IMG/VR virus record: IMGVR_UViG_3300028197_000002
Strand: one strand, 5' to 3'
Length of the DNA stretch: 64,000 nucleotides
Origin: a virus
Lineage: Duplodnaviria; Caudoviricetes
Shown: positions 1 through 64,000 of the stretch, piece by piece
Layout: every line of letters starts with the position of its first letter
Numbering within the stretch: position 1 is the stretch's first letter
Program-made: the position numbers and the translations under genes
The notes under the pieces: model-generated
The model's database searches: none
What the model was told of the DNA's origin: nothing
The model's input: the letters and a program-made list of their open reading frames with translations, nothing else

Positions 1-2
1 CT

Positions 3-1211
3 AGGCCCGCTTTGCTAGATAAGATATTAAATTTTGCAAAGCTGATGGCTCTCAAGTCTGCTTTCGACACTTCTTTGAACTTGATGAAAAAAGATCCTGA
101 AGAAGAAGCAACTTGGATGAAAATACAAAACACTTTGAAAGAGGCCTTGTTGGTCGATAGAAACTTTAATGAAGGGTTGAACTATTTCGAAACGTTTGAA
201 GAGCGTTACGAGAGAATGGAAAGTCAAGAAGAGTCGAAGGAAATATTCACTACTGGATTCGATGGGCTTGACGATGCGTTATTGGGCGGTGGTACTCATC
301 GAGGAGAGATATATGCTTGGGTTGGTCTTTCCGGAACTGGCAAGAGTTTGGCTTTAGTTGCTGCTGCTAAAAGAAATGTTACAAAATACAACAAAAAAGT
401 TTTGTATGTTTCTTTAGAAATGGATGAAGATAAAATTGCCGAAAGATTCGACGCGCAGTTTGCCGGGGTTAATATAAATCTTCTTTATGAAAATAAAGAC
501 AAGATACAGCAAAAGTTTGATCAGATAAAAGAAGAAAACGAAGATCCTAAGATGTTAGTGGTCAAACAGTTTCCTGCTGGATCTATGTCTGTAAATACTT
601 TGAAAGCATATATGCAGCAATTGCAGATGACAGGTTTCAAACCAGATTTGGTAATTGTTGATTACATTGGAGAAATGAAAGATTATCCCGGAATGGCAAC
701 TTGGGAATCTAGATACAGAATTGTTAGAGATCTTAGAGGACTAGCGACAGAAGAAAATGTTTGCATGTTCACGGCCCTTCAGCCAAATAAAAGTGCTAGA
801 GAAGCTCAGAAAATGGATGGGCCGGGAGAAGGTGTTATTGATGATGATAATTTGGCTGACTCCTATGGTCAAATTAGGCCTTTGGATGGATGTTGGTCAA
901 TCAATCAAATGCAAGTGGAGAAAGATGCTGGAATTGCTAGAATATTTGTAATTAAACATCGTCATGGAAAAAGTAGATTTACTATATGGGTAGGCTATGA
1001 TAGAGACACGCTTGCAATGGATCAAATTTCTCATTCTTCATATGAGAAAAAATTACACGAGAAGCACATGAAGGCTTCTGAAAAAGTTCAAGAAGATGTT
1101 GCGAGTCAGGCCGCTGAAATAAATAAAGTTTTAGGCAAAGGAAAAAAGAACTTCTTTGCAGATGATATGGGACATTCTACTGAAGACCCCGACGCACCAG
1201 ATGATTTATAA
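3..1211 (+). CDS. Replicative DNA helicase, DnaB/T4 gp41-like (N-terminus likely outside window)
   Basis: Walker A GLSGTGKS, YVSLEM, VIVDYIG, KHRHG arginine-finger region; frame is open to the window edge. Confidence 0.9.
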   Translation, partial: RPALLDKILNFAKLMALKSAFDTSLNLMKKDPEEEATWMKIQNTLKEALLVDRNFNEGLNYFETFEERYERMESQEESKEIFTTGFDGLDDALLGGGTHRGEIYAWVGLSGTGKSLALVAAAKRNVTKYNKKVLYVSLEMDEDKIAERFDAQFAGVNINLLYENKDKIQQKFDQIKEENEDPKMLVVKQFPAGSMSVNTLKAYMQQLQMTGFKPDLVIVDYIGEMKDYPGMATWESRYRIVRDLRGLATEENVCMFTALQPNKSAREAQKMDGPGEGVIDDDNLADSYGQIRPLDGCWSINQMQVEKDAGIARIFVIKHRHGKSRFTIWVGYDRDTLAMDQISHSSYEKKLHEKHMKASEKVQEDVASQAAEINKVLGKGKKNFFADDMGHSTEDPDAPDDL

Positions 1212-1222
1212 GGAAAATTTGT

Positions 1223-1720
1223 ATGAGCGATTTTTTTGAAGCACCACAAGCTACGACTAAAATAAAATTAGGCGGACAAGACATTGTGATAGACAATAAA
1301 AGAATGTCTTTTAACGAGTCTAATCTTTCTGTATTTATGGAAAATTTAGCTTTGTGGTATGATTATTTTTGTCAAAAATTGGCAGAAGCGGAAGCTCTTT
1401 TGTCATTTAAAGAGCATGAGTATGAGATAGCCTACGCTACTGAATACGAGAAGCATAAAACTGATGGGTGTACTGATAAACTTTCTGAGGCTAATGCTAA
1501 AAAAAGCGAAGAAGTCTCAGAGCATAAAAAAGAAATAATATCAGCAAAACATAAAGTAACTTTGTTGAAGCAACATTTAAGAAGCTGGGATAAAGCGCAT
1601 GACAATGCGCAAAGTCGAGGACATACCATTAGAAAAGAAATGGATAAATTAAACTCTGACATCATGATAAAGAAAGATATTTATAATGAAGTGGATGAGG
1701 TTGTGAGGAAAAATGGCTAA
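1223..1720 (+). CDS. UvsY-like recombination mediator (helical)
   Basis: All-helical 165 aa with a pattern resembling phage UvsY-like proteins; next to helicase, near gp32/UvsX; SD AAGGA. Confidence 0.45.
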   Translation: MSDFFEAPQATTKIKLGGQDIVIDNKRMSFNESNLSVFMENLALWYDYFCQKLAEAEALLSFKEHEYEIAYATEYEKHKTDGCTDKLSEANAKKSEEVSEHKKEIISAKHKVTLLKQHLRSWDKAHDNAQSRGHTIRKEMDKLNSDIMIKKDIYNEVDEVVRKNG

Positions 1721-2546
1721 AAAAAGTTTGGTATTTGTTCTGAATAAAGACAACTCAGACGAGTATTTGAATTGGGTTGATTTAAAAAGTTCAAAATATG
1801 ATATTGTTTACGTGGAAGAAGTTCTGAAAAACAAATGGAAAACTATTCACGATTTGCTTTCTAGATCTAAATATAAATTATTTTATTATGACTTTCCTTG
1901 TTTTATAAATTCCGATGTTGCATCTTCAGATGAAGATTTGTGTAAGTTTATAGAGGTATTCAAAACGAATAAACTCAATATTGCTTCTCCTGCCATACAA
2001 GGCCCTGAAGTTTTTTTTGAATCTAAAAATTCATTTTTAAGAAATGTTAATTATGTGCCGAGTGTGTTTTTTGCATTTTCTAAGCACGCAATTTCTCTCT
2101 TTAAAAAGAATAATATTTTGAACTTTAATGATTCTGGATCAGGAATTGATTGGACGCTGCCAGCGATCATTAAAAATGATAAAGTTTGCATAATAGACTC
2201 AATAAAAATTAATTATAAATTTGAACAACAAGAAAAGAATATAAAAGATTTTGTTGAAATTTATACTGAATTTAATTTGGAGAGTTTTTACTTTACAGAG
2301 TATTCAAGAGTTGATTGTGAAGAAGAGATGGATATAGAAAGTTTTTCTAATAATTTTAAAAAATTGAGAAACTGCAATTTTAGAAGGCCAACAAGAAGAT
2401 CGAATGATTGTGCCCCAGAAAGAAGCTTTATTAGCCAAAGACTTCTGAACGCCACAGGCGCTCAGAATTTGAATCAGGCCAACGCAGCCTCCTCGACAAA
2501 TGCGCTAGTCAGTGCCACAGAGGAAGAAGGAAATGAGGAGATCTGA
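1713..2546 (+). CDS. DUF707/glycosyltransferase-like protein (degenerate)
   Basis: LNIASPAI..LRNVNYVPSVFFAFS..GIDW..CIID resembles the DUF707 pattern. Confidence 0.4.
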   Translation: MAKKSLVFVLNKDNSDEYLNWVDLKSSKYDIVYVEEVLKNKWKTIHDLLSRSKYKLFYYDFPCFINSDVASSDEDLCKFIEVFKTNKLNIASPAIQGPEVFFESKNSFLRNVNYVPSVFFAFSKHAISLFKKNNILNFNDSGSGIDWTLPAIIKNDKVCIIDSIKINYKFEQQEKNIKDFVEIYTEFNLESFYFTEYSRVDCEEEMDIESFSNNFKKLRNCNFRRPTRRSNDCAPERSFISQRLLNATGAQNLNQANAASSTNALVSATEEEGNEEI

Positions 2547-2547
2547 A

Positions 2548-2808
2548 ATGGCGAAGCCAAAAGTGTTAGTTTCCGAAGCCCAGAAGAGTTGTCGCGAAAA
2601 CTTTTCGAAAGAAGAAGACGTAGCCACTCTTCTCAAAAAAGTTGATGAACTTGAGAGCGTAATTTCTATTTTTTCTGAAATTCATGAAAAAAGAGATCAC
2701 GCTGTAGTTCTTAGCAAATTAACATGTTTTGTTATTGTTGCTTTATCTTTTTTTAATCTTTTTCTTAATTATATGTTGTTTAAATTTTTTGTTTTGAGTT
2801 TGCCATGA
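2548..2808 (+). CDS. Small protein with coiled coil and C-terminal TM helix
   Basis: ATG 2548 follows the upstream stop; hydrophobic C-terminus LTCFVIVALSFFNLFLNYMLF. Confidence 0.6.
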   Translation: MAKPKVLVSEAQKSCRENFSKEEDVATLLKKVDELESVISIFSEIHEKRDHAVVLSKLTCFVIVALSFFNLFLNYMLFKFFVLSLP

Positions 2809-3416
2809 TAATTCCAGAAAATTTTACAAACTACGAACTAAGCGACAAAGAGCTTGAAGAACATATTTTGTTTTGTTTGATGGTATTTAACAAAAACGCT
2901 AATCAAACTGCTGTTAAGTTAGAAAAGTTTCTTAGTTGGTGTCATGAAATTGATATTGATCATTTTAAAACAATGAGTCATTTCCAAGTTGTCAGAAACA
3001 AACTAAAAAAACACTCTGCTGTTGAAATGGTGACAAGGTTTCGATTTGGCAACACAACGGTCAAAGCCGCTGGTTTGGAGCAACTGGTCAATTCTGGATT
3101 TGATCTTAAAACATGCTCGGCTGAGGAACTTGAAACCATATCAGGTTTCGGGATGAAGACCTCTCGCTATTTCGTTCTTCACACAAGAAAAAATGCTCGC
3201 GTAGCATGTTTAGACACTCATGTTTTAAAATGGATGAAAAGGTTTCCTTATATATTTGGAGAAATTAAAAAAGGACAGCCAAGTAGAAAGAGGTACTTGG
3301 AGTTAGAAAAAGAGTTTTTAGAGGTTTGTGATACTTCAAATGTTAACCCAGCAGAATTGGACTTGAGTATTTGGAATTCACAACGAAAAAAAACAGAAGC
3401 GATCTTGAATCTTTAA
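2805..3416 (+). CDS. ogg: 8-oxoguanine DNA glycosylase/AP lyase (Ogg2-like, HhH-GPD)
   Basis: HhH ISGFGMKTSRYF (catalytic Lys), CLDTHVL (catalytic Asp), RKRYLELE..ELDLSIW as in Thermotoga/archaeal Ogg. Confidence 0.75.
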   Translation: MIIPENFTNYELSDKELEEHILFCLMVFNKNANQTAVKLEKFLSWCHEIDIDHFKTMSHFQVVRNKLKKHSAVEMVTRFRFGNTTVKAAGLEQLVNSGFDLKTCSAEELETISGFGMKTSRYFVLHTRKNARVACLDTHVLKWMKRFPYIFGEIKKGQPSRKRYLELEKEFLEVCDTSNVNPAELDLSIWNSQRKKTEAILNL

Positions 3417-3452
3417 TCTAGATTTAAGTTAAAGATTACATATAATACTTGC

Positions 3453-3701
3453 ATGAGATATTTAGAAATAGCAAGTAGAATTAAAGAAAATAACCCAAAG
3501 GCAATCTTGATAGATGGGTTCGATGAGGCTTTAATTGGGGATACTCAAAATAAAAGCCCAGTTGTGGGTGTTTATGATTTAGAACGGTGCATTGCTTTGC
3601 TTGTTGAAAGTGGAATGACCACTCTAGAATCAACAGATTATTTGGAATCAAAACTGCAAGAATGCAAAAGTGATAATGATCCCATTTTTATTTCACTATG
3701 A
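3453..3701 (+). CDS. Conserved phage hypothetical protein
   Basis: AILIDGFDEALIG..VYDLERCI pattern common in large phages. Confidence 0.6.
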   Translation: MRYLEIASRIKENNPKAILIDGFDEALIGDTQNKSPVVGVYDLERCIALLVESGMTTLESTDYLESKLQECKSDNDPIFISL

Positions 3702-4516
3702 TACTTGATAATGACATACTGGCCATATGTAATATTTATTCTAGTTCAAATAAATATAAATGTTTGTTGCCTCATTTTATAAATCATTATAAAAAAATAA
3801 AAGTTGATAAAATAGTTTTCATATGCGAAGATGATGTTCAAAATTTTATAAAAAACGAATTTGATTGCGAAGGCATTATTTTAGAAAAACCAAAAGTTTT
3901 TTCTACAACTTCAAATTTAATAGAAGATTTAAAAGGGAAGTCTTTATTTCCTCCGGGCATAAAAAAAGTTTCACTTGGAACCTTAGACTCTTGCAGAATT
4001 AATGCTTTTAAAAATAATCACAACTGTTGGTATGTGCCTTTAGATTTGGATGAGTTTCATGATGTTGAAGATATTCATGAAGTAAAAAATGAGTGTTTGT
4101 CTGGTGGAAAACAGTATGTTTATTCTGAGCTTTATGACAGAACAACTGCTGACATGTCGGTGCCAGAAACATTAAGTTCAAAATGCATATATTCGCAGTT
4201 TCCTAATCACGTAGACATAACTGGCTCTATTATGAAAGCCAACAAGAAAAAAATTGCTCTTTGCCATCCTAGCTTAGATGTTTCTGGTGGACATCACGGA
4301 GTAACAATTGAGCCTTTTACTATTGAAAAAGGAATACTTTGTAAAGAAAGTGATCTTCAGGAGATGGAATTTAAAACCTATCACTTCAAGTGGTTTGGAG
4401 ACTTTTATCAGGTGGACGAGAAAAAAAGAGAGGATAGAAAAACTCAAGGTCTTTGGTGGTTTGATGAATTTGATAGGCTTTCTGAAAATAATCCGTTTTC
4501 TAGTCAAGGCAATTGA
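3698..4516 (+). CDS. Glycosyltransferase-like (GT2/GT92-like)
   Basis: LLPHFINHYKKIKVD, WYVPLDLDEFH (DxD), KKIA..GGHH, YHFKW. Confidence 0.65.
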   Translation: MILDNDILAICNIYSSSNKYKCLLPHFINHYKKIKVDKIVFICEDDVQNFIKNEFDCEGIILEKPKVFSTTSNLIEDLKGKSLFPPGIKKVSLGTLDSCRINAFKNNHNCWYVPLDLDEFHDVEDIHEVKNECLSGGKQYVYSELYDRTTADMSVPETLSSKCIYSQFPNHVDITGSIMKANKKKIALCHPSLDVSGGHHGVTIEPFTIEKGILCKESDLQEMEFKTYHFKWFGDFYQVDEKKREDRKTQGLWWFDEFDRLSENNPFSSQGN

Positions 4517-4531
4517 GTTTTAAATGTCATA

Positions 4532-5296
4532 ATGGATTTATATACTAGTTATTTTATTGCCAATTCATTTGATCGTCAATTAGAAATTGACGCTTCGATT
4601 ATTTCTAATTTGAAAAACGATAAATTTGATAACGTTTTTATTTTTGTAGAGAAAAAAAATGATTTAAAAAGAAGGTATGAAGTAAAAAGTGATAAGTTGA
4701 AAGAGCTAGTTATAGGATGCGTTCCAACTTATAGAAGTTGGATCACTCACCTGATTGAAAATAAAAGTGATTGTGCTATTTTTTGTAATTCTGATATAAG
4801 CTTTGACGAAACTATTGATTTGGCAAAAAAATACATTTTTAAAGAAAATAGTGTAATTTGTCTTTCTAATTATGATAAAAAAAGACCATGGTGGTCGCAG
4901 GATGCTTGGGGATTAAGTTTTGAAAATGCTACTAAAATAGACTTTCTAGATGATTTGAAATTACAGATTGGACAAGTAAGATGTGATAATAAATTTGCAT
5001 ATAAATTTGCTTTTAACCAATGGGATATTTATAATCCTTGCAAGGAAATAAAAGCTTATCACAATCACCAATCTGGAATAAGAAATTATTCGAAGACAGA
5101 CCCTGTTAATTTAGAGAATGTCGCTTTGGTTTTTCCTTGTAAGAATGAAATGCCATCCAGAATTCATTATGCATTTGTTCCTTTGGGTATGAAAAATATA
5201 ATAGGAATAGAACTCTGTCCTTATATGGTTAAAGGCCTTGGCCAAGAACAGGCTAATGATTTTGAAAATAAAATGTCTTTTTATAATGAAAATTAA
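4532..5296 (+). CDS. Glycosyltransferase-like protein
   Basis: IFCNSDISFD, WSQDAW, CDNKFA, HNHQS typical of a viral GT-A-like family. Confidence 0.55.
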   Translation: MDLYTSYFIANSFDRQLEIDASIISNLKNDKFDNVFIFVEKKNDLKRRYEVKSDKLKELVIGCVPTYRSWITHLIENKSDCAIFCNSDISFDETIDLAKKYIFKENSVICLSNYDKKRPWWSQDAWGLSFENATKIDFLDDLKLQIGQVRCDNKFAYKFAFNQWDIYNPCKEIKAYHNHQSGIRNYSKTDPVNLENVALVFPCKNEMPSRIHYAFVPLGMKNIIGIELCPYMVKGLGQEQANDFENKMSFYNEN

Positions 5297-5297
5297 A

Positions 5298-5924
5298 ATG
5301 AAAATAGAAGAGTTAAAAAAAGAATTAGATTTTGTTGTTTCTAAAAGCATTATAAACACAGACATGCTTATAGGTCGATTAAAGTTTATGGATTTAAAAT
5401 CTAAAAAAAGCAGTCAATACGTGGATTCTAAATATCTTCCTCCATATTATCATTTATCTAAGTTTATAAACCCCTCCAGAGTTGTGCAAATAGGGTTTGA
5501 TTTAGCATTTTCTTTATGTTGTTTTTTAAAATCAAATAATTCAGTGAAAGAGGTTTTGGCTTTTCAGCCTAAAGATGATGATTCTTATTATTCAGAAAGA
5601 TTAGCTATTTCTAATTTGCGGGAAATTAAAAAAGAAATTGAAATTAATTTTCACAAAGGAAGTGTTTTTGATGTTGACTTTCAAAAACTTTTGTCTCAAA
5701 AAAAATGGGATTGTTTTTTTATAAATGAAAAATATGGGAAGTTTGATTCAATCAAAGAGGATTTAGATCTTAGTTGGGATCATTTGAATGATGATGGTTT
5801 TATTGTTTTAGACGGGATAATGCATAAAAAAGTGAATAAGTTATTTAAAGATTTCTGTAAAATAAGAAATACTTCTGGAATTGAAATAAAAACTAGATAT
5901 GGATTGGGAATAATTAGAAAGTAA
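5298..5924 (+). CDS. Class I SAM methyltransferase-like (Methyltransf_24, degenerate)
   Basis: VVQIGFDLAFS, WDCFFIN, LNDDGFIVLD; start moved to ATG 5298 after upstream stop. Confidence 0.55.
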   Translation: MKIEELKKELDFVVSKSIINTDMLIGRLKFMDLKSKKSSQYVDSKYLPPYYHLSKFINPSRVVQIGFDLAFSLCCFLKSNNSVKEVLAFQPKDDDSYYSERLAISNLREIKKEIEINFHKGSVFDVDFQKLLSQKKWDCFFINEKYGKFDSIKEDLDLSWDHLNDDGFIVLDGIMHKKVNKLFKDFCKIRNTSGIEIKTRYGLGIIRK

Positions 5925-5939
5925 ATACTAAAATATAAC

Positions 5940-6725
5940 ATGGGATTTGAAGTAACATATCATTATAAAGAAGCTTTAGAAACAGTAGGAGAGTATGATG
6001 AAGTCGTACTTACCAAGACTGCTAAAATAGGAAAATATAAAGAAGACGTTCCTTTAGAGGTTCTAGCGGGGAAAATAATTGCACAGTTGGCAAGAAGAAA
6101 CATTTTGATTGTAGATATAGATATTGTTGAGTTTGCTCCCAAGAAGATCAGCTACAAAGAAACATCAACTGGGATTTTAATTAGAAATAAAAAGTTTAGT
6201 TTTGATTCTGGGGCTGTAATTTCTGAATCTGGAGATTCTGATTACGACGATGAAGATTTATCTGCTATTTTAGAAAATGAAAAACTTTTAGAAAAAATAA
6301 AAAGTGCAATAGGCCCACAAGAGCCAGTTCAAAAATTAAACTTGGCTCCAAGAAACTCCAAGTCTTCTTCCTCAAAGTCTTCCCCACCGCCATCTTCTAG
6401 TGGCAAAAGATCTTTGAGAATGGAGATTTATGATCCTGAAATCACAAATGATGAGAAGAACAAGCAAAAAGGCTTAAAGTTTTCAATGGGTAAGAAATAT
6501 CCAATTTACGAAGAAAAGTCACTGGGAGTTGGTGGAATAATGAATTATGTAACAAAAGATGATTCTGGAAAAGAGGTCGAAGTAGGCTCAGACTCTTTTG
6601 TTGTTCCAACTAAAGGTCTTGCATTTAATGATGACGGTCCAAGATATTTTGGCGAAGCTGATTCTGAGCCAAATATTTGGGGAAATATACAAACACAAGA
6701 CAACATACCTGATGTAAGAGGATAA
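5940..6725 (+). CDS. Hypothetical protein
   Basis: 261-aa ORF, coupled to next gene; TAAATA upstream. Confidence 0.7.
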   Translation: MGFEVTYHYKEALETVGEYDEVVLTKTAKIGKYKEDVPLEVLAGKIIAQLARRNILIVDIDIVEFAPKKISYKETSTGILIRNKKFSFDSGAVISESGDSDYDDEDLSAILENEKLLEKIKSAIGPQEPVQKLNLAPRNSKSSSSKSSPPPSSSGKRSLRMEIYDPEITNDEKNKQKGLKFSMGKKYPIYEEKSLGVGGIMNYVTKDDSGKEVEVGSDSFVVPTKGLAFNDDGPRYFGEADSEPNIWGNIQTQDNIPDVRG

Positions 6726-6726
6726 A

Positions 6727-7236
6727 ATGGCAAATAATAAAAAAAAAGAAAAAAAGAAATTAGCTAGAGTTAAAATTGCCAAAGCAAGAGTTTTGTCGAG
6801 AAGAAAGAAAATTAAAGAAGCTAATTCTTTAGAAAAAAAACAAGCTAAGTACGCTCATAAATTTAGAGAAAAGTTACAACCAGTTATAAACGACCCGGAA
6901 AAGAAAAAAGCAATGGAAGAAAGTAAAGAAAAAGCTCTTAGAGAAAAATTAGAGCAAAATGCAGAAATGCTTAAATATTTAGAAGAGCAGTACGAAACTG
7001 AAATGAAAAATAAAGCTGATGTAAATAAAGAACTTGAATCGCAAGGCCACATCACTTTTCAGGAAAAATTAGCCGCTTTAGAAAAACAAGTTATTGACAA
7101 AATGGAATCTGATGCCAAAGAATCTGGGAACATAGAGGACATAGTGGATGCTGCTAAAAAGGTCCAATTATTGAACGATTCAGAAGCCGTTGATTCTGTT
7201 GAGTCAATCACCTTGGAAGAGCCAGAAGAGGGCTGA
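6727..7236 (+). CDS. Basic coiled-coil hypothetical protein
   Basis: K/R-rich N-half, acidic C-terminus. Confidence 0.65.
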   Translation: MANNKKKEKKKLARVKIAKARVLSRRKKIKEANSLEKKQAKYAHKFREKLQPVINDPEKKKAMEESKEKALREKLEQNAEMLKYLEEQYETEMKNKADVNKELESQGHITFQEKLAALEKQVIDKMESDAKESGNIEDIVDAAKKVQLLNDSEAVDSVESITLEEPEEG

Positions 7237-7305
7237 GAATATAATTAAAATACTTTAAAAAAGGCATTTTAATTGATCCAAATTTTAGTTTTTTTGTTTA
7301 AACTG

Positions 7306-7334
7306 TTGATCCAGAAGACTATATACATTATAAC
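7306..7334 (+). promoter_or_regulatory. Sigma70-like promoter upstream of SSB gene
   Basis: TTGATC-N17-TATAAC. Confidence 0.45.
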
Positions 7335-7387
7335 TTTCTTAGAACGTAAATGATACGTTCGCAACTTTAATAAACGGAGAAATAACT

Positions 7388-8374
7388 ATGTTAGACATCA
7401 ATTCTTTAACGTCCGATTACAAAACTACTAAAACAAATGAAAACGCCTCTTCAGGCGGAAACTTCCTTCAAAATTTTGTAAAAATGCCAGAAGGAAAGGG
7501 CAGCGTTGTCATGAGGATTCTTCCTCCCGCTCCCAAAGGAATGTTTGATAGAGATGAAAATCCTTTTTATCAGGCAACCAGAATTCATAAAGTGAATGGC
7601 AAATCTCTTCATGATCCAAGAGTCAAAGTCAACGGAAGATGGGTTGGCGAAAATCCAATTGGGGATTATTTGAAATGGCTTTGGAAAGAATCAGAACAAC
7701 AATCTTCGATGGAAGAACGCGATAAGATGCAGAGAACTTATCGTCAATTAAAGCCAATCGAAAGATATTATTTTAATGTAATCGTCAGAGCAGAAACTGA
7801 TGAAAGCGGAAATGTCAATAAAAATGTTGGACCTAAAATTCTTTCTGTGGGCAAGACTGTTTTTGAAGCAGTTTTAAGAGGAATTGTTGGTGACGAAGAG
7901 ATGAATCAAAAGGGTTTTGGAGATGTCACAGATTTTAAAACTGGCAGGGATTTTAAACTTGTCAAAACTATTAGAAAATCTGGAGAAATGACCTATCCTA
8001 ATTATGAATCATCACACTTCTTAGATGAATCACCTGCTGGCGACCCAGATGAATCTAAAGGATGGATAGAAAATCTTCATGATTTATCTTCTTTAAGAAC
8101 TCTTAAAACTTCTGATGAACTTGAGACTGAGCTTATGATTCATTTAGGTCTTAAGCAAGATAGTTCTTCTGGCTTTGATCCTACCAAGTTTCAGGCTAAA
8201 ACTACAACTCAAACAGCTACAGTAACAACTGAAGAAGAATCTGCTCCTCCTGTTGCTCCTGTTGTTGCCGCTGCTTCTTCCGATGCTCCTGCCTCTGCTG
8301 AAAGTAGTAGCGACTCATCGGATGACGACATGGCTGATAAAGATTTTCTAGAAGAACTTAGAAAATTATCTTAG
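7388..8374 (+). CDS. Single-stranded DNA-binding protein, T4 gp32-like
   Basis: VMRILPP, RYYFNVIV, GPKILSVGKTVF, GRDFKL, YPNYESS; acidic tail SSDDDMADKDFLEEL; Zn-binding Cys absent. Confidence 0.85.
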   Translation: MLDINSLTSDYKTTKTNENASSGGNFLQNFVKMPEGKGSVVMRILPPAPKGMFDRDENPFYQATRIHKVNGKSLHDPRVKVNGRWVGENPIGDYLKWLWKESEQQSSMEERDKMQRTYRQLKPIERYYFNVIVRAETDESGNVNKNVGPKILSVGKTVFEAVLRGIVGDEEMNQKGFGDVTDFKTGRDFKLVKTIRKSGEMTYPNYESSHFLDESPAGDPDESKGWIENLHDLSSLRTLKTSDELETELMIHLGLKQDSSSGFDPTKFQAKTTTQTATVTTEEESAPPVAPVVAAASSDAPASAESSSDSSDDDMADKDFLEELRKLS

Positions 8375-8393
8375 TATTTAGTAGAATTATTCC

Positions 8394-8494
8394 CTCTCGG
8401 TAGCCCTTTGAAATTTTTTGTTTGTTCAAAGACTGTGCAAGCTTTTTGATTAGATTCGTGGAAATCCGTCGAATTGCTAAGGGCTACCAGAGAG
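8394..8494 (+). other. Predicted structured intergenic RNA element
   Basis: GGTAGCCCTT (8399-8408) pairs perfectly with AAGGGCTACC (8479-8488), extended by CTCTC/GAGAG; internal hairpins. Confidence 0.5.
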
Positions 8495-8516
8495 ATTTTT
8501 ATAACTTGGAGGAAAA

Positions 8517-9725
8517 ATGGCAAAGAAAAAAATAAAATTAAAAAGCAAAGATAACGAAACTAATATTTTAAAAGATATTTTAAGCGAAACAGGTGGAGAC
8601 ACTTTAAGAGAGGCGGGCACAGTTCCATATTTTGTTGATACTGGAAATCTTGCTGTAAATTTTGGTTGTAGTGGAAGATTTATAGGTGGCGGCTTTCCGG
8701 GAGGAAGAGTAATTGAAGCTTTTGGCCCTGAAGCTTCCGGCAAGTCTTTCTTAGGATATTGCTTTATGCACTCTGTGCAAGTAATGGATGGAATTGCAAT
8801 ATTATTAGATTGTGAAAGATCAAGCGGATCTGAATTTGCTGAAAGATGTGGCCACGTAGATCCGGATACTCTTATTGTTTATGATCCTGTTACGTTAGAG
8901 CAAGTAGAAAAAAAAATTACTCTTGCTGTAAAAGCAATTAGATCTAAGTTCCCTGATAAGCCTATTGGGATTGTGTGGGATTCTATTGGAGTTAATCCAT
9001 GCGAAAGAGAATGGGCTGCAATAGACCTTCCTGAAAATGCTACCGATGCTCAGATAAAGGCAGCAGGAGGTAACGAGCGTCCCGGCGAAAGGGCAAAGAC
9101 TGCGAACAGGATATTAAGAAGTTTAAATCCTTTCCTTAATGACAATAACGCTACTCTTTATGTGATTAATCAGGTCAGAAAAAAGATAGGTGTTATGTTT
9201 GGAAATGATGAAACAACATCTGGTGGTGGTGAAGCTTTGAAGTTTTATGCTTCATTGAGAGTTAGATGTGGTGCTCCTAAGTCTTTTCAAGATAAGGATA
9301 CAAAGTTGCCAATAGGTGTTAACATGAGTGTCACAAATAAAAAGAACAGACACTTTACTCCCGGAGTTAAAATTGAAAACATTCCTCTGTTCTTCAACAC
9401 AGGTATTAATCCTCTGGGTGGCTTGTTGGATGCTTTGCTTCTTTCCAAAAGAATCGAAGCAGAAGGAGCGCGTGGGAAGTATAAAATTCTTCCTGAATAT
9501 GCTGGTGGTGACGAAGAGGCTTATTTCACTCAATCTAAAACTGCTCCAACGGAGGCAGAGGTTCTTTATAAGCATCCCAATTTAGTAGACGCAGAGAGCG
9601 AACAACAGGTTCGAGATTATCTCAAGGAATGGTCAGGTGCTATTGAGTTAACAACTTCGGAAAAAATTGAAGAAATTGATGCTACTAATCCTGACGTTTC
9701 TCATTTAGTAAGTGATATGGCTTAG
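8517..9725 (+). CDS. uvsX: RecA/UvsX-like recombinase
   Basis: GPEASGKS Walker A, VWDS Walker B, INQVR, GGEALKFYASLR, KNR; SD GGAGG. Confidence 0.92.
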   Translation: MAKKKIKLKSKDNETNILKDILSETGGDTLREAGTVPYFVDTGNLAVNFGCSGRFIGGGFPGGRVIEAFGPEASGKSFLGYCFMHSVQVMDGIAILLDCERSSGSEFAERCGHVDPDTLIVYDPVTLEQVEKKITLAVKAIRSKFPDKPIGIVWDSIGVNPCEREWAAIDLPENATDAQIKAAGGNERPGERAKTANRILRSLNPFLNDNNATLYVINQVRKKIGVMFGNDETTSGGGEALKFYASLRVRCGAPKSFQDKDTKLPIGVNMSVTNKKNRHFTPGVKIENIPLFFNTGINPLGGLLDALLLSKRIEAEGARGKYKILPEYAGGDEEAYFTQSKTAPTEAEVLYKHPNLVDAESEQQVRDYLKEWSGAIELTTSEKIEEIDATNPDVSHLVSDMA

Positions 9726-9883
9726 AAAATGGCTAATGCGCATGTTGCTTGTCGCGATGCTTTGAAGGGTCAGGCGGATCACAACCTAAATATTTACTTG
9801 CGTTCAATCACATGCAACCCGTTTCTGTTGAGGCAAAAACTTGGGCGGGTCGCTGGGATTGGAAGTGCTTGGAGACATGATTT

Positions 9884-10105
9884 ATGAAATGTTTACTTGT
9901 AAAAACAAAAGATAAAAAGTTTTTAACTTACCAAAAAAATTATAAACATCTTTTGGAATATGCTAAAAATTTTAAAGCTAAAATGTATGTGGCGAAAACA
10001 AAGTCTAAAGATCAGATATTAGAATTAAATAGTTTGGTAGTTGCTTTGTGTGATAAAAATTATAAAAGTGAAGATCTAGAATATGAAATAATTGAAGAAA
10101 AATGA
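9884..10105 (+). CDS. Hypothetical protein
   Basis: 73-aa ORF with SD GGAG, coupled to next gene. Confidence 0.6.
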   Translation: MKCLLVKTKDKKFLTYQKNYKHLLEYAKNFKAKMYVAKTKSKDQILELNSLVVALCDKNYKSEDLEYEIIEEK

Positions 10106-10710
10106 TAAATGTAAGTCATAAATTTATTTACGTTGGAGTTCCTAAGACTGGAACAACGTCAATAGAAACTTTCATTAAAAAAAAATATAAAATTCTTCCA
10201 AGCTGCCAAAGCAAACATTGGCCAATTTCTCTACACGACGCAGAATATTTAGATTATTTCAAATTTGCTTTTGTTAGAAATCCTTGGGATTGGGTAGTGT
10301 CTTGGTTTTCTTATAGGAAAGAGCCTAGCTCTACTTTTACAACACCAAGTTCAGCAATAAAATCTGAATTTAAAAGATGGATTTTTAAAACCTTCGAAGA
10401 AAATGAAAAGCTTAAAAAAGAAAATTATTCTTTAAATAAAAGTCTCTGCTACAGGCCTCTGTATTTGTCTCAAAGTGAATACATCTCCATTGACGGCGAA
10501 TTGAAAATGGATTTTATAGGTAGGTTTGAAAATTTACAAAAAGATTTTGATTCAATTTGCAAAAAAATAAAAATTCCAAAGCACATCTTAGACGCCCGAA
10601 ACAAAAGTTGGCACGACCATTACTCATTATATTATGATGTTGAATCTTTTTCTTTTGTAAAAGAAAAATATAAAGATGATATAATAAATTTTAATTATAA
10701 ATTTAAATGA
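10102..10710 (+). CDS. Sulfotransferase family 2 protein
   Basis: YVGVPKTGTTSI (5'-PSB loop), FAFVRNPWDWVVSWF, DFIGRFENL. Confidence 0.85.
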   Translation: MINVSHKFIYVGVPKTGTTSIETFIKKKYKILPSCQSKHWPISLHDAEYLDYFKFAFVRNPWDWVVSWFSYRKEPSSTFTTPSSAIKSEFKRWIFKTFEENEKLKKENYSLNKSLCYRPLYLSQSEYISIDGELKMDFIGRFENLQKDFDSICKKIKIPKHILDARNKSWHDHYSLYYDVESFSFVKEKYKDDIINFNYKFK

Positions 10711-10737
10711 AAGATATAATGAAAAAGATTTTTTAAA

Positions 10738-11601
10738 ATGAGAAAATTTGGAATAGAAATTGAGTTAAACTCTTTTGATAATAGAAATTTTTCAAAAAAT
10801 CCTTTAAATATAGGCGAATACCCAAAAGGATTTTTTGAGGTCGTTGATTCGATCTCTTCTCTGGGATTTAAAGTAGAGCCTAAGTCTTGGCACCACACTC
10901 ATAATAATCGCAATTGGATTGTTAAAACAGATTCTTCGTGTGGGATAGAGATATGCTCCCCAGTTTTGGAAGAGACTGATTCTGTGATTGTTCTTCTTGA
11001 TCATTTGAAAGAGAAAAAGTTTCAAGCAGATCATTCTTGTTCTTTTCATATTCACTTTGATTTTTTTGATAGTTTAAATGATCAAATTGCTTCGGTTTTA
11101 TCTTGGTGGATTAAAGTAGAGCATTTGGTTTTTGATTGCTTGAGTGACAATAGGAAGTTGAACTCTTATTGCAAGTCTATAGGTCTTTGTAATATTTTTG
11201 AGCATGATCAAATTCCTTCTGAGGAAGTGATATTTTCTTTAGGCAAAAGTAAACACTACAGCGTCAATACTTTTCATTTGGTTAGAAATAACAGAAGAAC
11301 TTTAGAGTTTAGATTATTTAATTCAAAAGAATTTATTGATAATTCTTTTGAATTAAATAATTGGATGTTTTTTTTAAATGAATTTATCAACGCTTCTTCT
11401 TCGAAGGGTACGCCGTCAGATTTTTGTTGGGTTGACCTTGAAGAATTACTAGCGTTAATAAATTTAAAAAATGAAAAATTATTTTGGCTTTTGTCTAAAA
11501 TAAATAATAAAATAGATAAAAAATCTTTATTTAGATCTAAATCTTTTGATGATTTAAAAAAAATATTTGTTGAAAAATCAAATCTTATGAAGGATAAATA
11601 A
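10738..11601 (+). CDS. Putative amidoligase (COOH-NH2 ligase type 2)
   Basis: FGIEIE, WIVKTDSSC, EICSPVL, SCSFHIH, YSVN, RTLEFR. Confidence 0.8.
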   Translation: MRKFGIEIELNSFDNRNFSKNPLNIGEYPKGFFEVVDSISSLGFKVEPKSWHHTHNNRNWIVKTDSSCGIEICSPVLEETDSVIVLLDHLKEKKFQADHSCSFHIHFDFFDSLNDQIASVLSWWIKVEHLVFDCLSDNRKLNSYCKSIGLCNIFEHDQIPSEEVIFSLGKSKHYSVNTFHLVRNNRRTLEFRLFNSKEFIDNSFELNNWMFFLNEFINASSSKGTPSDFCWVDLEELLALINLKNEKLFWLLSKINNKIDKKSLFRSKSFDDLKKIFVEKSNLMKDK

Positions 11602-11631
11602 TTTCAAAGAACGCGTAGAGGAAGGTGATCT

Positions 11632-12081
11632 ATGAGTTTTAATGAAAAATTTGAAATATTAAGAAATCTAGGAAATAAACTTGTAGATTACAACTATCCG
11701 TTGTCCCCTATCTATTTTGAAAACGACATTAGTTGTTTGAAAACTATGGAAATAGAAATAGATGGATACGATACAGTCGTTTACTTTAACAAGTCTCTAT
11801 ATGATGACGGCTGTCACTTGGAAACTTTCCAAATTTATAATAAAAATGCACCCTTTTTGCCTTTTCATCTAATTGCAAAATTAGCTCAAAAAGCATTAGG
11901 CAGTCATTTTCTATTTTTAATAGAGTTTTATCAAGATGATCACAAAGTGTATTGTTGGACAGTATCTGTCGATGATAGAGGACGTCCTATGCCTTCTCCA
12001 TTACAAACCAAAACAAAAACCAAAGTTTTTGAAGGTTTTCAATACGGCTATCTCCAGCCAGAACAAGTAAAATTATATTAA
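11632..12081 (+). CDS. Hypothetical protein
   Basis: 149-aa ORF with strong SD GGAAGGTGA. Confidence 0.7.
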   Translation: MSFNEKFEILRNLGNKLVDYNYPLSPIYFENDISCLKTMEIEIDGYDTVVYFNKSLYDDGCHLETFQIYNKNAPFLPFHLIAKLAQKALGSHFLFLIEFYQDDHKVYCWTVSVDDRGRPMPSPLQTKTKTKVFEGFQYGYLQPEQVKLY

Positions 12082-12097
12082 TTTATGGAGTATTTAA

Positions 12098-12397
12098 ATG
12101 AATAAATCAAAAAAGATACAGCAGTTGTTCGTTACGCAGCTCATAAAAGAAGGTCATGTGCAAATAACATTACCAAACGAAATGACATTGGAAGTTGGAA
12201 TTACTCAAGAAGATGGAAATGGTGATCTTAAAAAAGAGCCAAATTACTGTTGGGTTTTAGCTTCTCAAAATGGCAGAACAATTGCTATAGATGAATATAA
12301 TTTAGGTATTAAATATACAGATGCAGATAAGAACAAGTTTGTTATAGAAACTACGTCTGGGAACGAAGAAGACGTAAAATTCCTAGAAGTTATATAA
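12098..12397 (+). CDS. Hypothetical protein
   Basis: 99-aa ORF, SD GGAG. Confidence 0.65.
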   Translation: MNKSKKIQQLFVTQLIKEGHVQITLPNEMTLEVGITQEDGNGDLKKEPNYCWVLASQNGRTIAIDEYNLGIKYTDADKNKFVIETTSGNEEDVKFLEVI

Positions 12398-12689
12398 TTC
12401 TTAGAAATTTTAGTTCTTCCTTTTCTAATTTAACTTCAGCTGAAAGATTGACTTTATTATTAGAAGTTATTACAATGAAATCTATCCAAAGAATAATTCC
12501 GTCATTTGAAAATACGGCATTAGAAACTTTTATTGTTTGGATGTTAAAAGATTGCAAGTTAAGATTTTTTTCTACAATCTCTTTTAAAAATTTAATTGTC
12601 TTTCTAATATCAATGTAATAAGTCCAATCTTTAATCAACAATTGTTCAAGAGAATTGGAATCAAAAATTTTTTCTTTTTTAGAGGTCAT
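12390..12689 (-). CDS. Hypothetical protein
   Basis: 99-aa ORF verified on the minus strand. Confidence 0.6.
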   Translation of the reverse strand: MTSKKEKIFDSNSLEQLLIKDWTYYIDIRKTIKFLKEIVEKNLNLQSFNIQTIKVSNAVFSNDGIILWIDFIVITSNNKVNLSAEVKLEKEELKFLRII

Positions 12690-12697
12690 ATAAAGCT

Positions 12698-12964
12698 ATG
12701 AAAAAGGACAGTGTTATAGTAAGAGAGTATTGCTCTCGCGTTTCAGATGACGAATTGTGTTCGTTAGTAGATAAGTTAACAAGACCCGTAAGCGGGGATA
12801 CGTGTGATGTTTCTTTTATTTTTGAAAAGGATAAAGAAATAGACAGGTGGCTTTGTCAGGCAAAGAGTTCAGACGATTGGTTCAACAGAGTGGATATGAT
12901 TCAAGATGCTTCTCTCTATGAGCATAAGAGAAGAGGTCAGCGAAGGTCTAAATCTAACAATTAG
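12698..12964 (+). CDS. Hypothetical protein
   Basis: 88-aa ORF divergent from the previous gene with only an 8-nt gap. Confidence 0.6.
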   Translation: MKKDSVIVREYCSRVSDDELCSLVDKLTRPVSGDTCDVSFIFEKDKEIDRWLCQAKSSDDWFNRVDMIQDASLYEHKRRGQRRSKSNN

Positions 12965-12987
12965 CAGTTGTTTTTTGTCTGTAATTA

Positions 12988-13038
12988 TAATATAAAGGGG
13001 GAGTGGATAGTTCCGTCTCCTTTTATATTATTTTTTTT
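12988..13038 (+). terminator. Intrinsic terminator-like hairpin
   Basis: TAATATAAAGGGGGA / TCTCCTTTTATATTA 15-bp stem (with G-U) followed by T8. Confidence 0.65.
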
Positions 13039-13054
13039 ATTTAAAGGTTAAATT

Positions 13055-15076
13055 GTGACTGTAGAAGTTTTAGAAGATCAGTTTAATTTGGTAGAAACCA
13101 ATAACTACCCGGACTATTCCAAATTTCCTTTTGAAAAATTTAATCCTGTTCAAAGTAGAATATTCGAAATATTTAAAGAGGATTGCAATTTAGTAGTAGC
13201 GGCTAAAACTTCTGCTGGAAAAACCATCTGTTCTGAGATGGTCATGGCTCATGAAATAAGAGAGAAAAGTGGCAAGGCTATGTACTTGGCTCCTTTAAAA
13301 GCTTTGGCTAAAGAAAAAATTGATGATTGGACGAGTGAAAGTCATCATTTTGCTGATTTAAATCTTTCTATATGTACCGGCGACTACAGACTAACAGACA
13401 AACGAAAGAAAGAGTTAGAAGATGCAAATATTATTATTATGACATCGGAAATGCTCAATTCTCGATGCAGAAACAACAAGTCTGAATCTAATGAGTGGTT
13501 GAAAAACATAGGAACCATCGTTTTAGACGAAGCGCATCTTTTAACTGTTGGAGGAAGAGGAGATCATCTAGAAGTTGGGCTAATGAAGCTCACAGAGATC
13601 AATCCAAATTGCAGAATCGTCGCCTTGTCTGCGACTATGCCTAATGTTGACGAAATATCTGAATGGCTTAATCGTTTGAATTCTAAGAAAACCTTTTTAA
13701 TTGATTCAAAATATAGGCCTTGTCCTTTAAATATTCATTACCATTCTTATGAAGAGCAAAAGACATATGATTTGAATGAAGAGTCTAAGATAGATTCTTC
13801 TATAGATATATTGAGAGAATATAAAGATGATAAATTTTTAGTTTTTGTTCATACTAAAAAATTAGGATATAAATTAAAAAAAGATTTAGAACAATTTGGC
13901 ATGAATGTTGAATTTCACAATGCTGATTTGAACAAGGACAAAAGGCAAGAAGTTGAGAGTAGATTTAAAAACGGAGATTTAAGAGTAATTATTGCCACAA
14001 GCACTTTGGCTTGGGGTTTAAATTTGCCTGCTAGACGAGTCATCATTGCAGGAGTTCATAGAGGCATGTCAGAAGTTGACACTTACGATGTTGCACAAAT
14101 GGCAGGAAGAGCAGGAAGAGTTGGTTTTGATCCTCAAGGAGATGTTTATATTTTAGTTCCCGGATCCGAACCAGATAAGTACGTTGATAAATTTTCTACT
14201 CCACAAAATATTGAATCTCAACTTTTGAAATACATAGGACAAGAAGAAAATCCAAGATATAAAACTTTGGCTTTTCATCTTGTTAGTGAAATTCATCATG
14301 GAAACATAAAGACAATTGATGACATTCATGAGTGGTATGAAAGATCTTTGGCTTATTTCCAATCTATGGATTTAGAAGATACTATTGCCGACAATACAAT
14401 TGAACTTCTTTTGCAAGTTGGAGCAATAAAGCAAACTGATGGAGTGTTTGAAGCTACTTCTATTGGAAAAGTTTCCAGTATGTTTTATTACAGTCCTTTT
14501 GATGTAGCGGATTTAAGAAGAAATTTTAGATTTTTGTTTGCAAATAGATTAGAGTCTAACGATGTTGCTTTGTCTGTTGCTCTTGGAAATATAGATTCTA
14601 TACGGATGGGATTTGTTAGCAGAACAGAAGCAGAAGAAATGGAAGATTACCATTACATGGTAAGACAAAATTTAGGTAATGGCATAATGGATTCTGCTGT
14701 TAAGGGAGGATATATTTACTATTGCTTGCTTAATGGTCTTGATCTTGGGCCTTTTTCTTCTTTAGGAAGATTGATGCAATTTGACTTCGAAAGAACAGCT
14801 ACTGTATTGAACAATCTTGATTCTATGGCTGCTAAATGGAACAAGAGAAAGTTCTTTAATGAAGTTTCTCTTAGAGTTTCTTACGGAGTTAAAAAAGAGC
14901 TTATTGGTTTTTGTAAATTGCCTGATGTGGGCAAAGTCAGAGCGCAAAGACTGTATGCTGCTGGATTTAGAAGCTCAAAGGATTTAGTAGGTAAATTTGA
15001 TGATGTTAAAAAAGCTTTGAATATGAAAGATGAAAAAATATCCCAAATAATACAGAGTGCAGAAAAATTATCTTAA
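13055..15076 (+). CDS. Ski2-like/Hel308 SF2 helicase
   Basis: AAKTSAGKT, DEAH, SATMPN, STLAWGLNLPA, QMAGRAGR, winged helix, C-terminal HhH KLPDVGKVRAQRLYAAG. Confidence 0.9.
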   Translation: MTVEVLEDQFNLVETNNYPDYSKFPFEKFNPVQSRIFEIFKEDCNLVVAAKTSAGKTICSEMVMAHEIREKSGKAMYLAPLKALAKEKIDDWTSESHHFADLNLSICTGDYRLTDKRKKELEDANIIIMTSEMLNSRCRNNKSESNEWLKNIGTIVLDEAHLLTVGGRGDHLEVGLMKLTEINPNCRIVALSATMPNVDEISEWLNRLNSKKTFLIDSKYRPCPLNIHYHSYEEQKTYDLNEESKIDSSIDILREYKDDKFLVFVHTKKLGYKLKKDLEQFGMNVEFHNADLNKDKRQEVESRFKNGDLRVIIATSTLAWGLNLPARRVIIAGVHRGMSEVDTYDVAQMAGRAGRVGFDPQGDVYILVPGSEPDKYVDKFSTPQNIESQLLKYIGQEENPRYKTLAFHLVSEIHHGNIKTIDDIHEWYERSLAYFQSMDLEDTIADNTIELLLQVGAIKQTDGVFEATSIGKVSSMFYYSPFDVADLRRNFRFLFANRLESNDVALSVALGNIDSIRMGFVSRTEAEEMEDYHYMVRQNLGNGIMDSAVKGGYIYYCLLNGLDLGPFSSLGRLMQFDFERTATVLNNLDSMAAKWNKRKFFNEVSLRVSYGVKKELIGFCKLPDVGKVRAQRLYAAGFRSSKDLVGKFDDVKKALNMKDEKISQIIQSAEKLS

Positions 15077-15892
15077 TTTTCTTTGCCTTCTGTATATTCT
15101 AATTTTATTTATTTTAGATATTCTACTTAAAATTTCTTTCCTGTTTAAAGAAAGATGTATTTTTCCTTGAGAATATCTTTTACTTAACAACGATGTGCTT
15201 GTGTTGCATATAGTTTCTGTTAAGCCACACGAGCAACAGGGCTTGGTGCCTGTGATTGAAGGTGCTCCAGCGCAACCTTCATCCGCTACTGTTTGAGAGG
15301 TGTAAGAAGGTCCTCCTCCGCAAGCTCCACCGCCACCACTAGCAGTTACGGTAAAAGGACCCGGACCACAGCAGCAAACAGATCCTCCTACACAACCGCC
15401 AGTAGTAATTCCGCAAGGACTGTTTGAAGACATAGTAATGCTTGTGAAATAGCAAGGAATTGAGCAAGATCCTGCTAAAGCAAATAAAATTTGATCATCT
15501 TCATTGGCGAGAACGTTTAGCTTGCTTTTTGCTTGTATAAGAGATTGATCTAGTTGAAAACTTGGAGCTTTTGGTAAATTTTTAATTCCTAATTTTTTAT
15601 TTAAATTATTTAAAGATAACAAGTCTTCTTTTTTTGCATTGCTTCTGAACTTTTTGCTTTCGATAAGTTCTTTTATAACATCTTGGTCAGTTTTTTTAAT
15701 TTTTCTTTTAAATTTTATTCCAAGAATATTATAAGTTTTATATTTATAACTTGATGAACAGGGGCCGTATGGAGTTGTGCACAGATATTTAAATGTAACA
15801 GAGTCGCACGTTCCCTCTGGAGGACACTTGACGTCGCAACATCCTGCGCATCCCGGACTAGCACAACTTACTTCCCAACTACAGCTTGTCAT
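15068..15892 (-). CDS. Cysteine/glycine-rich protein with basic linker and tail
   Basis: 22 Cys in two clusters; minus strand verified. Confidence 0.7.
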   Translation of the reverse strand: MTSCSWEVSCASPGCAGCCDVKCPPEGTCDSVTFKYLCTTPYGPCSSSYKYKTYNILGIKFKRKIKKTDQDVIKELIESKKFRSNAKKEDLLSLNNLNKKLGIKNLPKAPSFQLDQSLIQAKSKLNVLANEDDQILFALAGSCSIPCYFTSITMSSNSPCGITTGGCVGGSVCCCGPGPFTVTASGGGGACGGGPSYTSQTVADEGCAGAPSITGTKPCCSCGLTETICNTSTSLLSKRYSQGKIHLSLNRKEILSRISKINKIRIYRRQRKLR

Positions 15893-16146
15893 TTGAGATC
15901 TCCAAAAAATCCTTCTGGATACTCCATTTTAACAACGCCTTCTTTAGAAGGTTCTCCTGTGTCTGGATCTTCCACCCACCACCTTACTTGTTGAACTTCT
16001 ATCCCTAAATCTTCCATATGGCAGTCATCCGACTCAGCTACAGGCATGTTGTATCTTTGCCCGTCAAGCAGAACTGTTACGCTACAATGACTATCTTTTT
16101 TATTAAAAAGACGACAATTGCCACAATTTTTTTCTAATTTTTTCAT
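15889..16146 (-). CDS. Small Cys-containing hypothetical protein
   Basis: MKKLEKNCGNC reads on the reverse complement (track strand label wrong); CxxC..C..C. Confidence 0.7.
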   Translation of the reverse strand: MKKLEKNCGNCRLFNKKDSHCSVTVLLDGQRYNMPVAESDDCHMEDLGIEVQQVRWWVEDPDTGEPSKEGVVKMEYPEGFFGDLK

Positions 16147-16209
16147 ATTGTAAACTTTTCTATAACATAGTAAGATAATGCACTTTTAATTAATTCTATA
16201 GGTACTTAA

Positions 16210-16809
16210 ATGATTTGCGTAGCAGGCCAAATGCGTTCTGGAAAAAATGTAGTTGGCGAATATTTATGTAATAATAAAGATTATACTTTAGCATCTTTTG
16301 CAAAGCCTGTAAAAAAAATATTTTGTGATGCTTTTGGAAAAAACCTAGATTTTGTAGAAGAGTGGAAAGTCGAAAAAGACCCACCAGTAGGCTTTCAAAA
16401 GCCTACTAGACAAGCATTACAATTTATTGGAGATGGTTTTAGACAAATAAAAAATGATGTTTGGATTGAATATGCTATGCGTAACAACCCTGAAAATGCG
16501 TGTTTTACTGATGGTAGATATATAAATGAATTGAAGGCTGTGCGAAAAAAAGGTGGAAAAAACATTTTGCTTTGGAGACCGGGATATGAGAATGATGATC
16601 CGAATGAATCGGAGGCTCAAATAAAAGTTCTTGTTGATTGGTATAAAGAAAAATTTTATAAAACTGGAGTCCAAGGCCAGATAACTAGATCTAGATTTGA
16701 TAGTTGGGATGATCCTGATTATCCAAAAGGGACTGAGTATGTAGATTATTTTATTATAAACGATGGCGGTATATCTCAAGTTTATGATAAATTGGACGAG
16801 CTATTTTAG
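16210..16809 (+). CDS. Deoxynucleoside monophosphate kinase (T4 gp1-like)
   Basis: GQMRSGKN P-loop, ASFAKPVK, RQALQFIG, FTDGRYINE. Confidence 0.85.
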   Translation: MICVAGQMRSGKNVVGEYLCNNKDYTLASFAKPVKKIFCDAFGKNLDFVEEWKVEKDPPVGFQKPTRQALQFIGDGFRQIKNDVWIEYAMRNNPENACFTDGRYINELKAVRKKGGKNILLWRPGYENDDPNESEAQIKVLVDWYKEKFYKTGVQGQITRSRFDSWDDPDYPKGTEYVDYFIINDGGISQVYDKLDELF

Positions 16810-16820
16810 GAAATTTAATA

Positions 16821-16916
16821 GTGAGTTTATTTTTTATTCATGTTGGATTTTTAACTATTTTTTTTATAGTTCAAGTTATTATTGGAACTTTTGTAATATA
16901 TTTAAAAAATAAATAA
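16821..16916 (+). CDS. 31-aa single-pass membrane peptide (not in track)
   Basis: GTG start after AGGA; MSLFFIHVGFLTIFFIVQVIIGTFVIYLKNK fills the whole gap. Confidence 0.45.
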   Translation: MSLFFIHVGFLTIFFIVQVIIGTFVIYLKNK

Positions 16917-16929
16917 AGGATATAAATTT

Positions 16930-17397
16930 ATGAATATTTCTGTTGGAAGCGATCATCGTGGATATAAATCTAAGGCAAAGATTATTGAGTTCCTTGAAAA
17001 ACTTGGACATTCGGTCAATGATGTTGGGGCGAATAATGAAGACAGTGTAGATTATCCAGATATTGCCTCTATGGTTGGACGAAGTATTTCAGATGGTTTG
17101 AGTGACCGTGGAATTTTAATTTGCGGTACTGGAATCGGCATGTCTATTGCTGCTAATAAACACAAGGGTGTTCGAGCCGCAATTTGCAATGACATGGTTA
17201 CTGTTGAGATGAGTCGTCGTCATAACAATTTAAATGTGCTTTGTTTATCATCTCAACAGCCGCAGGTAGAAGATTTGGTTTCTATCTGGTTGGAAACTGA
17301 GTTTGAAGGCGGTCGTCATGAGCGACGAATCAATATGATCTCAGAATTAGAAGAAGATAGCGACCGGTTCCGTGGTCCTCCGAGTTGGCACGTTTAA
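16930..17397 (+). CDS. rpiB: Ribose-5-phosphate isomerase B
   Basis: GSDHRG, DYPD, ICGTGIGMSIAANK, SRRHNN, FEGGRH.RR. Confidence 0.95.
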   Translation: MNISVGSDHRGYKSKAKIIEFLEKLGHSVNDVGANNEDSVDYPDIASMVGRSISDGLSDRGILICGTGIGMSIAANKHKGVRAAICNDMVTVEMSRRHNNLNVLCLSSQQPQVEDLVSIWLETEFEGGRHERRINMISELEEDSDRFRGPPSWHV

Positions 17398-18059
17398 TCT
17401 ATTATTTGTCTTTGAACAGTTTTGCCTAATTGTTCAATTCTTTTTTCTGTATAGACCTCAAATTTCCATCCTCTAACTTTGCAGGCTTCTTTTGCTGCTT
17501 CCCATTTATTTTTGTTTACTTCTAGCGTGGTTTGAGATGAAGGTTTGACTTCCCATAATTCTTTGTGTCCATCCATAAATGTTATAAATAAATCAGGGAT
17601 GTAATCATGTGCATGTCCTTGGTGTAAGTAAGGAACCTTGAATGGTTCGGCATAAAAAGATAAAACATTGTCGTGTTGATCAAGTATCTTATATACTTTT
17701 TCTTCCAGTCCAGACCTGTATTTTATGGCTTTTCCAGTTTTTGTGGATGTATAGGTTCCTTGTTTGAATTTGGGCTTTCTTGTTTTTTTCTTTTTCCCTT
17801 TAAAGTCATGCCATATAATTGCTCTGTTTTGTCCTTTGTATTTTTTAAAATCAAAACTGGGATGTTTTGCTTTAAAGTGCATCTTCATGTCTCGAACAGG
17901 AGCTTGACAATGCTCTAGTGGACAAACAATGTATTCTCTTCCCTCTTCATGTTCTTCGAGAAGGTGTTCTTTGAACTCATAATATTCTTCAAACTCCATT
18001 CCACAGCAAAAACACTGGTATTTTCTAGAATTGTTATTGTTATTAAATGGTAATGTCAT
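17394..18059 (-). CDS. TnsA-like/T4 gp4-like head completion nuclease with N-terminal C2H2 zinc fingers
   Basis: Reads on the minus strand (track label wrong); YRSGLE, YIPDL, EVKP, KWEAAK; CxxC-12-HxxxxH fingers. Confidence 0.8.
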   Translation of the reverse strand: MTLPFNNNNNSRKYQCFCCGMEFEEYYEFKEHLLEEHEEGREYIVCPLEHCQAPVRDMKMHFKAKHPSFDFKKYKGQNRAIIWHDFKGKKKKTRKPKFKQGTYTSTKTGKAIKYRSGLEEKVYKILDQHDNVLSFYAEPFKVPYLHQGHAHDYIPDLFITFMDGHKELWEVKPSSQTTLEVNKNKWEAAKEACKVRGWKFEVYTEKRIEQLGKTVQRQIID

Positions 18060-18376
18060 TTTTGTTTAATTTCTGATTTGTCTATTACTTCAATTTCATC
18101 TAAATCTTTAATCGTAAATATCAACTCTTTTCTTTCATCTTTTGAATCCAAATCAAAAGCTTTAAATGTCGCATCTTTGCAAAATTCTTTTTCATCTTCA
18201 TTTGGGTTTTTCATTTTTGCGAAAGTTAATCTGCTTTGCTCAGGTGCTCCATATAGTTTTCCTTCTTTTTTAAAGAAAAACACTAATCCATTATCTTCAA
18301 TAGCACAATTTTTATCAAAATTTTCTTTGATATTGTCCCAATTATTTAATAATGTTCTAAAACTAGAAAAATGCAT
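18056..18376 (-). CDS. Hypothetical protein
   Basis: MHFSSFRTLL start with SD GGAGG. Confidence 0.65.
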   Translation of the reverse strand: MHFSSFRTLLNNWDNIKENFDKNCAIEDNGLVFFFKKEGKLYGAPEQSRLTFAKMKNPNEDEKEFCKDATFKAFDLDSKDERKELIFTIKDLDEIEVIDKSEIKQK

Positions 18377-18405
18377 AAAAAAATCCTCCAACTCTATATA
18401 TTGCT

Positions 18406-18798
18406 ATGGACAATTTATCGTTTACTAATTTTTTAAAAAATGAAGAAGCTGGACTTCTAGATGCTCTAAGCCAGCAATTAAATATTAATTTAGATGATCT
18501 TAAAAAAGACCCTAAATTAGCATCTTTCTATTCGTTTGGAGCAATTACTCATAATATTGGTTCTTACGTGATTTTAGATTATAAAAAAAATAGAGAAGGG
18601 AAAATAACTCATGCATTAGTTAAACAAATAAATGATCCAAAAATGAAAAATGTTCAATATCGAAACAATAACATTGTGAAAAATTCTCACGCAAATAAAA
18701 AGTTTCTTGTGTCAATCGAAGATTTAGAAAAATTAATGCTTCAAGGACAAGACAAACCGGCAGACGCAGGTATGGGAATGATGGGAGGAATGATCTAA
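18406..18798 (+). CDS. Hypothetical, CTS-like N-terminus (putative virion protein)
   Basis: MDNLSFTNFLKNEE; TATATA 5 nt before ATG. Confidence 0.6.
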   Translation: MDNLSFTNFLKNEEAGLLDALSQQLNINLDDLKKDPKLASFYSFGAITHNIGSYVILDYKKNREGKITHALVKQINDPKMKNVQYRNNNIVKNSHANKKFLVSIEDLEKLMLQGQDKPADAGMGMMGGMI

Positions 18799-18983
18799 TG
18801 GTGATGAAATTTAAAGAATGGCTGTTGGCTCAAGAATCCACCACAACAGCATCTGTAGCAACATTTGCTCGCCCAGTAGGAATGATGGTTAGAAGAAAGT
18901 TTTCAAATCCAATAGCAATAAATCCTAAAGATGATGCAAAAAGCATTGTTAAAAAATTAAAACTTTTAAACATTGATGAATAA
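18798..18983 (+). CDS. Small CTS-like putative internal head protein
   Basis: MKFKEWLLAQE N-terminus. Confidence 0.6.
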   Translation: MVMKFKEWLLAQESTTTASVATFARPVGMMVRRKFSNPIAINPKDDAKSIVKKLKLLNIDE

Positions 18984-19034
18984 TAACTTTTCAAATACAA
19001 TGACTTTATTAAAATCTTAAATTAGAGAAGTTAT

Positions 19035-19898
19035 ATGTATATTCTTGAACAGTACGACGCGTCCTTAAGAGACATTTTGCGTATAGGCGTTTATCAAAAA
19101 AATAGAACAAACCATGCCGCGTTGTCTGTTTTTGGTATGCAAAAAAAGTACAGAATTGATGAGTATTTTCCTCTATTGACGGGTAGGAAAATATGGCCAA
19201 AAGCCATCTTTGCAGAGCTTCTTTGGTTTATCTCTGGATCTACAAATAACAATAATCTTAGATCTTTAGGTTCTAAGATTTGGGACTTATGGTCTAATGA
19301 AGAATTTGAAAAAGAAAATGGCTATGAGAAAGGAAGCTTGGGTCCTTTGTATGGCTTTCAATTGCGTCATTTTGGAGGAAGCTATAACAAAGGCGTAGAA
19401 GACGAAGTTGGTTATGGCCATGGAGGATTTGATCAATTAGAAAATATGGTTAATTTGTTGAAGACAGATCCTAATTCTAGAAGAAACTTATTTTCTTTAT
19501 GGAATCCAAATCAAATAAAAGATATGAGATTGCCTCCATGTCACTATACGTTTCAAGTTTATGTTAATGAAAATAAATTAAGTGGAATGCTGACTCAAAG
19601 ATCTTGCGATTTTCCTATCGGCGCACCAGCAAACATCCAATTTTACTCTTCTTTGATTTACATGCTGGCCCAACAGTGTGGATACGAACCTTATGAGTTT
19701 ATTCATTCTGTTGGAGATGCTCACATATATGTAAATCAAATAACGCAAGTAGAAAAATATTTAGAACGAAAGTCCAAGCCTGAATCGCCTAAATTAAATT
19801 TAAAAAAGGCTAAAGACATATATTCATATTCATTGAGTGATTTTGAAATTGAAGATTACAATCCATTGAATCCTATATCCATTCCTGTTGAAGTTTAG
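19035..19898 (+). CDS. thyA: Thymidylate synthase
   Basis: ELLWFISG, LGPLYG, RLPPCH, QRSCD, conserved Asn (PANI), GDAHIY. Confidence 0.95.
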   Translation: MYILEQYDASLRDILRIGVYQKNRTNHAALSVFGMQKKYRIDEYFPLLTGRKIWPKAIFAELLWFISGSTNNNNLRSLGSKIWDLWSNEEFEKENGYEKGSLGPLYGFQLRHFGGSYNKGVEDEVGYGHGGFDQLENMVNLLKTDPNSRRNLFSLWNPNQIKDMRLPPCHYTFQVYVNENKLSGMLTQRSCDFPIGAPANIQFYSSLIYMLAQQCGYEPYEFIHSVGDAHIYVNQITQVEKYLERKSKPESPKLNLKKAKDIYSYSLSDFEIEDYNPLNPISIPVEV

Positions 19899-19901
19899 TT
19901 A

Positions 19902-20438
19902 ATGATAAATTTAATAGTAGCTTTTGACGACAAGTACTCCATAGGAAAAGATAATCAGATTCCGTGGCACTTTCCAGAAGACTTGATAAATTTTAAAAAA
20001 ATTACTTCTGGTCATGTTTGCATAATGGGAAGAGCTACTTGGCTAAGTTTACCAGATAGATTTAGGCCTCTTCCAAACAGGACTAATGTTGTAATTTCAA
20101 AAGAAAATTTTTCTTATTTTGAAAAAACATTTGGGAATTCTGATTCTGCCTCCCTTGGAAATCATGATAAAAATAATTTCAATTGTTTTTCTGATATATC
20201 CTCGGCTTTAAATTTTTATGAAGGAAAAGAAATTTTTGCCATAGGTGGAAGAAATATCTTTAAAGAATTTATTTCTAATAACTTTGTTCAAAAGATGATA
20301 GTGACTCATGTTTTTGGAGACTACAAAGGAGATGTAAAGTTCCCGATAGAAGAATGGAATTATTTCGAAAACAAAGTTAGTAAAAAAGTTGTTATTTTTG
20401 AGAATGACAAAATGAAGATGGTAGAGTATTACTTATGA
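19902..20438 (+). CDS. folA: Dihydrofolate reductase
   Basis: IGKDNQIPW, PEDL..FK, IMGRATW, RPLPNR, IGG, GDVKFP. Confidence 0.93.
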   Translation: MINLIVAFDDKYSIGKDNQIPWHFPEDLINFKKITSGHVCIMGRATWLSLPDRFRPLPNRTNVVISKENFSYFEKTFGNSDSASLGNHDKNNFNCFSDISSALNFYEGKEIFAIGGRNIFKEFISNNFVQKMIVTHVFGDYKGDVKFPIEEWNYFENKVSKKVVIFENDKMKMVEYYL

Positions 20439-21826
20439 CAACGAATGATTATTTAAGTTCTATATGCAAAAATCTTCCTAAGATTGCTGTTTTGGGGGAT
20501 TCTATAATAGACGAATATTACGAGGTGACAGCCAACAGAATTAGCCCAGAATTTCCTATTCCAGTTATGGAAAGTGAATCTATTCTTCCTTATGAAGTCC
20601 TGCCGGGAGGTGCTGGTAATGTTTGCCATCAGTGCAAAAGCTTTTCCCCTAGCGTTCATTTTTTTGGAATTTTAAATGAATATGCACATGAAGTTTTTAA
20701 AGATAAAATGTATATTGGATCTCCTGTTTTGGCTAATCATTTGAATTGTAAAATTCCAATAAAAAAAAGATTTTATGAAGGAGATTTTCCACTCTGCCGA
20801 ATGGATGAGGAATCAAAAAAATACAACTTACGACAGGCAGATTTTTTTGATTCGTATTCAAGTATTTTATCTAAATTAAATTCTACTTTTGATGTTGCTA
20901 TATTTTCTGATTATTCAAAAGGATTTTTTGAAGATTTAGATATAAGTTCTTTTTTTAAAAAAATTCCAAATGCTTTAAAAGTAGTAGACCCTAAAAAAGG
21001 ACCTTTGTTTAAATGGAAAGGTTGTGACATTATAAAGCCTAATTCTAAAGAGGCGGAAATAATTAGTGGTGAAAAAGATTGGAAATCTCAAGCTACTTAT
21101 TTTTCAAAAGAGACGGATTGTCGCAACGTGATAATCACACAGGGAGGTGAAGGGGTAGTTGGTCTTATAGATGGACGTTTTTTTGAATATCGCCCAGACT
21201 TTAGAGTAAAAGCCAATTCCGTTGTTGGAGCTGGTGATTGTTTTATTTCTGTTTTATCTATTTTCGCTGCGAGTGGAGTTCCTATTGAAAAGTGTGTTGA
21301 AATAGCTTTTAAAGCAGGCTCTAAATATGTTACAAATAAGCATAATGCTCCTGTGTGGCCTACTGACTTGATTGGGTCCAAGGTTGTTGATGCTGATCTT
21401 TTAGTAAATAGAAATTTTAAGTTGTGTTTCACAAATGGCTGTTTTGATATTATTCATTCTGGCCATTTGAATTCTTTAAGGTTTGCAAAAGAGAAAGGCG
21501 ACAAGCTCGTAGTAGGTGTTAATTCTGATGCGAGCGTAAATAGCCAAAACAAACATCACCCTTTAATAAATGATATTCGTCAAAGGATAGATGTTTTAGA
21601 ATCTTTAGAATTTGTTGATTTTATTGTTGTTTTTAATGAAAGAACCCCTTTAGGGTTGATTGAAAAAATAAGGCCAGATGTGCTTGTGAAGAGTGAAGAG
21701 TATAAAAATCCTCCATTATATCCACCCATAGGTTCTGAATTTGCTGGAGAAGTTATTTTTTCTCCAATGATCGAAAACTTTTCTACCTCAAATATTATAA
21801 AAAATATAAAAAACAATAATAGATAG
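20435..21826 (+). CDS. hldE: Bifunctional heptose-7-phosphate kinase/heptose-1-phosphate nucleotidyltransferase
   Basis: PfkB domain (GDSIIDEY, RISPE.PIPV, GGAGNV, DYSKG, VDPK, VVGAGD) plus FTNGCFDIIHSGH..VVGVNSD..PDVLVK. Confidence 0.9.
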   Translation: MTTNDYLSSICKNLPKIAVLGDSIIDEYYEVTANRISPEFPIPVMESESILPYEVLPGGAGNVCHQCKSFSPSVHFFGILNEYAHEVFKDKMYIGSPVLANHLNCKIPIKKRFYEGDFPLCRMDEESKKYNLRQADFFDSYSSILSKLNSTFDVAIFSDYSKGFFEDLDISSFFKKIPNALKVVDPKKGPLFKWKGCDIIKPNSKEAEIISGEKDWKSQATYFSKETDCRNVIITQGGEGVVGLIDGRFFEYRPDFRVKANSVVGAGDCFISVLSIFAASGVPIEKCVEIAFKAGSKYVTNKHNAPVWPTDLIGSKVVDADLLVNRNFKLCFTNGCFDIIHSGHLNSLRFAKEKGDKLVVGVNSDASVNSQNKHHPLINDIRQRIDVLESLEFVDFIVVFNERTPLGLIEKIRPDVLVKSEEYKNPPLYPPIGSEFAGEVIFSPMIENFSTSNIIKNIKNNNR

Positions 21827-21833
21827 TATTATT

Positions 21834-22052
21834 ATGAAATTCACAGACTGGCTAGAAATTAGAGAGAACCAAGCAGCAGCGCTCAACAAAACTGCTTTAA
21901 ATATGTTGAAGCGTGGCAATGATAAAAATGTAGGAAAAAAGATAGTTGGAATGTATGACCGTTCTTTAAGACAAGCTAAAGACATAAAAACAGCGGCAGC
22001 TTTAGCCGGAGCAGCAGCCGCAGTTAAAAAATCTCTTGGAATAGATAAATGA
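21834..22052 (+). CDS. Small CTS-like putative internal head protein
   Basis: MKFTDWLEIRE; Ala/Lys-rich. Confidence 0.6.
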   Translation: MKFTDWLEIRENQAAALNKTALNMLKRGNDKNVGKKIVGMYDRSLRQAKDIKTAAALAGAAAAVKKSLGIDK

Positions 22053-22177
22053 AATTCAAAGAGTGGCTAATTTTAAATGAGAAAAAAGGCCCTAAGCCTA
22101 ATTTTCTAAAGCCTAAAGGATTTGTAAAGCCTGCTTCTCCTCATAAAATCAAAAAAGCAACTATATTAAATGTGTAA
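22049..22177 (+). CDS. 42-aa basic CTS-like peptide (not in track)
   Basis: MKFKEWLILNEKKGPKPNFLKPKGFVKPASPHKIKKATILNV; overlaps flanking stop/start codons. Confidence 0.6.
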   Translation: MKFKEWLILNEKKGPKPNFLKPKGFVKPASPHKIKKATILNV

Positions 22178-22392
22178 TGTCATATACGCTTTATAATAAA
22201 TCCAATAACAATAAGTTAACTCATCCTAAAGTGGGTCTTTGGTTCACTAATAGTTTGGAAGAGGCACAAGGAATGCTTGAATCTTTTTATGAGTATTTAG
22301 ATTCTTCTAATATGTCTTCTTTGAAAGATGACATTGTAATATTTAATATTGATGAAAATAAAATAATTGAAGAATTAAATGAAGCATCATGA
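22177..22392 (+). CDS. Hypothetical protein
   Basis: 71-aa coupled ORF. Confidence 0.65.
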   Translation: MSYTLYNKSNNNKLTHPKVGLWFTNSLEEAQGMLESFYEYLDSSNMSSLKDDIVIFNIDENKIIEELNEAS

Positions 22393-23326
22393 ACACATGG
22401 TGCTATCTGTTAAAGATAGCATTGATCTTTCTGAGAAAAAAGAACAAAACACGGTAGTGATTTGCACAAGCCAGTGTGATATTAAAGTCATGATGTGGAG
22501 TGTCTTTTCTTTATTGCTAAATGCCAATAATTCTTTTGATAGTCTTGAGGCTTGTATAAATGGATCTTCTTTGAAAGAACAAAGATTATTGCAAGATGCC
22601 AAGCAGAATTTTTTTGAAGATCTTTTGTATGAATATAAAATTGATTTAAATATTCATAGGGTGCTGGGCAGGCAGGGACACTCTCATGCCATAGATAGTT
22701 GCATTCCTTGGATAGATACTGAATACTATACTCTCATGCATGATGATGTCATATTGAAAAATGATTGGTCTGATGAGTTAAAGGATTCTGGTTTTTTAGA
22801 AGATCCTAAAAGATCTTTGATTAATGTTAAGCCTTTTTTTATGATGAAGCCTTTGGCTTTTTGTAATTCTCTTTATCTGGACAAGCCAAAGCTGGGAATG
22901 CCTCATATAAATTCTTCTTTTGTTATTGTTAAAAAATCGGTCGTAGAAGAATTAGGAGTTAATTGGCAAGGATATCATAATAAAATTGATTTCAAGTTAG
23001 AGGGAGAGTGGGCTAGAAAACTTGTTGATTTTTATGAGCCAATAGCCTCTGGAAATATAAGAGAAGGAAATGAATACAATTACCACAACACAGATATAGG
23101 ATCTTGGGTTTGTTATAAATTGTTGATTTCTGATTATAATTTAAAATCAATGAAAGGCGATTTTTGCTTGCACATAACGGAAGGAAGTTGGTCAAGTGAT
23201 ATTGGGCTTGCAATTAGAATAAATAAAAATTATCAAGAAATAGAGAAAGTAGAAAATAAAATACTAAGTTCAAAGTTCGCAGACCTTTATGTTAAATATT
23301 GCGAACATTCAAATATAGTTATTTAA
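22379..23326 (+). CDS. Glycosyltransferase family 2-like
   Basis: VVICT, HSHAID, YTLMHDDVIL, HINSSF. Confidence 0.65.
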   Translation: MKHHEHMVLSVKDSIDLSEKKEQNTVVICTSQCDIKVMMWSVFSLLLNANNSFDSLEACINGSSLKEQRLLQDAKQNFFEDLLYEYKIDLNIHRVLGRQGHSHAIDSCIPWIDTEYYTLMHDDVILKNDWSDELKDSGFLEDPKRSLINVKPFFMMKPLAFCNSLYLDKPKLGMPHINSSFVIVKKSVVEELGVNWQGYHNKIDFKLEGEWARKLVDFYEPIASGNIREGNEYNYHNTDIGSWVCYKLLISDYNLKSMKGDFCLHITEGSWSSDIGLAIRINKNYQEIEKVENKILSSKFADLYVKYCEHSNIVI

Positions 23327-24145
23327 TTTTTCGTAATTGTAATTTGTTTTGGCATCAATTAGCTCTATTTCTTCTTTATTTAATATCAACTTCCATTTTT
23401 TTATTGATTCTGCATCTATTTTCCGGTGAGGGTCAGTACCCCCAAGCATTTTTTTGTTAGGCAAACATTCTTCATGTTCAATCTTATGATGATTCAAAAC
23501 TTTTTTTGACCAATTTAATCCTAAGAATTCAAATATTTTTTTAAGTTCAGTAGTAGGACTGCAGACTAGATCTTCATAACAAATAGGAAGAATTTTCCAT
23601 TTGTATTTTTCTATTTCAAAAAAAGACTCATTTTTGTAGTTCCAGTAACATATTCCTTTGAATATATTTTCTAATTTTTTATTTTCATATTTTTTTATTT
23701 CTTCCTCAAACCTTTCTCTGAAAGATCTGTTTTTATCTTTTAGCCATTTGTTTACTGAAGGTACTGTTTCAAAATTTAGGTAGTTTCTTTTTATTTCTTT
23801 GTCGTTTTCGTAACAATCTTTTTGATAGCACCCCAGATTTATCATTGACGCAAGAACCTCTTTTGGATCTCTGAATATAAATATTATTTTATCATTCTCT
23901 TCATGTAATTCTTTTATGCATTCGTACTCGGAAAATAGCTCTGTCCATATGGGGACTTGATATCCTATTATTCCTTCTTTTTTTTGATAGTTTTCTAATA
24001 AAGAGTATGCTTTTCTTTCTCCATAGCATTTTATTTTTGGATGAGAATTTAATATTAATCTCATCATTGTTGTTCCTGATCTTTGACATCCTAGTACAAA
24101 TATCTTGAAGTTTATTTTTCTTTTTTTAAAGATGTCAAATATCAT
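23309..24145 (-). CDS. Sulfotransferase family protein
   Basis: LGCQRSGTTMM, FIFRDPKEVLASM, YEDLV..P..EL..IFEFLGL.W. Confidence 0.88.
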   Translation of the reverse strand: MIFDIFKKRKINFKIFVLGCQRSGTTMMRLILNSHPKIKCYGERKAYSLLENYQKKEGIIGYQVPIWTELFSEYECIKELHEENDKIIFIFRDPKEVLASMINLGCYQKDCYENDKEIKRNYLNFETVPSVNKWLKDKNRSFRERFEEEIKKYENKKLENIFKGICYWNYKNESFFEIEKYKWKILPICYEDLVCSPTTELKKIFEFLGLNWSKKVLNHHKIEHEECLPNKKMLGGTDPHRKIDAESIKKWKLILNKEEIELIDAKTNYNYEKLNNYI

Positions 24146-24164
24146 TTTTTTACTACTTTATATT

Positions 24165-24620
24165 ATGAAAGAATATTTTTTCTTAATAGAGTGTGATGAA
24201 AGTAATTACAACTATTGGATGGTTTTTGCATGTTGGTATTCAATTAACTTAAATGTTCCTAATTCAAAAATTTATTTAAATAAAAAAAATAATTGGAAAT
24301 GGACTCAAAAAATTCAAATTAATTACTTAAATAATAATAAAATTAATGATTTTGATTTAGTGTTGTCGCCTTCTACAGTTGCGGTTCGTCCAATAGAAAA
24401 CAATGAAATTACTATATCTTCTTCTAAAAGCAATGTTTTCTCTAATTTTGTTGAATATAAATATGGTTGTGGAAAATTAAAATTAAATTCTTTTATTCCT
24501 CCTTTTGATAATGTTTTGAAAAAAAATTTAAAAGAAGATATGACTGTGAACGAAAAAGCAGTTTTAAATATTTTTCAAAAGTGTTCTAACTTATATAAAG
24601 CTCTGGAGGGTTCGATTTGA
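24165..24620 (+). CDS. Hypothetical protein
   Basis: Likely start ATG 24165 (avoids overlap with the divergent gene). Confidence 0.6.
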   Translation: MKEYFFLIECDESNYNYWMVFACWYSINLNVPNSKIYLNKKNNWKWTQKIQINYLNNNKINDFDLVLSPSTVAVRPIENNEITISSSKSNVFSNFVEYKYGCGKLKLNSFIPPFDNVLKKNLKEDMTVNEKAVLNIFQKCSNLYKALEGSI

Positions 24621-24621
24621 A

Positions 24622-24900
24622 ATGAAAAGGTTTAATTTCGAAGAAGATGAAGAAGATGACGATGAAGAATATTATGAAGATTCGGAAGAAATGAACATGG
24701 ATATGGATTTTGAAGATCATTTATTGGCGATGACTCATTTTCCTATAAGTGATGACTTGCTTCCTTCTGCAATTAAAGTTTGTGAAAAATCTTTATTTTG
24801 GAGATTTAGAAGTTTCAGTTATAAAGTTAAAAAAATTAGAATGGTTTATTTGGCTTTAAAAGATTTTATAGAAGAAGAAAAAAAAACAGGAGAGGTTTAA
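24622..24900 (+). CDS. Hypothetical protein with acidic N-terminus
   Basis: 92-aa ORF, SD GGAGG. Confidence 0.65.
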   Translation: MKRFNFEEDEEDDDEEYYEDSEEMNMDMDFEDHLLAMTHFPISDDLLPSAIKVCEKSLFWRFRSFSYKVKKIRMVYLALKDFIEEEKKTGEV

Positions 24901-25256
24901 TGCCCAGATATGAGTTTACTTGCGAGCAATGCGGAGAGGTTATAGACCTTTTTTGTAGCATGGCCGAGAAAAAAGATGCCGCTAAAAAAATAAAATGCGA
25001 AAAATGTGGTTCCACTGAAATTCAAGAAAATTTTGGATTTCTTTTTAATTTTACCAACCCAGAAGGCACAGATCGTTGGAACAGTGAGTCTACCGGTCAT
25101 GATTATAGATTTAAACATAATTATGAAAAACCCGGAGGTACGGCTGACGAGAGAAAAAATGCACAAAGACATTCTCATGTAGGTAATGATCCATACAGAA
25201 AAATTGATGACATCAATGGTCCCGGTGGAGGGAACGATTTTGGTGAAGTTAAATAA
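24900..25256 (+). CDS. FmdB-family zinc-ribbon protein
   Basis: MPRYEFTCEQCG...CEKCGS. Confidence 0.8.
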   Translation: MPRYEFTCEQCGEVIDLFCSMAEKKDAAKKIKCEKCGSTEIQENFGFLFNFTNPEGTDRWNSESTGHDYRFKHNYEKPGGTADERKNAQRHSHVGNDPYRKIDDINGPGGGNDFGEVK

Positions 25257-25259
25257 CAT

Positions 25260-25288
25260 TTGATTAAAATTTAGCATTTTGATACAAT
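25260..25288 (+). promoter_or_regulatory. Sigma70-like promoter of prkA operon
   Basis: TTGATT-N17-TACAAT with extended -10 TG. Confidence 0.5.
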
Positions 25289-25328
25289 AACAAAACGACT
25301 AGCGATACAAATAAATTAAAGGTTTAAT

Positions 25329-27392
25329 ATGAGCATATTACAAAAATATTCTGACAGATTTAACAAAGATCAATTTGTAAAATTAAATGAAGAAATGTCT
25401 TTTGATGATTATTTGACAAAAGTTAAACAAAACCCTAATTTAGCAAGAACTGCCTATCAATATCTTTATGATATGATATTGTCTAAGGGCACGTCTTCTG
25501 TTCAAAGATTTAAAAAAAAATATGTTCATTATAATTTCTTTGATGATGTAGAAGGTCCTATTTTTGGTTTAGATGAAACTCTTCACCAACTAGTTCAATT
25601 TTTCAAAGGTGCTGCTGGAGGCTATGGTCCTGAAAGAAGAGTTCTTTTGCTGCATGGACCTGTAGGTTCTTCAAAATCAACTATTTTAAAATGCATTAAA
25701 AAAGGCTTGGAAAAATATTCATTGTTGGATGAAGGCGCGTGGTACACATTTAAATGGGTAAACCTTCCAACAGGTAGCGATGATGGGATTTATACATCTA
25801 GTGAAGATGAATCTCCAATGCATGAAAATCCTCTCAAGTTGTTGCCTCCTGACTTAAGAAAAGATTTTCTAGATGAGATCAATTCAGAAAACAATAGATC
25901 TGATGCTGCTTATTCTTTTTCTGTTGATGGCGAATTAGATCCTAGGTCTAAAAAGTTTATGAAAGAACTTCTAATTAGGCATAAGGGAGATTGGGGAGAG
26001 GTTGTAAAAAATCATATAGTTGTGATTAGAAAAACTCACTCAGAAACAGATCGTGTTGGAATTGCAACATTTCAACCAAAAGATGAAAAAAATCAAGATA
26101 GCACAGAGCTTACTGGTGATATTAACTGGGGTAAGCTTCCACATTTCGGAACAGACTCAGATCCAAGAGCTTTTAATTTTGATGGAGAGTTTTGTGTCGG
26201 TAACAGAGGCATTATTGAATTCATAGAAGTTTTGAAACTTGCAAAAGAATTTTTGTATGATCTTTTAGGAGCCTCTCAAGAACGTCAAATTAAACCAAAG
26301 AAGTTTCCTCAAGTTTCTGTAGATACTGTTCTTGTCGGCCACACAAATAATCCAGAGTATGAGAGATTAAAGAGTGATCAAACTATGGAAGCTTTAAGAG
26401 ATAGAACTGTTAAAATAGATGTTCCTTATCTTCTTCGTTGGAGTGATGAATTGAATATATTGGAATATTATTATGGAAAAAATAAAATTAAACAACACAT
26501 AGCTCCTCATACATTAGAGATAGCTGCTCTTTGGTCTGTTCTAACTAGACTTCAAGAAGATAAAGATGGAAAGATTAGTCTTGTTGAAAAAGCCAAACTG
26601 TATGATGGAAGAGCGCTCCCGGGTTGGACTGAAGATTCTGTAAAAGAATTAAGAGATAAGTATACTGAAGAAGGAATGTTTAAAGGAATTAGCTGTCGAT
26701 ATGTCCAAGACAAGATATCTAATTGCCTAAGTTCAGAATACAATTACATAAATTTCTTTATGGTTTTGAATGAATTAAAATCAGGTTTAGATCATCAATC
26801 TTTATTTGATAGCGAAGAGGATAAGTCAAGGTATATTAATTGCATCTCTCTTGCAAAAAATGAATTAGACCAAATTTTAAAGTCGGAAGTTCAAAAGGCT
26901 TTGGTTGGAGACGAGAATGCTATTGAGAGATTGTGTGGAAATTACATAGACAATGTAATGGCCTACATAGAAGGCACAAAGATTAAAAACCCATTTACAG
27001 AGCAAGACCAAGAGCCAGACGAAAGGCTTATGCGTTCCATAGAAGAGAAAATTGATGTTCCTGAAGTTGGAACAGATGATTTTAGAAGGTCTTTAGCAGC
27101 CTTTATTGGAAACTTGGCTCATAGTGGCAAAGAATTCAAATGGGACTCAAACCCTCAACTTAAAAAGGCTCTGGAAGCAAAGTTGTTTGAAGATACAAAA
27201 GATCACATAAAGCTTTCTGCTTTGAGTGTCAAAGGCACAACGGTTGTTGACAAAGAAGTTCAAGAAAAAATAGACGCAGTCAAAAAGAGACTGATTGACA
27301 GCTATGGGTATAACGAACAATCTGCAACAGATGTTTTAGATTATGTGGGTTCCATTTTTGCCCGTGGTGATATGGCTGATGATGAAGAATAG
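25329..27392 (+). CDS. prkA: PrkA/YeaG family AAA+ (serine kinase-annotated) protein
   Basis: LHGPVGSSKST, ESPMHENPL, KDEKNQDSTELTG, NRGIIEFIE, EALRDR, GIS.RYVQ. Confidence 0.95.
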   Translation: MSILQKYSDRFNKDQFVKLNEEMSFDDYLTKVKQNPNLARTAYQYLYDMILSKGTSSVQRFKKKYVHYNFFDDVEGPIFGLDETLHQLVQFFKGAAGGYGPERRVLLLHGPVGSSKSTILKCIKKGLEKYSLLDEGAWYTFKWVNLPTGSDDGIYTSSEDESPMHENPLKLLPPDLRKDFLDEINSENNRSDAAYSFSVDGELDPRSKKFMKELLIRHKGDWGEVVKNHIVVIRKTHSETDRVGIATFQPKDEKNQDSTELTGDINWGKLPHFGTDSDPRAFNFDGEFCVGNRGIIEFIEVLKLAKEFLYDLLGASQERQIKPKKFPQVSVDTVLVGHTNNPEYERLKSDQTMEALRDRTVKIDVPYLLRWSDELNILEYYYGKNKIKQHIAPHTLEIAALWSVLTRLQEDKDGKISLVEKAKLYDGRALPGWTEDSVKELRDKYTEEGMFKGISCRYVQDKISNCLSSEYNYINFFMVLNELKSGLDHQSLFDSEEDKSRYINCISLAKNELDQILKSEVQKALVGDENAIERLCGNYIDNVMAYIEGTKIKNPFTEQDQEPDERLMRSIEEKIDVPEVGTDDFRRSLAAFIGNLAHSGKEFKWDSNPQLKKALEAKLFEDTKDHIKLSALSVKGTTVVDKEVQEKIDAVKKRLIDSYGYNEQSATDVLDYVGSIFARGDMADDEE

Positions 27393-27395
27393 TAG

Positions 27396-27403
27396 TATAA
27401 ATA
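27396..27403 (+). promoter_or_regulatory. T4-type late promoter motif
   Basis: TATAAATA immediately before yeaH. Confidence 0.4.
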
Positions 27404-27415
27404 GAGAGAATTTAA

Positions 27416-28594
27416 ATGCCACGTCGAATCGAAGAAGATCACAAAGACTTCCATGATGTATATGCTGGTCGAAAGAGAAAAGAATTAAAAAAATTCATAA
27501 AAAATGGAAGCATATTTAAAAATCGAGGTAAAAATGGAAAGATTGTATTAACAATCCCAAAAATTGACATTCCCCATATTGTTTATGGAAGCGACGGTTC
27601 AGGAGGAATTGGTCGAGGGGAAGGCGAAGAAGGAAAGGTTATTGGAAAAGAGAAGGAAGAAGGAGATGGCAAAGGAAAGGCTGGAAATGAGTCTGGAGAG
27701 GGAATAGACATTGCCGTTGATCTTGAAGAGATTCTTAAGTTTCTTCAAGATGAATTAGATCTTCCTGATATGAAGCCAAAGCCGAGTGATACATATGAAG
27801 ATGTGATAAAAAGATACAATAACATATCTTTAACAGGACCAGAGTCTTTAAGGCATAACGCAAGGACTTTGAGACAAGCTCTCAAAAGACAATGCGCGGA
27901 TGGTTCCATACACAAATTGCATGACATTCCCGGATTCGCCCAGCCTATAAAGTTGATAACGCCTATAAATAGCGACAAAAGATATAGGCAATTCAATGAA
28001 ATAAAAATACCTTCTAGCAATGCTGTTATATTTTTTGCTAGGGATGGGTCTGCTTCTATGGATCAATCCAAGTGTGACATAGTTAGTGATATGTGCTGGT
28101 GGATTGATGTTTGGATAAGAAAGTTCTATGAAAAAGTAGAAAGAGTTTATGTATGGCACGACACAGTGGCAAAAGAGGTTGATGAGAAAAAGTTTTATAA
28201 ATACAGATATGGAGGAGGAACTGTTTGTTCTGAAGCTTTAAAGCTTGTGTCTTCTATGTTTGAAAATAGATTCAATCCTTCAAAGTGGAATATCTATTTA
28301 TTTTATTTTACGGATGGAGATAATTGGTCTGGCGATAATGAAAAATTCATTAAAATGTTGAAAGAAGATTTTAACGTTAATGTCGTCAATATGGTTGGGA
28401 TAACTCAAGTTTTATCTTATAACTATGACAGAAGTCTGAAGCAGGCTGTAGATAAAAATGATTTTAAAAATGTTAAAACAACACAAGTTTCGTATGAACA
28501 AGATCAATACATGAACATATCAGAAGAAGATAGAGATAGGCAAATTAAAGAAGCTGTTGTTGATCTCTTGGGAAAGGAGAAAGTAAATGAGTAA
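27416..28594 (+). CDS. yeaH: YeaH/YhbH (DUF444) vWA-like protein
   Basis: Gly-rich GRGEGEEG segment, LDLPDMKPK, RDGSASM, YGGGT..S.AL, YFTDGDNW. Confidence 0.92.
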   Translation: MPRRIEEDHKDFHDVYAGRKRKELKKFIKNGSIFKNRGKNGKIVLTIPKIDIPHIVYGSDGSGGIGRGEGEEGKVIGKEKEEGDGKGKAGNESGEGIDIAVDLEEILKFLQDELDLPDMKPKPSDTYEDVIKRYNNISLTGPESLRHNARTLRQALKRQCADGSIHKLHDIPGFAQPIKLITPINSDKRYRQFNEIKIPSSNAVIFFARDGSASMDQSKCDIVSDMCWWIDVWIRKFYEKVERVYVWHDTVAKEVDEKKFYKYRYGGGTVCSEALKLVSSMFENRFNPSKWNIYLFYFTDGDNWSGDNEKFIKMLKEDFNVNVVNMVGITQVLSYNYDRSLKQAVDKNDFKNVKTTQVSYEQDQYMNISEEDRDRQIKEAVVDLLGKEKVNE

Positions 28595-30191
28595 GAAATT
28601 CATGGAAGGTTCTCCTATCTTGATGGGAAATAATACCATACCGGGAGTAGCTATTCCAGATGATCTTCAAAAATTGCTTCCGACGATATATAAAAAAGTA
28701 AGTGAATTTGGTTGCGACTATTATCCAACTGTGGTTGAGATGCTGACCTATGACGAGATAAGTGAAATTGCAGCCTATGGAGGGTTTCCTGTTCGATATC
28801 CACATTGGAAGTGGGGAATGGAGTATGAAGAGCTTCAAAGAGGATATATGTATGGGATGCATAAAATATATGAGTTGGTGATTAACACCAATCCAGTATA
28901 TATTTATTGTTTGGATTCTAATACGTTGGTTGATAATGTCACTGTTGTTGCTCATGCTCTAGGACATGCGGACTTTTTCAAAAATAATATTTATTTTTCT
29001 CAAACTAGTCAGAACATGATGAACCAGTTGGCTAATCACGGAGCTAGGATTAGAAAATATATGAGTCGTTGGGGGAGAGAGAGAGTTACTGAATTTATTG
29101 ATCATGTATTGAGAATAGAAACTTTAATTGATCATTCTAAAGCTTGGCAAAGAAAACAAGTCAAGAATCCAATTATCAAAGATCATAGAGCATATCGTCA
29201 TCCTAAAAGATTGAAATCAAGAGATGATCGTGATTACATGGATGATTATTTGAACCCAAAAGATTGGATTCAAAATCAAAAAGAAAGAATCGAATTTTTA
29301 GACACAGCGGACTATTTAGATATATTTTCAGATCCCACTAAAGATATTATGAGGTTCATAAGAGATTATGCTCCTCTAAAGCCTTGGGAAGCTGATATAG
29401 TTGCAATGCTTTATGACGAAAGCATGTACTTCGCTCCACAGAGACTCACCAAAACTATAAATGAAGGTTGGGCTTCTTACGTTGATTATAACATAATGGC
29501 AAGGCAAGGATTTACTGCTTTAGGCCAAGATCATGATAGTTCTGGAATAATAGAATATTCTCATCACAAAATGGGAGTGTTAGGTGGCAAGTATTCTATG
29601 AATCCTTATAAGCTTGGCTTTTGTTTGTTTTTGGATATTGAAGAAAGATGGAATAAAGGGCAGTTTGGAACGGAATGGGAAAATTGTGAAGATCTTGCTC
29701 AAAAAGAAAATTGGGATAAAAATCTAAATTTAGGTCATGAAAAAGTATTTGAAGTGAGAACATTTCAAAATGATTTGACTTTAATCATGGAATATTTTAC
29801 CCCAGAGTTCTGTGAGAAATATGAATTCTTCGAATGGAAGAAATATCCAAATGGAGAATATAAAATAGAAAATAGAGATTTTAATAAAATTAAAAATAAA
29901 TTAATAAAAAAATACACTAATGGAGGGTTGCCTGATATTTCTCTTGTAGACCACAATCACAAAGGCAAAAAAGTGCTATTTCTAGAGCATCAAGGTGACG
30001 GAAGGCCTTTATATGATCCTTATATACGCCCTGTGATGCAGTCTCTGAGGTATTTGTGGAAGAATGACGTATGTTTGTCTACAAAGGCTTTAGACGACAC
30101 AGAGCTTATTTATAAGTGTATGGGAGATGATTTGGCAATAGATATTGTAGACGGAAGGCAGTATTTCAGTCATTCTGACGTTTTTGAGTAA
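28587..30191 (+). CDS. spoVR: SpoVR/YcgB family protein
   Basis: GGFPVRYPHWKWG, IYELVINTNP, VVAHALGHADFFKNN, YFAPQ..TK.INEGWASY, NPYKLG. Confidence 0.95.
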   Translation: MSKKFMEGSPILMGNNTIPGVAIPDDLQKLLPTIYKKVSEFGCDYYPTVVEMLTYDEISEIAAYGGFPVRYPHWKWGMEYEELQRGYMYGMHKIYELVINTNPVYIYCLDSNTLVDNVTVVAHALGHADFFKNNIYFSQTSQNMMNQLANHGARIRKYMSRWGRERVTEFIDHVLRIETLIDHSKAWQRKQVKNPIIKDHRAYRHPKRLKSRDDRDYMDDYLNPKDWIQNQKERIEFLDTADYLDIFSDPTKDIMRFIRDYAPLKPWEADIVAMLYDESMYFAPQRLTKTINEGWASYVDYNIMARQGFTALGQDHDSSGIIEYSHHKMGVLGGKYSMNPYKLGFCLFLDIEERWNKGQFGTEWENCEDLAQKENWDKNLNLGHEKVFEVRTFQNDLTLIMEYFTPEFCEKYEFFEWKKYPNGEYKIENRDFNKIKNKLIKKYTNGGLPDISLVDHNHKGKKVLFLEHQGDGRPLYDPYIRPVMQSLRYLWKNDVCLSTKALDDTELIYKCMGDDLAIDIVDGRQYFSHSDVFE

Positions 30192-30258
30192 AATTGGTTT
30201 ATTTTAGGCTTTTCAAGGGGTAAATACATTGTATTTCCTCTTAAATTCAGGAGCCTAA

Positions 30259-30957
30259 ATGAGCAAGAGTGCAACTCCTAGAAAAGCTGCTGTAGAACAA
30301 CTTATTGGTGATGTTCATGGTTACAATGTAAACCATAGTTCTAGAGAGATATATCTTCATGGTTATTTGTCAGATGATGAGGAGCCGGGAGTTGATTATA
30401 GGATGGCTACAAATTTTATAAAAAATTTGCATATCTTACAATCTCAAAACAATAAGAACATTCTAGTTCACATGCACACTATTGGTGGCTGTTGGAGTGA
30501 TGGAATGGCAATGTATAATTCTATTAGAATGATACAATCTCCTCTGACTATATTAGGCTATGCTCAAGCTTCTTCTATGAGTGGGATTATAATTCAAGCT
30601 GCCGACAAAAGAGTAATAATGCCTGATTGCGAATTTATGATACATCATGGTTCTTTATCTGTTTCTGACAACTCAATGGCGGTTAAATCAGCAGTTGATA
30701 GGAATGAAGTCAACTGCAAAAGAATGCTACAGGTGTTTGCTCAAAGAGCAGTTCATGGGAAATTCTTTAAAGATCGAAGCTATGGAATTAGAAAAGCAAT
30801 GAATGTAATTGATCAGAAAATAAAATCTACATCTGATTGGTACATGGATGCTGAAGAAGCTGTTTACTATGGATTTGCTGATGGCATATTAGGGGAAAAA
30901 GGATTTGAAACTATGGCTAAGATAAGAGCAGGAAGAAAAAAGAAAGATTTCAGTTAA
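30259..30957 (+). CDS. clpP: ClpP-like protease subunit 1
   Basis: TIGG, ASSMS (Ser), FMIHH (His), DWYMDAEEAVYYGFAD (Asp). Confidence 0.85.
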   Translation: MSKSATPRKAAVEQLIGDVHGYNVNHSSREIYLHGYLSDDEEPGVDYRMATNFIKNLHILQSQNNKNILVHMHTIGGCWSDGMAMYNSIRMIQSPLTILGYAQASSMSGIIIQAADKRVIMPDCEFMIHHGSLSVSDNSMAVKSAVDRNEVNCKRMLQVFAQRAVHGKFFKDRSYGIRKAMNVIDQKIKSTSDWYMDAEEAVYYGFADGILGEKGFETMAKIRAGRKKKDFS

Positions 30958-30981
30958 GCTTTTGAAGAGGAGGGATGCGAA

Positions 30982-31155
30982 ATGTTTGTTAATTTCTTTT
31001 TGTTTTTGATAATTTTTATTTTTTTATTGGGAGTTTTTTGCATATCTATGAGTCTATTTGTTAAGGATTCAAAACAAAACTTACATTTTAAGATTAAAAA
31101 AAAATCAGAAGTAGACTTGTCACCAATTATTGAAGAGATCGAAGATGATTTCTAG
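30982..31155 (+). CDS. 57-aa single-pass membrane protein (not in track)
   Basis: MFVNFFLFLIIFIFLLGVFCISMSLFVKDSKQ...; SD GAGGAGG. Confidence 0.6.
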   Translation: MFVNFFLFLIIFIFLLGVFCISMSLFVKDSKQNLHFKIKKKSEVDLSPIIEEIEDDF

Positions 31156-31188
31156 CAACAATTATTTTTTGTTTTTTAATTTTCATCA

Positions 31189-31217
31189 TTGTAGTCGATC
31201 AGTTTTTCTACTATAAT
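31189..31217 (+). promoter_or_regulatory. Sigma70-like promoter of dnaE N-part
   Basis: TTGTAG-N17-TATAAT. Confidence 0.5.
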
Positions 31218-31261
31218 CATTTATTGAATTTATTTAGAAAGTCAGACCTGAGAATTTAAAA

Positions 31262-32659
31262 ATGAAAATTGTTGGATTTGAACATTTACATTTACACACT
31301 GATTTTTCTGTTTTGGATGGCTATGGAACTGTGCATGAGTATGCAAAAAGAGCAAGAGAGATAAATCAACAGTTCCTTTGCGTGAGTGATCATGGATCTT
31401 TAGGTGCTGTTCCCAGACAAGTGCAGGCTTGCGAAAAGTATGGAGTCAATCCTATATTTGCTTGTGAACTTTATGTAAACCCTCTTCAGCCTGCATCGAA
31501 GTCTCATAAGTCTTCTAAAATTACAGAAGACATGTCTCCAGAAGAAAGAAAGGCATTTAAGAAATCTTATCATTTGCTTGCAATCGCTTATAGTCAGCAA
31601 GGATATGTTAATTTAGTTAATTTATCATCTGCTGCTTGGACTAAGGGTTTTTATTACAAACCTAGAGTTAATCATGAGCTTTTAACTAAGCACAAAGAAG
31701 GTTTGATTTTTACTTCTTGTTGTTACAACTCCGAAATAGGTCAAGCTTTTGATAGGGGTGGTGAAGAAGCAGGTTTCGATGCTGTTGAGAAATACATAGA
31801 TCTTTTCGGTAAAGAAAATTTCTATTTAGAAATGATGCTTTTAGATTTCAACAAGCAAAAGCCATATAATAAATTCATTATAAAGGCTCATGAAAGATAT
31901 GGTTTGAAATTAACATTAGCAAATGACTGTCATTATTGCATGGAAGAAGATAGTAAAATGCAAAGACTTATGCTTATGGTTCAAACTAAAAATACTGTGA
32001 AAGACATAGAAGCGAAATTAGCTGCTGATGATACTGCTGATTTGTTTGAACTTCAAGATACTAATTTGTGGATGAAGTCAGAAGAAGAATTAAATTTCAA
32101 GTGGAAAAAAGATTATGCCGAAGATATTCCTTATGAGTTGTTTGAACAAGCTAAAATTAATACGACAAAAATAGCAGAAAAATCAAAAGGCGTTGAATTA
32201 GATAGGTCTATTAAGCTTCCTTATATGGAAGATGCTGATTTAAAATTATTAGAGGCTATTGAAGAAGGATTTTTAAAAAGACATCTTCCTAAAAATAAAA
32301 CTTACTTGGGAAGAGTAAAAGAAGAGTATTCTCTTATTTGCAATAAAGGGTTTGCTTCTTATTTTCTTATTCAAAAAATAATGACAGACGAAGCCAGAAG
32401 GATTTGTCCCACTTTACTGGGGTACGGAGATGGCTCAGAGGCAGTTGGTCCCGGAAGAGGAAGTGCTGTCGGCGCTTTGACTTGTTATTGCTTAGGCATT
32501 ACGGATGTAGACCCAATTAAGCATGATTTGCTTTTTTCAAGGTTTTTAAGTCCTTCTCGTGGTGGAAAGCAAATGAAATTGAGATTTTCGATAGATCCGA
32601 TAGAGGTCACAGAAGAATTTGCGAATGATTGTCCTTTTGATGTTCCTTTTAATTATTGA
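31262..32659 (+). CDS. dnaE: DNA polymerase III alpha (DnaE), N-terminal fragment (PHP + first palm segment)
   Basis: HLHLHTDFSVLDG, SDHG, ACE, HLL, CC, NDCHY; GPGRGSAVG; ends after FSRFLSPSR. Confidence 0.93.
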   Translation: MKIVGFEHLHLHTDFSVLDGYGTVHEYAKRAREINQQFLCVSDHGSLGAVPRQVQACEKYGVNPIFACELYVNPLQPASKSHKSSKITEDMSPEERKAFKKSYHLLAIAYSQQGYVNLVNLSSAAWTKGFYYKPRVNHELLTKHKEGLIFTSCCYNSEIGQAFDRGGEEAGFDAVEKYIDLFGKENFYLEMMLLDFNKQKPYNKFIIKAHERYGLKLTLANDCHYCMEEDSKMQRLMLMVQTKNTVKDIEAKLAADDTADLFELQDTNLWMKSEEELNFKWKKDYAEDIPYELFEQAKINTTKIAEKSKGVELDRSIKLPYMEDADLKLLEAIEEGFLKRHLPKNKTYLGRVKEEYSLICNKGFASYFLIQKIMTDEARRICPTLLGYGDGSEAVGPGRGSAVGALTCYCLGITDVDPIKHDLLFSRFLSPSRGGKQMKLRFSIDPIEVTEEFANDCPFDVPFNY

Positions 32660-32710
32660 AAATTTGATTCAATTTAACTATACTAGCTTAACAAGGAGTT
32701 TTTAAATAAA

Positions 32711-32968
32711 ATGAACATCAAAATATTAACTTTATCTACTGGTGTCGATATATTGGGATACATTGAATCTGAGGAAAGTAATTATTTCTTAGTTTCTAAT
32801 CCTTATGTTATTAAGGCGTCAATAACAGATACGGAAGAAACCTTTACGCCTTATACTACATTTTCTGATAATAGTGTAAAGATATTTAAAACAGCAGTGG
32901 TTGCTGAATTTGAGCCAGTTGAAAGACTTAAGATTTCTTACGCTGAAAAATTCGAAATTCCTGTTTGA
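32711..32968 (+). CDS. Conserved T4-like phage small protein (Sm-like fold suspected)
   Basis: IKILTLSTGVDILG..NPYVI..PYTTF pattern; SD AGGAG. Confidence 0.5.
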   Translation: MNIKILTLSTGVDILGYIESEESNYFLVSNPYVIKASITDTEETFTPYTTFSDNSVKIFKTAVVAEFEPVERLKISYAEKFEIPV

Positions 32969-33729
32969 TTATTTAGGAATTAAAAATTTTACTCTGACTT
33001 TATATGGGAAGCTTTGCGATCCTACGATTGCTTCTTGTTGATTATATTTACTTATAATCAATTTGTCAGCTTTGGGAAATAAAGATTTCATCCCTTCAAC
33101 TTTGTATCCTTTTGCTTTTAAGAAATCATTTAGTTTTTTCTCTATTTGATTTTTAGCATCTTTTTCACTTGAAGCAGTAATAACACCTGAGATATCAGCG
33201 ACAACTTCTATTCCACCTGTGCCTAAGTCTTCTGATTGTATGACGTCTATCATTGTGTCGCTGAATGTGACTTTTGATACGCCATCTTTTATTTCTTGAA
33301 TGTGTTTTGTGATGACTTGAGTATCGGCTTTCATTTTTGCCCCAAGTTTAAATAGTCTTTCTTCACTTGGAGATCTTTTGTCTCCAAAATCATATTCTAA
33401 ACTCGGTCGATTTTTTTTAAGCCAATCCCTATCTTGCTTAAAATCTTTTACGGCTTGTTTGTCTCCTTGCATGTCCGAGTAGGAATATGCATATTGTTGT
33501 TGATTTGGAGATTGTGCGGACACTTGTCCTATTCCAGCACCAGCCATTGCCGCAGCTAATGTTGCAGCCTTAGCTGTCTTTCCTAGTTTTGATTTTCCTA
33601 GCTTTTGTAACAATCCCGCTTCTAATAGATCAACAAGTTGCTCTTGAGTAGGTTCATCGTATCCTTCTTCGATAAGAATAGACTTGATAACTTTTATATC
33701 TTTGTCTTGTGTGTATTCTTTGAATGTTT

Positions 33730-33733
<4 letters not shown>
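32969..33733 (-). CDS. CTS-like putative virion protein with internal signal-peptide-like segment
   Basis: MKTFKEYTQD; LLEAG then KTAKAATLAAAMAGAGIGQVSA. Confidence 0.7.
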
Positions 33734-35028
<1,295 letters not shown>

Positions 35029-35058
35029 TATTAAATTCTCCTATTAAGTAAACATTAT

Positions 35059-35066
35059 TATTTATA
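35059..35066 (-). promoter_or_regulatory. T4-type late promoter motif
   Basis: TATAAATA on the minus strand 30 nt before the 35028 start. Confidence 0.55.
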
Positions 35067-35150
35067 CTCCACGTTGTAATTTTGAATTGGTTTTTTATTG
35101 ATGATTTGTTATAATGTAAACTTAATTTTAGTTAAATAAAAAGGAATTTT

Positions 35151-36140
35151 ATGCCTGTTGTAAATACTCAATGTGACGAAGAGTCTGATTGGCTAGACTC
35201 TGTTTCCCCTGTTTCGGTTAATTCGGTGGAGTTCGAACTCGAATCGCCAAATTATCGAGGATTGAAGCAATTCACGACCACAGACGGCAAGAAATTCTTT
35301 GCAGCAGGGTCTACTGTTTCATCTTTGGTTCCGGGCACATATAACATTAAAGTGGATAATTCTGCTGGAATTTGTTTTCAAAAAATAGATATTGCGACTG
35401 ATGGGCTTTTAAGATTCCCAAATAGTAATTCTGAAAAGGTTATTGAAGAGATTTCTAAGTTTTGGGATCGAGAGTCTGTATTTAAGAAATACAATCTTAA
35501 TTATAAAAGAGGAATATTTTTATATGGACCACCCGGATCGGGGAAATCTTCAACAATACAAATTGTGTCAGAGGGTGTCGTAAAAAGAAACGGAGTTGTT
35601 TTTAAATTTAACAATCCATCTGTGTTTGTTGAAGGAATTAGAATTTTCAGAGAAATTCAACCAAACACTCCTGTCGTTGTTTTAATGGAAGATATTGACT
35701 CCACAATTGAAGCTTTTAATGAATCAGAAGTTTTAAATATATTAGATGGAGTTGATCAAGCAAGTAAAATTGTTTTTTTAGCCACAAGCAATTACCCAGA
35801 GCTTTTAAGTCAAAGGCTTTTAAATAGGCCAAGCAGATTTGATAAAAGATTTAAAATGGAACACCCTGATGAAAATGCAAGAAGATTGTATTTTAATAAT
35901 TTAATTGATGACGAAGCCATAGAAAATTCATCAATTGACATTGACCAATGGGTAGCAGAAACAGAGAATATGTCTATTGCTCACTTGAAAGAATTGTTTA
36001 TTACTGTTTGCATACTTGGGAATTCTTATACTGATTCTTTAGGGGCTTTGAAAGGTATGAGCAACATACCTCGTTCAGATGCAGATTATGATAAGAAAGT
36101 GGGGTTTGGTGTTAATTCTGGTGGGAAAGGTTGGAGATAA
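35151..36140 (+). CDS. AAA+ ATPase
   Basis: LYGPPGSGKSS, MEDID, LNILDG, ATSNYPE, RPSRFD. Confidence 0.9.
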   Translation: MPVVNTQCDEESDWLDSVSPVSVNSVEFELESPNYRGLKQFTTTDGKKFFAAGSTVSSLVPGTYNIKVDNSAGICFQKIDIATDGLLRFPNSNSEKVIEEISKFWDRESVFKKYNLNYKRGIFLYGPPGSGKSSTIQIVSEGVVKRNGVVFKFNNPSVFVEGIRIFREIQPNTPVVVLMEDIDSTIEAFNESEVLNILDGVDQASKIVFLATSNYPELLSQRLLNRPSRFDKRFKMEHPDENARRLYFNNLIDDEAIENSSIDIDQWVAETENMSIAHLKELFITVCILGNSYTDSLGALKGMSNIPRSDADYDKKVGFGVNSGGKGWR

Positions 36141-38746
36141 TGGACAGCAGAGAAGAACTAATTAAAATTTGCATAACTGAAATGCAAAACAAAAACTTAA
36201 ATGATTCATTCTATAAGGATCGTTTGAAAAAAGAGTTTAAAGAAATAGACATTCAATCTGAACATGATTATTTTATAAAAATTTATGATAAAAAATTAAA
36301 GTTTGATAAAAATGAAAATAATCTTTTAGTGTGTTATTTGTTAGGAGCTTGCGATCAATTTGATAAAGATGTTGATCCTGTATATTCGCAAGGTGAGTTT
36401 CCTGATATTGATGTTGATTATCTTCCTGCTATTCAAGATTATTTAAGAAATAAATTTTGCCCAAAAGCTTTTGGAAGAGAAAATGTTGTAAACATAGGAA
36501 ATTATGGAACTTTTGGAATTAAATCTGCCTTATTAGATATGGCTAGGGTTCACGGTGCCGACAGAACAGAGATACAGACGATAACCAAAAATCTACAAGA
36601 TAAAGACGAAGAGGGTCAGCCACTAACATGGGAAAAGGCACTAGAGATTTCTCCTGCTTTGAGTGAGTATTGTGAAAGTTACCCAGAGGTTACAGATGCT
36701 GCTCGAAGATTAATTAATAGAAATAGAAGTAGAGGAAAACATGCTGGTGGAACTGTTATCTCAAGTGTTAAAATAGATGACTTTGTTCCAATTATGATAG
36801 ACACTGATGGGAATCCAGTTTCTGGTTGGACGGAAGGACTTCACGATCAAGATTTACAGCCTGTTGGTCTAATTAAATTTGATGTTCTTGCGATTAAAGA
36901 CTTGTTGAGAATTTCTACTTGTTGCCAATTGATCAGACAAAGGCATCCAGAAGTAAAATCAATTTGCGCATTGAAAAATGGTTCCGATTGGAGTGATATT
37001 TCTTACTTAGATGATTCTCAAGCTATTGAATTGGCGAACCAAGCCAAGACAAGAGGTGTTTTTCAATTTGATAGCGAAGGAATGAGAAACCTTGTTAAGT
37101 CAGGGGGAGTTAGCTCTTTTGAAGATTTGGTTGCGTACACAGCATTGTTTCGTCCCGGACCATTAGGAATGGGAATGCATGAAAAATATATTGATAGAAA
37201 AAAAGGCCGAGAGGATTGGAATGAAGACACTCCTGATTGTATAAAAGATATTTTAGGAACAACTTATGGTGTTTTATGTTATCAAGAGCAAGTAATGAAA
37301 GTTCTCAATAGAGTTGGAGACATTCCTCTTATTCATTGTGAGAAAATTAGAAAAGCGATCAGCAAGAAGAAGACAGATGAATTCATAAAGTATAAAGAAA
37401 TGTTTTTGGAGAAAGGTTCTGTAAAAACAGGATGGCCGCTTGTGTCAGAAGACAACAAGAACATGAATTATCTTTGGAGCCAAATCGAAGCTTTTGCTGG
37501 ATATGGTTTCAATAAGTCTCATGCCGTTGCGTACACTTATATATCTTCAAGATTGCTGTGGTTAAAGACTCACTATCCACTAGAGTTTTTTAACACCACT
37601 TTTAGGTTAGAGGCAGATGAAGACAAGGTTCGATCTTATAAAAGAGAAGCAGAAAAGCTTGGAATAGAAATTAAAAAATGTGATGCAAATAAATCAAAAG
37701 CAAGTTATGAAATTGTAGATGACAAGATTTACATAGGATTTTCAAACATAAAAGGAATTGGCAAAGATGTCGCGGATGAAATGGTCCGCAAGCAGCCTTA
37801 TTGTGGACTAGAAGATTTCCTTGAAAGGTTTGGGACTGACAAAAGAATTGTTGAACCTTTGATATATCTTGAGATTTTCAAAGAAAAGCCAATTAATTTC
37901 TTATTGGAATTTTATGAAGAATATAAAAAATGGTCTAAAAGTAAAACGGATCGAGGAAAGCGACAGGGAAAAAGAAAAAAAGAACTTAAGGAAATAATAT
38001 TTTCTTTTCTTAAAGAAGAACTGTTAGAAGATGGGAAAATAGATGAAATTCTAAGTGAAGATAAGTTGCTTTATCTTCATGACAACTTTGAAGAATTTGA
38101 CAATTCGCTTCTTTCGGTAGAGTTTTCTAAAGAGGATTTGCTTCCTACTTTGAAAAAATATTATAGGTCTGTCACAAGTTATAGAGAAAAGATACGAGTG
38201 ATCGAAAATGATCCGCTATCTTTGAATAATTGGAATTCTACTGATAAGTACAAGCTAAGTTCTATTCCCAATCAATTTGATATTGAGAAAAAATATTATG
38301 GATTTAGTTGGCAACACCCTCTTGAGAAAAGCCCTGATTATTATGGAGATAATTTATCTTTCAATAGATTTAAAGATGACGATTCAATATTGAAAACAGG
38401 CGTGGAATGCATGATTATAAAAAAGCCTGAAGAAAAAATATCTAAAAAGGGAAACAAGTATTACTATGTTTTGGTTGAAGATGATAACTGGAATATTGAA
38501 GTCGTCACTTTTTGGGAAGAAGACTATTTGAGATTTAAAGATGAGATTAATTATTGGAATGAAGATGAAAAAAGAGGCAACTTACTACAATTAAGATGTA
38601 CAAGGCCCGGAAAAGGATTTAAATCTTATACTTTTGAATCGCCTTCCAAGCGAGATAGGCACAAATTGCCTGAAGACAAAAAGAAAGACTATAGACTTAG
38701 AGTCATGAGGGCGCCAATTTTAAGAGGTGAAGAATCTAATGAGTGA
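36140..38746 (+). CDS. dnaE: DNA polymerase III alpha (DnaE), C-terminal catalytic fragment
   Basis: FPDIDVDY, GKHAGG, IKFDVLA, GVFQFDS, LFRPGP, YQEQVM, AGYGFNKSHAVAY, FSNIKGIG. Confidence 0.93.
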   Translation: MDSREELIKICITEMQNKNLNDSFYKDRLKKEFKEIDIQSEHDYFIKIYDKKLKFDKNENNLLVCYLLGACDQFDKDVDPVYSQGEFPDIDVDYLPAIQDYLRNKFCPKAFGRENVVNIGNYGTFGIKSALLDMARVHGADRTEIQTITKNLQDKDEEGQPLTWEKALEISPALSEYCESYPEVTDAARRLINRNRSRGKHAGGTVISSVKIDDFVPIMIDTDGNPVSGWTEGLHDQDLQPVGLIKFDVLAIKDLLRISTCCQLIRQRHPEVKSICALKNGSDWSDISYLDDSQAIELANQAKTRGVFQFDSEGMRNLVKSGGVSSFEDLVAYTALFRPGPLGMGMHEKYIDRKKGREDWNEDTPDCIKDILGTTYGVLCYQEQVMKVLNRVGDIPLIHCEKIRKAISKKKTDEFIKYKEMFLEKGSVKTGWPLVSEDNKNMNYLWSQIEAFAGYGFNKSHAVAYTYISSRLLWLKTHYPLEFFNTTFRLEADEDKVRSYKREAEKLGIEIKKCDANKSKASYEIVDDKIYIGFSNIKGIGKDVADEMVRKQPYCGLEDFLERFGTDKRIVEPLIYLEIFKEKPINFLLEFYEEYKKWSKSKTDRGKRQGKRKKELKEIIFSFLKEELLEDGKIDEILSEDKLLYLHDNFEEFDNSLLSVEFSKEDLLPTLKKYYRSVTSYREKIRVIENDPLSLNNWNSTDKYKLSSIPNQFDIEKKYYGFSWQHPLEKSPDYYGDNLSFNRFKDDDSILKTGVECMIIKKPEEKISKKGNKYYYVLVEDDNWNIEVVTFWEEDYLRFKDEINYWNEDEKRGNLLQLRCTRPGKGFKSYTFESPSKRDRHKLPEDKKKDYRLRVMRAPILRGEESNE

Positions 38747-39221
38747 AATAATTAATGAAGAAAATTTTGACCGGTATTTTAAAGATGTAAGGCAAAACAA
38801 GCCTGAAAAAGATGATATTATTGCAAAGTACTCTGCCATAGCAGAATTTGTTGATGGTGGTGAAAAAAGACAAATAATATCATTGCTAATGACCACAGAA
38901 GACAAAATGGAGGCAACTGCTCAAATAATGAGAAAGCTTCTTTTTGCTTCCGAAAGAGATGCTTTAAAAGTTCCAAGAACAATGGCGGAAGACTTGATTT
39001 CTGGTATGTCTACCGATGAAGTGGCAGAAAAATCATATAAATATAAAGTTGAAATTTTTTATTATACTAAAAAAGAGCATTTGCCATTAGATGATCCTCA
39101 CTGGAGTAGTATTTCAATAATTGATATGAATGAAATTGATTCTAAGGTGAAAGCCAAGCATTTTAGCGATGAGGAAAATGACCAAGAGAATCTTAAAATT
39201 GCAAATAAAAATGAAAAATAA
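38727..39221 (+). CDS. Hypothetical protein
   Basis: 164-aa ORF overlapping the dnaE stop. Confidence 0.7.
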   Translation: MKNLMSEIINEENFDRYFKDVRQNKPEKDDIIAKYSAIAEFVDGGEKRQIISLLMTTEDKMEATAQIMRKLLFASERDALKVPRTMAEDLISGMSTDEVAEKSYKYKVEIFYYTKKEHLPLDDPHWSSISIIDMNEIDSKVKAKHFSDEENDQENLKIANKNEK

Positions 39222-39257
39222 GCAATATATATTATAAGTCACAGAGGAATATTAAAT

Positions 39258-39941
39258 ATGAATGATTACATGCAAGATTTTAAAGATGATATGGATAATT
39301 ACACAGCCAAATGGGAAAAGGCTTTAGAGGATGGAGTATTTGACAATGCAGATGGCGAAATTCCATCTTTAAATCAACAAACCTCCAAAGATAGTTTTTT
39401 TGGTTTTTCCAATACAAATCCAACAAGTGAGCCTGCCGCTTCGGATTCTGAATATTGGAACGCAATTAATTCTGCCTCTGAAGATCATGCATCTTCGCCT
39501 CATCCATTGAATGAAGTGATGGCAGAAGCAGCTTGGGAAGGTACTCCGATCCCTCAAGACCTCCCACAGGCAGTGCGTGGTGAAGGTCATAAGCAGAGTC
39601 CATCGAATCCTCAAGCTAGAGACAGTATGGGAATGGATCAAGAATTAAAAAAGCAATCTCTTGGTATGACTTATACCCAAGAAGAATTAAGCAAGCTTGC
39701 TGAAATAAAAACAACCTTGTATGATCTTGAAGCTAAAATGTTAACTTCTTTAGGAATGGGAGATGACAAAGGGGCAAGTAAAGTTAGCGCTCAAATACAA
39801 AAAGTTAAAAAAGAAATGAATGAGCTTTCTGATGAAATTGGAAGAGCTTATGCAAATCCTACAGAACCTGAAGATGGCACAGGCCCTCATTCTTCTGACA
39901 ACCCGATGGTTACCCAGCCAAAACAACTTAAAAACATTTAG
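39258..39941 (+). CDS. Hypothetical protein (possibly late)
   Basis: 227-aa ORF; TATATA and SD GAGG upstream. Confidence 0.7.
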   Translation: MNDYMQDFKDDMDNYTAKWEKALEDGVFDNADGEIPSLNQQTSKDSFFGFSNTNPTSEPAASDSEYWNAINSASEDHASSPHPLNEVMAEAAWEGTPIPQDLPQAVRGEGHKQSPSNPQARDSMGMDQELKKQSLGMTYTQEELSKLAEIKTTLYDLEAKMLTSLGMGDDKGASKVSAQIQKVKKEMNELSDEIGRAYANPTEPEDGTGPHSSDNPMVTQPKQLKNI

Positions 39942-39956
39942 TAGTGGAGATAAAGT

Positions 39957-40160
39957 GTGGATGCTGTTTTTTACATTTCGTTAATTGTATTTTTAGTTTC
40001 TTTAGTAGGAGTTTTTTACTTTAGAAACCAAAGAAAAAAACAAGATGATCTCCAAGCGCAGTTTGTAGTCACAGGGACATTGGCTTTAATATTTACTATT
40101 GTTTGTTTTTTGTCTGCAATCTGCACCATTTTGAATTTTCTATGGAAATGGGTCATCTAA
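39957..40160 (+). CDS. Small two-TM membrane protein
   Basis: GTG start with SD GGAG; two hydrophobic helices flanking RNQRKK. Confidence 0.65.
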   Translation: MDAVFYISLIVFLVSLVGVFYFRNQRKKQDDLQAQFVVTGTLALIFTIVCFLSAICTILNFLWKWVI

Positions 40161-40182
40161 TTCCTCTTTTGCAAAAAGAATA

Positions 40183-41214
40183 GTGGAAGAATTTAAAAAA
40201 ATATTAGAAGGTAAAACTAAGGCTTGTTTATTTACCCACCCTTTCCCTGATCCAGATGCTATTGGAAGTATGATGGGTATGAGTTGGGTTTTAGACAAAC
40301 TTGGGATTAAATCTAACATGTATTATGATGGGGTCATATCCCATCCTCAAAATAAATCTATGGTCAATCTTTTGGACTTAGAGTTAATTCCTTTGTCCAA
40401 TTATGACAGTGATCTCTATGACCAAAGTACAACTTTGAACATCTTGTTGGACACAGTCCCAGACAATGCTGGCGCTCCAAATGAAGTTTCTTTTGACATG
40501 GTCATAGATCACCACAAAGACTTCCCATTAGATTACAAAGGTGTTTATTTAAATTTAAAATCTGGAAGTGCCTGTTCTGTTGTTTATAATCTTATAGAAC
40601 AATTAGAATTAGAGTTTGAAGAAGACAAGCTGGCAGATAATAAAGTTGCCACTGCAATGATGATAGGAATTACCACGGACACAGAATTTTTAATGTCTGA
40701 TGACTGTAGTGATCATGAATTTTTTGCTTGGAGTAAATTGTTTCAATTTAGAGATCCAACTCTTCTAAAGCAGATCGTTCATTATGAAAGGCCTAAGTTT
40801 TGGATCGACTCTAAGGCTACTGCTTGCGCCAAGGCAATTGTAGATGAAAGTGTTGGAGTTGTAGGAATGGGCTTAATTCCTCAAAAACATCGTGACATGA
40901 TCGCAGACATGGCTGATGAAATGGTTACTTGGGAGGACCTCCATACAGCGATTGTATTCGCTTTAGTCGATGGGAGCAGGATTGAAGGCTGTGTTAGAAC
41001 TAAAGCATCCTCTGTCTCTGCTCCTTCTTTGTGCAATGAGCTTGCTGGCAAATACGGATTAGGTGGAGGGAAGCTTGGGAAAGGCGCTTATAAATACGAA
41101 CTGTGTGGAGCAGGAATAGAAGAAGATGATGACGAAGATATTAAATTAAAAACTTGGGATCTGTTTCAAGACAAAGAAATAAGAAGGGTTTTCAGGATTG
41201 TAAAAAATAATTAA
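40183..41214 (+). CDS. DHH/DHHA1 family phosphoesterase
   Basis: HPFPDPDAIGS, IDHH, DT, GGG in DHHA1. Confidence 0.88.
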   Translation: MEEFKKILEGKTKACLFTHPFPDPDAIGSMMGMSWVLDKLGIKSNMYYDGVISHPQNKSMVNLLDLELIPLSNYDSDLYDQSTTLNILLDTVPDNAGAPNEVSFDMVIDHHKDFPLDYKGVYLNLKSGSACSVVYNLIEQLELEFEEDKLADNKVATAMMIGITTDTEFLMSDDCSDHEFFAWSKLFQFRDPTLLKQIVHYERPKFWIDSKATACAKAIVDESVGVVGMGLIPQKHRDMIADMADEMVTWEDLHTAIVFALVDGSRIEGCVRTKASSVSAPSLCNELAGKYGLGGGKLGKGAYKYELCGAGIEEDDDEDIKLKTWDLFQDKEIRRVFRIVKNN

Positions 41215-41216
41215 AA

Positions 41217-41390
41217 ATGAAAAATTTGATAAAATGTAATTCTTGTGGCTGGTTTATAATAATTAAAAATGAAAAAGATATAAAAGAAAATAATCTTAGA
41301 GAAGTTAAAAGCGGTTGTTCTACTTGCAAAAAAGCAAGAAAGTTTTTTTGCAAGAAATGCGAAAATATAGTTAAAATGTTCAGAATGTAA
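41217..41390 (+). CDS. 57-aa zinc-finger protein (not in track)
   Basis: MKNLIKCNSCG..GCSTC..FCKKC; three CxxC. Confidence 0.65.
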   Translation: MKNLIKCNSCGWFIIIKNEKDIKENNLREVKSGCSTCKKARKFFCKKCENIVKMFRM

Positions 41391-41422
41391 TATTCTTTTC
41401 TATATTATAGTGAGCAAATCGA

Positions 41423-42634
41423 ATGAAAAAAAAACTAGTAAAATCTTTTAAAAGAGATTCCTATAATGGAAAAAAGAAGGAATCTGAAGTTGCTTTAGAA
41501 AGCGCAAACTTTAAAATTCACAAAATGAATAGTAGGCCAAGACCTGCACCTGAAAACACTATTCTAATCGCAACCTTTTCTGAATTTGGTTGTGAAAGCT
41601 TGGGCATAATGTACTGCATCCCAGCTTTGATTCAGGAACATCCTAGTAAATATAAGATAATAGTTGGTTGGTATGGAAGGGAGTTTCTTTATCGACATTT
41701 ATGCGATGAGTATTGGGAAATTAGTGAAGACTATATGCATCTCAGAGAATATGCTAATGCTTTTCATCATTCTTCTAAGAATTTAAGATCCATAGAGTCT
41801 TCTTTAAAAGAATATGGACTTGTTTTTCCTTCTGAATATTTAGGAAAAATATCAATAGGAATTAAGTGTAATAATTGTGGCCTATTTATGAATTCCGTAT
41901 ATGGAAATGGAGAGTCTTGGAAAGAATATAATGGAGAGAATACTTGTCCAGCTTGTGCTAGCGACAATATGACTCTTCCTATGCTTCAAGATATCAAGGG
42001 GTGGAAAGATAGAATGCTTCCAATTCCTTCTCCAAGTGAAGAAAAAATTAATTATGTCAAGAAATATTTAAAAAAACCTTCTGTTGGAATATTTGCTCGT
42101 GGAAGAAAACAATATGGAAGAAACTTGCAACCTGAATTTTACATTAATTTAATTAAAATGTTAGAGGATATGGGTTACAATCCTATATGGCTTGGGGAAA
42201 AGGTTTCCGTTCAGCCTTGCCCGGTAGATCATATTTTAGATTGGTCCCGAATGAAAGAGTCTCGTGATTTAGAATCTACATTGGCAATTATTAAAAATTG
42301 CGATTTCACAATTCAATTTTGGACTGCTTCTACTAGATTATCAGGAATGATTGGTGTTCCTTATATTTTGTTTGAAAGTCCTGATCAAATATGGGGAAAA
42401 AAAGGTCAAGAAGGAATTAGAAGAAATTTATGTGATTTGGGTCCTAGAAAATTAGCAGCCAATCATTTTTTAGATGTTTATAGAAACAATAAAGAAGGAC
42501 TAGAGATAGTGAAACAGTGCATAGAGGAACTAAATGCTGGTAACTATGAAGATATTATAGGATTAGTTGGTAATAAGAAGGCCATGTGGCAATATAAAAA
42601 AGATAACGACGAAAGGATAGGCAGTAAATTTTGA
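41423..42634 (+). CDS. GT-B fold glycosyltransferase (GT9/heptosyltransferase-like) with CxxC insert
   Basis: SEFGCE, IFARGRK..RN, PIWLG, DLESTLAIIKNCDFTI..TASTRLS..IGVP. Confidence 0.6.
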   Translation: MKKKLVKSFKRDSYNGKKKESEVALESANFKIHKMNSRPRPAPENTILIATFSEFGCESLGIMYCIPALIQEHPSKYKIIVGWYGREFLYRHLCDEYWEISEDYMHLREYANAFHHSSKNLRSIESSLKEYGLVFPSEYLGKISIGIKCNNCGLFMNSVYGNGESWKEYNGENTCPACASDNMTLPMLQDIKGWKDRMLPIPSPSEEKINYVKKYLKKPSVGIFARGRKQYGRNLQPEFYINLIKMLEDMGYNPIWLGEKVSVQPCPVDHILDWSRMKESRDLESTLAIIKNCDFTIQFWTASTRLSGMIGVPYILFESPDQIWGKKGQEGIRRNLCDLGPRKLAANHFLDVYRNNKEGLEIVKQCIEELNAGNYEDIIGLVGNKKAMWQYKKDNDERIGSKF

Positions 42635-43767
42635 TGTTTAGTGTTGAAGAAAATTTAAAAAGGTCTTCAGAAAAAATTGGATTAAGAAGAGTTGTTTTTG
42701 ATAGAAACAATATTCCTTCTTCTATGGAAAATATCGTTGTACTTGTTTTTTTTGGCGATATGGAATCTTCTTTTACTTTGTCTTCTTTGATTTTAAAAAG
42801 AATAAAAGAAGAGCTTAATTCTTCTAAATATTTTATATTAATATCTTGGCCCGGACATGAATGTTTATATCCTTATGTTGATGAGTTTTGGACTATTGAT
42901 AAAGAATCTGTTCTTCATAAGATGAGATCCAGAGTTAGTAGTTTTGAAAATAATTCTGAATATAAAACACTTCTATTAAGAGAATTAAATGAGTGGTTTT
43001 ATGACGTTCTTTCAGAAGACGCAATAACGTATTACTATGACAAAGGATTTACAAAGAATTTTTTTGATACGTTTAAAGAACCGAGAGTGTTTTTCCCTGC
43101 GATTAATTCTATAGCTTATCTAGGAGTCGATGTAGCTAGAGAATTAAATGAAAAGCAATCTAAGATTTTCATCTATCCAAGTAGAAAAATTAATATTTTC
43201 AAACAAGGAAAGGTTCAATGTGTTGATGTAAAAATAGAATTCTGGAGGAGTATGATAGAGAAGCTTCAGAAAAATGAGCTTTCTCCTGTTATATACAATG
43301 ATGTTTTTACACATGATTTTAGCCAAGAATTTCAAGATTGCATTCATGTCGTGAGCAACAACATGTCTTATGCCTTGACTGCCATGAGATCTTGCGGATT
43401 AGTTTTAGATTGTTTTAGTGGAATTTATAAAATGGCCATATGTGCCAGAACTCCCTTTCTATGCTTTGGAGAGAGGTCTAAGTTTAATTTTATGAAAGAA
43501 TATGAAGTAGACGATTTGTGTGCTTATAATTTAATGCCAAAAGAGTATATTTTTGCATTTTCTACTATATTAACCAAAGGAGAAGAAAGTGACTGGTCTG
43601 CATTGCATATTAGCGCCATAAATAGAGCTAAAAAGATGATAGCAGTTATGGACAGAGATAGACTCCCTCCGACAGTAGAACAGGATAAGGTCGTCCCTTA
43701 TGATATTGTCAGAGAAAACAAAATTAAAAAGTTAGGAACTAAATTCATAAAGGTAAAAGAGGACTAA
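42631..43767 (+). CDS. GT9-like paralog (degenerate)
   Basis: Similar layout to upstream gene: FFGD, SWPGHECLY..DEFW, ALTAMRSCGLVLD.FSG. Confidence 0.5.
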   Translation: MMFSVEENLKRSSEKIGLRRVVFDRNNIPSSMENIVVLVFFGDMESSFTLSSLILKRIKEELNSSKYFILISWPGHECLYPYVDEFWTIDKESVLHKMRSRVSSFENNSEYKTLLLRELNEWFYDVLSEDAITYYYDKGFTKNFFDTFKEPRVFFPAINSIAYLGVDVARELNEKQSKIFIYPSRKINIFKQGKVQCVDVKIEFWRSMIEKLQKNELSPVIYNDVFTHDFSQEFQDCIHVVSNNMSYALTAMRSCGLVLDCFSGIYKMAICARTPFLCFGERSKFNFMKEYEVDDLCAYNLMPKEYIFAFSTILTKGEESDWSALHISAINRAKKMIAVMDRDRLPPTVEQDKVVPYDIVRENKIKKLGTKFIKVKED

Positions 43768-43770
43768 CCG

Positions 43771-44010
43771 TTGAGAAAGCCACTAGTTAGAGTAGAACTT
43801 AAAGAAAGAGGCAGATCCAGTGCTGATAAGGATCGAGCCTTTAGACAACTTCTTTCCACATTTAAAAGAAGGGTTAATGAAGCTGGAATACTTACAACAT
43901 ATAAACAAAAGCAGTTTTATGAAAGCCCAAGTGAAAAAAGAAAGAGAAAAAGGAAAGAAGCAGAAGTAGAATCGCATAAAGAAAAAATAAGAAATTACTT
44001 TTCAAGGTAA
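43771..44010 (+). CDS. rpsU: Ribosomal protein bS21 homolog
   Basis: AFRQLLSTFKRRVNEAGIL..YKQKQFYESPSEKRKRK; TTG start. Confidence 0.85.
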   Translation: MRKPLVRVELKERGRSSADKDRAFRQLLSTFKRRVNEAGILTTYKQKQFYESPSEKRKRKRKEAEVESHKEKIRNYFSR

Positions 44011-44020
44011 AAGGTGCAAA

Positions 44021-44293
44021 ATGTCAGATAAAAAAATAAAAATTATGAGTTTGTCTCTCGAACCAGAACTGCACGAACATATAAAAAATTCTGCAAAACG
44101 ACTCGGACACAAAAATGTTTCTAAAATGATTAGAGAGTTAATTTCTAATTACTTGGACTTAATGGTAAACGAAGGGGACGAAACTCCCGTCCTTCTCAAG
44201 GTTCCTAATGAAATTAGAAATGATGAAGAAGAATTGAAAAAATGGCTTTCTGTTAAATTAGAGGCTCTTTCAAAGGCTTTGTTAAAACAATGA
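44021..44293 (+). CDS. Ribbon-helix-helix-like DNA-binding protein
   Basis: KIMSLSLEPELHEHIKNSAKRLGHKNVSKMIRELI. Confidence 0.6.
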   Translation: MSDKKIKIMSLSLEPELHEHIKNSAKRLGHKNVSKMIRELISNYLDLMVNEGDETPVLLKVPNEIRNDEEELKKWLSVKLEALSKALLKQ

Positions 44294-44772
44294 AAATAGT
44301 ACCTGTTGAAGATATCCCTAAAGAAATGGCAGACGTGTCATTGGATAATTTAAATGAGATATATGTCACAGGCAAAAAGATGGAGGCTATTTGTTTAGAA
44401 AACAATGGCATAGGGATTTCTGCTGCGCAGGTTGGAATTCCTTGGAATTTTTTTATTTATTGTGTTTATAAGAAAGATTTTCGTTACATAGTTAATTGTA
44501 AGTATGAGCCATTAACAGAAGAAAAATTTTCAGGGTTAGAGGGATGCCTTTCTATTTTAGATTCAAGTGGAAGTCCTAGAAGATTTAAAGTTCCTAGATA
44601 TAAAAAAATTAAAGTTTCTGGGTACGAGATTGTTTCTGGTGAAAAGCTGTATCTTGAAAAGTTCGAAAAAGATTTCACTCTTAGTCTAGAATCTGTTTTG
44701 ATTCAGCATGAAATAGATCATCAAGAAGGAGTTCTTATATCTGACATTGGCGAAGAGGTTCGGGTTTTTTAA
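44290..44772 (+). CDS. def: Peptide deformylase
   Basis: GIGISAAQVG, EGCLS, QHEIDHQEG; short C-terminus. Confidence 0.93.
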   Translation: MKIVPVEDIPKEMADVSLDNLNEIYVTGKKMEAICLENNGIGISAAQVGIPWNFFIYCVYKKDFRYIVNCKYEPLTEEKFSGLEGCLSILDSSGSPRRFKVPRYKKIKVSGYEIVSGEKLYLEKFEKDFTLSLESVLIQHEIDHQEGVLISDIGEEVRVF

Positions 44773-44774
44773 TT

Positions 44775-45056
44775 ATGTTATCAATACTTCAAGTTCAAAA
44801 CGTTTGTTTGGTAGAAGGTGGGAATAAGTGTTGTAGATATTTATTAGAAGACGACCTAGATCCCAGCAAATTTCATTGCAATAAGTTAAGGCCTCTTGAA
44901 AAATCAAAAATAGATAAAGAGGTTAATGGCTTTCTTTCTGATTGTCATGTGAAAAAAGTAAATCCATCAAAATATTCTAAGTCGCTTGGAAATAACTGTG
45001 ATGGATATTTAATTTTGCATCATATAGAACAGGGATACGACAAAGAAGATTCTTAG
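44775..45056 (+). CDS. Small Cys-rich hypothetical protein
   Basis: C..CCRYL..C..NCDG. Confidence 0.65.
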   Translation: MLSILQVQNVCLVEGGNKCCRYLLEDDLDPSKFHCNKLRPLEKSKIDKEVNGFLSDCHVKKVNPSKYSKSLGNNCDGYLILHHIEQGYDKEDS

Positions 45057-45538
45057 TCGTCTCTAAGGAATTCGTATGCTTTTGTTTCCACTTTGGCCCC
45101 AAGAGCAGAAATTAAAACGCTTTCCTCAAGATCTTTGTTGTGCAAAGCTTTTATTTCTTTTCCCATAACCTCTGCTGTCTTTTTGTACTCTAAGGCTTTC
45201 TTTCTGTAATCATATATCAAGAATATAAGTAAAGAAAGCACGACAAGACCAACTATTAATCCTCCATCTCCTTGGAATAAAGTTACTCCTGTATTTTTTG
45301 TGTTTGAATTTATAAATCCATTTTGTAAATTTTCTATATCACCAGCTAAGATATCCAATTGGTTTCTTATTGCTGATATATCTGCTAATATTCCATTTTG
45401 ATTATTTTTTATATCTCCAATGTCTCCGCTTCCACCATTTATATTTGGTCCGTTTGGACTAAGAGGGCTAAATTTACATCCGGACACAAATAGGAAGCTA
45501 AAGCTCATAATGAGTGTGAACAAAAAATTTTTATACAT
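45053..45538 (-). CDS. Lipoprotein with coiled coil and C-proximal TM (u-spanin-like topology)
   Basis: Start 45538 (SD AAGGA); lipobox VSG-C21; TM GGLIVGLVVLSLLIFLIY. Confidence 0.6.
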   Translation of the reverse strand: MYKNFLFTLIMSFSFLFVSGCKFSPLSPNGPNINGGSGDIGDIKNNQNGILADISAIRNQLDILAGDIENLQNGFINSNTKNTGVTLFQGDGGLIVGLVVLSLLIFLIYDYRKKALEYKKTAEVMGKEIKALHNKDLEESVLISALGAKVETKAYEFLRDD

Positions 45539-45560
45539 ATTGTTTTTCCTTTGTTTAAAT

Positions 45561-45869
45561 TTATTTTTTAATGTGAGCATCGGCCCATTTTGAGCTTTCT
45601 GGCATTTTATTGTCGTCTGTATACTTTTTCCATTTTTCGTAACTATACAGATCAATATATTCGCTTCTTCTTAATGGTCTATTTTCTTCTGCTTTTTTAA
45701 GAAGTCCTTGTCTTATCTTGTGTAATTCAGGATAGCTCGGACGACCAGAGTTTTGTCCTGCCACAACATTTGCTTTGTTTATTTTCTTTTCAAAAGAATT
45801 GCTAGTTTTTCTTAGATATTCTTTTCTTTCTAAGAAGTCAGAAAATTTTATAAAGCTTTGTTCTTTCAT
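45561..45869 (-). CDS. Basic hypothetical protein, CTS-like N-terminus
   Basis: MKEQSFIKFSDFLERKE; TATATA 8 nt upstream. Confidence 0.6.
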   Translation of the reverse strand: MKEQSFIKFSDFLERKEYLRKTSNSFEKKINKANVVAGQNSGRPSYPELHKIRQGLLKKAEENRPLRRSEYIDLYSYEKWKKYTDDNKMPESSKWADAHIKK

Positions 45870-45969
45870 AATAAAGATATATATTGTTTTAATAAAATTT
45901 AAAAATAAAAAAAGAATAATTTATTTTGCATGTGAAGTTTTCGTTTTTCTATGAATTGTGTCAATCCCG

Positions 45970-45998
45970 TTGACATATTAGATTTTTTGTAATAAAAT
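45970..45998 (+). promoter_or_regulatory. Sigma70-like early promoter
   Basis: TTGACA-N17-TAAAAT. Confidence 0.6.
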
Positions 45999-46038
45999 GT
46001 TAGTGGAATTTTTAACTTTAAACTTAAAAGGATTTAAG

Positions 46039-46461
46039 ATGAGTGAGTATGTTTTAGAAGCAGAAGAAGACATAGATATAGACGTAGAACTAAAAAATAA
46101 TGAAGATTTAATTGAACAAATAGAAGAAATAGATGGTTTGTCCAAACAGGCCATTTCTAATTATTTTTTAAATGAAGAAATGTATACTGGAGATTTAATT
46201 GAGAAAAGTCTAATTCATTTGCCCTATTATGTTTTATTGGTTAGAAATACATCTGTTTCAGAGGGAGTTGTGAAAGCTTATAAAATGATTGAAGATTGTG
46301 GTTTTAAAGATTCTATTTCTATAAATAAAAGTAGTATGCCAGAAGATGTTAAATTTGTTTTAAATTTGATAAAAAAAATACAAAGAGAAGTTTCTCAAGA
46401 ATTTGTTGGTGGAATATTGTTGATGCATTTAGAGTTAATTGAAGGAATAGAGATGTGGTGA
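46039..46461 (+). CDS. Hypothetical protein
   Basis: Start moved to ATG 46039 (SD AAGGA; upstream ATG lies in the -10 box). Confidence 0.65.
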   Translation: MSEYVLEAEEDIDIDVELKNNEDLIEQIEEIDGLSKQAISNYFLNEEMYTGDLIEKSLIHLPYYVLLVRNTSVSEGVVKAYKMIEDCGFKDSISINKSSMPEDVKFVLNLIKKIQREVSQEFVGGILLMHLELIEGIEMW

Positions 46462-46778
46462 TCAGCCGGGAAGATAAAGACATGAGGCTGGTTTCGGGCT
46501 GTTTCTTTGAAAACGAAATAGACAAGAGCAATTCTTGGTTATTGAAATATTTCAAGTCTGATATTCAAATTAGATTTTTAAAATATTACTTAACATTCGG
46601 TGGATACTATTACTTCAGAAGACATACTGGGATTTTTTGTTCAACTAGATATTTGGAATCGCTGAAGAAAAGATTGAGTTATTTATTAAAAATACACAAA
46701 GAGTCCAAGGCCAATTTTGACTTGGATCTTCTTGCTAAAATAGAAATGGGAAAAATTAAGAATTTAAAAGATATATAA
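46455..46778 (+). CDS. Hypothetical protein
   Basis: 107-aa coupled ORF. Confidence 0.6.
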   Translation: MVISREDKDMRLVSGCFFENEIDKSNSWLLKYFKSDIQIRFLKYYLTFGGYYYFRRHTGIFCSTRYLESLKKRLSYLLKIHKESKANFDLDLLAKIEMGKIKNLKDI

Positions 46779-46793
46779 AGAAGTGATATTCCA

Positions 46794-47225
46794 ATGGAGA
46801 GCAAAATGAAAAAAATTATGTCTTTTAAAGATTATGTGTTAACAAAAGAATCAAGTGCTGCAACTAGATTGCGTAGAGATGCTGCTCTTGGCTTAAAACC
46901 ACCAATTCCAGATGCAATGCTTCACAGCAGATCTACAGCTTCTCCATTTGAAGTAAAAGAAATACAAAAGAAAAATAAGAAAAAAAAAATAAGAAAATGT
47001 AGCGAGTCAGTTCGTTCAGCGCCGCAGAAGCCTGATTCTGTAGAAGACGGCCAGTGTCCAGATTGTGGATCGCCAGCTACGCTATATAATTATGGAATAG
47101 ATGCCGGTGGCAATGAGGATCACAGAACTGATTGCAGCAATCCTAAGTGTGATAATTATGGTATAACTAAAAAATCAACACATCTATCGGCTCCTCGTGG
47201 TAGCATGTCTCGTGGATACATGTGA
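46794..47225 (+). CDS. CTS-like protein with C-terminal zinc ribbon
   Basis: MSFKDYVLTKE; CPDCG..CSNPKC. Confidence 0.6.
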   Translation: MESKMKKIMSFKDYVLTKESSAATRLRRDAALGLKPPIPDAMLHSRSTASPFEVKEIQKKNKKKKIRKCSESVRSAPQKPDSVEDGQCPDCGSPATLYNYGIDAGGNEDHRTDCSNPKCDNYGITKKSTHLSAPRGSMSRGYM

Positions 47226-47255
47226 AAGAACTAATTTTTTAAGCAGTTGCTTGTA

Positions 47256-47702
47256 ATGGAATCATCAAAAGATATTACTGATTGGGATATTAAATTTTTA
47301 AAATTAGCCCAACACGTTTCAGATTGGTCAAAAGATCCAAGCACTAAAGTTGGAGCTGTTGTAGTCGATGAAGATAATAGGATTGTCTCTATTGGTTATA
47401 ACGGCTTTCCTAAAGGTGTTCGAGATGATGAAAGACTTGAGAATAGAGATGTTAAATATTCTTTAATTCTTCATGCTGAAGAAAACGCTTTGCTTTTTTC
47501 TAAACAGAATTTAAAAAATTGTAAAATCTATACTTACCCTTTGTTTCCGTGTTCTCGTTGTTGTGCAAAAATAATCCAGTGCGGAATAACTGAAATTATT
47601 GCTTTAAAAAATGAAAATCTAAGATGGAAAGACAGCATAAATCTTTCTATTAAAATTTGCGAAGAAGTTGGAATTTCTTATAAATTCGCCTCAGATCTCT
47701 AA
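47256..47702 (+). CDS. dCMP deaminase
   Basis: SKDPSTKVGA, GYNGFP, HAEENA, PCSRC. Confidence 0.93.
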   Translation: MESSKDITDWDIKFLKLAQHVSDWSKDPSTKVGAVVVDEDNRIVSIGYNGFPKGVRDDERLENRDVKYSLILHAEENALLFSKQNLKNCKIYTYPLFPCSRCCAKIIQCGITEIIALKNENLRWKDSINLSIKICEEVGISYKFASDL

Positions 47703-47767
47703 GATTTTACTATATTAGGTAAACTCTAGAGTTGGAGATAAGGAGGTGAATTTTCCTCTCTGACACA

Positions 47768-47805
47768 AACGGTAGAATTTTTTAAAATTATTCTGCCGTT
47801 TTTTT
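47768..47805 (+). terminator. Intrinsic terminator
   Basis: AACGGTAGAAT / ATTCTGCCGTT stem followed by T-run. Confidence 0.7.
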
Positions 47806-47812
47806 ATAAATA
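47805..47812 (+). promoter_or_regulatory. T4-type late promoter of the fibre cassette
   Basis: TATAAATA 5 nt before ATG 47818. Confidence 0.6.
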
Positions 47813-47817
47813 TACTT

Positions 47818-48774
47818 ATGAGATACTCTGAATTAAATCACGTAAGCGGCTGTGGCGATCAAAGCGGCTGTACGAATCTAAATGGTTGCGAAAGTGGAGC
47901 TGTTGCGGCTGTATGTATAAAAAGACACGATACCCAGCCATCTTTTAGAACATCTGTAGAAGATTGTGACGGCCCTATGGACCTCACAGATACCAACTTG
48001 GTTTTAGAATATAATCTTTGGTCAAGAGCTAAACTTAAAAAATCTATAACGAATACTGATGACACAATTGCTTTTGCTGACAATATAGGATTTGGCCAAG
48101 TAATGCAACATGATGTGATTATTATTGATTCTGGAAGATTACCAGAACACATGCTTGTTATAGGGTTTGATGAAGAAAATAAATTAATAAAAGTTCAGAG
48201 AGGATACAACGGAACTACTGCCATAAGTTTAAAGAAGGGAACTGGACTAAGATCTTTTAGAGCAGTTGATGGAAACGCTGAAATAGAGACTGTTTTAGAG
48301 GATGTTGTCAAAGAAGACGGAACTGTTTTAAAAGATCAAATTGCTGCTACTTATTTTGTAGTCAATTGGAGTCCTGAAGACACATGCTTGCCGGGATGTT
48401 ATTGGCTAGAGTTTAAATTAATTAAAATGAAGTCCTCCTCCTACCTCAGTTCTGCTTCTGTAATATCTTCTTTTACTCCTTCAACATATACTCCAGCAGA
48501 TTTTGGATGCGGATTAGGAGATGGCATGGAATGGGTGAGAAGATTTCCTGTCGATCAAGAAGGCTTTTTAATTCACATAGTAGATTCTCCCACTGCAGAA
48601 ATGAATATATCGGGTAGTAGTATTGGTGGTGGTGGTGGCGGAAGTCATGACCATGTTGCTTCGGATACTGCGCCAATAAGTCCATCTTCTGGAGATCTGT
48701 GGTTTAACACGACAAATTTAAAATTGTATGTTTACTATAACGATGGAACCAGTGCTCAATGGGTAGAAGCATAA
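47818..48774 (+). CDS. Baseplate/tail-fibre-associated protein (BppU-like N-domain)
   Basis: IKRHDTQPSF..DLT, VQRGYNGTTA, C-terminal GDLWFNTTNLKLYVYYNDG..QWV module. Confidence 0.65.
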   Translation: MRYSELNHVSGCGDQSGCTNLNGCESGAVAAVCIKRHDTQPSFRTSVEDCDGPMDLTDTNLVLEYNLWSRAKLKKSITNTDDTIAFADNIGFGQVMQHDVIIIDSGRLPEHMLVIGFDEENKLIKVQRGYNGTTAISLKKGTGLRSFRAVDGNAEIETVLEDVVKEDGTVLKDQIAATYFVVNWSPEDTCLPGCYWLEFKLIKMKSSSYLSSASVISSFTPSTYTPADFGCGLGDGMEWVRRFPVDQEGFLIHIVDSPTAEMNISGSSIGGGGGGSHDHVASDTAPISPSSGDLWFNTTNLKLYVYYNDGTSAQWVEA

Positions 48775-48813
48775 CAAAAGAAATAAATTTAATGAGTAAG
48801 CATAGGAGATAAA

Positions 48814-50331
48814 ATGGCTCAAAATTTTCCAGATAGTCCCGTCTTAAATGACTTGGCAACTGTTAATGGAATTGTTTATAAGTGGAATGGTTTTGCTTGG
48901 GATATTGTTCAATCAGCAGGAGCCAATGTTACCATTAGTGATAATGCGCCTTCTGCTCCTAGCGTTGGAGATCTTTGGTGGGAAAGTGATGTTGGTAGAC
49001 TTAAAGTTTATTATAATGATGGCGTGACGAGTCAATGGGTTGATGCAAGTCCATCTAGTTCCGGAATATCACTAACAAATTTAAGCATAGGATCAGAAGG
49101 AGTTGCTAGTGGAGATGGTTCTTTAGGCTACGACAATACAACAGGAGTTTTTACTTACACTCCTCCTGATTTAAGTAGTTATTTAACCGCTACTTTGGAT
49201 GCTGATATTGACTTAAATGGAAATTCCATAGTCGATTCAACCTTAGCAGGTTTTGTAACATCTAATTTAAGAACATTCGAAACGAAAATTCAATTAGGTG
49301 GAGATTCAGATGCTGACACTTATGGATATGCCATTGGGCAAGAAGCACAAGCCGGTATATATGATGTTACTATTGGTGCATATGCAGGAAAAAATAAAAA
49401 AACTACAAACAATAATTACTCTATTGGAATCGGAGCGTTTGCTCAACAAAATTCAAATCCGGGCGATGAAACAGGAACTGGAGCTATAGCTATAGGAGTT
49501 TTGGCTGGAGATGCTAATCAAGGCGAAAATGCTTTGGCTTTAGGAAGATATGCTGGAAGAAATAATCAAGCCACTAAAAGCATTGTAATTAATGCTACTG
49601 GTAGTGATTTAGAAAATATAACTGCAAATAGCTGTGTCGTTAAGCCCATCAGAAATGCGGCAGGAACACATGGCTTAGAGTATGATCCTGCAAGTGGAGA
49701 AATCACATATGACACATTGTCGTCAGGTGGAATTTCAGACTCTATAACAGAAGGAAATTCTAGTGTGGAGGTCACAGATACAGGTTCAGATGGGCATATA
49801 GACCTAACTACAGAAGGAACTTTGAGATGGGAGATAACGTCAACAGGACATCTTCTTCCATCCACAAATGAAGATTATGACATAGGCTCTGCTAGTAGAA
49901 AAGTTAGGCATTTGTTTTTAAGCGATAATTCTCTTTATTTTGTAGATTCTTCTGATAACGAAAGAGTTCTTAATGTTAATAGCGATGGAAAAATTGTTTT
50001 CGATGGATCTAATATAGCAGACAGAAGCTCTGAAGTTCCTTCGAACGGCGCTGTCATAGATTTAAATAAAACAAATCATTTTGTTTCTCCCGGAGAATCT
50101 TATGTTTTAGAAGATGGAACATACACAGGACAAGAACTTAGTTTTTGGAAACAGGTAGGAGTTGGCTATCCTGAAATAAATGTTTCTAATGCTCTTTGGA
50201 CTAGTACAGGAAATTCAACAGGTATTGAGTCTTCATTTGTTTGGAGATTAAGTGGGGATTATGTCGGCAAGTTTTCTTGTGTATGGAATGGTGCGCAATG
50301 GTGCTTGAGTAGTGGGGAGACAGGAGTTTAA
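48814..50331 (+). CDS. Tail fibre protein
   Basis: FPDSP..NGIVYKWNG, GDLWWESD..YYNDG..QWV, YDNTTGVFTYTPPDL, AIAIG..AG repeats, YDIGSASRKVRHLFLS. Confidence 0.8.
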   Translation: MAQNFPDSPVLNDLATVNGIVYKWNGFAWDIVQSAGANVTISDNAPSAPSVGDLWWESDVGRLKVYYNDGVTSQWVDASPSSSGISLTNLSIGSEGVASGDGSLGYDNTTGVFTYTPPDLSSYLTATLDADIDLNGNSIVDSTLAGFVTSNLRTFETKIQLGGDSDADTYGYAIGQEAQAGIYDVTIGAYAGKNKKTTNNNYSIGIGAFAQQNSNPGDETGTGAIAIGVLAGDANQGENALALGRYAGRNNQATKSIVINATGSDLENITANSCVVKPIRNAAGTHGLEYDPASGEITYDTLSSGGISDSITEGNSSVEVTDTGSDGHIDLTTEGTLRWEITSTGHLLPSTNEDYDIGSASRKVRHLFLSDNSLYFVDSSDNERVLNVNSDGKIVFDGSNIADRSSEVPSNGAVIDLNKTNHFVSPGESYVLEDGTYTGQELSFWKQVGVGYPEINVSNALWTSTGNSTGIESSFVWRLSGDYVGKFSCVWNGAQWCLSSGETGV

Positions 50332-50348
50332 TTTTATAGGAGAACATT

Positions 50349-51698
50349 ATGGCATTTTCATTCCCAACTTCACCTAGTGTTAGTGACACTGTTACTTTAG
50401 GTGGATTAGTTTATATATGGAATGGTTCGAGTTGGGAAACCCAAGTTGTTAATTTAGGTCTTCTTAGCATTAACAATTTGAGCAACGTTGATTTCAATAG
50501 CGTCACTTTAGATGGAAGTAATGGTGACGGTAAAGTTTTAGCTTGGGATCAATCATTGCAATCTTTTGCTCCTATAGATCAATCTGCAGATCTTAGCGTA
50601 ACAACAGCTGCTGCATCAACAACGCCTAGTTTAGCATATGATGATGGAACTGGAGTGTTCACATACACACCTCCAGATTTAGGAAGCTCTATAGTATCTC
50701 AGTCAGAATATTCCAGCACAATAACAACAAATGCATCTGACGCTTCAGAAACTGGATCTTATATCCTAGGGAACACAGGCGCAGCAAGTGCGACTGGATC
50801 ATCCACAGGTTGGTTTTTTGGAGACATTGTTCAAGATCCTGATAATCCGGGAACATCAATTATACTTGATGTAGACAGTGCTATTTTTGGCCCCGGAACA
50901 ACTCTAGGAAATCATGATGGCAATGTTCGAACTCCTACTGGTTCACATACCATTTTAGACGTAGGAACAGATGGAACAGATGGCACATTAACCATTACAA
51001 ATATTACGGCAGATGGAACTTTAGATTTTTCTGGCGCGACTGTTACTGGTGTAGTGGCAGGATCAGACACGCAGATTCAATTTAACAATAGTGGATCTTT
51101 TGGGGCTGATGCTAATTTAATATTTAATTCTTCTGAGCAAAGAGTTGTTGTTGGCTCAGGAGGAACCGGCAAGTTCGAAGCATCAAGTTTCATGGGTCAT
51201 GCTGATCAAACAACATATGTTTCTTCGCAGACTACGGGTTCGGAAAGCACTCACTTTGCTTTAAATAGTACAAGTGGAGTGCTAACTAATATTTATGGAT
51301 TTACTACATTTCAAGGAAACGCTTGTTTTGAAAAACAGGTTCAAGAAAAATTTAGCACAATAAATGCAGCGACTGGAACAGTGACTCATGATTTAGATGA
51401 TGGTCAAGTATTTAGACACACAAGTCCTTCAGCTGACTTTACTGCTAATTTAACAAATATAAATTTAACTGGCGATCATGCAATGACCGTTACAATTGTG
51501 ATTGAACAAGGAGCAACAGCGTTTATTGTTAGTTCGATACAAATTGGAGGAGCTTCTCAAACAATAGAATGGCAAGGGGGAATTACACCTTCTGGTACAG
51601 ACAATGGATTTGATATAATGAGTTTTAGTATATTAAATACAGGAACGACAGGATCTCCTTCTTATTTGGTGATGGGACAATTGGTTGACTTTGCTTAG
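50349..51698 (+). CDS. Tail fibre protein
   Basis: FPTSP..YIWNG, GVFTYTPPDL, GSDTQIQFNNSGSFG, C-terminal TVTIVIEQG..WQGG..PSG..D..SF..GQL. Confidence 0.8.
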   Translation: MAFSFPTSPSVSDTVTLGGLVYIWNGSSWETQVVNLGLLSINNLSNVDFNSVTLDGSNGDGKVLAWDQSLQSFAPIDQSADLSVTTAAASTTPSLAYDDGTGVFTYTPPDLGSSIVSQSEYSSTITTNASDASETGSYILGNTGAASATGSSTGWFFGDIVQDPDNPGTSIILDVDSAIFGPGTTLGNHDGNVRTPTGSHTILDVGTDGTDGTLTITNITADGTLDFSGATVTGVVAGSDTQIQFNNSGSFGADANLIFNSSEQRVVVGSGGTGKFEASSFMGHADQTTYVSSQTTGSESTHFALNSTSGVLTNIYGFTTFQGNACFEKQVQEKFSTINAATGTVTHDLDDGQVFRHTSPSADFTANLTNINLTGDHAMTVTIVIEQGATAFIVSSIQIGGASQTIEWQGGITPSGTDNGFDIMSFSILNTGTTGSPSYLVMGQLVDFA

Positions 51699-51707
51699 GA
51701 GATAAAA

Positions 51708-54605
51708 ATGCCGTTTATGTCGTCTTTTTCGGGATCTTTTGGCGTAGGAAGAAGATCAAATTCAATTAAATTTGGACTTACAAAGCCACATAGAATTATA
51801 GCTCATTATAGTCCCGGTAATTCTAGTAGTTATGGCGGAAGTGGAGCAACATTAGTAGATTTAACAAACAATAATTATGATGCAAATATTGTAGGAAGTC
51901 CTCCTTTTAACACAGATAACTTTCTTATTGAATCTGGAGATTACATATCTACGCCTTCACTAGACGCAGACATTAATAGCAGTAGTGAAAATCATACTTT
52001 GGAAATATGGTGCTATCCAACAGGAGATGGTGTTGTTGCTCAATATTGTGGTCAAGTAACCCCAAACACAGGTTATCACCACTCGGCAATAGAGATAGTA
52101 TCTGGACAAGTGGAATTTGGATTATTGAGCATAAGTAGCCTTGTTAGTTCTGGGCCTACTGGAAGCATAAATTTAAATACTTGGAATCAAATAGTTTTAA
52201 CATATGACGGTTCTTACATTAGAGGTTTTGTGAATGGCCAAAGAGTTACAAAGACTTCGGTTTCGTGGACATCCCCAGCAGATGGCAGCTTGCCATTACA
52301 TATGGTTTTTGGAGCATCTGCCACAACGAACCAAGGAGACGGAACTGATTTTGATGGAAATTTAGGAATTATTAGGATTTACGATAGGAAGTTAAGTCGT
52401 AGTTCAATTTTAAGAAATTATAAACATGATTTAGAAACTCACTCTGCAATTGTTATAACGGACACTCCAGATGGATTTGATGATCCTGTTGTGTCTGGAG
52501 AGATGGCAACAAGTACTTTGTTGGGCGGCGTGGATGATTCTGTTGCAGCATTAACAGCAAAACTTAAACCTAATCATAGGTTTATTGTTCCTGCTAGTTG
52601 GATTGAGAGTAATGTTTTGCCTAATCTTTCTTCAGATCAATCCAAAGTTTTTTTTGGTGTTCCAAAAGATAGTGCCAATTGGAGTGATGTTGCATTGTCA
52701 GATGATTTTTGGGCGGTGTTTAGGATTGAAAGAGATAGCTCAACACAGCATAATTCTTATTTAAATATTACAGGAAGCAGTCCTGATTATGATGAGGCCA
52801 CTGTTTCATCTTTATCATCTGCTTTTTATGATTATGCAATTGAATGGGACGGAAGCAATCTTCATGTAATTGCCACCACTTCAAATGACATTAGCACTCA
52901 AACTGGTGTTTCTGATGGTGGTTCTTTCACTAGGGTTGCAACCTACAGCAATTTTGCCTCAGAGCAGAGCAAGGTGAATGATGAGCTAACGCTTGTTATT
53001 GCTGTTGATGACGGCGGCAAGGTTGAACTTTCAGACACAGGGCTTAGTCAGATTAGAATACCTTGGAATACATCTACAACTGTTCTTTGTGGCGAATCCA
53101 GTAGTGGAAATGGAAACTATGGTTTTGTTAATGAGTCTACGTTTGATGAATCGGGCCAACACGCACCGAGTGGCTTGTCTTATAGTGGAATTAGCTCTCT
53201 GAACGCTGGAGAAACTTACAAATTCATTTATGATCCATCAATGGAATCATCAGATTATATAGAGTTTAGGCTAGCGGAAGATGCCACTACCGTCTACACC
53301 CAAGGAATCACCACTTTTGATGGCACAAACTCTGGCGATCCAAACGCGGACCAAAACTACAAAGGAATTATTTTTACTGTTCCTGCCGATGTTCCTCCAC
53401 TAAGACTTTACCACTACAACAGCCATGGATCAGGATCTTATGACAACGGACGATATATAGATATGATTGGATCATCTGTTACATATGCAGTAGCTCCTGT
53501 TTCTACAAGTCAAGACGAAGGGACAGCTTTACAGTTTAATGTTACAACAACAGACGTTCCTGATGGAAAAACTATTTATTGGACGGCGAATCACTCATCA
53601 ACATCGGACGCAGATTTTGTAGAAAAATTGTTTAGCGTAACGGCGGGAAGTACAACTATATCAAATAATTCTGCTAGTTTTGATGTAACATCAGTGGCTG
53701 ATTCACTAACTGAAGGAAGCGAAACTTACTTTGTTGAAGTGCGTATAGGTATTGGTCAGACTATAGGGCTGATTGTTGCTACTAGTTCTACTGTAACTGT
53801 AAATGACACAAGTCAAAATGCATGGGACCCATCAACAGACATAACAACAGCTGCTTGGATTGATGCGTCAGATTCTTCAAATTACACAAGAAGTGGAACA
53901 TCACTACTTTCTGTGAACGATAAAGCAGGAACTTACACAATGTCAGTTGGTGGCAATCCTGTTACTAATTCAAGCACTCAAAACGGATTAAATATATTTG
54001 ATTTTGATGGTAATGGTGATTATCTACAAAGTACAACTTATTCAACACAAGCATCATCTGGTAATCATTGGGCAATCGGAGTTTTCAGGTATGAAAATGT
54101 AGACAGTAATAAAGATACTATTTGGAGTTATGAAACAAATGGTTCACCAAAACGAGATTATGCAATGAGTAGTGGCAACTCATCATCATGGACAGGAGAA
54201 TTAGATTTAGATGGTTTATCTAGCAATAGAATTAGTAGTTCAATCGGTAATGCGGAAGTTTGGAATTTGAAAAGTTTAACAAAAAACCAATATCATATAG
54301 TTGCTTGTTGGTTCAATAAGACAGGAAATCAAATTGGCGTTAGAATAGATGGTTCAAATGCATTCACACCAGTAAATGATTATGATAATTCATTGCAAAC
54401 AAACCAAGAATTAAGATTGATGAGAAACAGGTCGTCACAATCATTAGATGGAAAATTATCAGAGTTTTTTGCGGTGGCAGGTATTCCCGGTACAAGCGGA
54501 ACTGACTTGACTCATTTAATAAAAGCAGAAGGATATTTGGCTCATAAGTGGGGATTGGCGGGAAGTTTGCCAAGTAGTCATGCTTATAAAAATAGCGCTC
54601 CTTAA
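51708..54605 (+). CDS. Large adhesin-like protein with LamG/concanavalin and Calx-beta-like domains
   Basis: MPFMSSFSGSFG leader; WNQIVLTYDG..FVNG..IRIYDR; DEG..FNVTT; AWIDASD..EGYLAHKWGL. Confidence 0.75.
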   Translation: MPFMSSFSGSFGVGRRSNSIKFGLTKPHRIIAHYSPGNSSSYGGSGATLVDLTNNNYDANIVGSPPFNTDNFLIESGDYISTPSLDADINSSSENHTLEIWCYPTGDGVVAQYCGQVTPNTGYHHSAIEIVSGQVEFGLLSISSLVSSGPTGSINLNTWNQIVLTYDGSYIRGFVNGQRVTKTSVSWTSPADGSLPLHMVFGASATTNQGDGTDFDGNLGIIRIYDRKLSRSSILRNYKHDLETHSAIVITDTPDGFDDPVVSGEMATSTLLGGVDDSVAALTAKLKPNHRFIVPASWIESNVLPNLSSDQSKVFFGVPKDSANWSDVALSDDFWAVFRIERDSSTQHNSYLNITGSSPDYDEATVSSLSSAFYDYAIEWDGSNLHVIATTSNDISTQTGVSDGGSFTRVATYSNFASEQSKVNDELTLVIAVDDGGKVELSDTGLSQIRIPWNTSTTVLCGESSSGNGNYGFVNESTFDESGQHAPSGLSYSGISSLNAGETYKFIYDPSMESSDYIEFRLAEDATTVYTQGITTFDGTNSGDPNADQNYKGIIFTVPADVPPLRLYHYNSHGSGSYDNGRYIDMIGSSVTYAVAPVSTSQDEGTALQFNVTTTDVPDGKTIYWTANHSSTSDADFVEKLFSVTAGSTTISNNSASFDVTSVADSLTEGSETYFVEVRIGIGQTIGLIVATSSTVTVNDTSQNAWDPSTDITTAAWIDASDSSNYTRSGTSLLSVNDKAGTYTMSVGGNPVTNSSTQNGLNIFDFDGNGDYLQSTTYSTQASSGNHWAIGVFRYENVDSNKDTIWSYETNGSPKRDYAMSSGNSSSWTGELDLDGLSSNRISSSIGNAEVWNLKSLTKNQYHIVACWFNKTGNQIGVRIDGSNAFTPVNDYDNSLQTNQELRLMRNRSSQSLDGKLSEFFAVAGIPGTSGTDLTHLIKAEGYLAHKWGLAGSLPSSHAYKNSAP

Positions 54606-54631
54606 AAAGATTTTTAAAAAACTTTAAATCG

Positions 54632-54659
54632 TTGCACATTTAATGCAAATTGATATAAT
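54632..54659 (+). promoter_or_regulatory. Sigma70-like promoter of infC overlapped by an inverted repeat
   Basis: TTGCAC-N16-TATAAT, extended -10 TG; TTGCA-N7-TGCAA. Confidence 0.5.
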
Positions 54660-54674
54660 TAAAAACAACAAAAC

Positions 54675-55187
54675 ATGAAAAGATTTGATTCAAATAAACC
54701 AGTCGGTCCTAGAAAAAACGAGCAGATTCGTTTTTCTACGGTTCTTGTAATTCACGGAAGTGAAAATTTGGGAGTTATGCATCCCAAAGAAGCTTTAAAA
54801 ATAGCAAAATCTCACAAACTTGATCTTGTCGAGGTTTCTCCCGATGCCAGACCTCCAGTTTGTAAAATAATGGATTATGGAAAATATAATTATTCAAATT
54901 CTAAATCTAAACAAAAAAACAAAAAACAAAAGACCAAAGAGGTTCGAATATCATGCAGAATTGGCGAGCATGATTTATTGACTAAAAGAAATTTAGCTGA
55001 AAAATTTCTAGGCCAAGGTCATAAAGTTTTGTTGAAATTAGAACTAAAAAGAAGAGAAAATATGTATAAGAATATTGGATTTTCTATGGTGAAAAAGTTT
55101 TGCGAGTATTTTGATGATTTTTCAATTAACAGACCTAATTTAGATGGAAGATTCATTACTTGTGTGATTGAGCCAAAAAATGTTTAG
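54675..55187 (+). CDS. infC: Translation initiation factor IF-3
   Basis: NEQIR, DLVEVSPDARPPVCKIMDYGKY, KEVR..IGEHD..GHKV..RRE. Confidence 0.92.
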   Translation: MKRFDSNKPVGPRKNEQIRFSTVLVIHGSENLGVMHPKEALKIAKSHKLDLVEVSPDARPPVCKIMDYGKYNYSNSKSKQKNKKQKTKEVRISCRIGEHDLLTKRNLAEKFLGQGHKVLLKLELKRRENMYKNIGFSMVKKFCEYFDDFSINRPNLDGRFITCVIEPKNV

Positions 55188-56088
55188 ACAAATAAAGAAT
55201 TATTCTCCAAAAGTAATTCACAAAACTCTTGGCGAGGTTGGTCTTGACTTTTATAACTTTGCCGATCAGATAGACCTAGATCACCCTGACATTAATTACT
55301 TTTCTTTTTCTGATAAAATTAATCAGTCTTTTTCTTTGGTGGATCTAGCAATAAAAAATAATTTATCAGATTCTATTGACGGAATAGAAAATCTTTACTT
55401 CAAAGAGATTGAATTTTATAAAAAAATACATTGCTTGGAAAAAGCTTTTCCTAGATTTCTTAATTCTAGGAAAAAGATAGAAATGATAAGGAGATCTAAA
55501 AAGATTTCTGATGTTTTTTTAAGCACATTTAAAAAAACTCCTAGAACTATTTGGGACAACCTTCCATTTGATTTTGAAATTTTTCTAAAGAACAAAAGCT
55601 ATGAAAAATATTTAAAAGAAGCCGAAGAAACTTCGTGTAAATTTAGATATTTTGGATGTGATCAGATGGCAGATCACATAGATGATAATTTAAATAAAAT
55701 AAAATCTATATTTAAAAATAATTATTTTGGATACAAAGAACTAAGCATTTCAAATGCGGCAATCATTCTGGCTAAGATGCATGAGTTTAAATTAAGAAAT
55801 AATCATCGTGATTGTTCAATTTATTATAAAAAATTAAATTACAAACCAAAAGTTTATCCTATTCATGAGCTTGGTAGCATAAAAACAAAAAGGTTTACTA
55901 ATTTAATGGGTAGATTAGAAGAAAAGCCTCTTTTTGATCATTATTTTGTTGTTGTTCCTTCTTATTCTAATGATGGCAAGAATTTTTCTAATAGTGAAAT
56001 ATTGAATAAAATATCTAAAAATGATATCGTACCTGTAATTATGGGCGAAAGAGGTTTTAAGACTTATTTTATTTCTTATTGGATCTAG
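55180..56088 (+). CDS. Hypothetical protein
   Basis: ~300-aa ORF coupled to infC. Confidence 0.7.
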   Translation: MFRQIKNYSPKVIHKTLGEVGLDFYNFADQIDLDHPDINYFSFSDKINQSFSLVDLAIKNNLSDSIDGIENLYFKEIEFYKKIHCLEKAFPRFLNSRKKIEMIRRSKKISDVFLSTFKKTPRTIWDNLPFDFEIFLKNKSYEKYLKEAEETSCKFRYFGCDQMADHIDDNLNKIKSIFKNNYFGYKELSISNAAIILAKMHEFKLRNNHRDCSIYYKKLNYKPKVYPIHELGSIKTKRFTNLMGRLEEKPLFDHYFVVVPSYSNDGKNFSNSEILNKISKNDIVPVIMGERGFKTYFISYWI

Positions 56089-56097
56089 GAGTTGTAG

Positions 56098-56442
56098 ATG
56101 AAAATAGATGTAAATTTTAAAATCTCGGATAGTGCGGCGAAAGAGCTTAAAAAAGCCATGAAAGAATCAGACTCGGAAGGATCAAATGTAAGAGTAGGAG
56201 TTCAAGGAGGAGGTTGTTCAGGATTCATGTATCAATTGGGTTTTGAAGAAGCAGAAACTTTCAATGAAGAAAATGATATTCTTGAAATCCAAGAAGGAAT
56301 TAATGTTGTGATAGATAAGAAATCTGCGATTTTTTTGAATGACGTTATTTTAGAGTGGGTTGAAGACTTAAATCAAAGAGGATTTAAGTTCAATAATCCT
56401 AATGCAAACAAAAGTTGCGGTTGTGGTCAATCGTTTAGTTAA
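56098..56442 (+). CDS. iscA: IscA/ErpA (HesB family) Fe-S carrier
   Basis: GGGCSGFMY, NPNANKSCGCGQSF. Confidence 0.93.
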   Translation: MKIDVNFKISDSAAKELKKAMKESDSEGSNVRVGVQGGGCSGFMYQLGFEEAETFNEENDILEIQEGINVVIDKKSAIFLNDVILEWVEDLNQRGFKFNNPNANKSCGCGQSFS

Positions 56443-56455
56443 ACAAGGTGTTTTT

Positions 56456-56842
56456 ATGAAGAATATAATTATTAGTAAAGATGAGTTAATTGAGCTGTGT
56501 GCCACTTCGTATGAGGTAGGGCATAGAGGATACGCCGATCAGTCAAATGATTTTGTAGAAAATTTAGTAGAAGACTTTCTAAAAGAGGTAGATTCCCCAG
56601 AAATATCAACTCGTTTGAAACCTAGCGTGAGTTCGAATGAAATCACATTTTGGGGAGGGGATGTGCCCGGAAACACTGACAATTCAGTGTTAAGCTATGG
56701 TGATTCTATTAGCGATCATCAAAGCATTGTTGTTACTGCTAATCCAAACTACGATGTTTCGGCATATACTTCCACTGCTCAAATAGAAATTCCGGAATAT
56801 GATTCCACTTTAAATTTAACTGTTGATAAAAACGAAACATAA
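56456..56842 (+). CDS. Hypothetical protein
   Basis: Start ATG 56456 (SD AAGGTG). Confidence 0.65.
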   Translation: MKNIIISKDELIELCATSYEVGHRGYADQSNDFVENLVEDFLKEVDSPEISTRLKPSVSSNEITFWGGDVPGNTDNSVLSYGDSISDHQSIVVTANPNYDVSAYTSTAQIEIPEYDSTLNLTVDKNET

Positions 56843-56892
56843 TTTTGAAATTAGTTACTATTATATTTTTAGTCACAAGGAGACTTATTTAG

Positions 56893-57267
56893 ATGAATGA
56901 AATTTTAGGTGTAGATGGAGAACAAGTGCAAGTTAGCAAGTCAGTTCCATCTTTGAAAGATGTTGTGCCGTGTGGTTCTCAAGTTTTAGTTGAAGTATTA
57001 ACTGCTCAAGAAGCCATGGGTACTGTTCTCACGATTGAGGCAGATGCGGCGATTACAGGAGCGCCACAGGGCTATGTAAGAAAAATAGGCCCTCGTGGAA
57101 GTAATGATTGGGGATTTAACATTGGAGATAGAGTTACTCTTCATGGAAACTATACTCCAGTCACACAGCAAGTAGATAGAGAAAACTCTCACAGAGAGTG
57201 GATTTTAGTTGATCCTAATCAGGTAAAAGCTGTTTTGGTAGAAAAAACAAGTTGCTGTAAATCTTAA
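56893..57267 (+). CDS. GroES-like co-chaperonin
   Basis: VPCGSQVLVE..GYVRKIGP..IGDRV. Confidence 0.6.
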   Translation: MNEILGVDGEQVQVSKSVPSLKDVVPCGSQVLVEVLTAQEAMGTVLTIEADAAITGAPQGYVRKIGPRGSNDWGFNIGDRVTLHGNYTPVTQQVDRENSHREWILVDPNQVKAVLVEKTSCCKS

Positions 57268-57362
57268 AAAATATGCAATATATTTTGATTTGTTTATTGT
57301 TTATGTTTTTTGTATTTTGTATAACCGCAAGAGACAGATAATGCAAATCTAGATTTGGATTT

Positions 57363-58304
57363 ATGAAAGATTACTATAAAGTTTTATGTGTTTCTATTGA
57401 TTCTAGCAAAGAAGAAATAGAGAGAGCGTATAGAAAACTTGCATTTAAATACCACCCCGACAGAAATATTAATTTAAAAGCTGCTACTAAAAAATTTTTA
57501 GAAGTTCAAGAAGCTTATGAATATTTAAAAAATAAAAAAACATCGTTTACTTTTAAGAAAAATAAAGTAGACGATGTTTTTGACAATATATTCTCTAAAT
57601 TTTTTGGTGATCAAAAAAAAGAAAACAACTCCACAAAAGTAAGATTAAAAATATCGTTAGAGGAATGTTATAAAGGTTGCGTCAAAGATGTTTTAATTGA
57701 CGAGCATTCTTTTTGCGAAAATTGTCAAGGTACGGGTGGAGTTAAATGGGATCATTGCGACAAATGTAGTGGCAAAGGATTTGTTTATGAAGGTGGAATT
57801 GTTTCTATACAATCTTGCTGCATATTTTGTGAAGGTAAAGGCTGTTGTATAAAAGAGAAATGTCTTGATTGCAAAGGGAATGGATTTTTAGTCAAGTCTA
57901 AAAAGAAAGTTTCTGTGACTGTTCCCAAAGGCATAAAAGATGAAACTCAAATAAGAATACCAGAAGCTTCTTTTGGAGAAGATTTGTATGTAGTTGTAAA
58001 TGTTCAAAAAGGAGATTTTTCAAGAAAAGATCAAGATTTAATTTCTGATCTTTATGTTCCTTATTCGAAATTGGTCTTGGGTGGAGTTGTGAATTTTGTT
58101 CTGTTTGATGAAAAAATAGAAGTAAAAATTAAGCCAAGAACACAGCCGGGATCTACTTTGCTAATTAAAAACAAAGGGTTTTCTTTTGTTGAAAATAAAA
58201 CAAATAAAGGAAATTTAATTTTTAATATAAAATTAAACATACCAATTTCTATTAATAAAAAATATAAAGATCTTCTTGAAAAATTATCTGAGTTTGATAA
58301 ATAA
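57363..58304 (+). CDS. dnaJ: DnaJ chaperone
   Basis: J domain YHPDRN; four CxxCxGxG repeats; C-terminal domain. Confidence 0.93.
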   Translation: MKDYYKVLCVSIDSSKEEIERAYRKLAFKYHPDRNINLKAATKKFLEVQEAYEYLKNKKTSFTFKKNKVDDVFDNIFSKFFGDQKKENNSTKVRLKISLEECYKGCVKDVLIDEHSFCENCQGTGGVKWDHCDKCSGKGFVYEGGIVSIQSCCIFCEGKGCCIKEKCLDCKGNGFLVKSKKKVSVTVPKGIKDETQIRIPEASFGEDLYVVVNVQKGDFSRKDQDLISDLYVPYSKLVLGGVVNFVLFDEKIEVKIKPRTQPGSTLLIKNKGFSFVENKTNKGNLIFNIKLNIPISINKKYKDLLEKLSEFDK

Positions 58305-58322
58305 TATAAACTGGAGATTAAA

Positions 58323-58544
58323 ATGAATAATAAAAACTTGATCGTGGCAGCAGTTACTCTTACTGTAGTTTTGTTTGCAACTATATCTTTTAATTTAGTT
58401 GTGAATCAAATTGCAGATAGGGTAATTCAAAAGTTGAAAAGAGATTATGTTCCCGGACCATACCAACCCGGATTTGACCCTGACAAAGTTGACCCAGCTA
58501 TTTTTAGGTCAGACTTTTCAAAGGCTAAGTTTCTTGAAGATTAA
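58323..58544 (+). CDS. Small membrane-anchored protein
   Basis: N-terminal TM; Pro-rich tail; TAAATA and SD GGAG. Confidence 0.65.
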   Translation: MNNKNLIVAAVTLTVVLFATISFNLVVNQIADRVIQKLKRDYVPGPYQPGFDPDKVDPAIFRSDFSKAKFLED

Positions 58545-58969
58545 TCTACTTCTATTTTTTGTATTTTAGAAGGTTCTTTTGTTAGATCGTCTTCGGATCT
58601 TTGAAAGATGACAGTTATTCTTTTACCTATTTCGGGTGTTTTTTGAATTCTGTTGAATTGATCTAAACTTAAATATAACTTGGTTCCATCTTTTAGTCCT
58701 ATGCAAATAGGATTGCTGTTTATGTCTATTTCAGATATAAACGAGCTTCTTACTACTTGTGGAATTAGAAGATCTAGTCGAGGCCCAACACCACCCAATT
58801 GATCAAAACGGCCCCAATTAGGCCCAGACCCAGTCCATGTGGCGGGAACTACTGCGCTTGTTGCAAAGTCATTATGTTTTCCCGGTGTTAATGGAAGGTT
58901 TTTTCCATGTGGAGTACGTGGCCTTTGATAAGCTCTTTCTGTTAAATGTAACCATTCTTTAAAATTCAT
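58541..58969 (-). CDS. CTS-like hypothetical protein
   Basis: True start MNFKEWLHLTE at 58969; TAAATA 5 nt upstream. Confidence 0.7.
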   Translation of the reverse strand: MNFKEWLHLTERAYQRPRTPHGKNLPLTPGKHNDFATSAVVPATWTGSGPNWGRFDQLGGVGPRLDLLIPQVVRSSFISEIDINSNPICIGLKDGTKLYLSLDQFNRIQKTPEIGKRITVIFQRSEDDLTKEPSKIQKIEVD

Positions 58970-59000
58970 AACTATATTTATTATAGCTGAGAGGAAAATT

Positions 59001-59276
59001 ATGAAACTTAATGTACTTGCCCCAATGATCACAGACGACAAAAAACTTGTTTTTATGGATTTTACTAGTGGAAAAACTTATAATATTAAATTAGAAAACA
59101 ACGAGTTTTCTTTAATAGAAATAGAAGAAGAAGCATCACAGGCTTGTTTTGAGGATATTGCAGAGCAACAAGCGGCAATGGCACCAGAGATACCTGTAGA
59201 CGAAATAAGAAGTGTTTTGGACACAGAAAAAGGACTTTCAAAACAAAATGAAAAACATATTTTTAGGAGAAAATGA
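59001..59276 (+). CDS. Hypothetical protein
   Basis: SD GAGGA; 91 aa. Confidence 0.6.
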   Translation: MKLNVLAPMITDDKKLVFMDFTSGKTYNIKLENNEFSLIEIEEEASQACFEDIAEQQAAMAPEIPVDEIRSVLDTEKGLSKQNEKHIFRRK

Positions 59277-59515
59277 TGGCTGGAGAAGCAGAAAATGTAA
59301 ACTTTTCTTTGGGTGATATGCAAAGTGGCAATCAAAAAAGAACAAAAAGACAACTTAACCCATTAGAAGATATTAGTCTTCAACAGTTTTCGGATTGGTT
59401 GCACACGCAAAGACTTTCTAAGGATCAAAAACTAAAAGCCATTGAATCTGCTAAAAAAATGCCTACGGGATCTTTAGGTTTTTTGAAGCAAAATTTAATG
59501 AAATTTGTAAAATGA
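59273..59515 (+). CDS. Hypothetical protein
   Basis: 80-aa coupled ORF. Confidence 0.6.
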   Translation: MMAGEAENVNFSLGDMQSGNQKRTKRQLNPLEDISLQQFSDWLHTQRLSKDQKLKAIESAKKMPTGSLGFLKQNLMKFVK

Positions 59516-60021
59516 CAAGTAAACATGATATAAGTTACATTTCTAGAGATCCTTGGTCTGAATCTGGCGATGATGCGTCTAAAGTCGAAGTGCGTGTAAA
59601 GCCAGATAGGTGTGCGGCCAAAGATTATCATTTGCCTTCTTTTCATAAAGTTGAAACAAATATAAATGCAGATTCAGAAAAGTACATTCCAATTTACGGC
59701 TCAAGTTCAACAGAAGCTGACGTATTTGCTAATTTAGAAAAAGAAATATTAATTGGAAGTTCTTCTTGTTTGGTGTTTGATTGCGGTTTTAGTTTAGATG
59801 TTCCAACTGGATTTAGAATTAAAATTGATTCTAATATAAATTTAAAAAACAAAGGTGTTCTAGCCAATCATTTTTTAGATGAATCTTGCTATAATAATAA
59901 AAGCATTAGGATGAAAGTCTCTTTAATGAATGTTTCTAAAGAGCCTGTAGTAATACGCAAGGATGATAAAATAGCAATAATCTCCATAGAGCCTGTCTAC
60001 ATTTTTGATTGGAATAATTAA
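59512..60021 (+). CDS. dUTPase-fold protein, catalytic motifs degenerate
   Basis: Spacing of the trimeric dUTPase kept (DVPTGF.IKI, V.LMN, IRKDDKIA) but motifs 2, 3 and 5 lost. Confidence 0.65.
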   Translation: MTSKHDISYISRDPWSESGDDASKVEVRVKPDRCAAKDYHLPSFHKVETNINADSEKYIPIYGSSSTEADVFANLEKEILIGSSSCLVFDCGFSLDVPTGFRIKIDSNINLKNKGVLANHFLDESCYNNKSIRMKVSLMNVSKEPVVIRKDDKIAIISIEPVYIFDWNN

Positions 60022-60036
60022 AGAGGAATTTAATTC

Positions 60037-60270
60037 ATGAAAGTATTTGCAGTTATAACGGTGGCGAGACAAGTAGATGGAGAGTATATTTTTATAAAAA
60101 CAGAAAAAGCATTTAAATCTGCTCAAAAGGCAGATGAATGTCTTAAAAAAATAAAGAGCAATACAGTGACTCCAGATGGAAAATGGAAGCCTCAAAAGAT
60201 TGAAACAGAAAATGGCGAAGCAATATGCCAATGTGAAGTTGGTGTTTTTGAATTAGATTTAGAAGATTAA
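60037..60270 (+). CDS. Hypothetical protein
   Basis: 77-aa ORF, SD GAGG. Confidence 0.65.
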   Translation: MKVFAVITVARQVDGEYIFIKTEKAFKSAQKADECLKKIKSNTVTPDGKWKPQKIETENGEAICQCEVGVFELDLED

Positions 60271-60272
60271 TG

Positions 60273-60300
60273 TTGACAATAATTTAAAATTTGTTCTAAT
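60273..60300 (+). promoter_or_regulatory. Sigma70-like promoter
   Basis: TTGACA-N16-TCTAAT. Confidence 0.4.
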
Positions 60301-60324
60301 TTAGAACTTAAAGAGGAAAAAAAT

Positions 60325-61056
60325 ATGGTTGATATCCCGCACAATCCGTTAGAAGGCGACAAGCCGGAATTAAATTTATCTTTGCAAAGTAATAGCGAAG
60401 AGCAAATATCAATAGTTATAGTTCACAAAGACAGGCCAGAATATCTGAATATTTGCCTTCAGTCTATAGCTGTTACTAGTGTGAATAATAACTATGAGAT
60501 TATCGTCGTAGATAATGATTCGGGACAAGATTCTCAAGATTTCTTAGACGAAATAAAAGATGAAGTTACTGTTGTTAAAAACGATAAGAATTTGTTCTGG
60601 GCAGAAGCCGCTAACAAGGGTGCGGAAAAAGCAGATAAAGATTCAAAATACATAGTTTTCATGCATTGTGATGTTGTCATAACAAATCCCGCTTGGTTAG
60701 ATTTGCTTGTTAATGTTTCTGAGTCCTCTGATTCTGGATTGGTAGGCTTGGAGCTTCAGTCATATTTCTTGCAAAGTCAAAAAGTAGATTTTGTTCAAGA
60801 ATGGCTCATGTTAACAACAAGAGATTGTTGGGAAAAAGTTGGTCCTTTCAATAAAAAGCTACCTCAAATCGGCGCTCCTTTTGTTTTTACATTAGATGCT
60901 CAATCGCAAGGTTTTAAGCCTCAAGTTATGAAAAACATTATAGCTCACCACTATAGAATATTTGCTTTAGATATTAATGAGTATGAAAGATTAATAGAAA
61001 AAGCAATGGCAACAATTCCAGAAGTTATGAGAGAAAGGCAAAGTGCCTCAGTATGA
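60325..61056 (+). CDS. Glycosyltransferase family 2
   Basis: SIVIVHKD..YL..CLQSI, YEIIVVDNDS, N..GA, FMHCDV. Confidence 0.88.
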   Translation: MVDIPHNPLEGDKPELNLSLQSNSEEQISIVIVHKDRPEYLNICLQSIAVTSVNNNYEIIVVDNDSGQDSQDFLDEIKDEVTVVKNDKNLFWAEAANKGAEKADKDSKYIVFMHCDVVITNPAWLDLLVNVSESSDSGLVGLELQSYFLQSQKVDFVQEWLMLTTRDCWEKVGPFNKKLPQIGAPFVFTLDAQSQGFKPQVMKNIIAHHYRIFALDINEYERLIEKAMATIPEVMRERQSASV

Positions 61057-61550
61057 AAAAATCAAAAATAAAAACAAATATAAAAGGTGTTGTTTTTTTT
61101 GAACTAGAGAGTTTTGATGATGGTAGAGGATCTCTTACGGAACTTTTTAGGCATGATTGTTTAGATAATCACAACTTCCCAGTTATGGCTTATTTAAGTG
61201 AAACAAAGCCAAATGTTTCCAGAGGTCCTCATGAGCATGAAGACCAATCAGATTTATTTTTTTTCGCAGGACCAGCAGATTTCAAATTGGTTCTTTGGGA
61301 AAAAAGTCAACAGTTTGTTGATTTGGGATGTGAAACGCAAGGATTGTACAGGGAAGAGCATATTGTGGGTGTGAGTAACCCTACAGGAGTTATCGTTCCT
61401 CCCGGAGTTATACATGGATATAAAAACATATCAGATGTTTCCGGCTTAGTTATAAATGCTCCAAATAAACTATACGCAGGTCCCGGAAAATTATACGAGG
61501 TGGACGAAATAAGGCATGAAGATGAAAAAAACACAGATCTTATTATTTAA
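61053..61550 (+). CDS. rmlC: dTDP-4-dehydrorhamnose 3,5-epimerase (RmlC-like cupin)
   Basis: DGRGSLTELFR, SRGPHEHEDQ, VPPGVIHGY. Confidence 0.85.
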   Translation: MKKSKIKTNIKGVVFFELESFDDGRGSLTELFRHDCLDNHNFPVMAYLSETKPNVSRGPHEHEDQSDLFFFAGPADFKLVLWEKSQQFVDLGCETQGLYREEHIVGVSNPTGVIVPPGVIHGYKNISDVSGLVINAPNKLYAGPGKLYEVDEIRHEDEKNTDLII

Positions 61551-62499
61551 TATTTTTATTTATTTGGTTTTGACAAATCTTGTTTTGTCTCAAGAAAAAA
61601 CAGGATTTGCCATAGATCCAAGTGCAAATAACATTGCGGTTCTTTTCACTATGACGGACGAAAGTGGAAGAACGCGTAATTTAGATTTGATAGAATCAGT
61701 TTTTAAAGATGGAGCTTTAGGTTTTAAGGCTCAAAGATATCATAACGTTTCTTCTCCTTTTATTTATAATAAGCTAACAGAGATTTCTGAAAAATTAGAC
61801 GACAATGCTACCTTGCTCTGTTATTTTAACAGTCATGGAGGAGGAAGCGGTAATAGATTTATAATGAGTGCTAAAGGTGGAAATTTTAAATTTAGCAAAG
61901 CTTTGGATGCTATTAAGAAAGGCAAGAAAGTTAAGAGATTAGTTTTTCTAGTAGACACTTGTCATGCCGAAGGCAGCATTCAAGATTCTACTGGTCAAGA
62001 TGGTGAATTATTAAAAAATTTAAGAGATGCAACCCCTACTGAGTTTCTTCCAGAGTTGCCTGACACTTATGACTCAAAGGACTTGCCTTTCACTGCAAGT
62101 TTTATTGAAAGCCGACTTGAAAAAAGAGGTTATAAAACTTATAGAGTTACAAATAGAGTTATTGACTACGGTCAGGAAAGTGGGGCTTATGATGAAATAT
62201 TAATTATTAGTTCTTCGAGTGTTGAGAAGGTTTCGTACAGAGGAGTTTTTGCTTCTCGTTTAAATTCTACTTTCCAGAAAGTAAAAGAAGATAATGAAGT
62301 GACAGTAAATCAATTTTTAAAGAAGTTCGCGGATAGCCATTCTAAGAGTGGACAACAACCGCACTACAAACTTCTTCCTGACAAGACGATGCTTGAAGAA
62401 CCTTTATTTGGTCCTTGGCTCGCGCAGGTTTTGCCAATCATGGAAAATGGCAAAAGAAAAGAATTAGGGTATAATTTCATACCAATGCCAAGTAAATAA
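61516..62499 (+). CDS. Caspase-like (clan CD) cysteine peptidase with N-terminal signal peptide
   Basis: YFNSHGGG (His) and LVDTCHAEG (Cys); IISSS..SY..G.F; hydrophobic N-terminus. Confidence 0.75.
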   Translation: MKMKKTQILLFNIFIYLVLTNLVLSQEKTGFAIDPSANNIAVLFTMTDESGRTRNLDLIESVFKDGALGFKAQRYHNVSSPFIYNKLTEISEKLDDNATLLCYFNSHGGGSGNRFIMSAKGGNFKFSKALDAIKKGKKVKRLVFLVDTCHAEGSIQDSTGQDGELLKNLRDATPTEFLPELPDTYDSKDLPFTASFIESRLEKRGYKTYRVTNRVIDYGQESGAYDEILIISSSSVEKVSYRGVFASRLNSTFQKVKEDNEVTVNQFLKKFADSHSKSGQQPHYKLLPDKTMLEEPLFGPWLAQVLPIMENGKRKELGYNFIPMPSK

Positions 62500-62509
62500 A
62501 AGGCGATTA

Positions 62510-63127
62510 ATGTTCAATAATTTTGATATAGATTCTAGGCTTAGAATAAGCCCTAAATCTTTTCCTGATTTTTTTGCGGCTCCTGTAACTCTTTATGTGA
62601 ATGATTTTGATGAAGAATCAGTGGTTAAATTTAAAAAAGAAATGGAGTTGGCTCAGAACACAAATCAGGACATAATTCCTATAGTAATAGACTCTTATGG
62701 GGGGCATGTTTATAGTCTGCTTGCTATGATAGACATAATAGAACAATGTCCAGTTACAGTGGCAACTATAGGTCTAGGAAAAATGATGAGTTGTGGAAGT
62801 GTTTTATTGACTTGTGGTGATGAAGGATATCGCTTTGCAAGTCCAAACTCCACAGTCATGGTTCATGATGTTTCTTCTTGGACTTCAGGGAAAAATGAAG
62901 AAATTCAGTCTAGTGCTGCTCAAACAAACAAGTTGAATAAAAAGATTTTTGAAATCATGTCTGTTAATTGTGGTCATCATAAATCTTATTTTTTAGATAA
63001 GCTTTTTGAAAAGCATCATGCTGAGTGGTATCTTTCTTCAAAAGAAGCCAAGAGAGAAAATATTATACAATATATAAAAACTCCTTCATTTAACATAAGC
63101 ATTAATGTGAACGTGGATTTTAGTTAA
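62510..63127 (+). CDS. clpP: ClpP-like protease subunit 2
   Basis: IDSYGG, GKMMSCG (Ser), MVHD (His), EWYLSSKEA. Confidence 0.85.
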   Translation: MFNNFDIDSRLRISPKSFPDFFAAPVTLYVNDFDEESVVKFKKEMELAQNTNQDIIPIVIDSYGGHVYSLLAMIDIIEQCPVTVATIGLGKMMSCGSVLLTCGDEGYRFASPNSTVMVHDVSSWTSGKNEEIQSSAAQTNKLNKKIFEIMSVNCGHHKSYFLDKLFEKHHAEWYLSSKEAKRENIIQYIKTPSFNISINVNVDFS

Positions 63128-63555
63128 TTTATTTTTTCTAAAAAATTAATTAATTTTTTATTTTTATATGTTTCAAGTTTGTTCTTAGCATATTTATTTG
63201 CATAAAATTGACAAAATAATTCTACCTGATTTTCTTTTTTATTTTTGTTATCTTTTGTTAATTTTAACCAAACGTCTATCTTATCATTAGGCAGTTTGTT
63301 CCAAACTAGATGCCCTATTTCATGAAGCAAAGCATATTCTCGGCTATAGTTCCAAGGCGCAGATATCTTTATTAACTTTTTATTTTCATCATAAAATCCA
63401 ATATGCTTTGAATCATTTTTCAAAGTATTGTACGGTTCAAATTCGATTTTGAAATCAGCAACTAGTTTTTGATGGCTTTTTGGTATCTTTTCTAATGTTT
63501 TATTCACATCATTAGTGCTGTATTCGAAATTTTCTATAAAAAGTCTGAAATTCAT
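63124..63555 (-). CDS. Zinc metallopeptidase-like protein (HExxH)
   Basis: Reads on the minus strand (track label wrong); LLHEIGH plus downstream ELFC; ATAAATA twice upstream. Confidence 0.75.
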   Translation of the reverse strand: MNFRLFIENFEYSTNDVNKTLEKIPKSHQKLVADFKIEFEPYNTLKNDSKHIGFYDENKKLIKISAPWNYSREYALLHEIGHLVWNKLPNDKIDVWLKLTKDNKNKKENQVELFCQFYANKYAKNKLETYKNKKLINFLEKIN

Positions 63556-63642
63556 AAAATTAACTCTTGATTATTTATTTTATTTATGTTCTTAGAAACA
63601 ATAAATAAAATAAAACCTTTTTCAAGTTTAATTGGGAGATTA

Positions 63643-64000
63643 ATGACTAGAACTAGAAAAAAAAGACAAGCTTCGTCAAAAGCGTCTGAAACAAAAACCA
63701 CAAAAACTACTTCTATTAAAAGAAGAAGAAATTTACTTAAGCCTAAGACCAAAAATCAAGAAGATGTGATTTATGCTTTAGCAGAAAATACTGTAACTCT
63801 TGCGATGGGTCCTGCTGGAACTGGCAAGACAAAAATAGCAGTAGCATATGGTGTTGAAAAATTATTGGATGGAGACTTTAAAAGGCTGGTCATAACCAGA
63901 CCTGTAGTAGAAGCAGGAGAGAATTTAGGTTTCCTTCCGGGTTCGTTTGAAGAAAAGATAGATCCTTATTTGCAGCCTATATATTACGAGCTTTCCCATT
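63643..64000 (+). CDS. phoH: PhoH family ATPase (partial, runs off window; not in track)
   Basis: PKTKNQ, AMGPAGTGKT, ITRPVVEAGENLGFLPGSFEEKIDPYLQP. Confidence 0.93.
   Translation, partial: MTRTRKKRQASSKASETKTTKTTSIKRRRNLLKPKTKNQEDVIYALAENTVTLAMGPAGTGKTKIAVAYGVEKLLDGDFKRLVITRPVVEAGENLGFLPGSFEEKIDPYLQPIYYELSH

Follow-up and report, generated by a model that had tools for sequence, protein, structure and literature searches.

A short peptide resembling the capsid-targeting sequence (CTS) of phage T4 opens about one in ten genes in the window, a 64,000-nt stretch of DNA from an uncultured huge marine phage. Judging from their sequences, these N-termini are likely to be functional capsid-targeting propeptides like those of T4, and, given the share of genes that open with such a T4-type head-loading peptide, the phage probably packs a large number of small proteins, unrelated to one another, along with its DNA.

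A start-adjacent motif in unrelated genes

Ten such N-termini had been listed in a first-pass annotation, and all ten translate from the window ORFs exactly as written. Named by their start coordinates, six carry clean tags (18804, 21834, 22049, 35028(−), 46818, and 58969(−)) and four carry variant tags (33733(−), 18406, 63555(−), and 45869(−)). An aromatic-x-x-aromatic arrangement is present in all ten, with the core displaced by 5–8 residues from Met in two (18406 and 45869). The tagged genes and two associated promoter-like boxes are as follows (a slash marks the candidate cut).

18406..18798, plus strand: 130-aa ORF, first of a tandem pair, with a variant tag five residues in (MDNLSFTNFLKNEE)
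18804..18983, plus strand: 59-aa ORF with clean tag MKFKEWLLAQE, located at the stop of tagged gene 18406
21834..22052, plus strand: 72-aa ORF with clean tag MKFTDWLEIRE; pI of the mature part, 10.4
22049..22177, plus strand: 42-aa ORF with clean tag MKFKEWLILNE; start and stop codons overlap (ATGA) at the junction with tagged gene 21834
32969..33733, minus strand: 254-aa ORF with IPI-type tag MKTFKEYTQD, second of a minus-strand pair in the gap of the split DnaE
33730..35028, minus strand: 432-aa ORF with tag MRSFSEFLKE/S at exact T4 spacing; orthologs in G001 and G002
35059..35066, minus strand: TATAAATA box, identical to the late-promoter consensus of T4; it begins 38 nt before the 35028 start and is followed by AGGAG
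45561..45869, minus strand: 102-aa ORF, the weakest member, read from sequence, with core KFSDFLERKE eight residues in from Met
46818..47225, plus strand: 135-aa ORF with clean tag MSFKDYVLTKE/SS, from sequence and a G001 ortholog
58541..58969, minus strand: 142-aa ORF with clean tag MNFKEWLHLTE, from sequence, homologs, and a structure model
58975..58981, minus strand: ATAAATA box 5 nt upstream of the 58969 ATG, lacking a Shine-Dalgarno sequence, a leaderless-type arrangement
63124..63555, minus strand: 143-aa ORF with variant tag MNFRLFIENFE and an HExxH...E payload, from sequence, homologs, and a structure model

Mutagenesis of the T4 CTS assigned targeting to residues 4 and 7 and processing to residues 8 and 10 (PMC9026906). 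The window tags keep these mapped features, namely two aromatics three residues apart (targeting), followed by a hydrophobic residue and [LI]-x-Glu as the candidate processing site. The first-pass comparison with the T4 CTS is thus upheld by the retention of targeting and candidate processing residues, by the tag that matches T4 IPI at seven of eight positions, by the gp21-type protease, scaffold, and gp23-type capsid genes of relatives, and by the enrichment of late boxes.

A relaxed core pattern, [FWY]x[DEQN][WFY][LIVMT] next to the start Met, was calibrated on T4, where it returned only IPI, IPII, IPIII, and gp61.1 among 274 ORFs. When the window ORF set (n = 93) was scanned for the start-adjacent core, eight matches were found versus 0.18 expected from the internal rate (Poisson p = 2e-11), corresponding to about 45-fold enrichment beside start codons; one of the eight, 45053(−), is spurious. 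The same enrichment was found in all relatives tested. A six-frame search with [KRNST]F[KRTSQ][DE][WFY][LIVT] gave nine matches in the window, eight of which fall on or close to the Met of a plausible ORF.

Among 90 unique tags, Phe occupies position 4 in 58 and position 3 in 30. The motif [LIVMF]-x-Glu follows within eight residues of the core in 60% of these tags, as compared to 21% of 150 internal core copies (p = 1e-9). The Glu has no fixed register, falling 3 to 5 residues past the second aromatic, and a clear [LIVMF]-x-Glu is missing from about 40% of tags. Tag-like cores also occur inside longer ORFs of relatives, which a simple N-terminal model leaves unexplained. The heptapeptide MKFKEWL was found at ORF starts in 20 mostly unrelated cases in a viral collection and, in prokaryote genomes (596 Gb), in 19 cases among 80 examined of 111 matches, ten of the 19 representing a single bacterial family, a distribution that favors virus specificity.

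The tags draw on all six codons for Leu and on both codons for Phe and for Glu, and Trp, Phe, and Tyr interchange; since the codons vary synonymously, selection acts on the peptide. These data bear on the proposal that the tag has no peptide function and reflects chance, the remnant of one duplicated family, or a nucleotide signal such as a translation-start or recombination cassette. Although A/T-rich tag codons could favor initiation, the Poisson value was reached in the window alone, the payloads are not a family, residue classes are kept while synonymous codons vary freely, the downstream Glu is specific to N-terminal copies of the core, and the motif spans genomes of 33% to 55% G+C. This explanation is therefore extremely improbable and close to refuted.

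Conservation and payloads of the tagged genes

The tag is kept in orthologs and wider families while the remaining sequence drifts. In the plus-strand tandem genes, the 18406 core reads SFTNFLKNEE, and all three orthologs (in G001, G002, and G003) retain LSF-x-x-FLK-x-EE; four orthologs of 18804 retain FKEWL and the Glu, with the rest divergent, and orthologs of 22049 are present in G001, G002, and G003. The start of 18804 is ambiguous by a few codons, 18798 being possible. The mature parts of 18406, 18804, and 22049 have pI values of 9.3, 10.3, and 10.9, the last being only 31 aa long. Upstream of 18406 there is TATATAT at 6–12 nt before the ATG, and upstream of 21834 there is ATAGATAG at 9–16 nt before the ATG, both without a Shine-Dalgarno sequence.

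Within the minus-strand pair, the start of 33733 shares seven of eight residues with that of T4 IPI (MKTFKEYT versus MKTFKEFT), and the Thr and Asp at its would-be processing positions repeat the IPI pattern. Asp at the T4 processing position prevents cutting, not targeting (PMC9026906); LIE and LLE/A farther along the 33733 sequence are candidate later cleavage sites. The 35028 tag resembles MKTYQEFIAE of T4, and both the G001 and the G002 ortholog retain M-[KR]-S-F-x-[ED]-[FY]-L ahead of a variable linker, with CATAAATA at the position matching the TATAAATA box. The 432-aa protein itself has a conserved middle domain, an acidic run of about 150 residues rich in Asp, Glu, and Met, and a conserved basic C-terminal end.

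The G001 ortholog of 46818 keeps the tag plus the next ~35 residues; the true start of this gene is uncertain by 4–8 residues owing to in-frame ATGs at 46794 and 46806. For 45869, TATATAT lies 9–15 nt before the ATG, and no ortholog was found in G001–G003. In the 58969 family (11 homologs), M1, F3, and E11 are invariant, and the model comprises an N-terminal tag helix, a 60-residue disordered linker, and a C-terminal beta domain.

In the 63555 tag the acidic residue is missing, and Phe3 reaches a conservation of at least 90% among 26 family members. Upstream, two ATAAATA boxes start at 23 and 32 nt. The 26 homologs all share HEIGH and, downstream of it, an invariant Glu, and the model (mean pLDDT, 82.6; residues 1–7, pLDDT <50) has weak fold matches to M34-type peptidases (E = 5e-3; TM, 0.5–0.6). 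The payload matches Pfam below the Pfam cut-off, and one source names a homolog as an ImmA/M78 peptidase. The payload looks like a small putative zinc metallopeptidase of the HExxH...E (gluzincin) type, with the downstream Glu as candidate third ligand, and it is the only one in the window with a recognizable, albeit putative, activity. In the predicted models of these two proteins, the tag is outside the fold, as low-pLDDT residues 1–7 in 63555 and as a helix ahead of the disordered linker in 58969.

The annotated lack of relationship among payloads was confirmed for the window, where no BLASTP pair reached E <0.5. After tag removal, nine of ten window payloads have a pI of at least 9.0, compared to 19–25% of untagged proteins (p = 3e-5), and across the clade basic payloads account for 54% versus 24% (p = 1e-9), with rough untagged baselines, as ORFs were called by a crude method and the sets include spurious ORFs. 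The median length is 130 aa for tagged and 174 aa for untagged proteins, and the observed-to-expected ratio of [LI]-x-Glu is 1.00 in payloads versus 1.30 in other proteins (p of about 0.003). The minority strand carries half of the tagged genes (p = 0.008). The tag carriers are diverse, mostly small and basic, and fast-changing, a profile that agrees with a CTS-type peptide.

The payloads had been portrayed as a possible arsenal of packaged effectors, a view that stands in part: one resembles a zinc metallopeptidase, but several are tiny and basic or hyper-acidic and could equally coat DNA or belong to the head core. Some payloads may therefore be head-core or DNA-coating proteins, not effectors. 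In the general form of this argument, the tag loads the prohead, yet most tagged proteins are head-core, scaffold-accessory, or DNA-charge-balancing parts that are degraded, expelled, or left with the DNA, like the T4 gp67/gp68 fragments, IPII, and IPIII. Many payloads are indeed tiny basic peptides (31–61 mature residues), the hyper-acidic payload recalls the acidic tail of T4 gp67, a tagged protein of ~110 aa is a fixed neighbor of the head module (56 loci), and what IPII and IPIII do in T4 has yet to be solved (PMC9026906). However, enzymes such as the putative zinc metallopeptidase and a CCA-adding/poly(A)-polymerase-type enzyme of relative G007 would be odd packing material, and close relatives show a high turnover of payloads, in line with conflict genes. 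For the payloads as a whole, this alternative is considered rather unlikely.

Upstream boxes, head genes, and a proposed route

According to the first-pass annotation, most tagged genes have TAAATA, TATATA, or TAGATA upstream. As worded, this is too loose, given the 140 occurrences of TAAATA in the window, but a true enrichment emerged when relatives were pooled and the 50 nt upstream of 61 tagged and 871 untagged ORFs were compared. In these sets, [CT]ATAAAT precedes 23% of tagged versus 7% of untagged ORFs (p = 1.5e-4), and TATATA precedes 33% versus 9% (p = 1e-6), while the sigma-70 box TATAAT was not enriched (11% in both). Late-type boxes are 3- to 5-fold enriched before tagged genes and recognizable on only 23–37% of them. 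The gap between box and ATG is bimodal (4–6 or 24–30 nt), and the same late-type box precedes the tail-tube gene and the tail-fiber operon.

The head module is absent from the three contigs closest to the window, and the protease and scaffold of the window genome itself were not seen. More distant links are provided by synteny of G003 with the window and of G006 with G003. G006 encodes a Peptidase_S77 protease, and L157, a near copy of G006, has a homologous module of portal, protease, scaffold, and capsid genes, of which the protease shares 33% identity with T4 gp21 (E = 4e-24) and the capsid protein 29% with T4 gp23 (E = 2e-39). A gp21-type protease and a gp22-type scaffold are encoded in G006, L157, LR756511, G007, G008, and G009. 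The gene adjoining the head module opens with a tag nearly always (56 loci); in a head-module family whose members share 24% identity on average, M1 and F4 alone are invariant or nearly so. The capsid gene of LR756511 is followed directly by two large tagged ORFs.

These associations weigh on a further alternative, namely that the tag is an N-terminal handle unrelated to the head, for example a degron for the phage ClpP system, a helix that docks to a chaperone like the phage DnaJ, or a tag for a different part of the virion, and that its likeness to the T4 CTS is convergent. ClpP, a caspase-like peptidase, and DnaJ are all encoded in the window near tagged genes. In T4, gp61.1 carries the tag within a replication-gene neighborhood, next to primase, and is not known to be packaged, so the tag alone is not proof of packaging. 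Against such a handle, the match falls on the functional residues mapped in T4, with up to seven of eight identical, the tag is linked to late-type rather than sigma-70 boxes and, by gene position, to the head module, and protease, scaffold, and capsid genes of the T4 type are present in the lineage. A handle of this sort is accordingly judged very unlikely.

For capsid-targeting propeptides, we infer a route from the tag through scaffold binding, cleavage, packaging, and ejection to an effector role. Residues 1 to 10–14 would make up a short amphipathic stretch that runs from Met through one or two polar residues, an aromatic, two more residues, and a second aromatic to Leu/Ile. This stretch would dock the protein on the scaffolding core during prohead assembly. 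A gp21-type prohead serine protease would then cut after the Glu of [Leu/Ile]-x-Glu, freeing the payload inside the head. Expression would be late, for many genes from a T4-type late promoter, [C/T]ATAAATA, placed ~25–30 nt before the Shine-Dalgarno sequence or only 4–6 nt before the ATG, the latter yielding leaderless messages. Since the payloads are unrelated and mostly short and basic, most would probably stay with the packed DNA, like the T4 internal proteins, and some may leave with the DNA at infection.

Comparison with known packaging systems

In encapsulins, cargo-loading peptides select the contents of an HK97-fold shell, as do, via DarA/Hdf, the Dar proteins of phage P1. Those systems use other sequences, with the peptide usually at the other end (encapsulins) or with adaptor proteins (P1), and no protease removes the tag; on this comparison, the resemblance is one of analogy, not kinship. 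In the giant phages SPN3US and phiKZ, many head-loaded proteins are trimmed after Glu by a gp21-related protease, and many are then ejected (PMC5694885, PMC7411985), with propeptides of mostly 80–130 residues and no shared short tag (PMC5694885). Propeptides of this type were considered for the window and rejected, as the leaders here are 10–14 residues long and shared across unrelated proteins.

The propeptides of T4 Alt, gp24, gp67, gp68, and gp22 are likewise short, N-terminal, terminated by hydrophobic-x-Glu, tied to the core, and removed by gp21, and the acidic run of gp67 recalls that of the 432-aa protein. In contrast to the tags described here, they have no aromatic-x-x-aromatic signature and belong to conserved structural proteins rather than to a changing accessory set.

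The closest counterparts are the T4 internal proteins, in which a peptide of about 10 residues likewise heads otherwise unrelated, small, basic proteins. The CTS aromatics at 4 and 7 are matched by the tags, many of which also have candidate equivalents of the hydrophobic residue 8 and Glu10, both T4 forms, IPI-type (MKTFKEFT) and IPII/III-type (MKTYQEFIAE), have counterparts, and relatives combine the tag with a gp21-type protease, a gp22-like scaffold, and a gp23-type capsid protein, as in T4. Unlike T4, the phage is a huge marine virus with a split DnaE-type polymerase. A shorter register, with Met-x-Phe instead of Met-x-x-Phe and the Glu one residue later, is common, the second aromatic position prefers Trp, and many tagged genes have a late box just 4–6 nt from the ATG. 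Tagged ORFs also make up 5–9% of the total versus 1.5% in T4, a share that would mean dozens of cargo species per head, far above anything shown for T4.

Capsid-targeting-like tags in the window and its relatives

All ten N-termini read in the first-pass annotation as resembling the T4 capsid targeting sequence (CTS) were recovered by translation (10 of 10), and the T4 record agrees with the MKTYQEFIAE/MKTFKEF-type CTS peptides cited there for internal proteins, giving MKTYQEFIAE for IPII and IPIII and MKTFKEFT for IPI. In a six-frame translation of the window, the pattern [KRNST]F[KRTSQ][DE][WFY][LIVT] has nine matches, and in eight cases the match falls on or close to the Met of a plausible ORF. 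A looser core, [FWY]x[DEQN][WFY][LIVMT], was scored beside start codons versus inside proteins: eight start-adjacent matches were found in 93 window ORFs versus 0.18 predicted from the internal rate (Poisson p = 2e-11), with one of the eight being spurious and the variants at 18406, 45869, and 63555 not captured by this core. The window PrkA contains an internal MSFDDYL that resembles a tag but belongs to the conserved kinase.

Applied to the whole T4 genome (274 ORFs), the looser core returned only IPI, IPII, IPIII, and the 54-residue gp61.1, and is thus specific for the known T4 CTSs. Tagged ORFs make up 1.5% of the total in T4, 8.6% in the window, 3–9% in six relatives, and 2.5% in LR756511, the closest deposited phage (uncultured, 595 kb; 41% DnaE identity). 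The form MKFKEWL begins 20 ORFs in the viral contig collection, mostly on unrelated proteins; in prokaryote genomes (596 Gb), it begins 19 ORFs among 80 of the 111 matches, with 10 of these 19 belonging to one bacterial gene family. As an ORF start, MKFKEWL is characteristic of viruses. The T4 protein gp61.1 (NC_000866, 18966–19130) is a 54-aa hypothetical protein that adjoins the primase gene and starts with a perfect CTS-like tag, MKTFKEFIKE. It may be an overlooked fourth T4 internal protein or a warning against the tag as proof of packaging, since a perfect tag can occur on a protein without known packaging.

Ten residues of the T4 CTS are enough for loading, with targeting resting mainly on residues 4 and 7, whereas residues 8 and 10 govern processing; if position 10 is Asp, loading is unaffected and cutting is blocked (PMC9026906). 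The window tag MRSFSEFLKE has exactly the spacing of the T4 CTS, and MKTFKEYT is identical to T4 IPI at 7 of 8 positions. In contrast, the commonest window form, MKFKEWL-x-[LI]-x-E, has one residue fewer before the first aromatic and one more before Glu than T4. When 90 unique tags (window plus relatives) were set against 150 occurrences of their five-residue core inside proteins, hydrophobic-x-Glu lay within eight residues downstream of the core in 60% of tags versus 21% of internal copies (p = 1e-9), any downstream Glu was present in 79% versus 36%, and Trp occupied the second aromatic position in 57% versus 23%. The register of the Glu is loose among tags. Within these 90 tags, all six Leu codons and both codons for each of Phe, Glu, and Asp are used, and Trp, Phe, and Tyr interchange; selection operates on the tag peptide rather than on its DNA.

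Three IMG/VR contigs (G001, G002, and G003) are syntenic with the window at 65–77% nucleotide identity, and their orthologs of tagged proteins keep the tag while linkers and payloads differ. M1, F3, and E11 do not vary among 11 homologs of the 58969 protein, one branch of which carries a 14-residue insertion directly after the tag Glu; among 26 homologs of the 63555 protein, F3 is conserved in at least 90%. The AlphaFold model of the 63555 protein has pLDDT <50 for residues 1–7 and a mean of 82.6, and that of the 58969 protein consists of a short helix, followed by ~60 disordered residues and a confident beta domain. These models place the predicted position of the tag outside the payload fold.

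Tag-like cores also occur inside longer ORFs of the relatives, at G001 96992–98143 and G002 10319–10729; in the G001 example, the core is C-terminal to an unrelated 188-aa domain and is followed by an HExxH domain. Such internal cores may reflect gene fusion, a missed non-ATG start, or a polyprotein. The "DACYHKVK" payload of the relatives appears in 365 phage records, nearly all from cyanophages. In the two records read, those of S-SM1 and S-SM2, it lies without a tag within a larger structural-region protein (T4-GC119; S-SM2 91801–93927 and S-SM1 98536–100023), encoded between gp16 and gp17. The T4-GC119 proteins are chains of small Cys-containing modules, one of which ("DACYHKVK...") is a stand-alone tagged protein in G001 and G003. 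The internal cores and the untagged cyanophage domain together suggest that tag and payload modules are shuffled as units.

Late-type boxes and gene arrangement

Candidate promoter boxes were compared between 61 tagged and 871 untagged ORFs, pooled from the window and six relatives.

Boxes within 50 nt upstream of tagged and untagged ORFs
[CT]ATAAAT: tagged 23% versus untagged 7%, p = 1.5e-4
TATATA: tagged 33% versus untagged 9%, p = 1e-6
TATAAT (sigma-70 type): tagged 11% versus untagged 11%, p = 1

A clear late box is found on one third or fewer of the tagged genes, and exact TATAAATA is too rare in the window to be assessed by itself, with 3 of its 16 copies preceding genes. Gaps between ATAAATA and ATG fall into two classes, namely 4–6 nt without a Shine-Dalgarno sequence (n = 9) and 24–30 nt with one (n = 5). 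At T4 late promoters, transcription starts a few bases after TATAAATA; given a T4-like start, the 4–6-nt class would therefore yield leaderless messages. Boxes ([C/T]ATAAATA or TATATAT) located 4–12 nt 5′ of the ATG, without a Shine-Dalgarno sequence, are present at 18406, 21834, 45869, 47818, and 58969, as well as at many loci in G001–G008, and would imply leaderless late messages. The same box precedes the G003 tail-tube gene and the tail-fibre operon at window position 47818.

Six of the ten tagged window genes form three tandem pairs, each headed by a late-type box; two pairs overlap stop-to-start, and one is spaced by 5 nt. The minority strand carries five of the ten tagged genes versus 9 of the 79 other window genes (p = 0.008). 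Box enrichment and gene arrangement both point to late expression of the tagged genes.

The remaining gene content of the window (G+C ~33%) includes genes for a DnaB-type helicase, a gp32-type ssDNA-binding protein, a UvsX-type recombinase, and a DnaE-type polymerase in two pieces, along with genes for PrkA, DUF444, SpoVR, DnaJ, ClpP, and tail-fibre-like proteins; its lineage is not clearly described in the "moraphage" paper (PMC12619734). Several gene clusters stand out:

31262–32659 and 36131–38746: split DnaE-type polymerase, comprising PHP plus the start of the NTPase domain, and the remainder
3.4 kb between the DnaE halves: insert with an 85-aa ORF, two tagged minus-strand genes, and an AAA ATPase (35151–36140)
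25329–30191: full PrkA/DUF444 (YeaH-like)/SpoVR trio, in a phage
57363–58304 and 61516–63999: protein-quality-control cluster of DnaJ, caspase-like Peptidase_C14, ClpP, and PhoH

The DnaE split and its insert are kept in G001 and G002, a TATAAATA box lies 20 nt 5′ of the DUF444 gene, and the tagged HExxH gene sits between ClpP and PhoH on the opposite strand.

Head-assembly genes in relatives

LR756511 carries a gene of the T4 prohead protease (gp21) family, Peptidase_S77 (95.9 bits). Portal-like, scaffold-like, and capsid genes surround it, and two large tagged ORFs come directly 3′ of the capsid gene. IMG/VR contains 260 relatives of this protease, the best 80 of them at 57–86% identity, and two of the relatives share contigs with MKFKEWL-tagged genes. 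In L157, a near copy of the relative G006, the module runs in the order portal, divergent 111-residue tagged gene, 612-residue protein, protease, scaffold, and capsid protein. The L157 protease (9986–10663) is 33% identical to gp21 (E = 4e-24), in an alignment covering the stretches around the catalytic His and Ser, and the capsid protein is 29% identical to T4 gp23 (E = 2e-39). The 841-aa portal-like protein (L157 4821–7346) seems to hold an insert of the intein type: the block starts with Cys, ends in His-Asn, and has a Cys directly after it.

The divergent gene (L157 7597–7932, minus strand; ~110 aa) is flanked by the portal gene and by the 612-aa gene that precedes the protease, and is encoded on the opposite strand; at the same position in 56 IMG/VR loci, the gene nearly always begins with a tag. 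In an alignment of 28 of the 56 proteins (24% mean identity), only M1 and F4 are invariant or near-invariant. This gene is a constant tagged component of the head module; it is fast-evolving and has a conserved V-x-P-x-x-A-D motif at its end. A complex prediction that paired two scaffold copies (60-row alignment) with residues 1–35 of the tagged head-module protein scored 0.01, with the partner poorly folded, and carries no weight for or against binding.

Head genes were looked for in the three IMG/VR contigs closest to the window, and none were found there. G006, a carrier of the module, shares 13 syntenic blocks (65–69% identity) with the left part of G003, and G003 in turn is syntenic with the window. 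Through this chain of synteny, the head genes seen in relatives indicate that the window's lineage very probably has T4-type head assembly.

Payloads and comparison with T4

The ten payloads have no pairwise similarity, bearing out the earlier description of them as unrelated to each other. After tag removal, 9 of the 10 have a pI of 9.0–10.9 versus 19–25% of untagged window proteins (p = 3e-5); across the clade, the high-pI share is 54% for tagged versus 24% for untagged proteins (p = 1e-9), and median length is 130 versus 174 residues. The pI exception is the 432-aa protein (33730–35028, minus strand; pI 4.1), in which a run of ~150 residues, loosely repetitive, is built nearly exclusively from Asp, Glu, and Met. 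This run recalls the acidic tail of T4 gp67; the orthologs in G001 and G002 have a shorter one. Internal [LI]-x-Glu has an observed/expected ratio, with expectation set by composition, of 1.00 in payloads versus 1.30 in other proteins (p about 0.003), a level that fits avoidance of stray protease sites, with composition and fold class as confounders.

Searches of the ten window proteins against Pfam and PHROGs gave no match above cut-off. Among 20 tagged proteins of relatives searched against Pfam, the one clear match was PolyA_pol in G007, a poly(A)-polymerase/CCA-adding head domain (78.5 bits); the others were weak. In the 63555 payload, HEIGH and a downstream Glu are invariant across 26 homologs, and its model shows weak fold likeness to small M34-type zinc peptidases. 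This 143-aa protein (63124–63555) occurs in identical form on a 259-kb JGI contig, and a homolog with 99% identity is encoded on a 303-kb contig. For the 432-aa protein, ESM Atlas returned viral hypotheticals only and a poor model, and a search for related loci found no cultured-phage homologs; a tblastn search against cultured phages likewise found none for the 46818 protein. In G008, an island of eight tagged genes (44396–56773; 154–486 aa), all but one on the same strand, gave no significant Pfam match for any member; the same 181-kb fragment encodes a gp21-type protease.

It is likely that the tags are capsid targeting propeptides of the T4 type, employed far more widely than in T4 itself. 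For the tagged proteins, we infer scaffold binding, cutting after Glu, presence in the virion, and ejection. Some of them may be head-core or DNA-associated proteins, and the "injected effector arsenal" of the first-pass annotation is a reasonable but conjectural extension of the tag reading. A broader and more tentative proposal, which we hold at somewhat under even chances, is that the T4 head-loading tag became a general address label in huge T4-related phages. Dozens of proteins per genome, including a putative zinc metallopeptidase and, in relatives, a CCA-adding-type enzyme, would be made late, in many cases from leaderless messages; they would then enter the head, be trimmed after Glu, and reach the host together with the DNA. 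Under that proposal, the sequence of an uncultured phage would reveal every protein it injects.

Should the tags function as they do in T4, sequence alone would suffice to predict which proteins uncultured huge phages carry, providing a set of candidates for host takeover in the first minute and for counter-defence, possibly accounting for part of the extra genes of huge phages, and supplying new, naturally varied tags for putting foreign proteins into phage heads. A class of leaderless late messages is also indicated by the co-occurrence of tags and late boxes that abut the start codon. In the literature searched, the T4 CTS is treated only for T-even phages and, by analogy, SPN3US-type phages, and no description was found of the tag having spread to huge marine phages, of the scale of its use, of the shorter register, or of the pairing with start-adjacent late boxes. 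The mechanism itself is already known from T4; the cargo, if the reading is true, would be several times that of any studied phage, at 5–9% of ORFs here versus 1.5% in T4.

Follow-up and report, generated by a model that had tools for sequence, protein, structure and literature searches.

The 64,000-nucleotide stretch of DNA analysed here (the window), from a giant uncultured T4-like phage, carries prkA, yeaH and spoVR as adjacent genes on one strand in the canonical order, followed by a clpP gene. The trio is an old feature that is passed on vertically within a large clade of T4-like huge phages. As an overall reading we consider it quite probable that the block combines a vertically inherited phage prkA-yeaH-spoVR module with an accessory, separately controlled clpP; a trio in phages is an already known kind of module, here accompanied by a clade-specific accessory protease. 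An earlier note on this DNA had described the trio as complete, intact, canonically ordered and phage-borne, which ORF coordinates, Pfam domains and flanks confirm, and had placed a ClpP with a Ser-His-Asp triad 67 nt behind spoVR, which is equally correct. From the interpretation offered there, the intact phage trio and its recurring clpP linkage hold; ClpP as a part of a trio machine or transcript, and a late promoter before yeaH, are not supported.

Table 1. Positions of the trio, the clpP gene and neighbouring features in the window.
Feature	Position	Strand	Assignment or basis
prkA, PrkA/YeaG-type AAA+ ATPase with PrkA C-terminal domain, 687 aa	25329-27392	+	PF08298 + PF06798, phrog_22605
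yeaH, YeaH/YhbH (DUF444) with vWA-type MIDAS motif, 392 aa	27416-28594	+	PF04285
spoVR, SpoVR/YcgB family, 534 aa	28587-30191	+	PF04293 + PF24755 (SpoVR_C)
ClpP-A, ClpP-fold serine peptidase (predicted), 232 aa	30259-30957	+	PF00574; Ser106-His129-Asp193
Zn-ribbon protein, 118 aa (Zn_ribbon_8)	24900-25256	+	PF09723, E 2.5e-9
Candidate sigma-70-like promoter TTGATT-17-TACAAT with upstream TG	25260-25288	+	consensus scan
TATAAATA motif between prkA and yeaH	27396-27403	+	motif match
Structured spoVR-clpP spacer	30203-30259	+	RNA fold
Small ORF between clpP and dnaE-N, 57 aa; N-terminus hydrophobic, tail acidic	30983-31156	+	sequence
N-terminal half of split DnaE (PHP + Pol III alpha)	31262-32659	+	PF02811 + PF07733

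The gap between prkA and yeaH measures 23 nt, and the start of spoVR overlaps the stop of yeaH by 8 nt. The spacer ahead of prkA, which holds the promoter candidate, is 72 nt long. A DnaB-like helicase, a RecA-like protein, the split DnaE and PhoH are encoded on the flanks of the block, and the nearest DNA is that of uncultured huge phage (LR756511 and IMG/VR contigs).

PrkA matched PF08298 (267 bits, E = 4e-79) and PF06798 (256 bits, E = 5e-76), the Pfam cut-off being 25 for each. Against the NCBIfam equivalog NF011999 it scored 203 bits, under the cut-off of 576, and judged by this score the window PrkA is not an E. coli-type equivalog. Its Walker A motif GPVGSSKS spans G110-S117, of which G110, P111, V112, G113, K116 and S117 do not vary among the aligned phage and bacterial sequences, and neither do R293-G294-x2-E297-x2-E300, H338/N340 and D358/R359. 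YeaH matched PF04285 with 217 bits (cut-off 27, E = 5e-64) and NF003711 with 316 bits, which is under that model's cut-off; none of its MIDAS residues (D210-x-S212-x-S214, T269, D300) varies across 65 distinct sequences. SpoVR is full length and uninterrupted in the window (PF04293, 353 bits, E = 3e-105; PF24755, 34 bits). Inteins were observed in the SpoVR of relatives, inserted after residues ~100 and ~296.

A PrkA relative is encoded on at least 139 IMG/VR contigs, and in the 80 loci kept from these the order Zn-ribbon, PrkA, YeaH, SpoVR, optional ClpP and DnaE-N is conserved. Nearly all of the 80 related loci have a Zn-ribbon homologue immediately 5' of prkA, and none was found beside prkA in the 80 nearest bacterial loci; as an upstream neighbour of prkA the gene is specific to the clade. 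DnaE-N follows SpoVR or ClpP in most relatives and is a conserved anchor at the 3' end of the block. The window PrkA shares 61-84% identity with the 80 viral-contig homologues, compared with 53-56% for the nearest bacterial ones. When the 64 distinct phage PrkA sequences drawn from the 80 kept loci and the window were placed in a tree with the 80 closest bacterial sequences, one branch divided the two sets (SH-aLRT 100). The canonical trio order occurs in 53 of the 80 nearest bacterial loci, those that have all three genes, and a single ancient acquisition from bacteria with this "long" PrkA type would fit the data. Synteny had been put forward earlier as a check against a one-off recent host capture or an assembly chimera. 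Apart from the bacterial origin of the gene families, nothing was found that points to either, and both are contradicted by a block and phage flanks common to so many viral contigs, by the monophyly of phage PrkA relative to the nearest bacterial sequences, by the low identity to its nearest bacterial counterparts and by a G+C content that is uniform across the region, including the junctions. We regard this explanation as having next to no probability.

Bacterial "long PrkA" operons (prkA-yeaH-spoVR, or yeaG-yeaH-ycgB), found in MAGs of Myxococcota, Bdellovibrionota, Planctomycetota, Chloroflexota and Calditrichota, consist of these three families too, ordered alike and of similar length. Both the phage trio and these operons keep the AAA+, MIDAS and SpoVR motifs, with SpoVR at 36-43% identity and YeaH, in all but one locus, at 32-41%, next to the values for PrkA given above. 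Unlike the bacterial operons, the phage trio forms a separate clade, has the Zn-ribbon gene 5' and often ClpP 3', and contains inteins in relatives. The three families are also on record from phages as PHROGs 22605, 19072 and 35217. Thermus phage phiYS40/TMA has them, annotated as SpoVR and "serine kinase", although in phiYS40 the order is permuted to yeaH-spoVR-x-prkA, and they occur together in the Ralstonia jumbo phage RsoM2USA (PMC8504454). The previously recorded phage trios, which come from lytic-type genomes, share 23-32% identity with the window PrkA.

RavA-ViaA and CbbQ-CbbO are AAA+ remodelling pairs of the MoxR/vWA type. Like them, the phage trio has an AAA+ gene and, next downstream, one encoding a vWA-like protein with a MIDAS, but PrkA is not of the MoxR family and has its own C-terminal domain. 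The analogy concerns a possible working mode and not family membership. Cofitness links yeaG, yeaH and ycgB in six bacteria, and their phenotypes concern the use of amino-acid nitrogen (10.1101/072470). The activity of PrkA itself is disputed; the literature describes a kinase (10.1101/072470, from earlier work), a weak protease or no detectable protease (PMC13001217), and the purified B. anthracis protein proved to be an AAA+ ATPase that has a pore loop and for which protease activity could not be detected (PMC13001217). Given that the Walker A motif, the MIDAS and the SpoVR core are kept, the phage trio proteins most likely act together as their bacterial counterparts do. Together they may form an ATP-driven unit of AAA+, vWA and SpoVR proteins that works by remodelling or signalling and resets the starvation state and amino-acid metabolism; this would keep a nutrient-poor host productive for the phage.

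Promoter assignments given here are consensus matches only. A TTGnnn-N16-18-TAnnnT site within 90 nt 5' of prkA was present in 32 of 62 distinct relatives, compared with 4-31% for the other five genes, while sigma-70-like sites were not enriched over the region overall. The trio is probably read early from the candidate sigma-70-type promoter 5' of prkA. The motif TATAAATA had been taken for a late promoter preceding yeaH. It is indeed present, lying past the prkA stop and ending 12 nt before the yeaH ATG, but it was found before yeaH in none of 61 distinct relatives, and the recurrent signal is the one ahead of prkA. Both its distance from the ATG and its absence from the relatives led us to reject it as a T4-type late promoter of yeaH; it is probably a chance or strain-specific match.

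The spacer between spoVR and clpP is predicted to fold with -19.7 kcal/mol (z = -3.64), and none of 200 shuffles was as stable. The inner hairpin (30215-30242) includes GGGGTAAATAC, and the outer stem pairs with the clpP Shine-Dalgarno sequence CAGGAG (30248-30253). A TAAATA box lies 33-44 nt 5' of clpP in the window and in seven related loci, being conserved at about 41 nt in the closest relatives; counted over all distinct relatives it precedes clpP in 11 of 23, against 0-15% for other genes. The longer CTAAATA was not enriched in the window. Several close relatives have terminator-like hairpins in the same spacer, which together with the TAAATA box suggests that clpP is a separate unit. For the window itself no canonical terminator was found in the spacer, and with only 67 nt between the two genes read-through is possible.

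ClpP-A scored 75 bits against PF00574 (cut-off 20.2), and its triad residues align with Ser97, His122 and Asp171 of E. coli ClpP. Over 51 homologues the Ser and His are invariant and the Asp is at least 90% conserved. The AlphaFold2 model (pLDDT 90) shows a complete ClpP fold, long handle helix included, and in a Foldseek search of the PDB the top 50 matches listed were all ClpP, with best TM-scores by target of 0.78-0.84. Judged by this model, the downstream gene of the window is predicted to encode a genuine ClpP-fold serine peptidase. ClpP-A shares fold, triad and handle helix with known ClpPs (MEROPS S14; E. coli ClpP, P. aeruginosa ClpP2, PDB 9ndj, 7m1l), but only about 21-24% identity, and differs from them in a short N-terminus, in its docking pocket and in an insert of ~16 residues that, compared with E. 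coli ClpP, follows the handle helix. A search for homologues returned 463, many from contigs of 100-630 kb.

The best PHROG match of ClpP-A was phrog_94, "head maturation protease" (E = 1.7e-24), and in one relative a homologue with 49% identity overlaps the beginning of a terminase gene of the T4 type; up to 10 kb from this homologue there is no trio. The PHROG match and the terminase overlap would suit a protease for virion assembly (prohead or scaffold), related to ClpP and of the head-maturation type, that just happens to lie beside the trio, as would 58 bits against Clp_rel_HeadMat (NF045542), a score near those of the ClpP subfamily models. This last score stays below its cut-off of 120, as do all NCBIfam scores of ClpP-A, ClpP models included, below theirs. 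A T4 gp21-type prohead protease (PF03420) is already encoded in two ClpP-positive relatives, as well as in a ClpP-negative one, and ClpP-A lies amid replication genes, between spoVR and dnaE, not among structural genes. With the complete ClpP fold and long handle helix of the model, and with the gene missing from half of the clade, a role in head maturation is very unlikely.

In the model only ~7 residues stand ahead of helix A, and there appears to be no axial gating hairpin. In E. coli ClpP, Tyr60, Tyr62 and others make up the hydrophobic docking pocket for ClpX/ClpA loops; at the positions of Tyr60 and Tyr62, ClpP-A has Leu69 and an invariant His71, respectively, a comparison that is indicative only at ~22% identity in the alignment. 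The combination of an axial hairpin and a tyrosine docking pocket, used as a criterion for ClpP, was thus not found in ClpP-A. The short N-terminus and altered pocket suggest a peptidase that may have an open gate or may be served by a host Clp ATPase. Working with host ClpX/ClpA, or without a gate, ClpP-A would speed the turnover of host proteins to amino acids independently of the trio. We adopt this role within the preferred reading and give it about an even chance. It is in keeping with the full fold and triad and the apparent lack of a hairpin, and with stand-alone ClpP genes being common among phages. A search of five ClpP-positive relatives for an AAA_2 unfoldase of the ClpX/ClpA type found none, which also fits, though these genomes are just 25-63% complete; the loss of the pocket tyrosines, on the other hand, may weaken binding of ClpX.

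ClpP directly followed SpoVR in 33 of 67 scorable loci and was absent from the other 34, with at least nine state changes on the PrkA+YeaH tree, which we read as repeated loss. Where present, it is typically 50-450 nt from spoVR, nearer than to dnaE-N, and its tree mirrors that of PrkA (Mantel r 0.88, matched by none of 2000 permutations). A complete 572-kb relative with terminal repeats keeps the trio and has no PF00574 match in its genome. Up to 10 kb from the trio, no ClpP was found in phiYS40, LR756504, LR745206, LR756502 or RsoM2USA, and a search with E. coli ClpP as query found none beside the trio in 80 bacterial loci either. The clpP linkage thus recurs in the clade and is vertically inherited, as its proposed conservation would have it, yet it is dispensable.

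The same data bear on the proposal that ClpP-A is the missing peptidase of a protease-less PrkA. In this scheme YeaH would be the vWA adaptor and SpoVR a regulator or substrate gate, and the four together would unfold proteins into the ClpP chamber. The conserved, inherited position behind spoVR in half of the clade speaks for it, as does the purified B. anthracis PrkA, which combines an AAA+ fold and a pore loop with a lack of intrinsic protease activity (PMC13001217). A pocket unlike that of ClpX-binding ClpPs also agrees, and the lack of AAA_2 in the five incomplete relatives makes a non-canonical ATPase partner conceivable. Against it, 34 relatives and a complete genome have the trio and no ClpP, the linkage is missing from the other trio-bearing phages and from bacterial operons, clpP has separate candidate regulatory signals, and the homologue beside a terminase gene does without a trio. 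Moreover, no column or length of PrkA, YeaH or SpoVR was found to track the presence of ClpP. A four-part machine is very improbable, and the earlier claim that ClpP shares one machine or transcript with the trio found no support. In the reading that we prefer, ClpP-A would have held its present position since the ancestor of the clade as an accessory and not as an obligatory fourth subunit; often lost and evolving faster than the trio, it would be governed by its own upstream box and structured spacer. That clpP is kept at this exact spot across deep branches, near spoVR, is what a loose functional tie would also produce.

The block prkA-yeaH-spoVR-clpP of the window comprises four open reading frames that match exactly their earlier description, i.e. 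a complete trio (prkA, yeaH and spoVR) followed by a gene for a ClpP-fold protein (ClpP-A). None of the four genes is disrupted, and all of them are conserved. Each product scored above the Pfam cut-offs for its family, while the matching NCBIfam equivalog models scored below theirs, indicating that the four proteins are diverged family members. The Walker A motif GPVGSSKS is kept in PrkA, in which many more positions never vary among the aligned phage and bacterial rows, and the MIDAS residues of YeaH (D210, S212, S214, T269 and D300) showed no variation in 65 distinct sequences. The catalytic triad that had been read in ClpP-A was confirmed by alignment of S106, H129 and D193 with E. coli S97, H122 and D171; these residues are invariant or nearly so among 51 homologues. 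Phage replication genes flank the block, and the region has a uniform G+C content.

Features of the window and of related loci on viral contigs (L numbers, IMG/VR)
Feature	Position	Strand	Product	Remarks
Gene of no known family	22379-23326	+	315 aa	just upstream of block
Sulfotransferase gene	23309-24145	-		just upstream of block
Zn_ribbon_8 gene	24900-25256	+	118 aa	
Sigma-70-type pattern TTGATT-17-TACAAT	25260-25288			spacer between Zn-ribbon gene and prkA
Whole block	25329-30957	+		trio and clpP
PrkA		+	687 aa	AAA_PrkA and PrkA C-terminal domains, above Pfam cut-offs
YeaH		+	392 aa	DUF444, above Pfam cut-off
SpoVR		+	534 aa	SpoVR and SpoVR_C, above Pfam cut-offs
TATAAATA copies in yeaH	27964, 28196			
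Stable spacer fold	30203-30259			spoVR-clpP spacer
ClpP-A	30259-30957	+	232 aa	CLP_protease, above Pfam cut-off
Small open reading frame	30983-31156	+	57 aa	between clpP and dnaE-N
Peptidase_C14 gene	61516-62499	+		caspase-like
Second ClpP-family gene	62510-63127	+	205 aa	PF00574, 92 bits
PhoH gene	63586-64000			
SpoVR with intein	L010:13298-16108, L017:3055-5937			
SpoVR with intein, further loci	L012, L016, L025, L036, L037, L039, L044, L052, L055, L061, L064, L065, L074, L085			
PrkA with insert	L003:3846-7088			
PrkA with in-frame stop	L078:10001-12079			
ClpP with in-frame stop	L078:17411-18094			

Relatives of PrkA are encoded on at least 139 IMG/VR contigs, and the best 80 of these are 61-84% identical to the window protein. 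In a tblastn survey of these 80 loci with the window proteins, the order Zn-ribbon, PrkA, YeaH, SpoVR, ClpP (where present) and DnaE-N (the N-terminal half of a split DnaE) proved to be conserved. The closest GenBank phage is the uncultured LR756511 (595 kb; PrkA 66% identical). Identity to the closest bacterial PrkA proteins (MAGs of Myxococcota, Bdellovibrionota, Planctomycetota, Chloroflexota and others) is 53-56%, and the loci of these proteins have the same prkA-yeaH-spoVR order as the phage loci. In a tree, 64 distinct phage PrkA sequences were separated by one branch from the 80 nearest bacterial sequences (SH-aLRT 100). A contig chimera or a one-off recent host capture, two of the outcomes that the earlier note had named as fatal to its proposal, are rejected on the basis of the even G+C content, the number of viral contigs with a PrkA relative and the PrkA tree; the block is a trait of a phage clade, and the trio forms one unit in phages as in bacteria. 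The trio itself was known from phages before: its families already have their own PHROGs, the annotation of Thermus phage phiYS40 includes it, and it stands in the gene list of the jumbo phage RsoM2USA (PMC8504454). The window block is thus a well-supported further case of an already-seen phage module.

In almost all of the 80 phage loci, the gene immediately before prkA encodes the Zn_ribbon_8 protein. This protein was found at none of the 80 bacterial prkA loci and could be a regulator of the block, or a fourth member of it, that is specific to phages. The sulfotransferase gene and the gene of no known family occur only in a few close relatives (L008, L009).

The linkage of clpP to the trio held only in part. 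Among 67 loci with covered downstream region, clpP followed spoVR in 33, its position being constant wherever it was present, but was absent from 34, and this distribution needs at least nine state changes on the PrkA+YeaH tree. The ClpP tree reproduced the PrkA clades, and pairwise identities were correlated (Mantel r 0.88; 0 of 2000 permutations as high), with ClpP evolving faster (34-86% identity vs 57-92% for PrkA). Constant place, matching tree and correlated identities together indicate that ClpP was present in the ancestor of the clade, was inherited vertically and was lost repeatedly. Such co-divergence is not evidence of interaction, since any two vertically inherited genes show it. 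The gene lies close to spoVR (mostly 50-450 nt), while its distance to dnaE-N varies widely, and this closeness favours some tie of ClpP to the trio.

ClpP is not required for the trio to be kept. In a complete relative of 572 kb, with terminal repeats, the trio has been kept and no Clp protease is encoded anywhere in the genome. The ClpP-A query found no match in LR756511, where a Pfam model search revealed only a Clp protease of another kind, encoded far away from the trio. No ClpP was detected within 10 kb of the trio in five other phage genomes (phiYS40, three phages of ~640 kb and RsoM2USA) or, using E. coli ClpP as query, at any of the 80 bacterial trio loci, and in another phage a ClpP-A homologue (49% identical) adjoins a T4-type terminase and has no trio in its vicinity. 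None of the columns or lengths of PrkA, YeaH and SpoVR separated ClpP-positive from ClpP-negative phages; the column-by-column contrast by ClpP state gave two weak columns, one of them the intein +1 residue of SpoVR. ClpP is ancestral but optional, with signs of separate control, a clade-specific detail that is newly documented here. Being inherited but dispensable, it should not be read as pointing to the mechanism of the trio without direct evidence.

The AlphaFold2 model of ClpP-A (pLDDT 90) superposed on cellular ClpP with TM scores, taken by target, of 0.78-0.84, P. aeruginosa ClpP2 being the best match; this fold is common to many phage ClpP-like proteins. Compared with ClpX-binding ClpPs, the model has only ~7 residues before helix A, so that the axial hairpin seems absent, and an extra insert of ~16 residues after the handle helix. 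The docking-pocket residues Tyr60 and Tyr62 of E. coli ClpP correspond to Leu69 and an invariant His71 in an alignment of ~22% identity. A main role as prohead protease was rejected: the clade has a prohead protease of the T4 gp21 type, found also in ClpP-positive relatives, which makes ClpP-A unnecessary for head maturation. A search of five incomplete ClpP-positive relatives revealed no ClpX/ClpA-type gene. Most likely, ClpP-A adds general peptide/protein turnover, either as a gate-less enzyme or together with an ATPase of the host.

The most recent biochemistry describes PrkA as an AAA+ ATPase with no detectable protease activity of its own (PMC13001217), and ClpP-A might have been recruited in this clade as its proteolytic chamber, forming a dedicated PrkA-ClpP machine. 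In ClpP-A the docking pocket is remodelled and the gating loops seem to be missing; set beside the repeated loss of ClpP from loci that keep the trio, we regard such a partnership as very improbable. If true, the natural pairing would reveal targeted unfolding and degradation as the job of the trio, and ClpP-less phages and bacteria would instead borrow a cellular peptidase. Complex prediction for PrkA and ClpP-A (alignments A3 and A2) gave a score of 0.00, which was counted neither for nor against. The value added by the ClpP finding is mostly negative.

PrkA/YeaH/SpoVR is among the most widespread of the enigmatic bacterial modules, and the phage trios offer compact, diverse sequences for its biochemistry. 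The three bacterial genes are cofit and have phenotypes in the use of amino-acid nitrogen (10.1101/072470), and they are recurring targets in evolution experiments. For bacterial ycgB an arginine-nitrogen fitness phenotype is known. The trio probably acts as a unit for remodelling or signalling (AAA+/vWA-MIDAS/SpoVR), which in the phage would probably reset the metabolism of the starved host early in infection. SpoVR genes of many related phages carry in-frame inteins of 1.0-1.3 kb without stops (Intein_splicing and LAGLIDADG_3) at two recurrent sites, after residue ~100 (...VIN, followed by T) and after residue ~296 (...NEGWA, followed by S) in window numbering, and both sites are occupied in some genes. 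The same kind of insert was found in one PrkA and in three DnaE-N (L055, L060, L076); the genes of the window carry none. As inteins favour essential conserved motifs, the SpoVR sites flag candidate functional residues. Strong constraint on the trio in large phage clades, and even its hosting of inteins in relatives of the window, indicate that it does something a virus needs within a single infection, outside sporulation.

A sigma-70-type pattern precedes prkA in the window and in 32 of 62 relatives (vs 4-31% for other genes), and its recurrence suggests, at the level of sequence, that an early transcription unit begins at prkA. Of the late promoter proposed before yeaH, the motif TATAAATA is present, but its end lies 12 nt upstream of the ATG and none of the 61 distinct relatives has it. 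The whole window contains 16 copies of TATAAATA vs 7.4 expected (1 of 100 shuffles had as many as 16). Since several copies lie inside genes, motif count alone is no marker of late promoters.

A consensus scan found no terminator in the 67-nt gap between spoVR and clpP of the window. The spacer forms a stable fold (-19.7 kcal/mol, z -3.6; no shuffle as stable) whose outer stem pairs with the clpP Shine-Dalgarno sequence, and the paired ribosome-binding site is a possible translational control element. In the closest relatives (L008, L009, L010, L012) the spacer has different hairpins, which are followed by U runs. At 33-44 nt from the start of clpP, the closest relatives also have a box (G/T)CTAAATA that resembles the T4 late -10 element, the window version being GGTAAATA; 11 of 23 distinct relatives have TAAATA before clpP, compared with 0-15% before the other five genes. 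Neither CTAAATA nor GGTAAATA is enriched in the window, so the box is not a general promoter consensus of the phage, and we treat it as a candidate gene-specific control element. One marine metatranscriptome run contained 14% of the sampled words, from which no habitat claim is drawn.

The second ClpP-family protein is 24% identical to ClpP-A, with Glu at the aligned position of the triad Asp, and its gene directly follows the Peptidase_C14 gene and precedes PhoH. A pattern scan of viral contigs found no relatives of it, and two close relatives whose downstream sequence exceeds 30 kb lack it; it is therefore probably strain-specific. In L078, PrkA and ClpP contain one in-frame stop codon each, which could be decay, sequencing error or recoding. 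The previously unlisted small open reading frame after clpP encodes a protein whose N-terminal half is strongly hydrophobic and whose tail is acidic.

Follow-up and report, generated by a model that had tools for sequence, protein, structure and literature searches.

Genes and domains at the locus

The DNA analysed (the window) is a stretch of 64,000 nucleotides from a virus of the Caudoviricetes (Duplodnaviria; IMG/VR record IMGVR_UViG_3300028197_000002). It carries a C-family (DnaE-type) DNA polymerase in two genes, dnaE-N and dnaE-C, in which the PHP domain, the palm with its GS loop, DxD and third Asp, the fingers, the HhH and the OB domain are all present. The cut separates the GS loop, which binds the triphosphate, from the DxD strand, as the initial annotation had proposed: GPGRGS is encoded by dnaE-N, PDIDVDY and KFD by dnaE-C. 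All features and their coordinates are collated in Table 1.

Table 1. Genes, domains and motifs of the split dnaE locus (positions in the window).
Feature	Coordinates	Strand	Remarks
dnaE-N: PHP domain and first palm module	31262..32659	+	465 aa ORF
PHP (exonuclease-type) domain, dnaE-N aa 5-250, nine metal ligands	31274..32011	+	Pfam PHP, E 9e-41
Palm N-terminal helical module, copy 1, dnaE-N aa 322-433, with GPGRGS	32225..32560	+	Pfam DNA_pol3_alpha; hhalign partner of the dnaE-C head
GPGRGS loop, triphosphate-binding GS motif, dnaE-N aa 396-401	32447..32464	+	
Tail, dnaE-N aa 434-465, and stop	32561..32659	+	conserved core RGGK-x-MKLRF
85-aa ORF, phrog_527, not a polymerase part	32711..32968	+	conserved in close relatives only
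254-aa ORF, unrelated cargo	32969..33733	-	missing from the gap in more distant relatives
432-aa poly-Asp/Glu protein	33730..35028	-	
329-aa AAA+ ATPase	35151..36140	+	Pfam AAA, E 1.6e-13
dnaE-C: head, catalytic palm, thumb, fingers, HhH, OB	36140..38746	+	868 aa counted from ATG
Head, dnaE-C aa 1-87: degenerate palm N-terminal module, copy 2, without GRGS	36140..36400	+	hhalign, AF2 fold
NENN, dnaE-C aa 58-61, replacing GPGRGS; ~21 aa deleted	36311..36322	+	
PDIDVDY strand, dnaE-C aa 88-94, catalytic Asp91 and Asp93	36401..36421	+	
KFD, dnaE-C aa 246-248, third catalytic Asp (D248)	36875..36883	+	
Fingers domain of dnaE-C	36980..37414	+	Pfam DNA_pol3_finger (PF17657), E 2.9e-40
Helix-hairpin-helix DNA-binding domain of dnaE-C	37661..37885	+	Pfam HHH_6 (PF14579), E 3.8e-12
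C-terminal OB fold of dnaE-C	38384..38716	+	AF2 model residues 749-859

The PHP domain of dnaE-N was aligned over its whole length with the counterpart in Taq Pol III alpha, and its nine metal ligands (H10, H12, D19, H44, E69, H104, C154, D222, H224), which the initial annotation had considered retained, were invariant in 60 N-half relatives. The same held for G396-P-G-R-G-S401 (60/60 N-halves), a motif that was still invariant in N-halves down to 49% identity. Mini-inteins were found inserted at GPGRG/S in the N-halves of two relatives (P0064 and P0100); inteins typically occupy functionally essential motifs. The segment FSRFLSPSR ends at residue 433 and is followed by a 32-aa tail, the core of which is kept in about 100 relatives, the remainder being variable. 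Relatives of dnaE-N share 63-98% identity at unchanged length. On the Pfam profile DNA_pol3_alpha (260 positions), dnaE-N covers positions 5-98 and dnaE-C positions 100-260; since one match ends at 98 and the other begins at 100, the two genes abut on the profile.

The reading frame of dnaE-C is open from a TTG at 36131. Its true start is almost surely the ATG at 36140, because relatives begin M-x-D-S-R-E and the TAA of the upstream AAA gene overlaps this ATG as TAATG. Residues P88, D89, D91, D93, K246, F247 and D248 were invariant in 55/55 C-halves. The AF2 model of dnaE-C was matched to Pol III alpha (4iqj, 3e0d, 5fku; Z 21-22) from the DxD strand through the OB domain, with the PDIDVDY strand superposed on residues 401-404 of E. 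coli alpha. The OB residues were matched to SSB/PriB OB folds (Z 8-9) and to the OB region of Taq alpha, and by structural alignment the protein terminates just past this fold. When the C-half was aligned globally with Pol III alpha, the match began at residues 85-93, so the head lies outside the canonical slot. When dnaE-C was modelled alone, the head was predicted with confidence and the catalytic strands (83-92, 196-202, 230-245) had a pLDDT below 50, so that the C-half looks incomplete without a partner.

The second gene had been placed 3.5 kb downstream of the first, with four unrelated genes between; the distance is 3,480 nt, and the four ORFs are indeed unrelated to the polymerase. None of the four has an endonuclease domain in Pfam or PHROGs. 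The poly-Asp/Glu protein is shorter (397 aa) in L008, a close strain known from an independent JGI contig. The sequence TATAAATA is found on the minus strand at 35059-35066, 31 nt upstream of the poly-Asp/Glu gene. The contents of the gap differ among relatives and include genes on the opposite strand; this interval is a hot spot of variation.

Duplicated palm module at the head of dnaE-C

The first ~87 residues of dnaE-C (the head) duplicate, in degenerate form, the last palm module of dnaE-N. This paralogy, with loss of GRGS, had been proposed in the initial annotation, and it emerged from profiles and folds; pairwise BLASTP was blind to the likeness (E 10), and the head sequence had no match in Pfam or among PDB sequences. 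Positions 338-439 of the PHROG 405 profile are covered twice. When the head profile was compared with the N-half profile by hhalign, head residues 2-82 were aligned with N 321-422 (E 8.6e-5); a second comparison gave head 3-50 against N 322-370 (E 2e-5). Support from sequence by itself is modest, with hhalign probabilities of 60-77% and head-only PHROG matches at E 2e-4 and 9e-3. Folded alone by AF2, the head is all-helical (pLDDT 92), and its strong matches among PDB structures were C-family polymerases (DnaE/PolC) only (Z 8.7-10.9), at residues 286-404 of E. coli alpha and 315-423 of the Mtb enzyme, precisely the corresponding palm module; the next fold scored Z 4.0.

Within the head, N58 was invariant and E59, N60 and N61 were each at least 90% conserved (47 heads); a complete relative (G001, see below) has NVNN instead of NENN. 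A search with the head profile gave 217 clusters (50% identity) at E <= 0.001. In nearly all of the 150 clusters listed of these 217, the head is at the N-terminus, and none of the 150 is an intact DnaE.

Relatives, gene order and selection

The split is common to more than 100 relatives, huge marine phages with contigs of up to 634 kb, and the best 120 matches to each half were proteins of N-half or C-half size; in all relatives examined, the catalytic core is not on a single polypeptide. The order N-half, variable gap, AAA gene, C-half was found in L003, L007 and L008, and also in L012, there with no AAA gene detected; in L012 the split persists at 49% identity. In L005 and L006, the N-half, the gap and the AAA gene were seen, the C-halves lying beyond the fetched locus. 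The length of the gap ranges from 2 to about 10 kb among relatives. The split is thus old, clade-wide and strongly conserved.

Both halves are under strong purifying selection. Against L008, dN/dS was 0.035 for dnaE-N (66 synonymous and 11 nonsynonymous changes) and 0.048 for dnaE-C (164 and 42, respectively); the head had 7 synonymous and 3 nonsynonymous changes, the tail 11 and 4.

In G001, a complete relative of 572 kb (direct terminal repeats, CheckV 100%), PF07733 was matched in the two pieces only; no other C-family polymerase was found in this complete genome and no PolB (no match to PF00136). It also has one PolA-like frame of 408 aa.

Model of the two halves

The complex of the N-half with residues 1-525 of the C-half was predicted with an ipSAE of 0.82 (best control 0.00), a contact agreement between runs of 96% and a partner pLDDT of 88; of 80 solved complexes 58 attained this ipSAE mark, as did 2 of 110 mismatched pairs. 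In this model, N residues 394-404 (the GRGS loop) touch the DxD strand (C 93-95) and the NKSH helix of the fingers (C 458-468), head residues 32-70 (including 53-62, the NENN region) touch the N-half, and dnaE-N residues 426-447 lie within the interface. Because solved single-chain Pol III structures exist, this result may be a memory of the Pol III fold; what the model demonstrates is likeness and not binding.

Given the cut between GS loop and DxD, the lack of an intein or intron and the degenerate module copy on the C-half, the active site is most likely built from two chains. Its putative completion in trans, the central proposal of the initial annotation, is supported by the invariance of GPGRGS (N) and of DxD/KFD (C), by purifying selection, by the polymerase content of G001 (no further C- or B-family polymerase) and by the predicted complex. 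The two module copies cannot both occupy the canonical slot; which of them does so we infer from conservation and the model.

Alternative explanations

Taking the evidence as a whole, a working two-subunit DnaE-type replicative polymerase is the best explanation and a probable one. The alternative nearest to it, which we consider unlikely, is a self-sufficient C-half, in which the head fills the palm slot, NENN or other residues replace GRGS, and the N-half is only an epsilon-like PHP proofreading subunit with its GRGS module as a structural leftover. The head does have the fold of the canonical module, is highly conserved and is covalently attached beside the DxD strand, and PHP-less DnaE-like polymerases occur as single genes in PB1-like phages. 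However, a leftover is hard to reconcile with the far-reaching invariance of GPGRGS in N-halves and with its targeting by the inteins of relatives; moreover, the head is without any Gly/Ser/Arg loop after its deletion, and both models place it outside the canonical slot, the N-half loop being on the DxD strand. That the two ORFs are instead the remains of a broken dnaE, with replication left to a host enzyme or some other phage polymerase, is highly improbable. Such pieces are handled as fragments by gene callers, and the PolA-like frame of G001 could be counted in favour of decay, but the low dN/dS of both halves, the invariant catalytic residues (60 N-halves, 55 C-halves), the conserved head and tail, the absence of frameshifts and internal stops, and the same split across the 217 head-profile clusters (150 listed) all argue against it.

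Rejoining of the halves by a split intein, whether typical or atypical, by a giant or trans-spliced intron or by ribosomal bypassing is just as hard to credit. Tail (32 aa) and head (87 aa) add up to roughly one mini-intein in length, known split inteins include some whose N-piece is short, and inteins are common among relatives of these polymerase halves. Yet the head, which consists of helices only, resembles the Pol III palm module and not the HINT beta fold; the junction has no Cys or Ser nucleophile (the tail starts GGK), and GEFPD is not preceded by His-Asn plus Cys/Ser/Thr (the head ends QGEF); and the gap, whose contents change from relative to relative, includes genes on the opposite strand. 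No intein domain was found in either half with Pfam, as the initial annotation had supposed in reading the locus as intein-free, and no intron with Rfam. A spliced transcript, too, failed to appear: in neither of two RNA runs were the halves joined by a supported contig, and an odd record (X20, 35724 to 31161) was disregarded as spurious. The metatranscriptome contigs that do lie on the halves came from one run and a 90-95% relative, and may stem from DNA carry-over. An assembly artefact, in which the halves would actually adjoin or form one gene in the genome, is the least credible alternative of all. Logan contigs do break off at the poly-Asp repeat that separates the halves, but both the N-half stop, together with the genes downstream of it, and the junction of AAA gene and C-half were reproduced in contigs of 62 kb and 32-48 kb from two studies; over each half and its neighbours, contigs from DNA runs (two runs, two studies) showed 0-1 differences. 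The independent contig L008 spans the whole region with the same gene order, which speaks against misassembly, and the same architecture recurs in many assemblies. An identical N-half protein is also found on a 372-kb contig; the evidence for linkage of N to C comes from the window, from L008 and from this contig bearing the N-half.

Comparison with known split polymerases

A minimal Pol III alpha split at this subdomain boundary has already been published, so that the full-size PHP form with a duplicated module adds to a known kind. Iyer, Anantharaman, Krishnan, Burroughs and Aravind (2021, Viruses 13:63, PMC7824862) described the nearest published parallel, a split minimal Pol III alpha in group 2.2 jumbo phages, and predicted that the two proteins reconstitute one enzyme. 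As here, two genes each encode a stand-alone protein of the C-family core, with no intein, and, judged by the description in that paper, the cut separates the N-terminal, NTP-binding subdomain from the C-terminal one that binds Mg2+ and template. In contrast to that minimal version, which lacks PHP and the other Pol III domains, the present enzyme is full-size, with PHP, fingers, HhH and OB domains; that system accompanies a family B polymerase, whereas the complete relative here has no PolB; and the halves here are syntenic, at 2 to about 10 kb from each other. The conserved degenerate copy of the NTP-binding module on the C-half is not described in PMC7824862.

In the passages of PMC2677866 and PMC3919608 that cite Wu, Hu and Liu (1998) and Caspi et al. 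(2003), the cyanobacterial DnaE is likewise one polymerase from two genes, but it carries the pieces of a naturally split intein, and trans-splicing ligates its halves at another site; in the present case such pieces are absent and the association would be non-covalent. The fractured genes of Dassa, London, Stoddard and Pietrokovski (2009, PMC2677866), environmental phage-like replication genes including dnaE that are broken into adjacent genes, also have other genes between their pieces; they are defined, however, by split inteins and a free-standing homing endonuclease in the gap, both absent here.

The best relative in the phage collection is the intact DnaE of LR756511.1, a 595-kb uncultured huge phage (56% identity to the N-half, 41% to the C-half). 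It is a single polypeptide of 1179 aa in which FSRFLS runs directly into PDVDVDF, with no head and no tail, and, as at the present locus, a homologous AAA ATPase gene (51% identity) lies upstream, ~780 nt before the intact dnaE. Intein-free split genes are reportedly found in T4-like phages, such as the Aeromonas PolB genes gp43A/gp43B and the NrdA of Aeh1, split by mobE. There too, an essential replication enzyme is said to be assembled from two polypeptides without splicing. Those splits concern other enzyme families, are recent, occur in few phages and are tied to a homing endonuclease gene; the present one is ancient and clade-wide, cuts within a catalytic subdomain and has kept a duplicated module.

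Proposed mechanism and origin

In the two-subunit polymerase that we favour, subunit N would contribute its PHP domain for proofreading together with the first palm module, whose GPGRGS would hold the triphosphate of the incoming dNTP, and subunit C the catalytic D91, D93 and D248 together with thumb, fingers, HhH and OB. The subunits would be translated separately and associate without covalent joining, and a Pol-beta-type nucleotidyltransferase site would therefore be built from both chains. The head would now serve as a folding and docking module packed against its homologue in N.

Of the proposed split by partial duplication, the module copy proved real, and partial duplication is the simplest origin; the order of events is not provable from these data. 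By this account, an ancestral AAA-dnaE unit would have undergone partial tandem duplication, the upstream copy keeping PHP and GRGS and losing everything after FSRFL, the downstream copy losing PHP and GRGS, and the intervening space would have turned into a hot spot for gene cargo.

A further reading, speculative and unlikely, is that the GRGS-less head acts as a built-in switch, which occupies or shields the palm nucleotide slot in the free C-half until the GRGS module of the PHP subunit displaces it or pairs with it. If this were true, polymerase activity would arise only with the proofreading subunit bound, catalysis being gated by assembly, and a gated replicase would have been produced through duplication and complementary degeneration within a single catalytic subdomain.

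Gene arrangement and position of the split

The window consists of low-GC (approximately 33%), phage-like DNA in which the DnaE polymerase is encoded by two genes, gene N (dnaE-N) and gene C (dnaE-C), with four ORFs between them (see table). Since the Pfam DNA_pol3_alpha match ends at position 98 in gene N and starts at position 100 in gene C, the two genes meet at a single point of this family profile. The C-terminal end of gene N is formed by FSRFLSPSR, followed by a tail of 32 aa, and GPGRGS is located 23 residues ahead of FSRFLSPSR; in gene C, PDIDVDY and KFD are preceded by 87 and 245 residues, respectively. Gene C almost surely starts with the ATG at 36140, because relatives start there and because this codon is overlapped, as TAATG, by the TAA that ends the AAA+ ATPase gene upstream. 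The AAA+ ATPase gene is translationally coupled to dnaE-C via this overlap, and its product may be a conserved partner of the split polymerase. The AAA gene of one related locus (L006) contains an intein. The poly-Asp/Glu protein encoded between the halves contains a stretch of approximately 150 Asp, Glu and Met residues, and its length differs among strains (432 aa in the window, 397 aa in the close strain L008).

Features of the window and of related loci (positions refer to the window unless another locus is named)
Feature	Position	Strand	Remarks
PrkA, DUF444 (YeaH), SpoVR block, then ClpP	25329-30957		just upstream of dnaE-N
Gene N (P0001)	31262-32659	+	465 aa; Pfam PHP, E 9e-41; DNA_pol3_alpha profile positions 5-98 of 260
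85-aa protein	between halves		one of the four gap ORFs; function unassigned
Two opposite-strand genes	between halves	-	one encodes the poly-Asp/Glu protein; TATAAATA lies 31 nt ahead of it
Poly-Asp/Glu protein, 432 aa	33730-35028	-	TATAAATA at 35059-35066 (-), T4-type late-promoter-like
AAA+ ATPase	35151-36140	+	Pfam AAA; PHROG families of unknown function; TAATG overlap with dnaE-C
Gene C (P0002), ORF	36131-38746	+	Pfam DNA_pol3_alpha positions 100-260, fingers domain, HHH_6
DHH-family phosphoesterase	40183-41214	+	two genes downstream of dnaE-C; same gene after the C-half in L003
AAA+ ATPase homologue	L001 (huge phage LR756511) 10156-11220	-	51% identity; upstream of intact dnaE
N-half relatives with mini-inteins	L011/G001 187449-189008		inteins between GPGRG and S
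PolA-like frame, 408 aa	G001:C1:252280-252861 (L019)		only other polymerase-like gene of G001
cpYpsA-like domain gene	L005 21222-21443		after AAA gene; C-half beyond fetched locus
TnpB/OrfB_IS605-like gene	L006 18759-19613		inside gap
DnaE of Bacillus phage vB_BceM_WH1 (230 kb)	L004 (LC597490.1) 7920-12118		annotated as three ORFs

Duplicated module at the start of gene C

The head of gene C (residues 1-87) is a duplicated copy of the palm module at the end of gene N. Paralogy cannot be demonstrated by pairwise BLASTP of the N-half against the C-half, in which the duplicated region scores only E 10; the duplication is nevertheless real, because four independent lines of analysis detect the module. 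The full-length phage DnaE profile PHROG 405 is matched by gene N at 43-439 and by gene C at 338-1078, approximately 100 profile positions being covered by both. When gene C was compared with intact phage DnaEs by tblastn, the alignments began at residues 18-28 of gene C and overlapped the region to which the end of gene N aligns. Alignment of a profile of 95 heads with a profile of 74 N-halves (hhalign) paired head residues 2-82 with residues 321-422 of the N-half (E 8.6e-5), with a deletion of approximately 21 residues in the head that takes out the GPGRG loop. In PHROG scans, the head alone matched DnaE families at the same profile region (E 2e-4 and 9e-3); it gave no match in Pfam, and the head profile gave no significant match, and no polymerase, among PDB sequences.

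Folding of the head alone without templates yielded a confident model (pLDDT 92.4), for which Foldseek returned only PDB matches of E 0.5 or worse, all nine of those listed being C-family polymerases. The comparison with E. coli DnaE and Mtb DnaE1 suggested in the initial annotation was made with this model in an exhaustive search of 48 161 PDB representatives. The top seven matches were C-family polymerases, and all seven fell on the module that directly precedes the catalytic strand (PolC 826-972, Z 10.9; Mtb DnaE1 315-423, Z 10.8 and 9.9; E. coli alpha 286-404/405, Z 9.2 and 8.7; Taq alpha, Z 6.8), the best unrelated fold reaching Z 4.0. On Mtb DnaE1 the alignment comprised 89 residues at an rmsd of 2.3-2.4 Å. 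Profile alignments and fold thus agree with the earlier proposal that the start of gene C is paralogous to the end of gene N and lacks GRGS. The place of GPGRGS is occupied by residues 58-62 of the strongly conserved head consensus, in which N58 is invariant and E59, N60, N61 and L62 are invariant or nearly so; the head of the complete relative G001 reads NVNN. A reading of the N-half tail (RFSIDP...CPF) as a second, degenerate DxD strand with its helix (DVDYLP...CP) found no support, hhalign giving this register at only E 0.29.

Conservation of the split among relatives

The split is ancient, conserved and under selection. The best 120 hits for each half were proteins of matching size (N-half relatives 410-480 aa, 63-98% identity; C-half relatives approximately 855 aa, 48-96% identity), and the split is still present at 49% identity. 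Relatives of the halves lie on contigs as long as 634 kb, some of these proteins containing inteins at other sites, and an identical N-half protein is encoded on a 372-kb contig. Many C-halves of 1000-1350 aa carry inteins. A search of 1.8 billion proteins with the head profile returned 217 cluster representatives (50% identity); in nearly all of the 150 clusters listed the head is N-terminal, and none is an intact DnaE. An apparent exception with an internal match (P0410) is a false positive from a repeat protein. Another, P0303, is not an intact DnaE: its C-half is joined to a cpYpsA-like domain on the upstream side.

PrkA, DUF444 and SpoVR precede the N-half in this order in six related loci (L003, L005, L006, L007, L008 and L012), and this synteny upstream of dnaE-N is clade-wide, being present in every relative examined; ClpP follows the block in the window and in five of the six loci. 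The gap after the N-half measures 2 to approximately 10 kb and differs in content in each locus. The complete order of AAA gene, up to three genes and C-half was seen in L003, L007 and L008; L005 and L006 reach the AAA gene, with the C-half beyond the fetched locus, and L012 contains the C-half with no AAA gene detected. The space before the C-half collects cargo genes.

Comparison with the independently assembled L008 gave dN/dS values of 0.035 (gene N) and 0.048 (gene C), with 7 synonymous to 3 nonsynonymous changes in the head and 11 to 4 in the tail. The catalytic motifs of both halves are invariant among the relatives. So are the nine PHP metal ligands, which had been described as apparently retained; Taq Pol III alpha has a PHP domain to which that of gene N can be aligned. 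Inteins are expected at motifs under functional constraint, and the mini-inteins inserted exactly between GPGRG and S in two N-half relatives (P0064 and P0100) fit this expectation. In the complete, terminally redundant 572-kb genome G001 the DnaE family is present solely as these two halves and no family B polymerase was found; its PolA-like frame gave no tblastn match in the window.

Assembly, expression and splicing

The split is not an artefact. Misassembly, named in the initial annotation as a possible objection, was checked with an independent JGI contig from another sample (L008), which spans the whole region in the same gene order, and with long contigs from two marine DNA runs of different studies, which match the region with 0-1 differences. 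The latter, assembled from short reads, break in both runs solely at the poly-Asp repeat: on one side they cover 31000-33800, with gene N, its stop codon and the genes that follow, and on the other 34228-39000, with the AAA gene, the overlap and gene C. The stretch is at least partly present in 20 marine or aquatic runs from 16 studies. A Logan "joint" of 31911 to 36305 was disregarded, one side comprising just 21 letters. RNA run X14 contained no contigs on either half; RNA run X20 contained contigs on both, 90-95% alike, possibly from DNA carry-over.

The absence of intein motifs noted earlier was borne out: the Pfam scan found no intein domain in the split dnaE genes. A group I/II intron was rejected, Rfam giving no match at gathering score within the window. 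An atypical split intein (short N-piece, long C-piece) was rejected on account of the fold of the head and the absent nucleophiles.

Mode of action and origin of the split

On the simplest and most likely reading, this DnaE would be a heterodimer whose active site is completed in trans: the two chains would associate non-covalently and share the active site, and the head, formerly another copy of the GS module, would have become a folding and docking element. The invariant motifs divided between the halves and a model of the complex support this proposal of the initial annotation. For the N-half and residues 1-525 of the C-half, the predicted complex had an ipSAE of 0.82, whereas the best of three controls had 0.00; 58 of 80 solved complexes attained that mark, as did 2 of 110 mismatched pairs. 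Contacts agreed between runs in 96% of cases, and the partner pLDDT was 88. In the model, the GPGRGS loop (N 394-404) contacts two elements of the C-half, the DxD strand and the NKSH helix of the fingers; the tail of N (426-447) and the end of the head (80-95) are likewise in contact, and residues 32-70 of the head pack against the N-half. Because single-chain Pol III alpha structures are solved, this result may merely reproduce that known fold; according to the model the two halves conform to the canonical architecture, which is likeness and not binding. An AlphaFold2 model of the C-half alone, with catalytic strands below pLDDT 50 and a confident head, is consistent with an active site in trans. 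In global alignments with Pol III alpha the C-half is aligned only from residues 85-93 onward, which places the head outside the canonical slot. The main rival, a self-sufficient C-half with the N-half merely as proofreader, is improbable, because GPGRGS is invariant in gene N and wholly lost from the head.

As to origin, the nearest phage with an intact DnaE, LR756511, carries the AAA homologue approximately 780 nt upstream of dnaE, and in other relatives it lies upstream of the C-half. A tandem duplication of the AAA gene and the 5' part of dnaE (to approximately codon 450), followed by loss of the first AAA copy and of codons 1 to approximately 320 of the second dnaE copy, would yield the present order and the overlapping module. 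The earlier proposal of a split by partial duplication holds for the duplicated module, seen in profile and structure; the order of events is one that we infer. Fracture mediated by an endonuclease is conceivable in view of the mobile elements in relatives' gaps, but Pfam and PHROG detected no endonuclease in the gap of the window.

Comparison with known systems and significance

The closest published case is that of group 2.2 jumbo phages, in which a "minimal" Pol III alpha is split into NTP-binding and Mg2+/template-binding proteins, encoded distant from each other and occurring alongside PolB (Iyer et al. 2021, PMC7824862). The cut boundary is the same; the present enzyme, in contrast, is full-size and retains the duplicated module, and G001 yielded no PolB. 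Cyanobacterial split DnaE and "fractured genes" rely on split inteins (PMC2677866), a defining feature absent here. The DnaE of vB_BceM_WH1, with approximately 725 and 400 nt between its pieces and no Rfam intron at gathering score, is first broken after PDVDTD, a different site. PF07733 has been described as the marker of the largest marine jumbo-phage group, the split being unmentioned (Weinheimer and Aylward 2022, PMC9123017), and no paper was found in which a PHP-DnaE of full length is split with duplication at the junction. The present dnaE belongs to a known kind, the intein-free split polymerase, in an arrangement of which no published description was found, distinguished by its phylogenetic breadth, the cut within the catalytic subdomain and the retained degenerate duplicate.

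Overall, the analysis confirms the initial observation and supports its interpretation. Both genes, and thousands similar in metagenomes, are to be annotated as dnaE-N and dnaE-C rather than as fragments or pseudogenes, with the head as a specific marker of the split form. If the reading is true, this replicative polymerase would be a natural case of an active site shared by two non-covalently joined chains, a split-polymerase design without need for an intein, and an evolutionary example of duplication followed by complementary loss inside one protein subdomain. DnaE is the marker gene family of a very abundant marine huge-phage clade, and in the one complete genome of a relative that was searched, no C- or B-family polymerase other than its split form was found.
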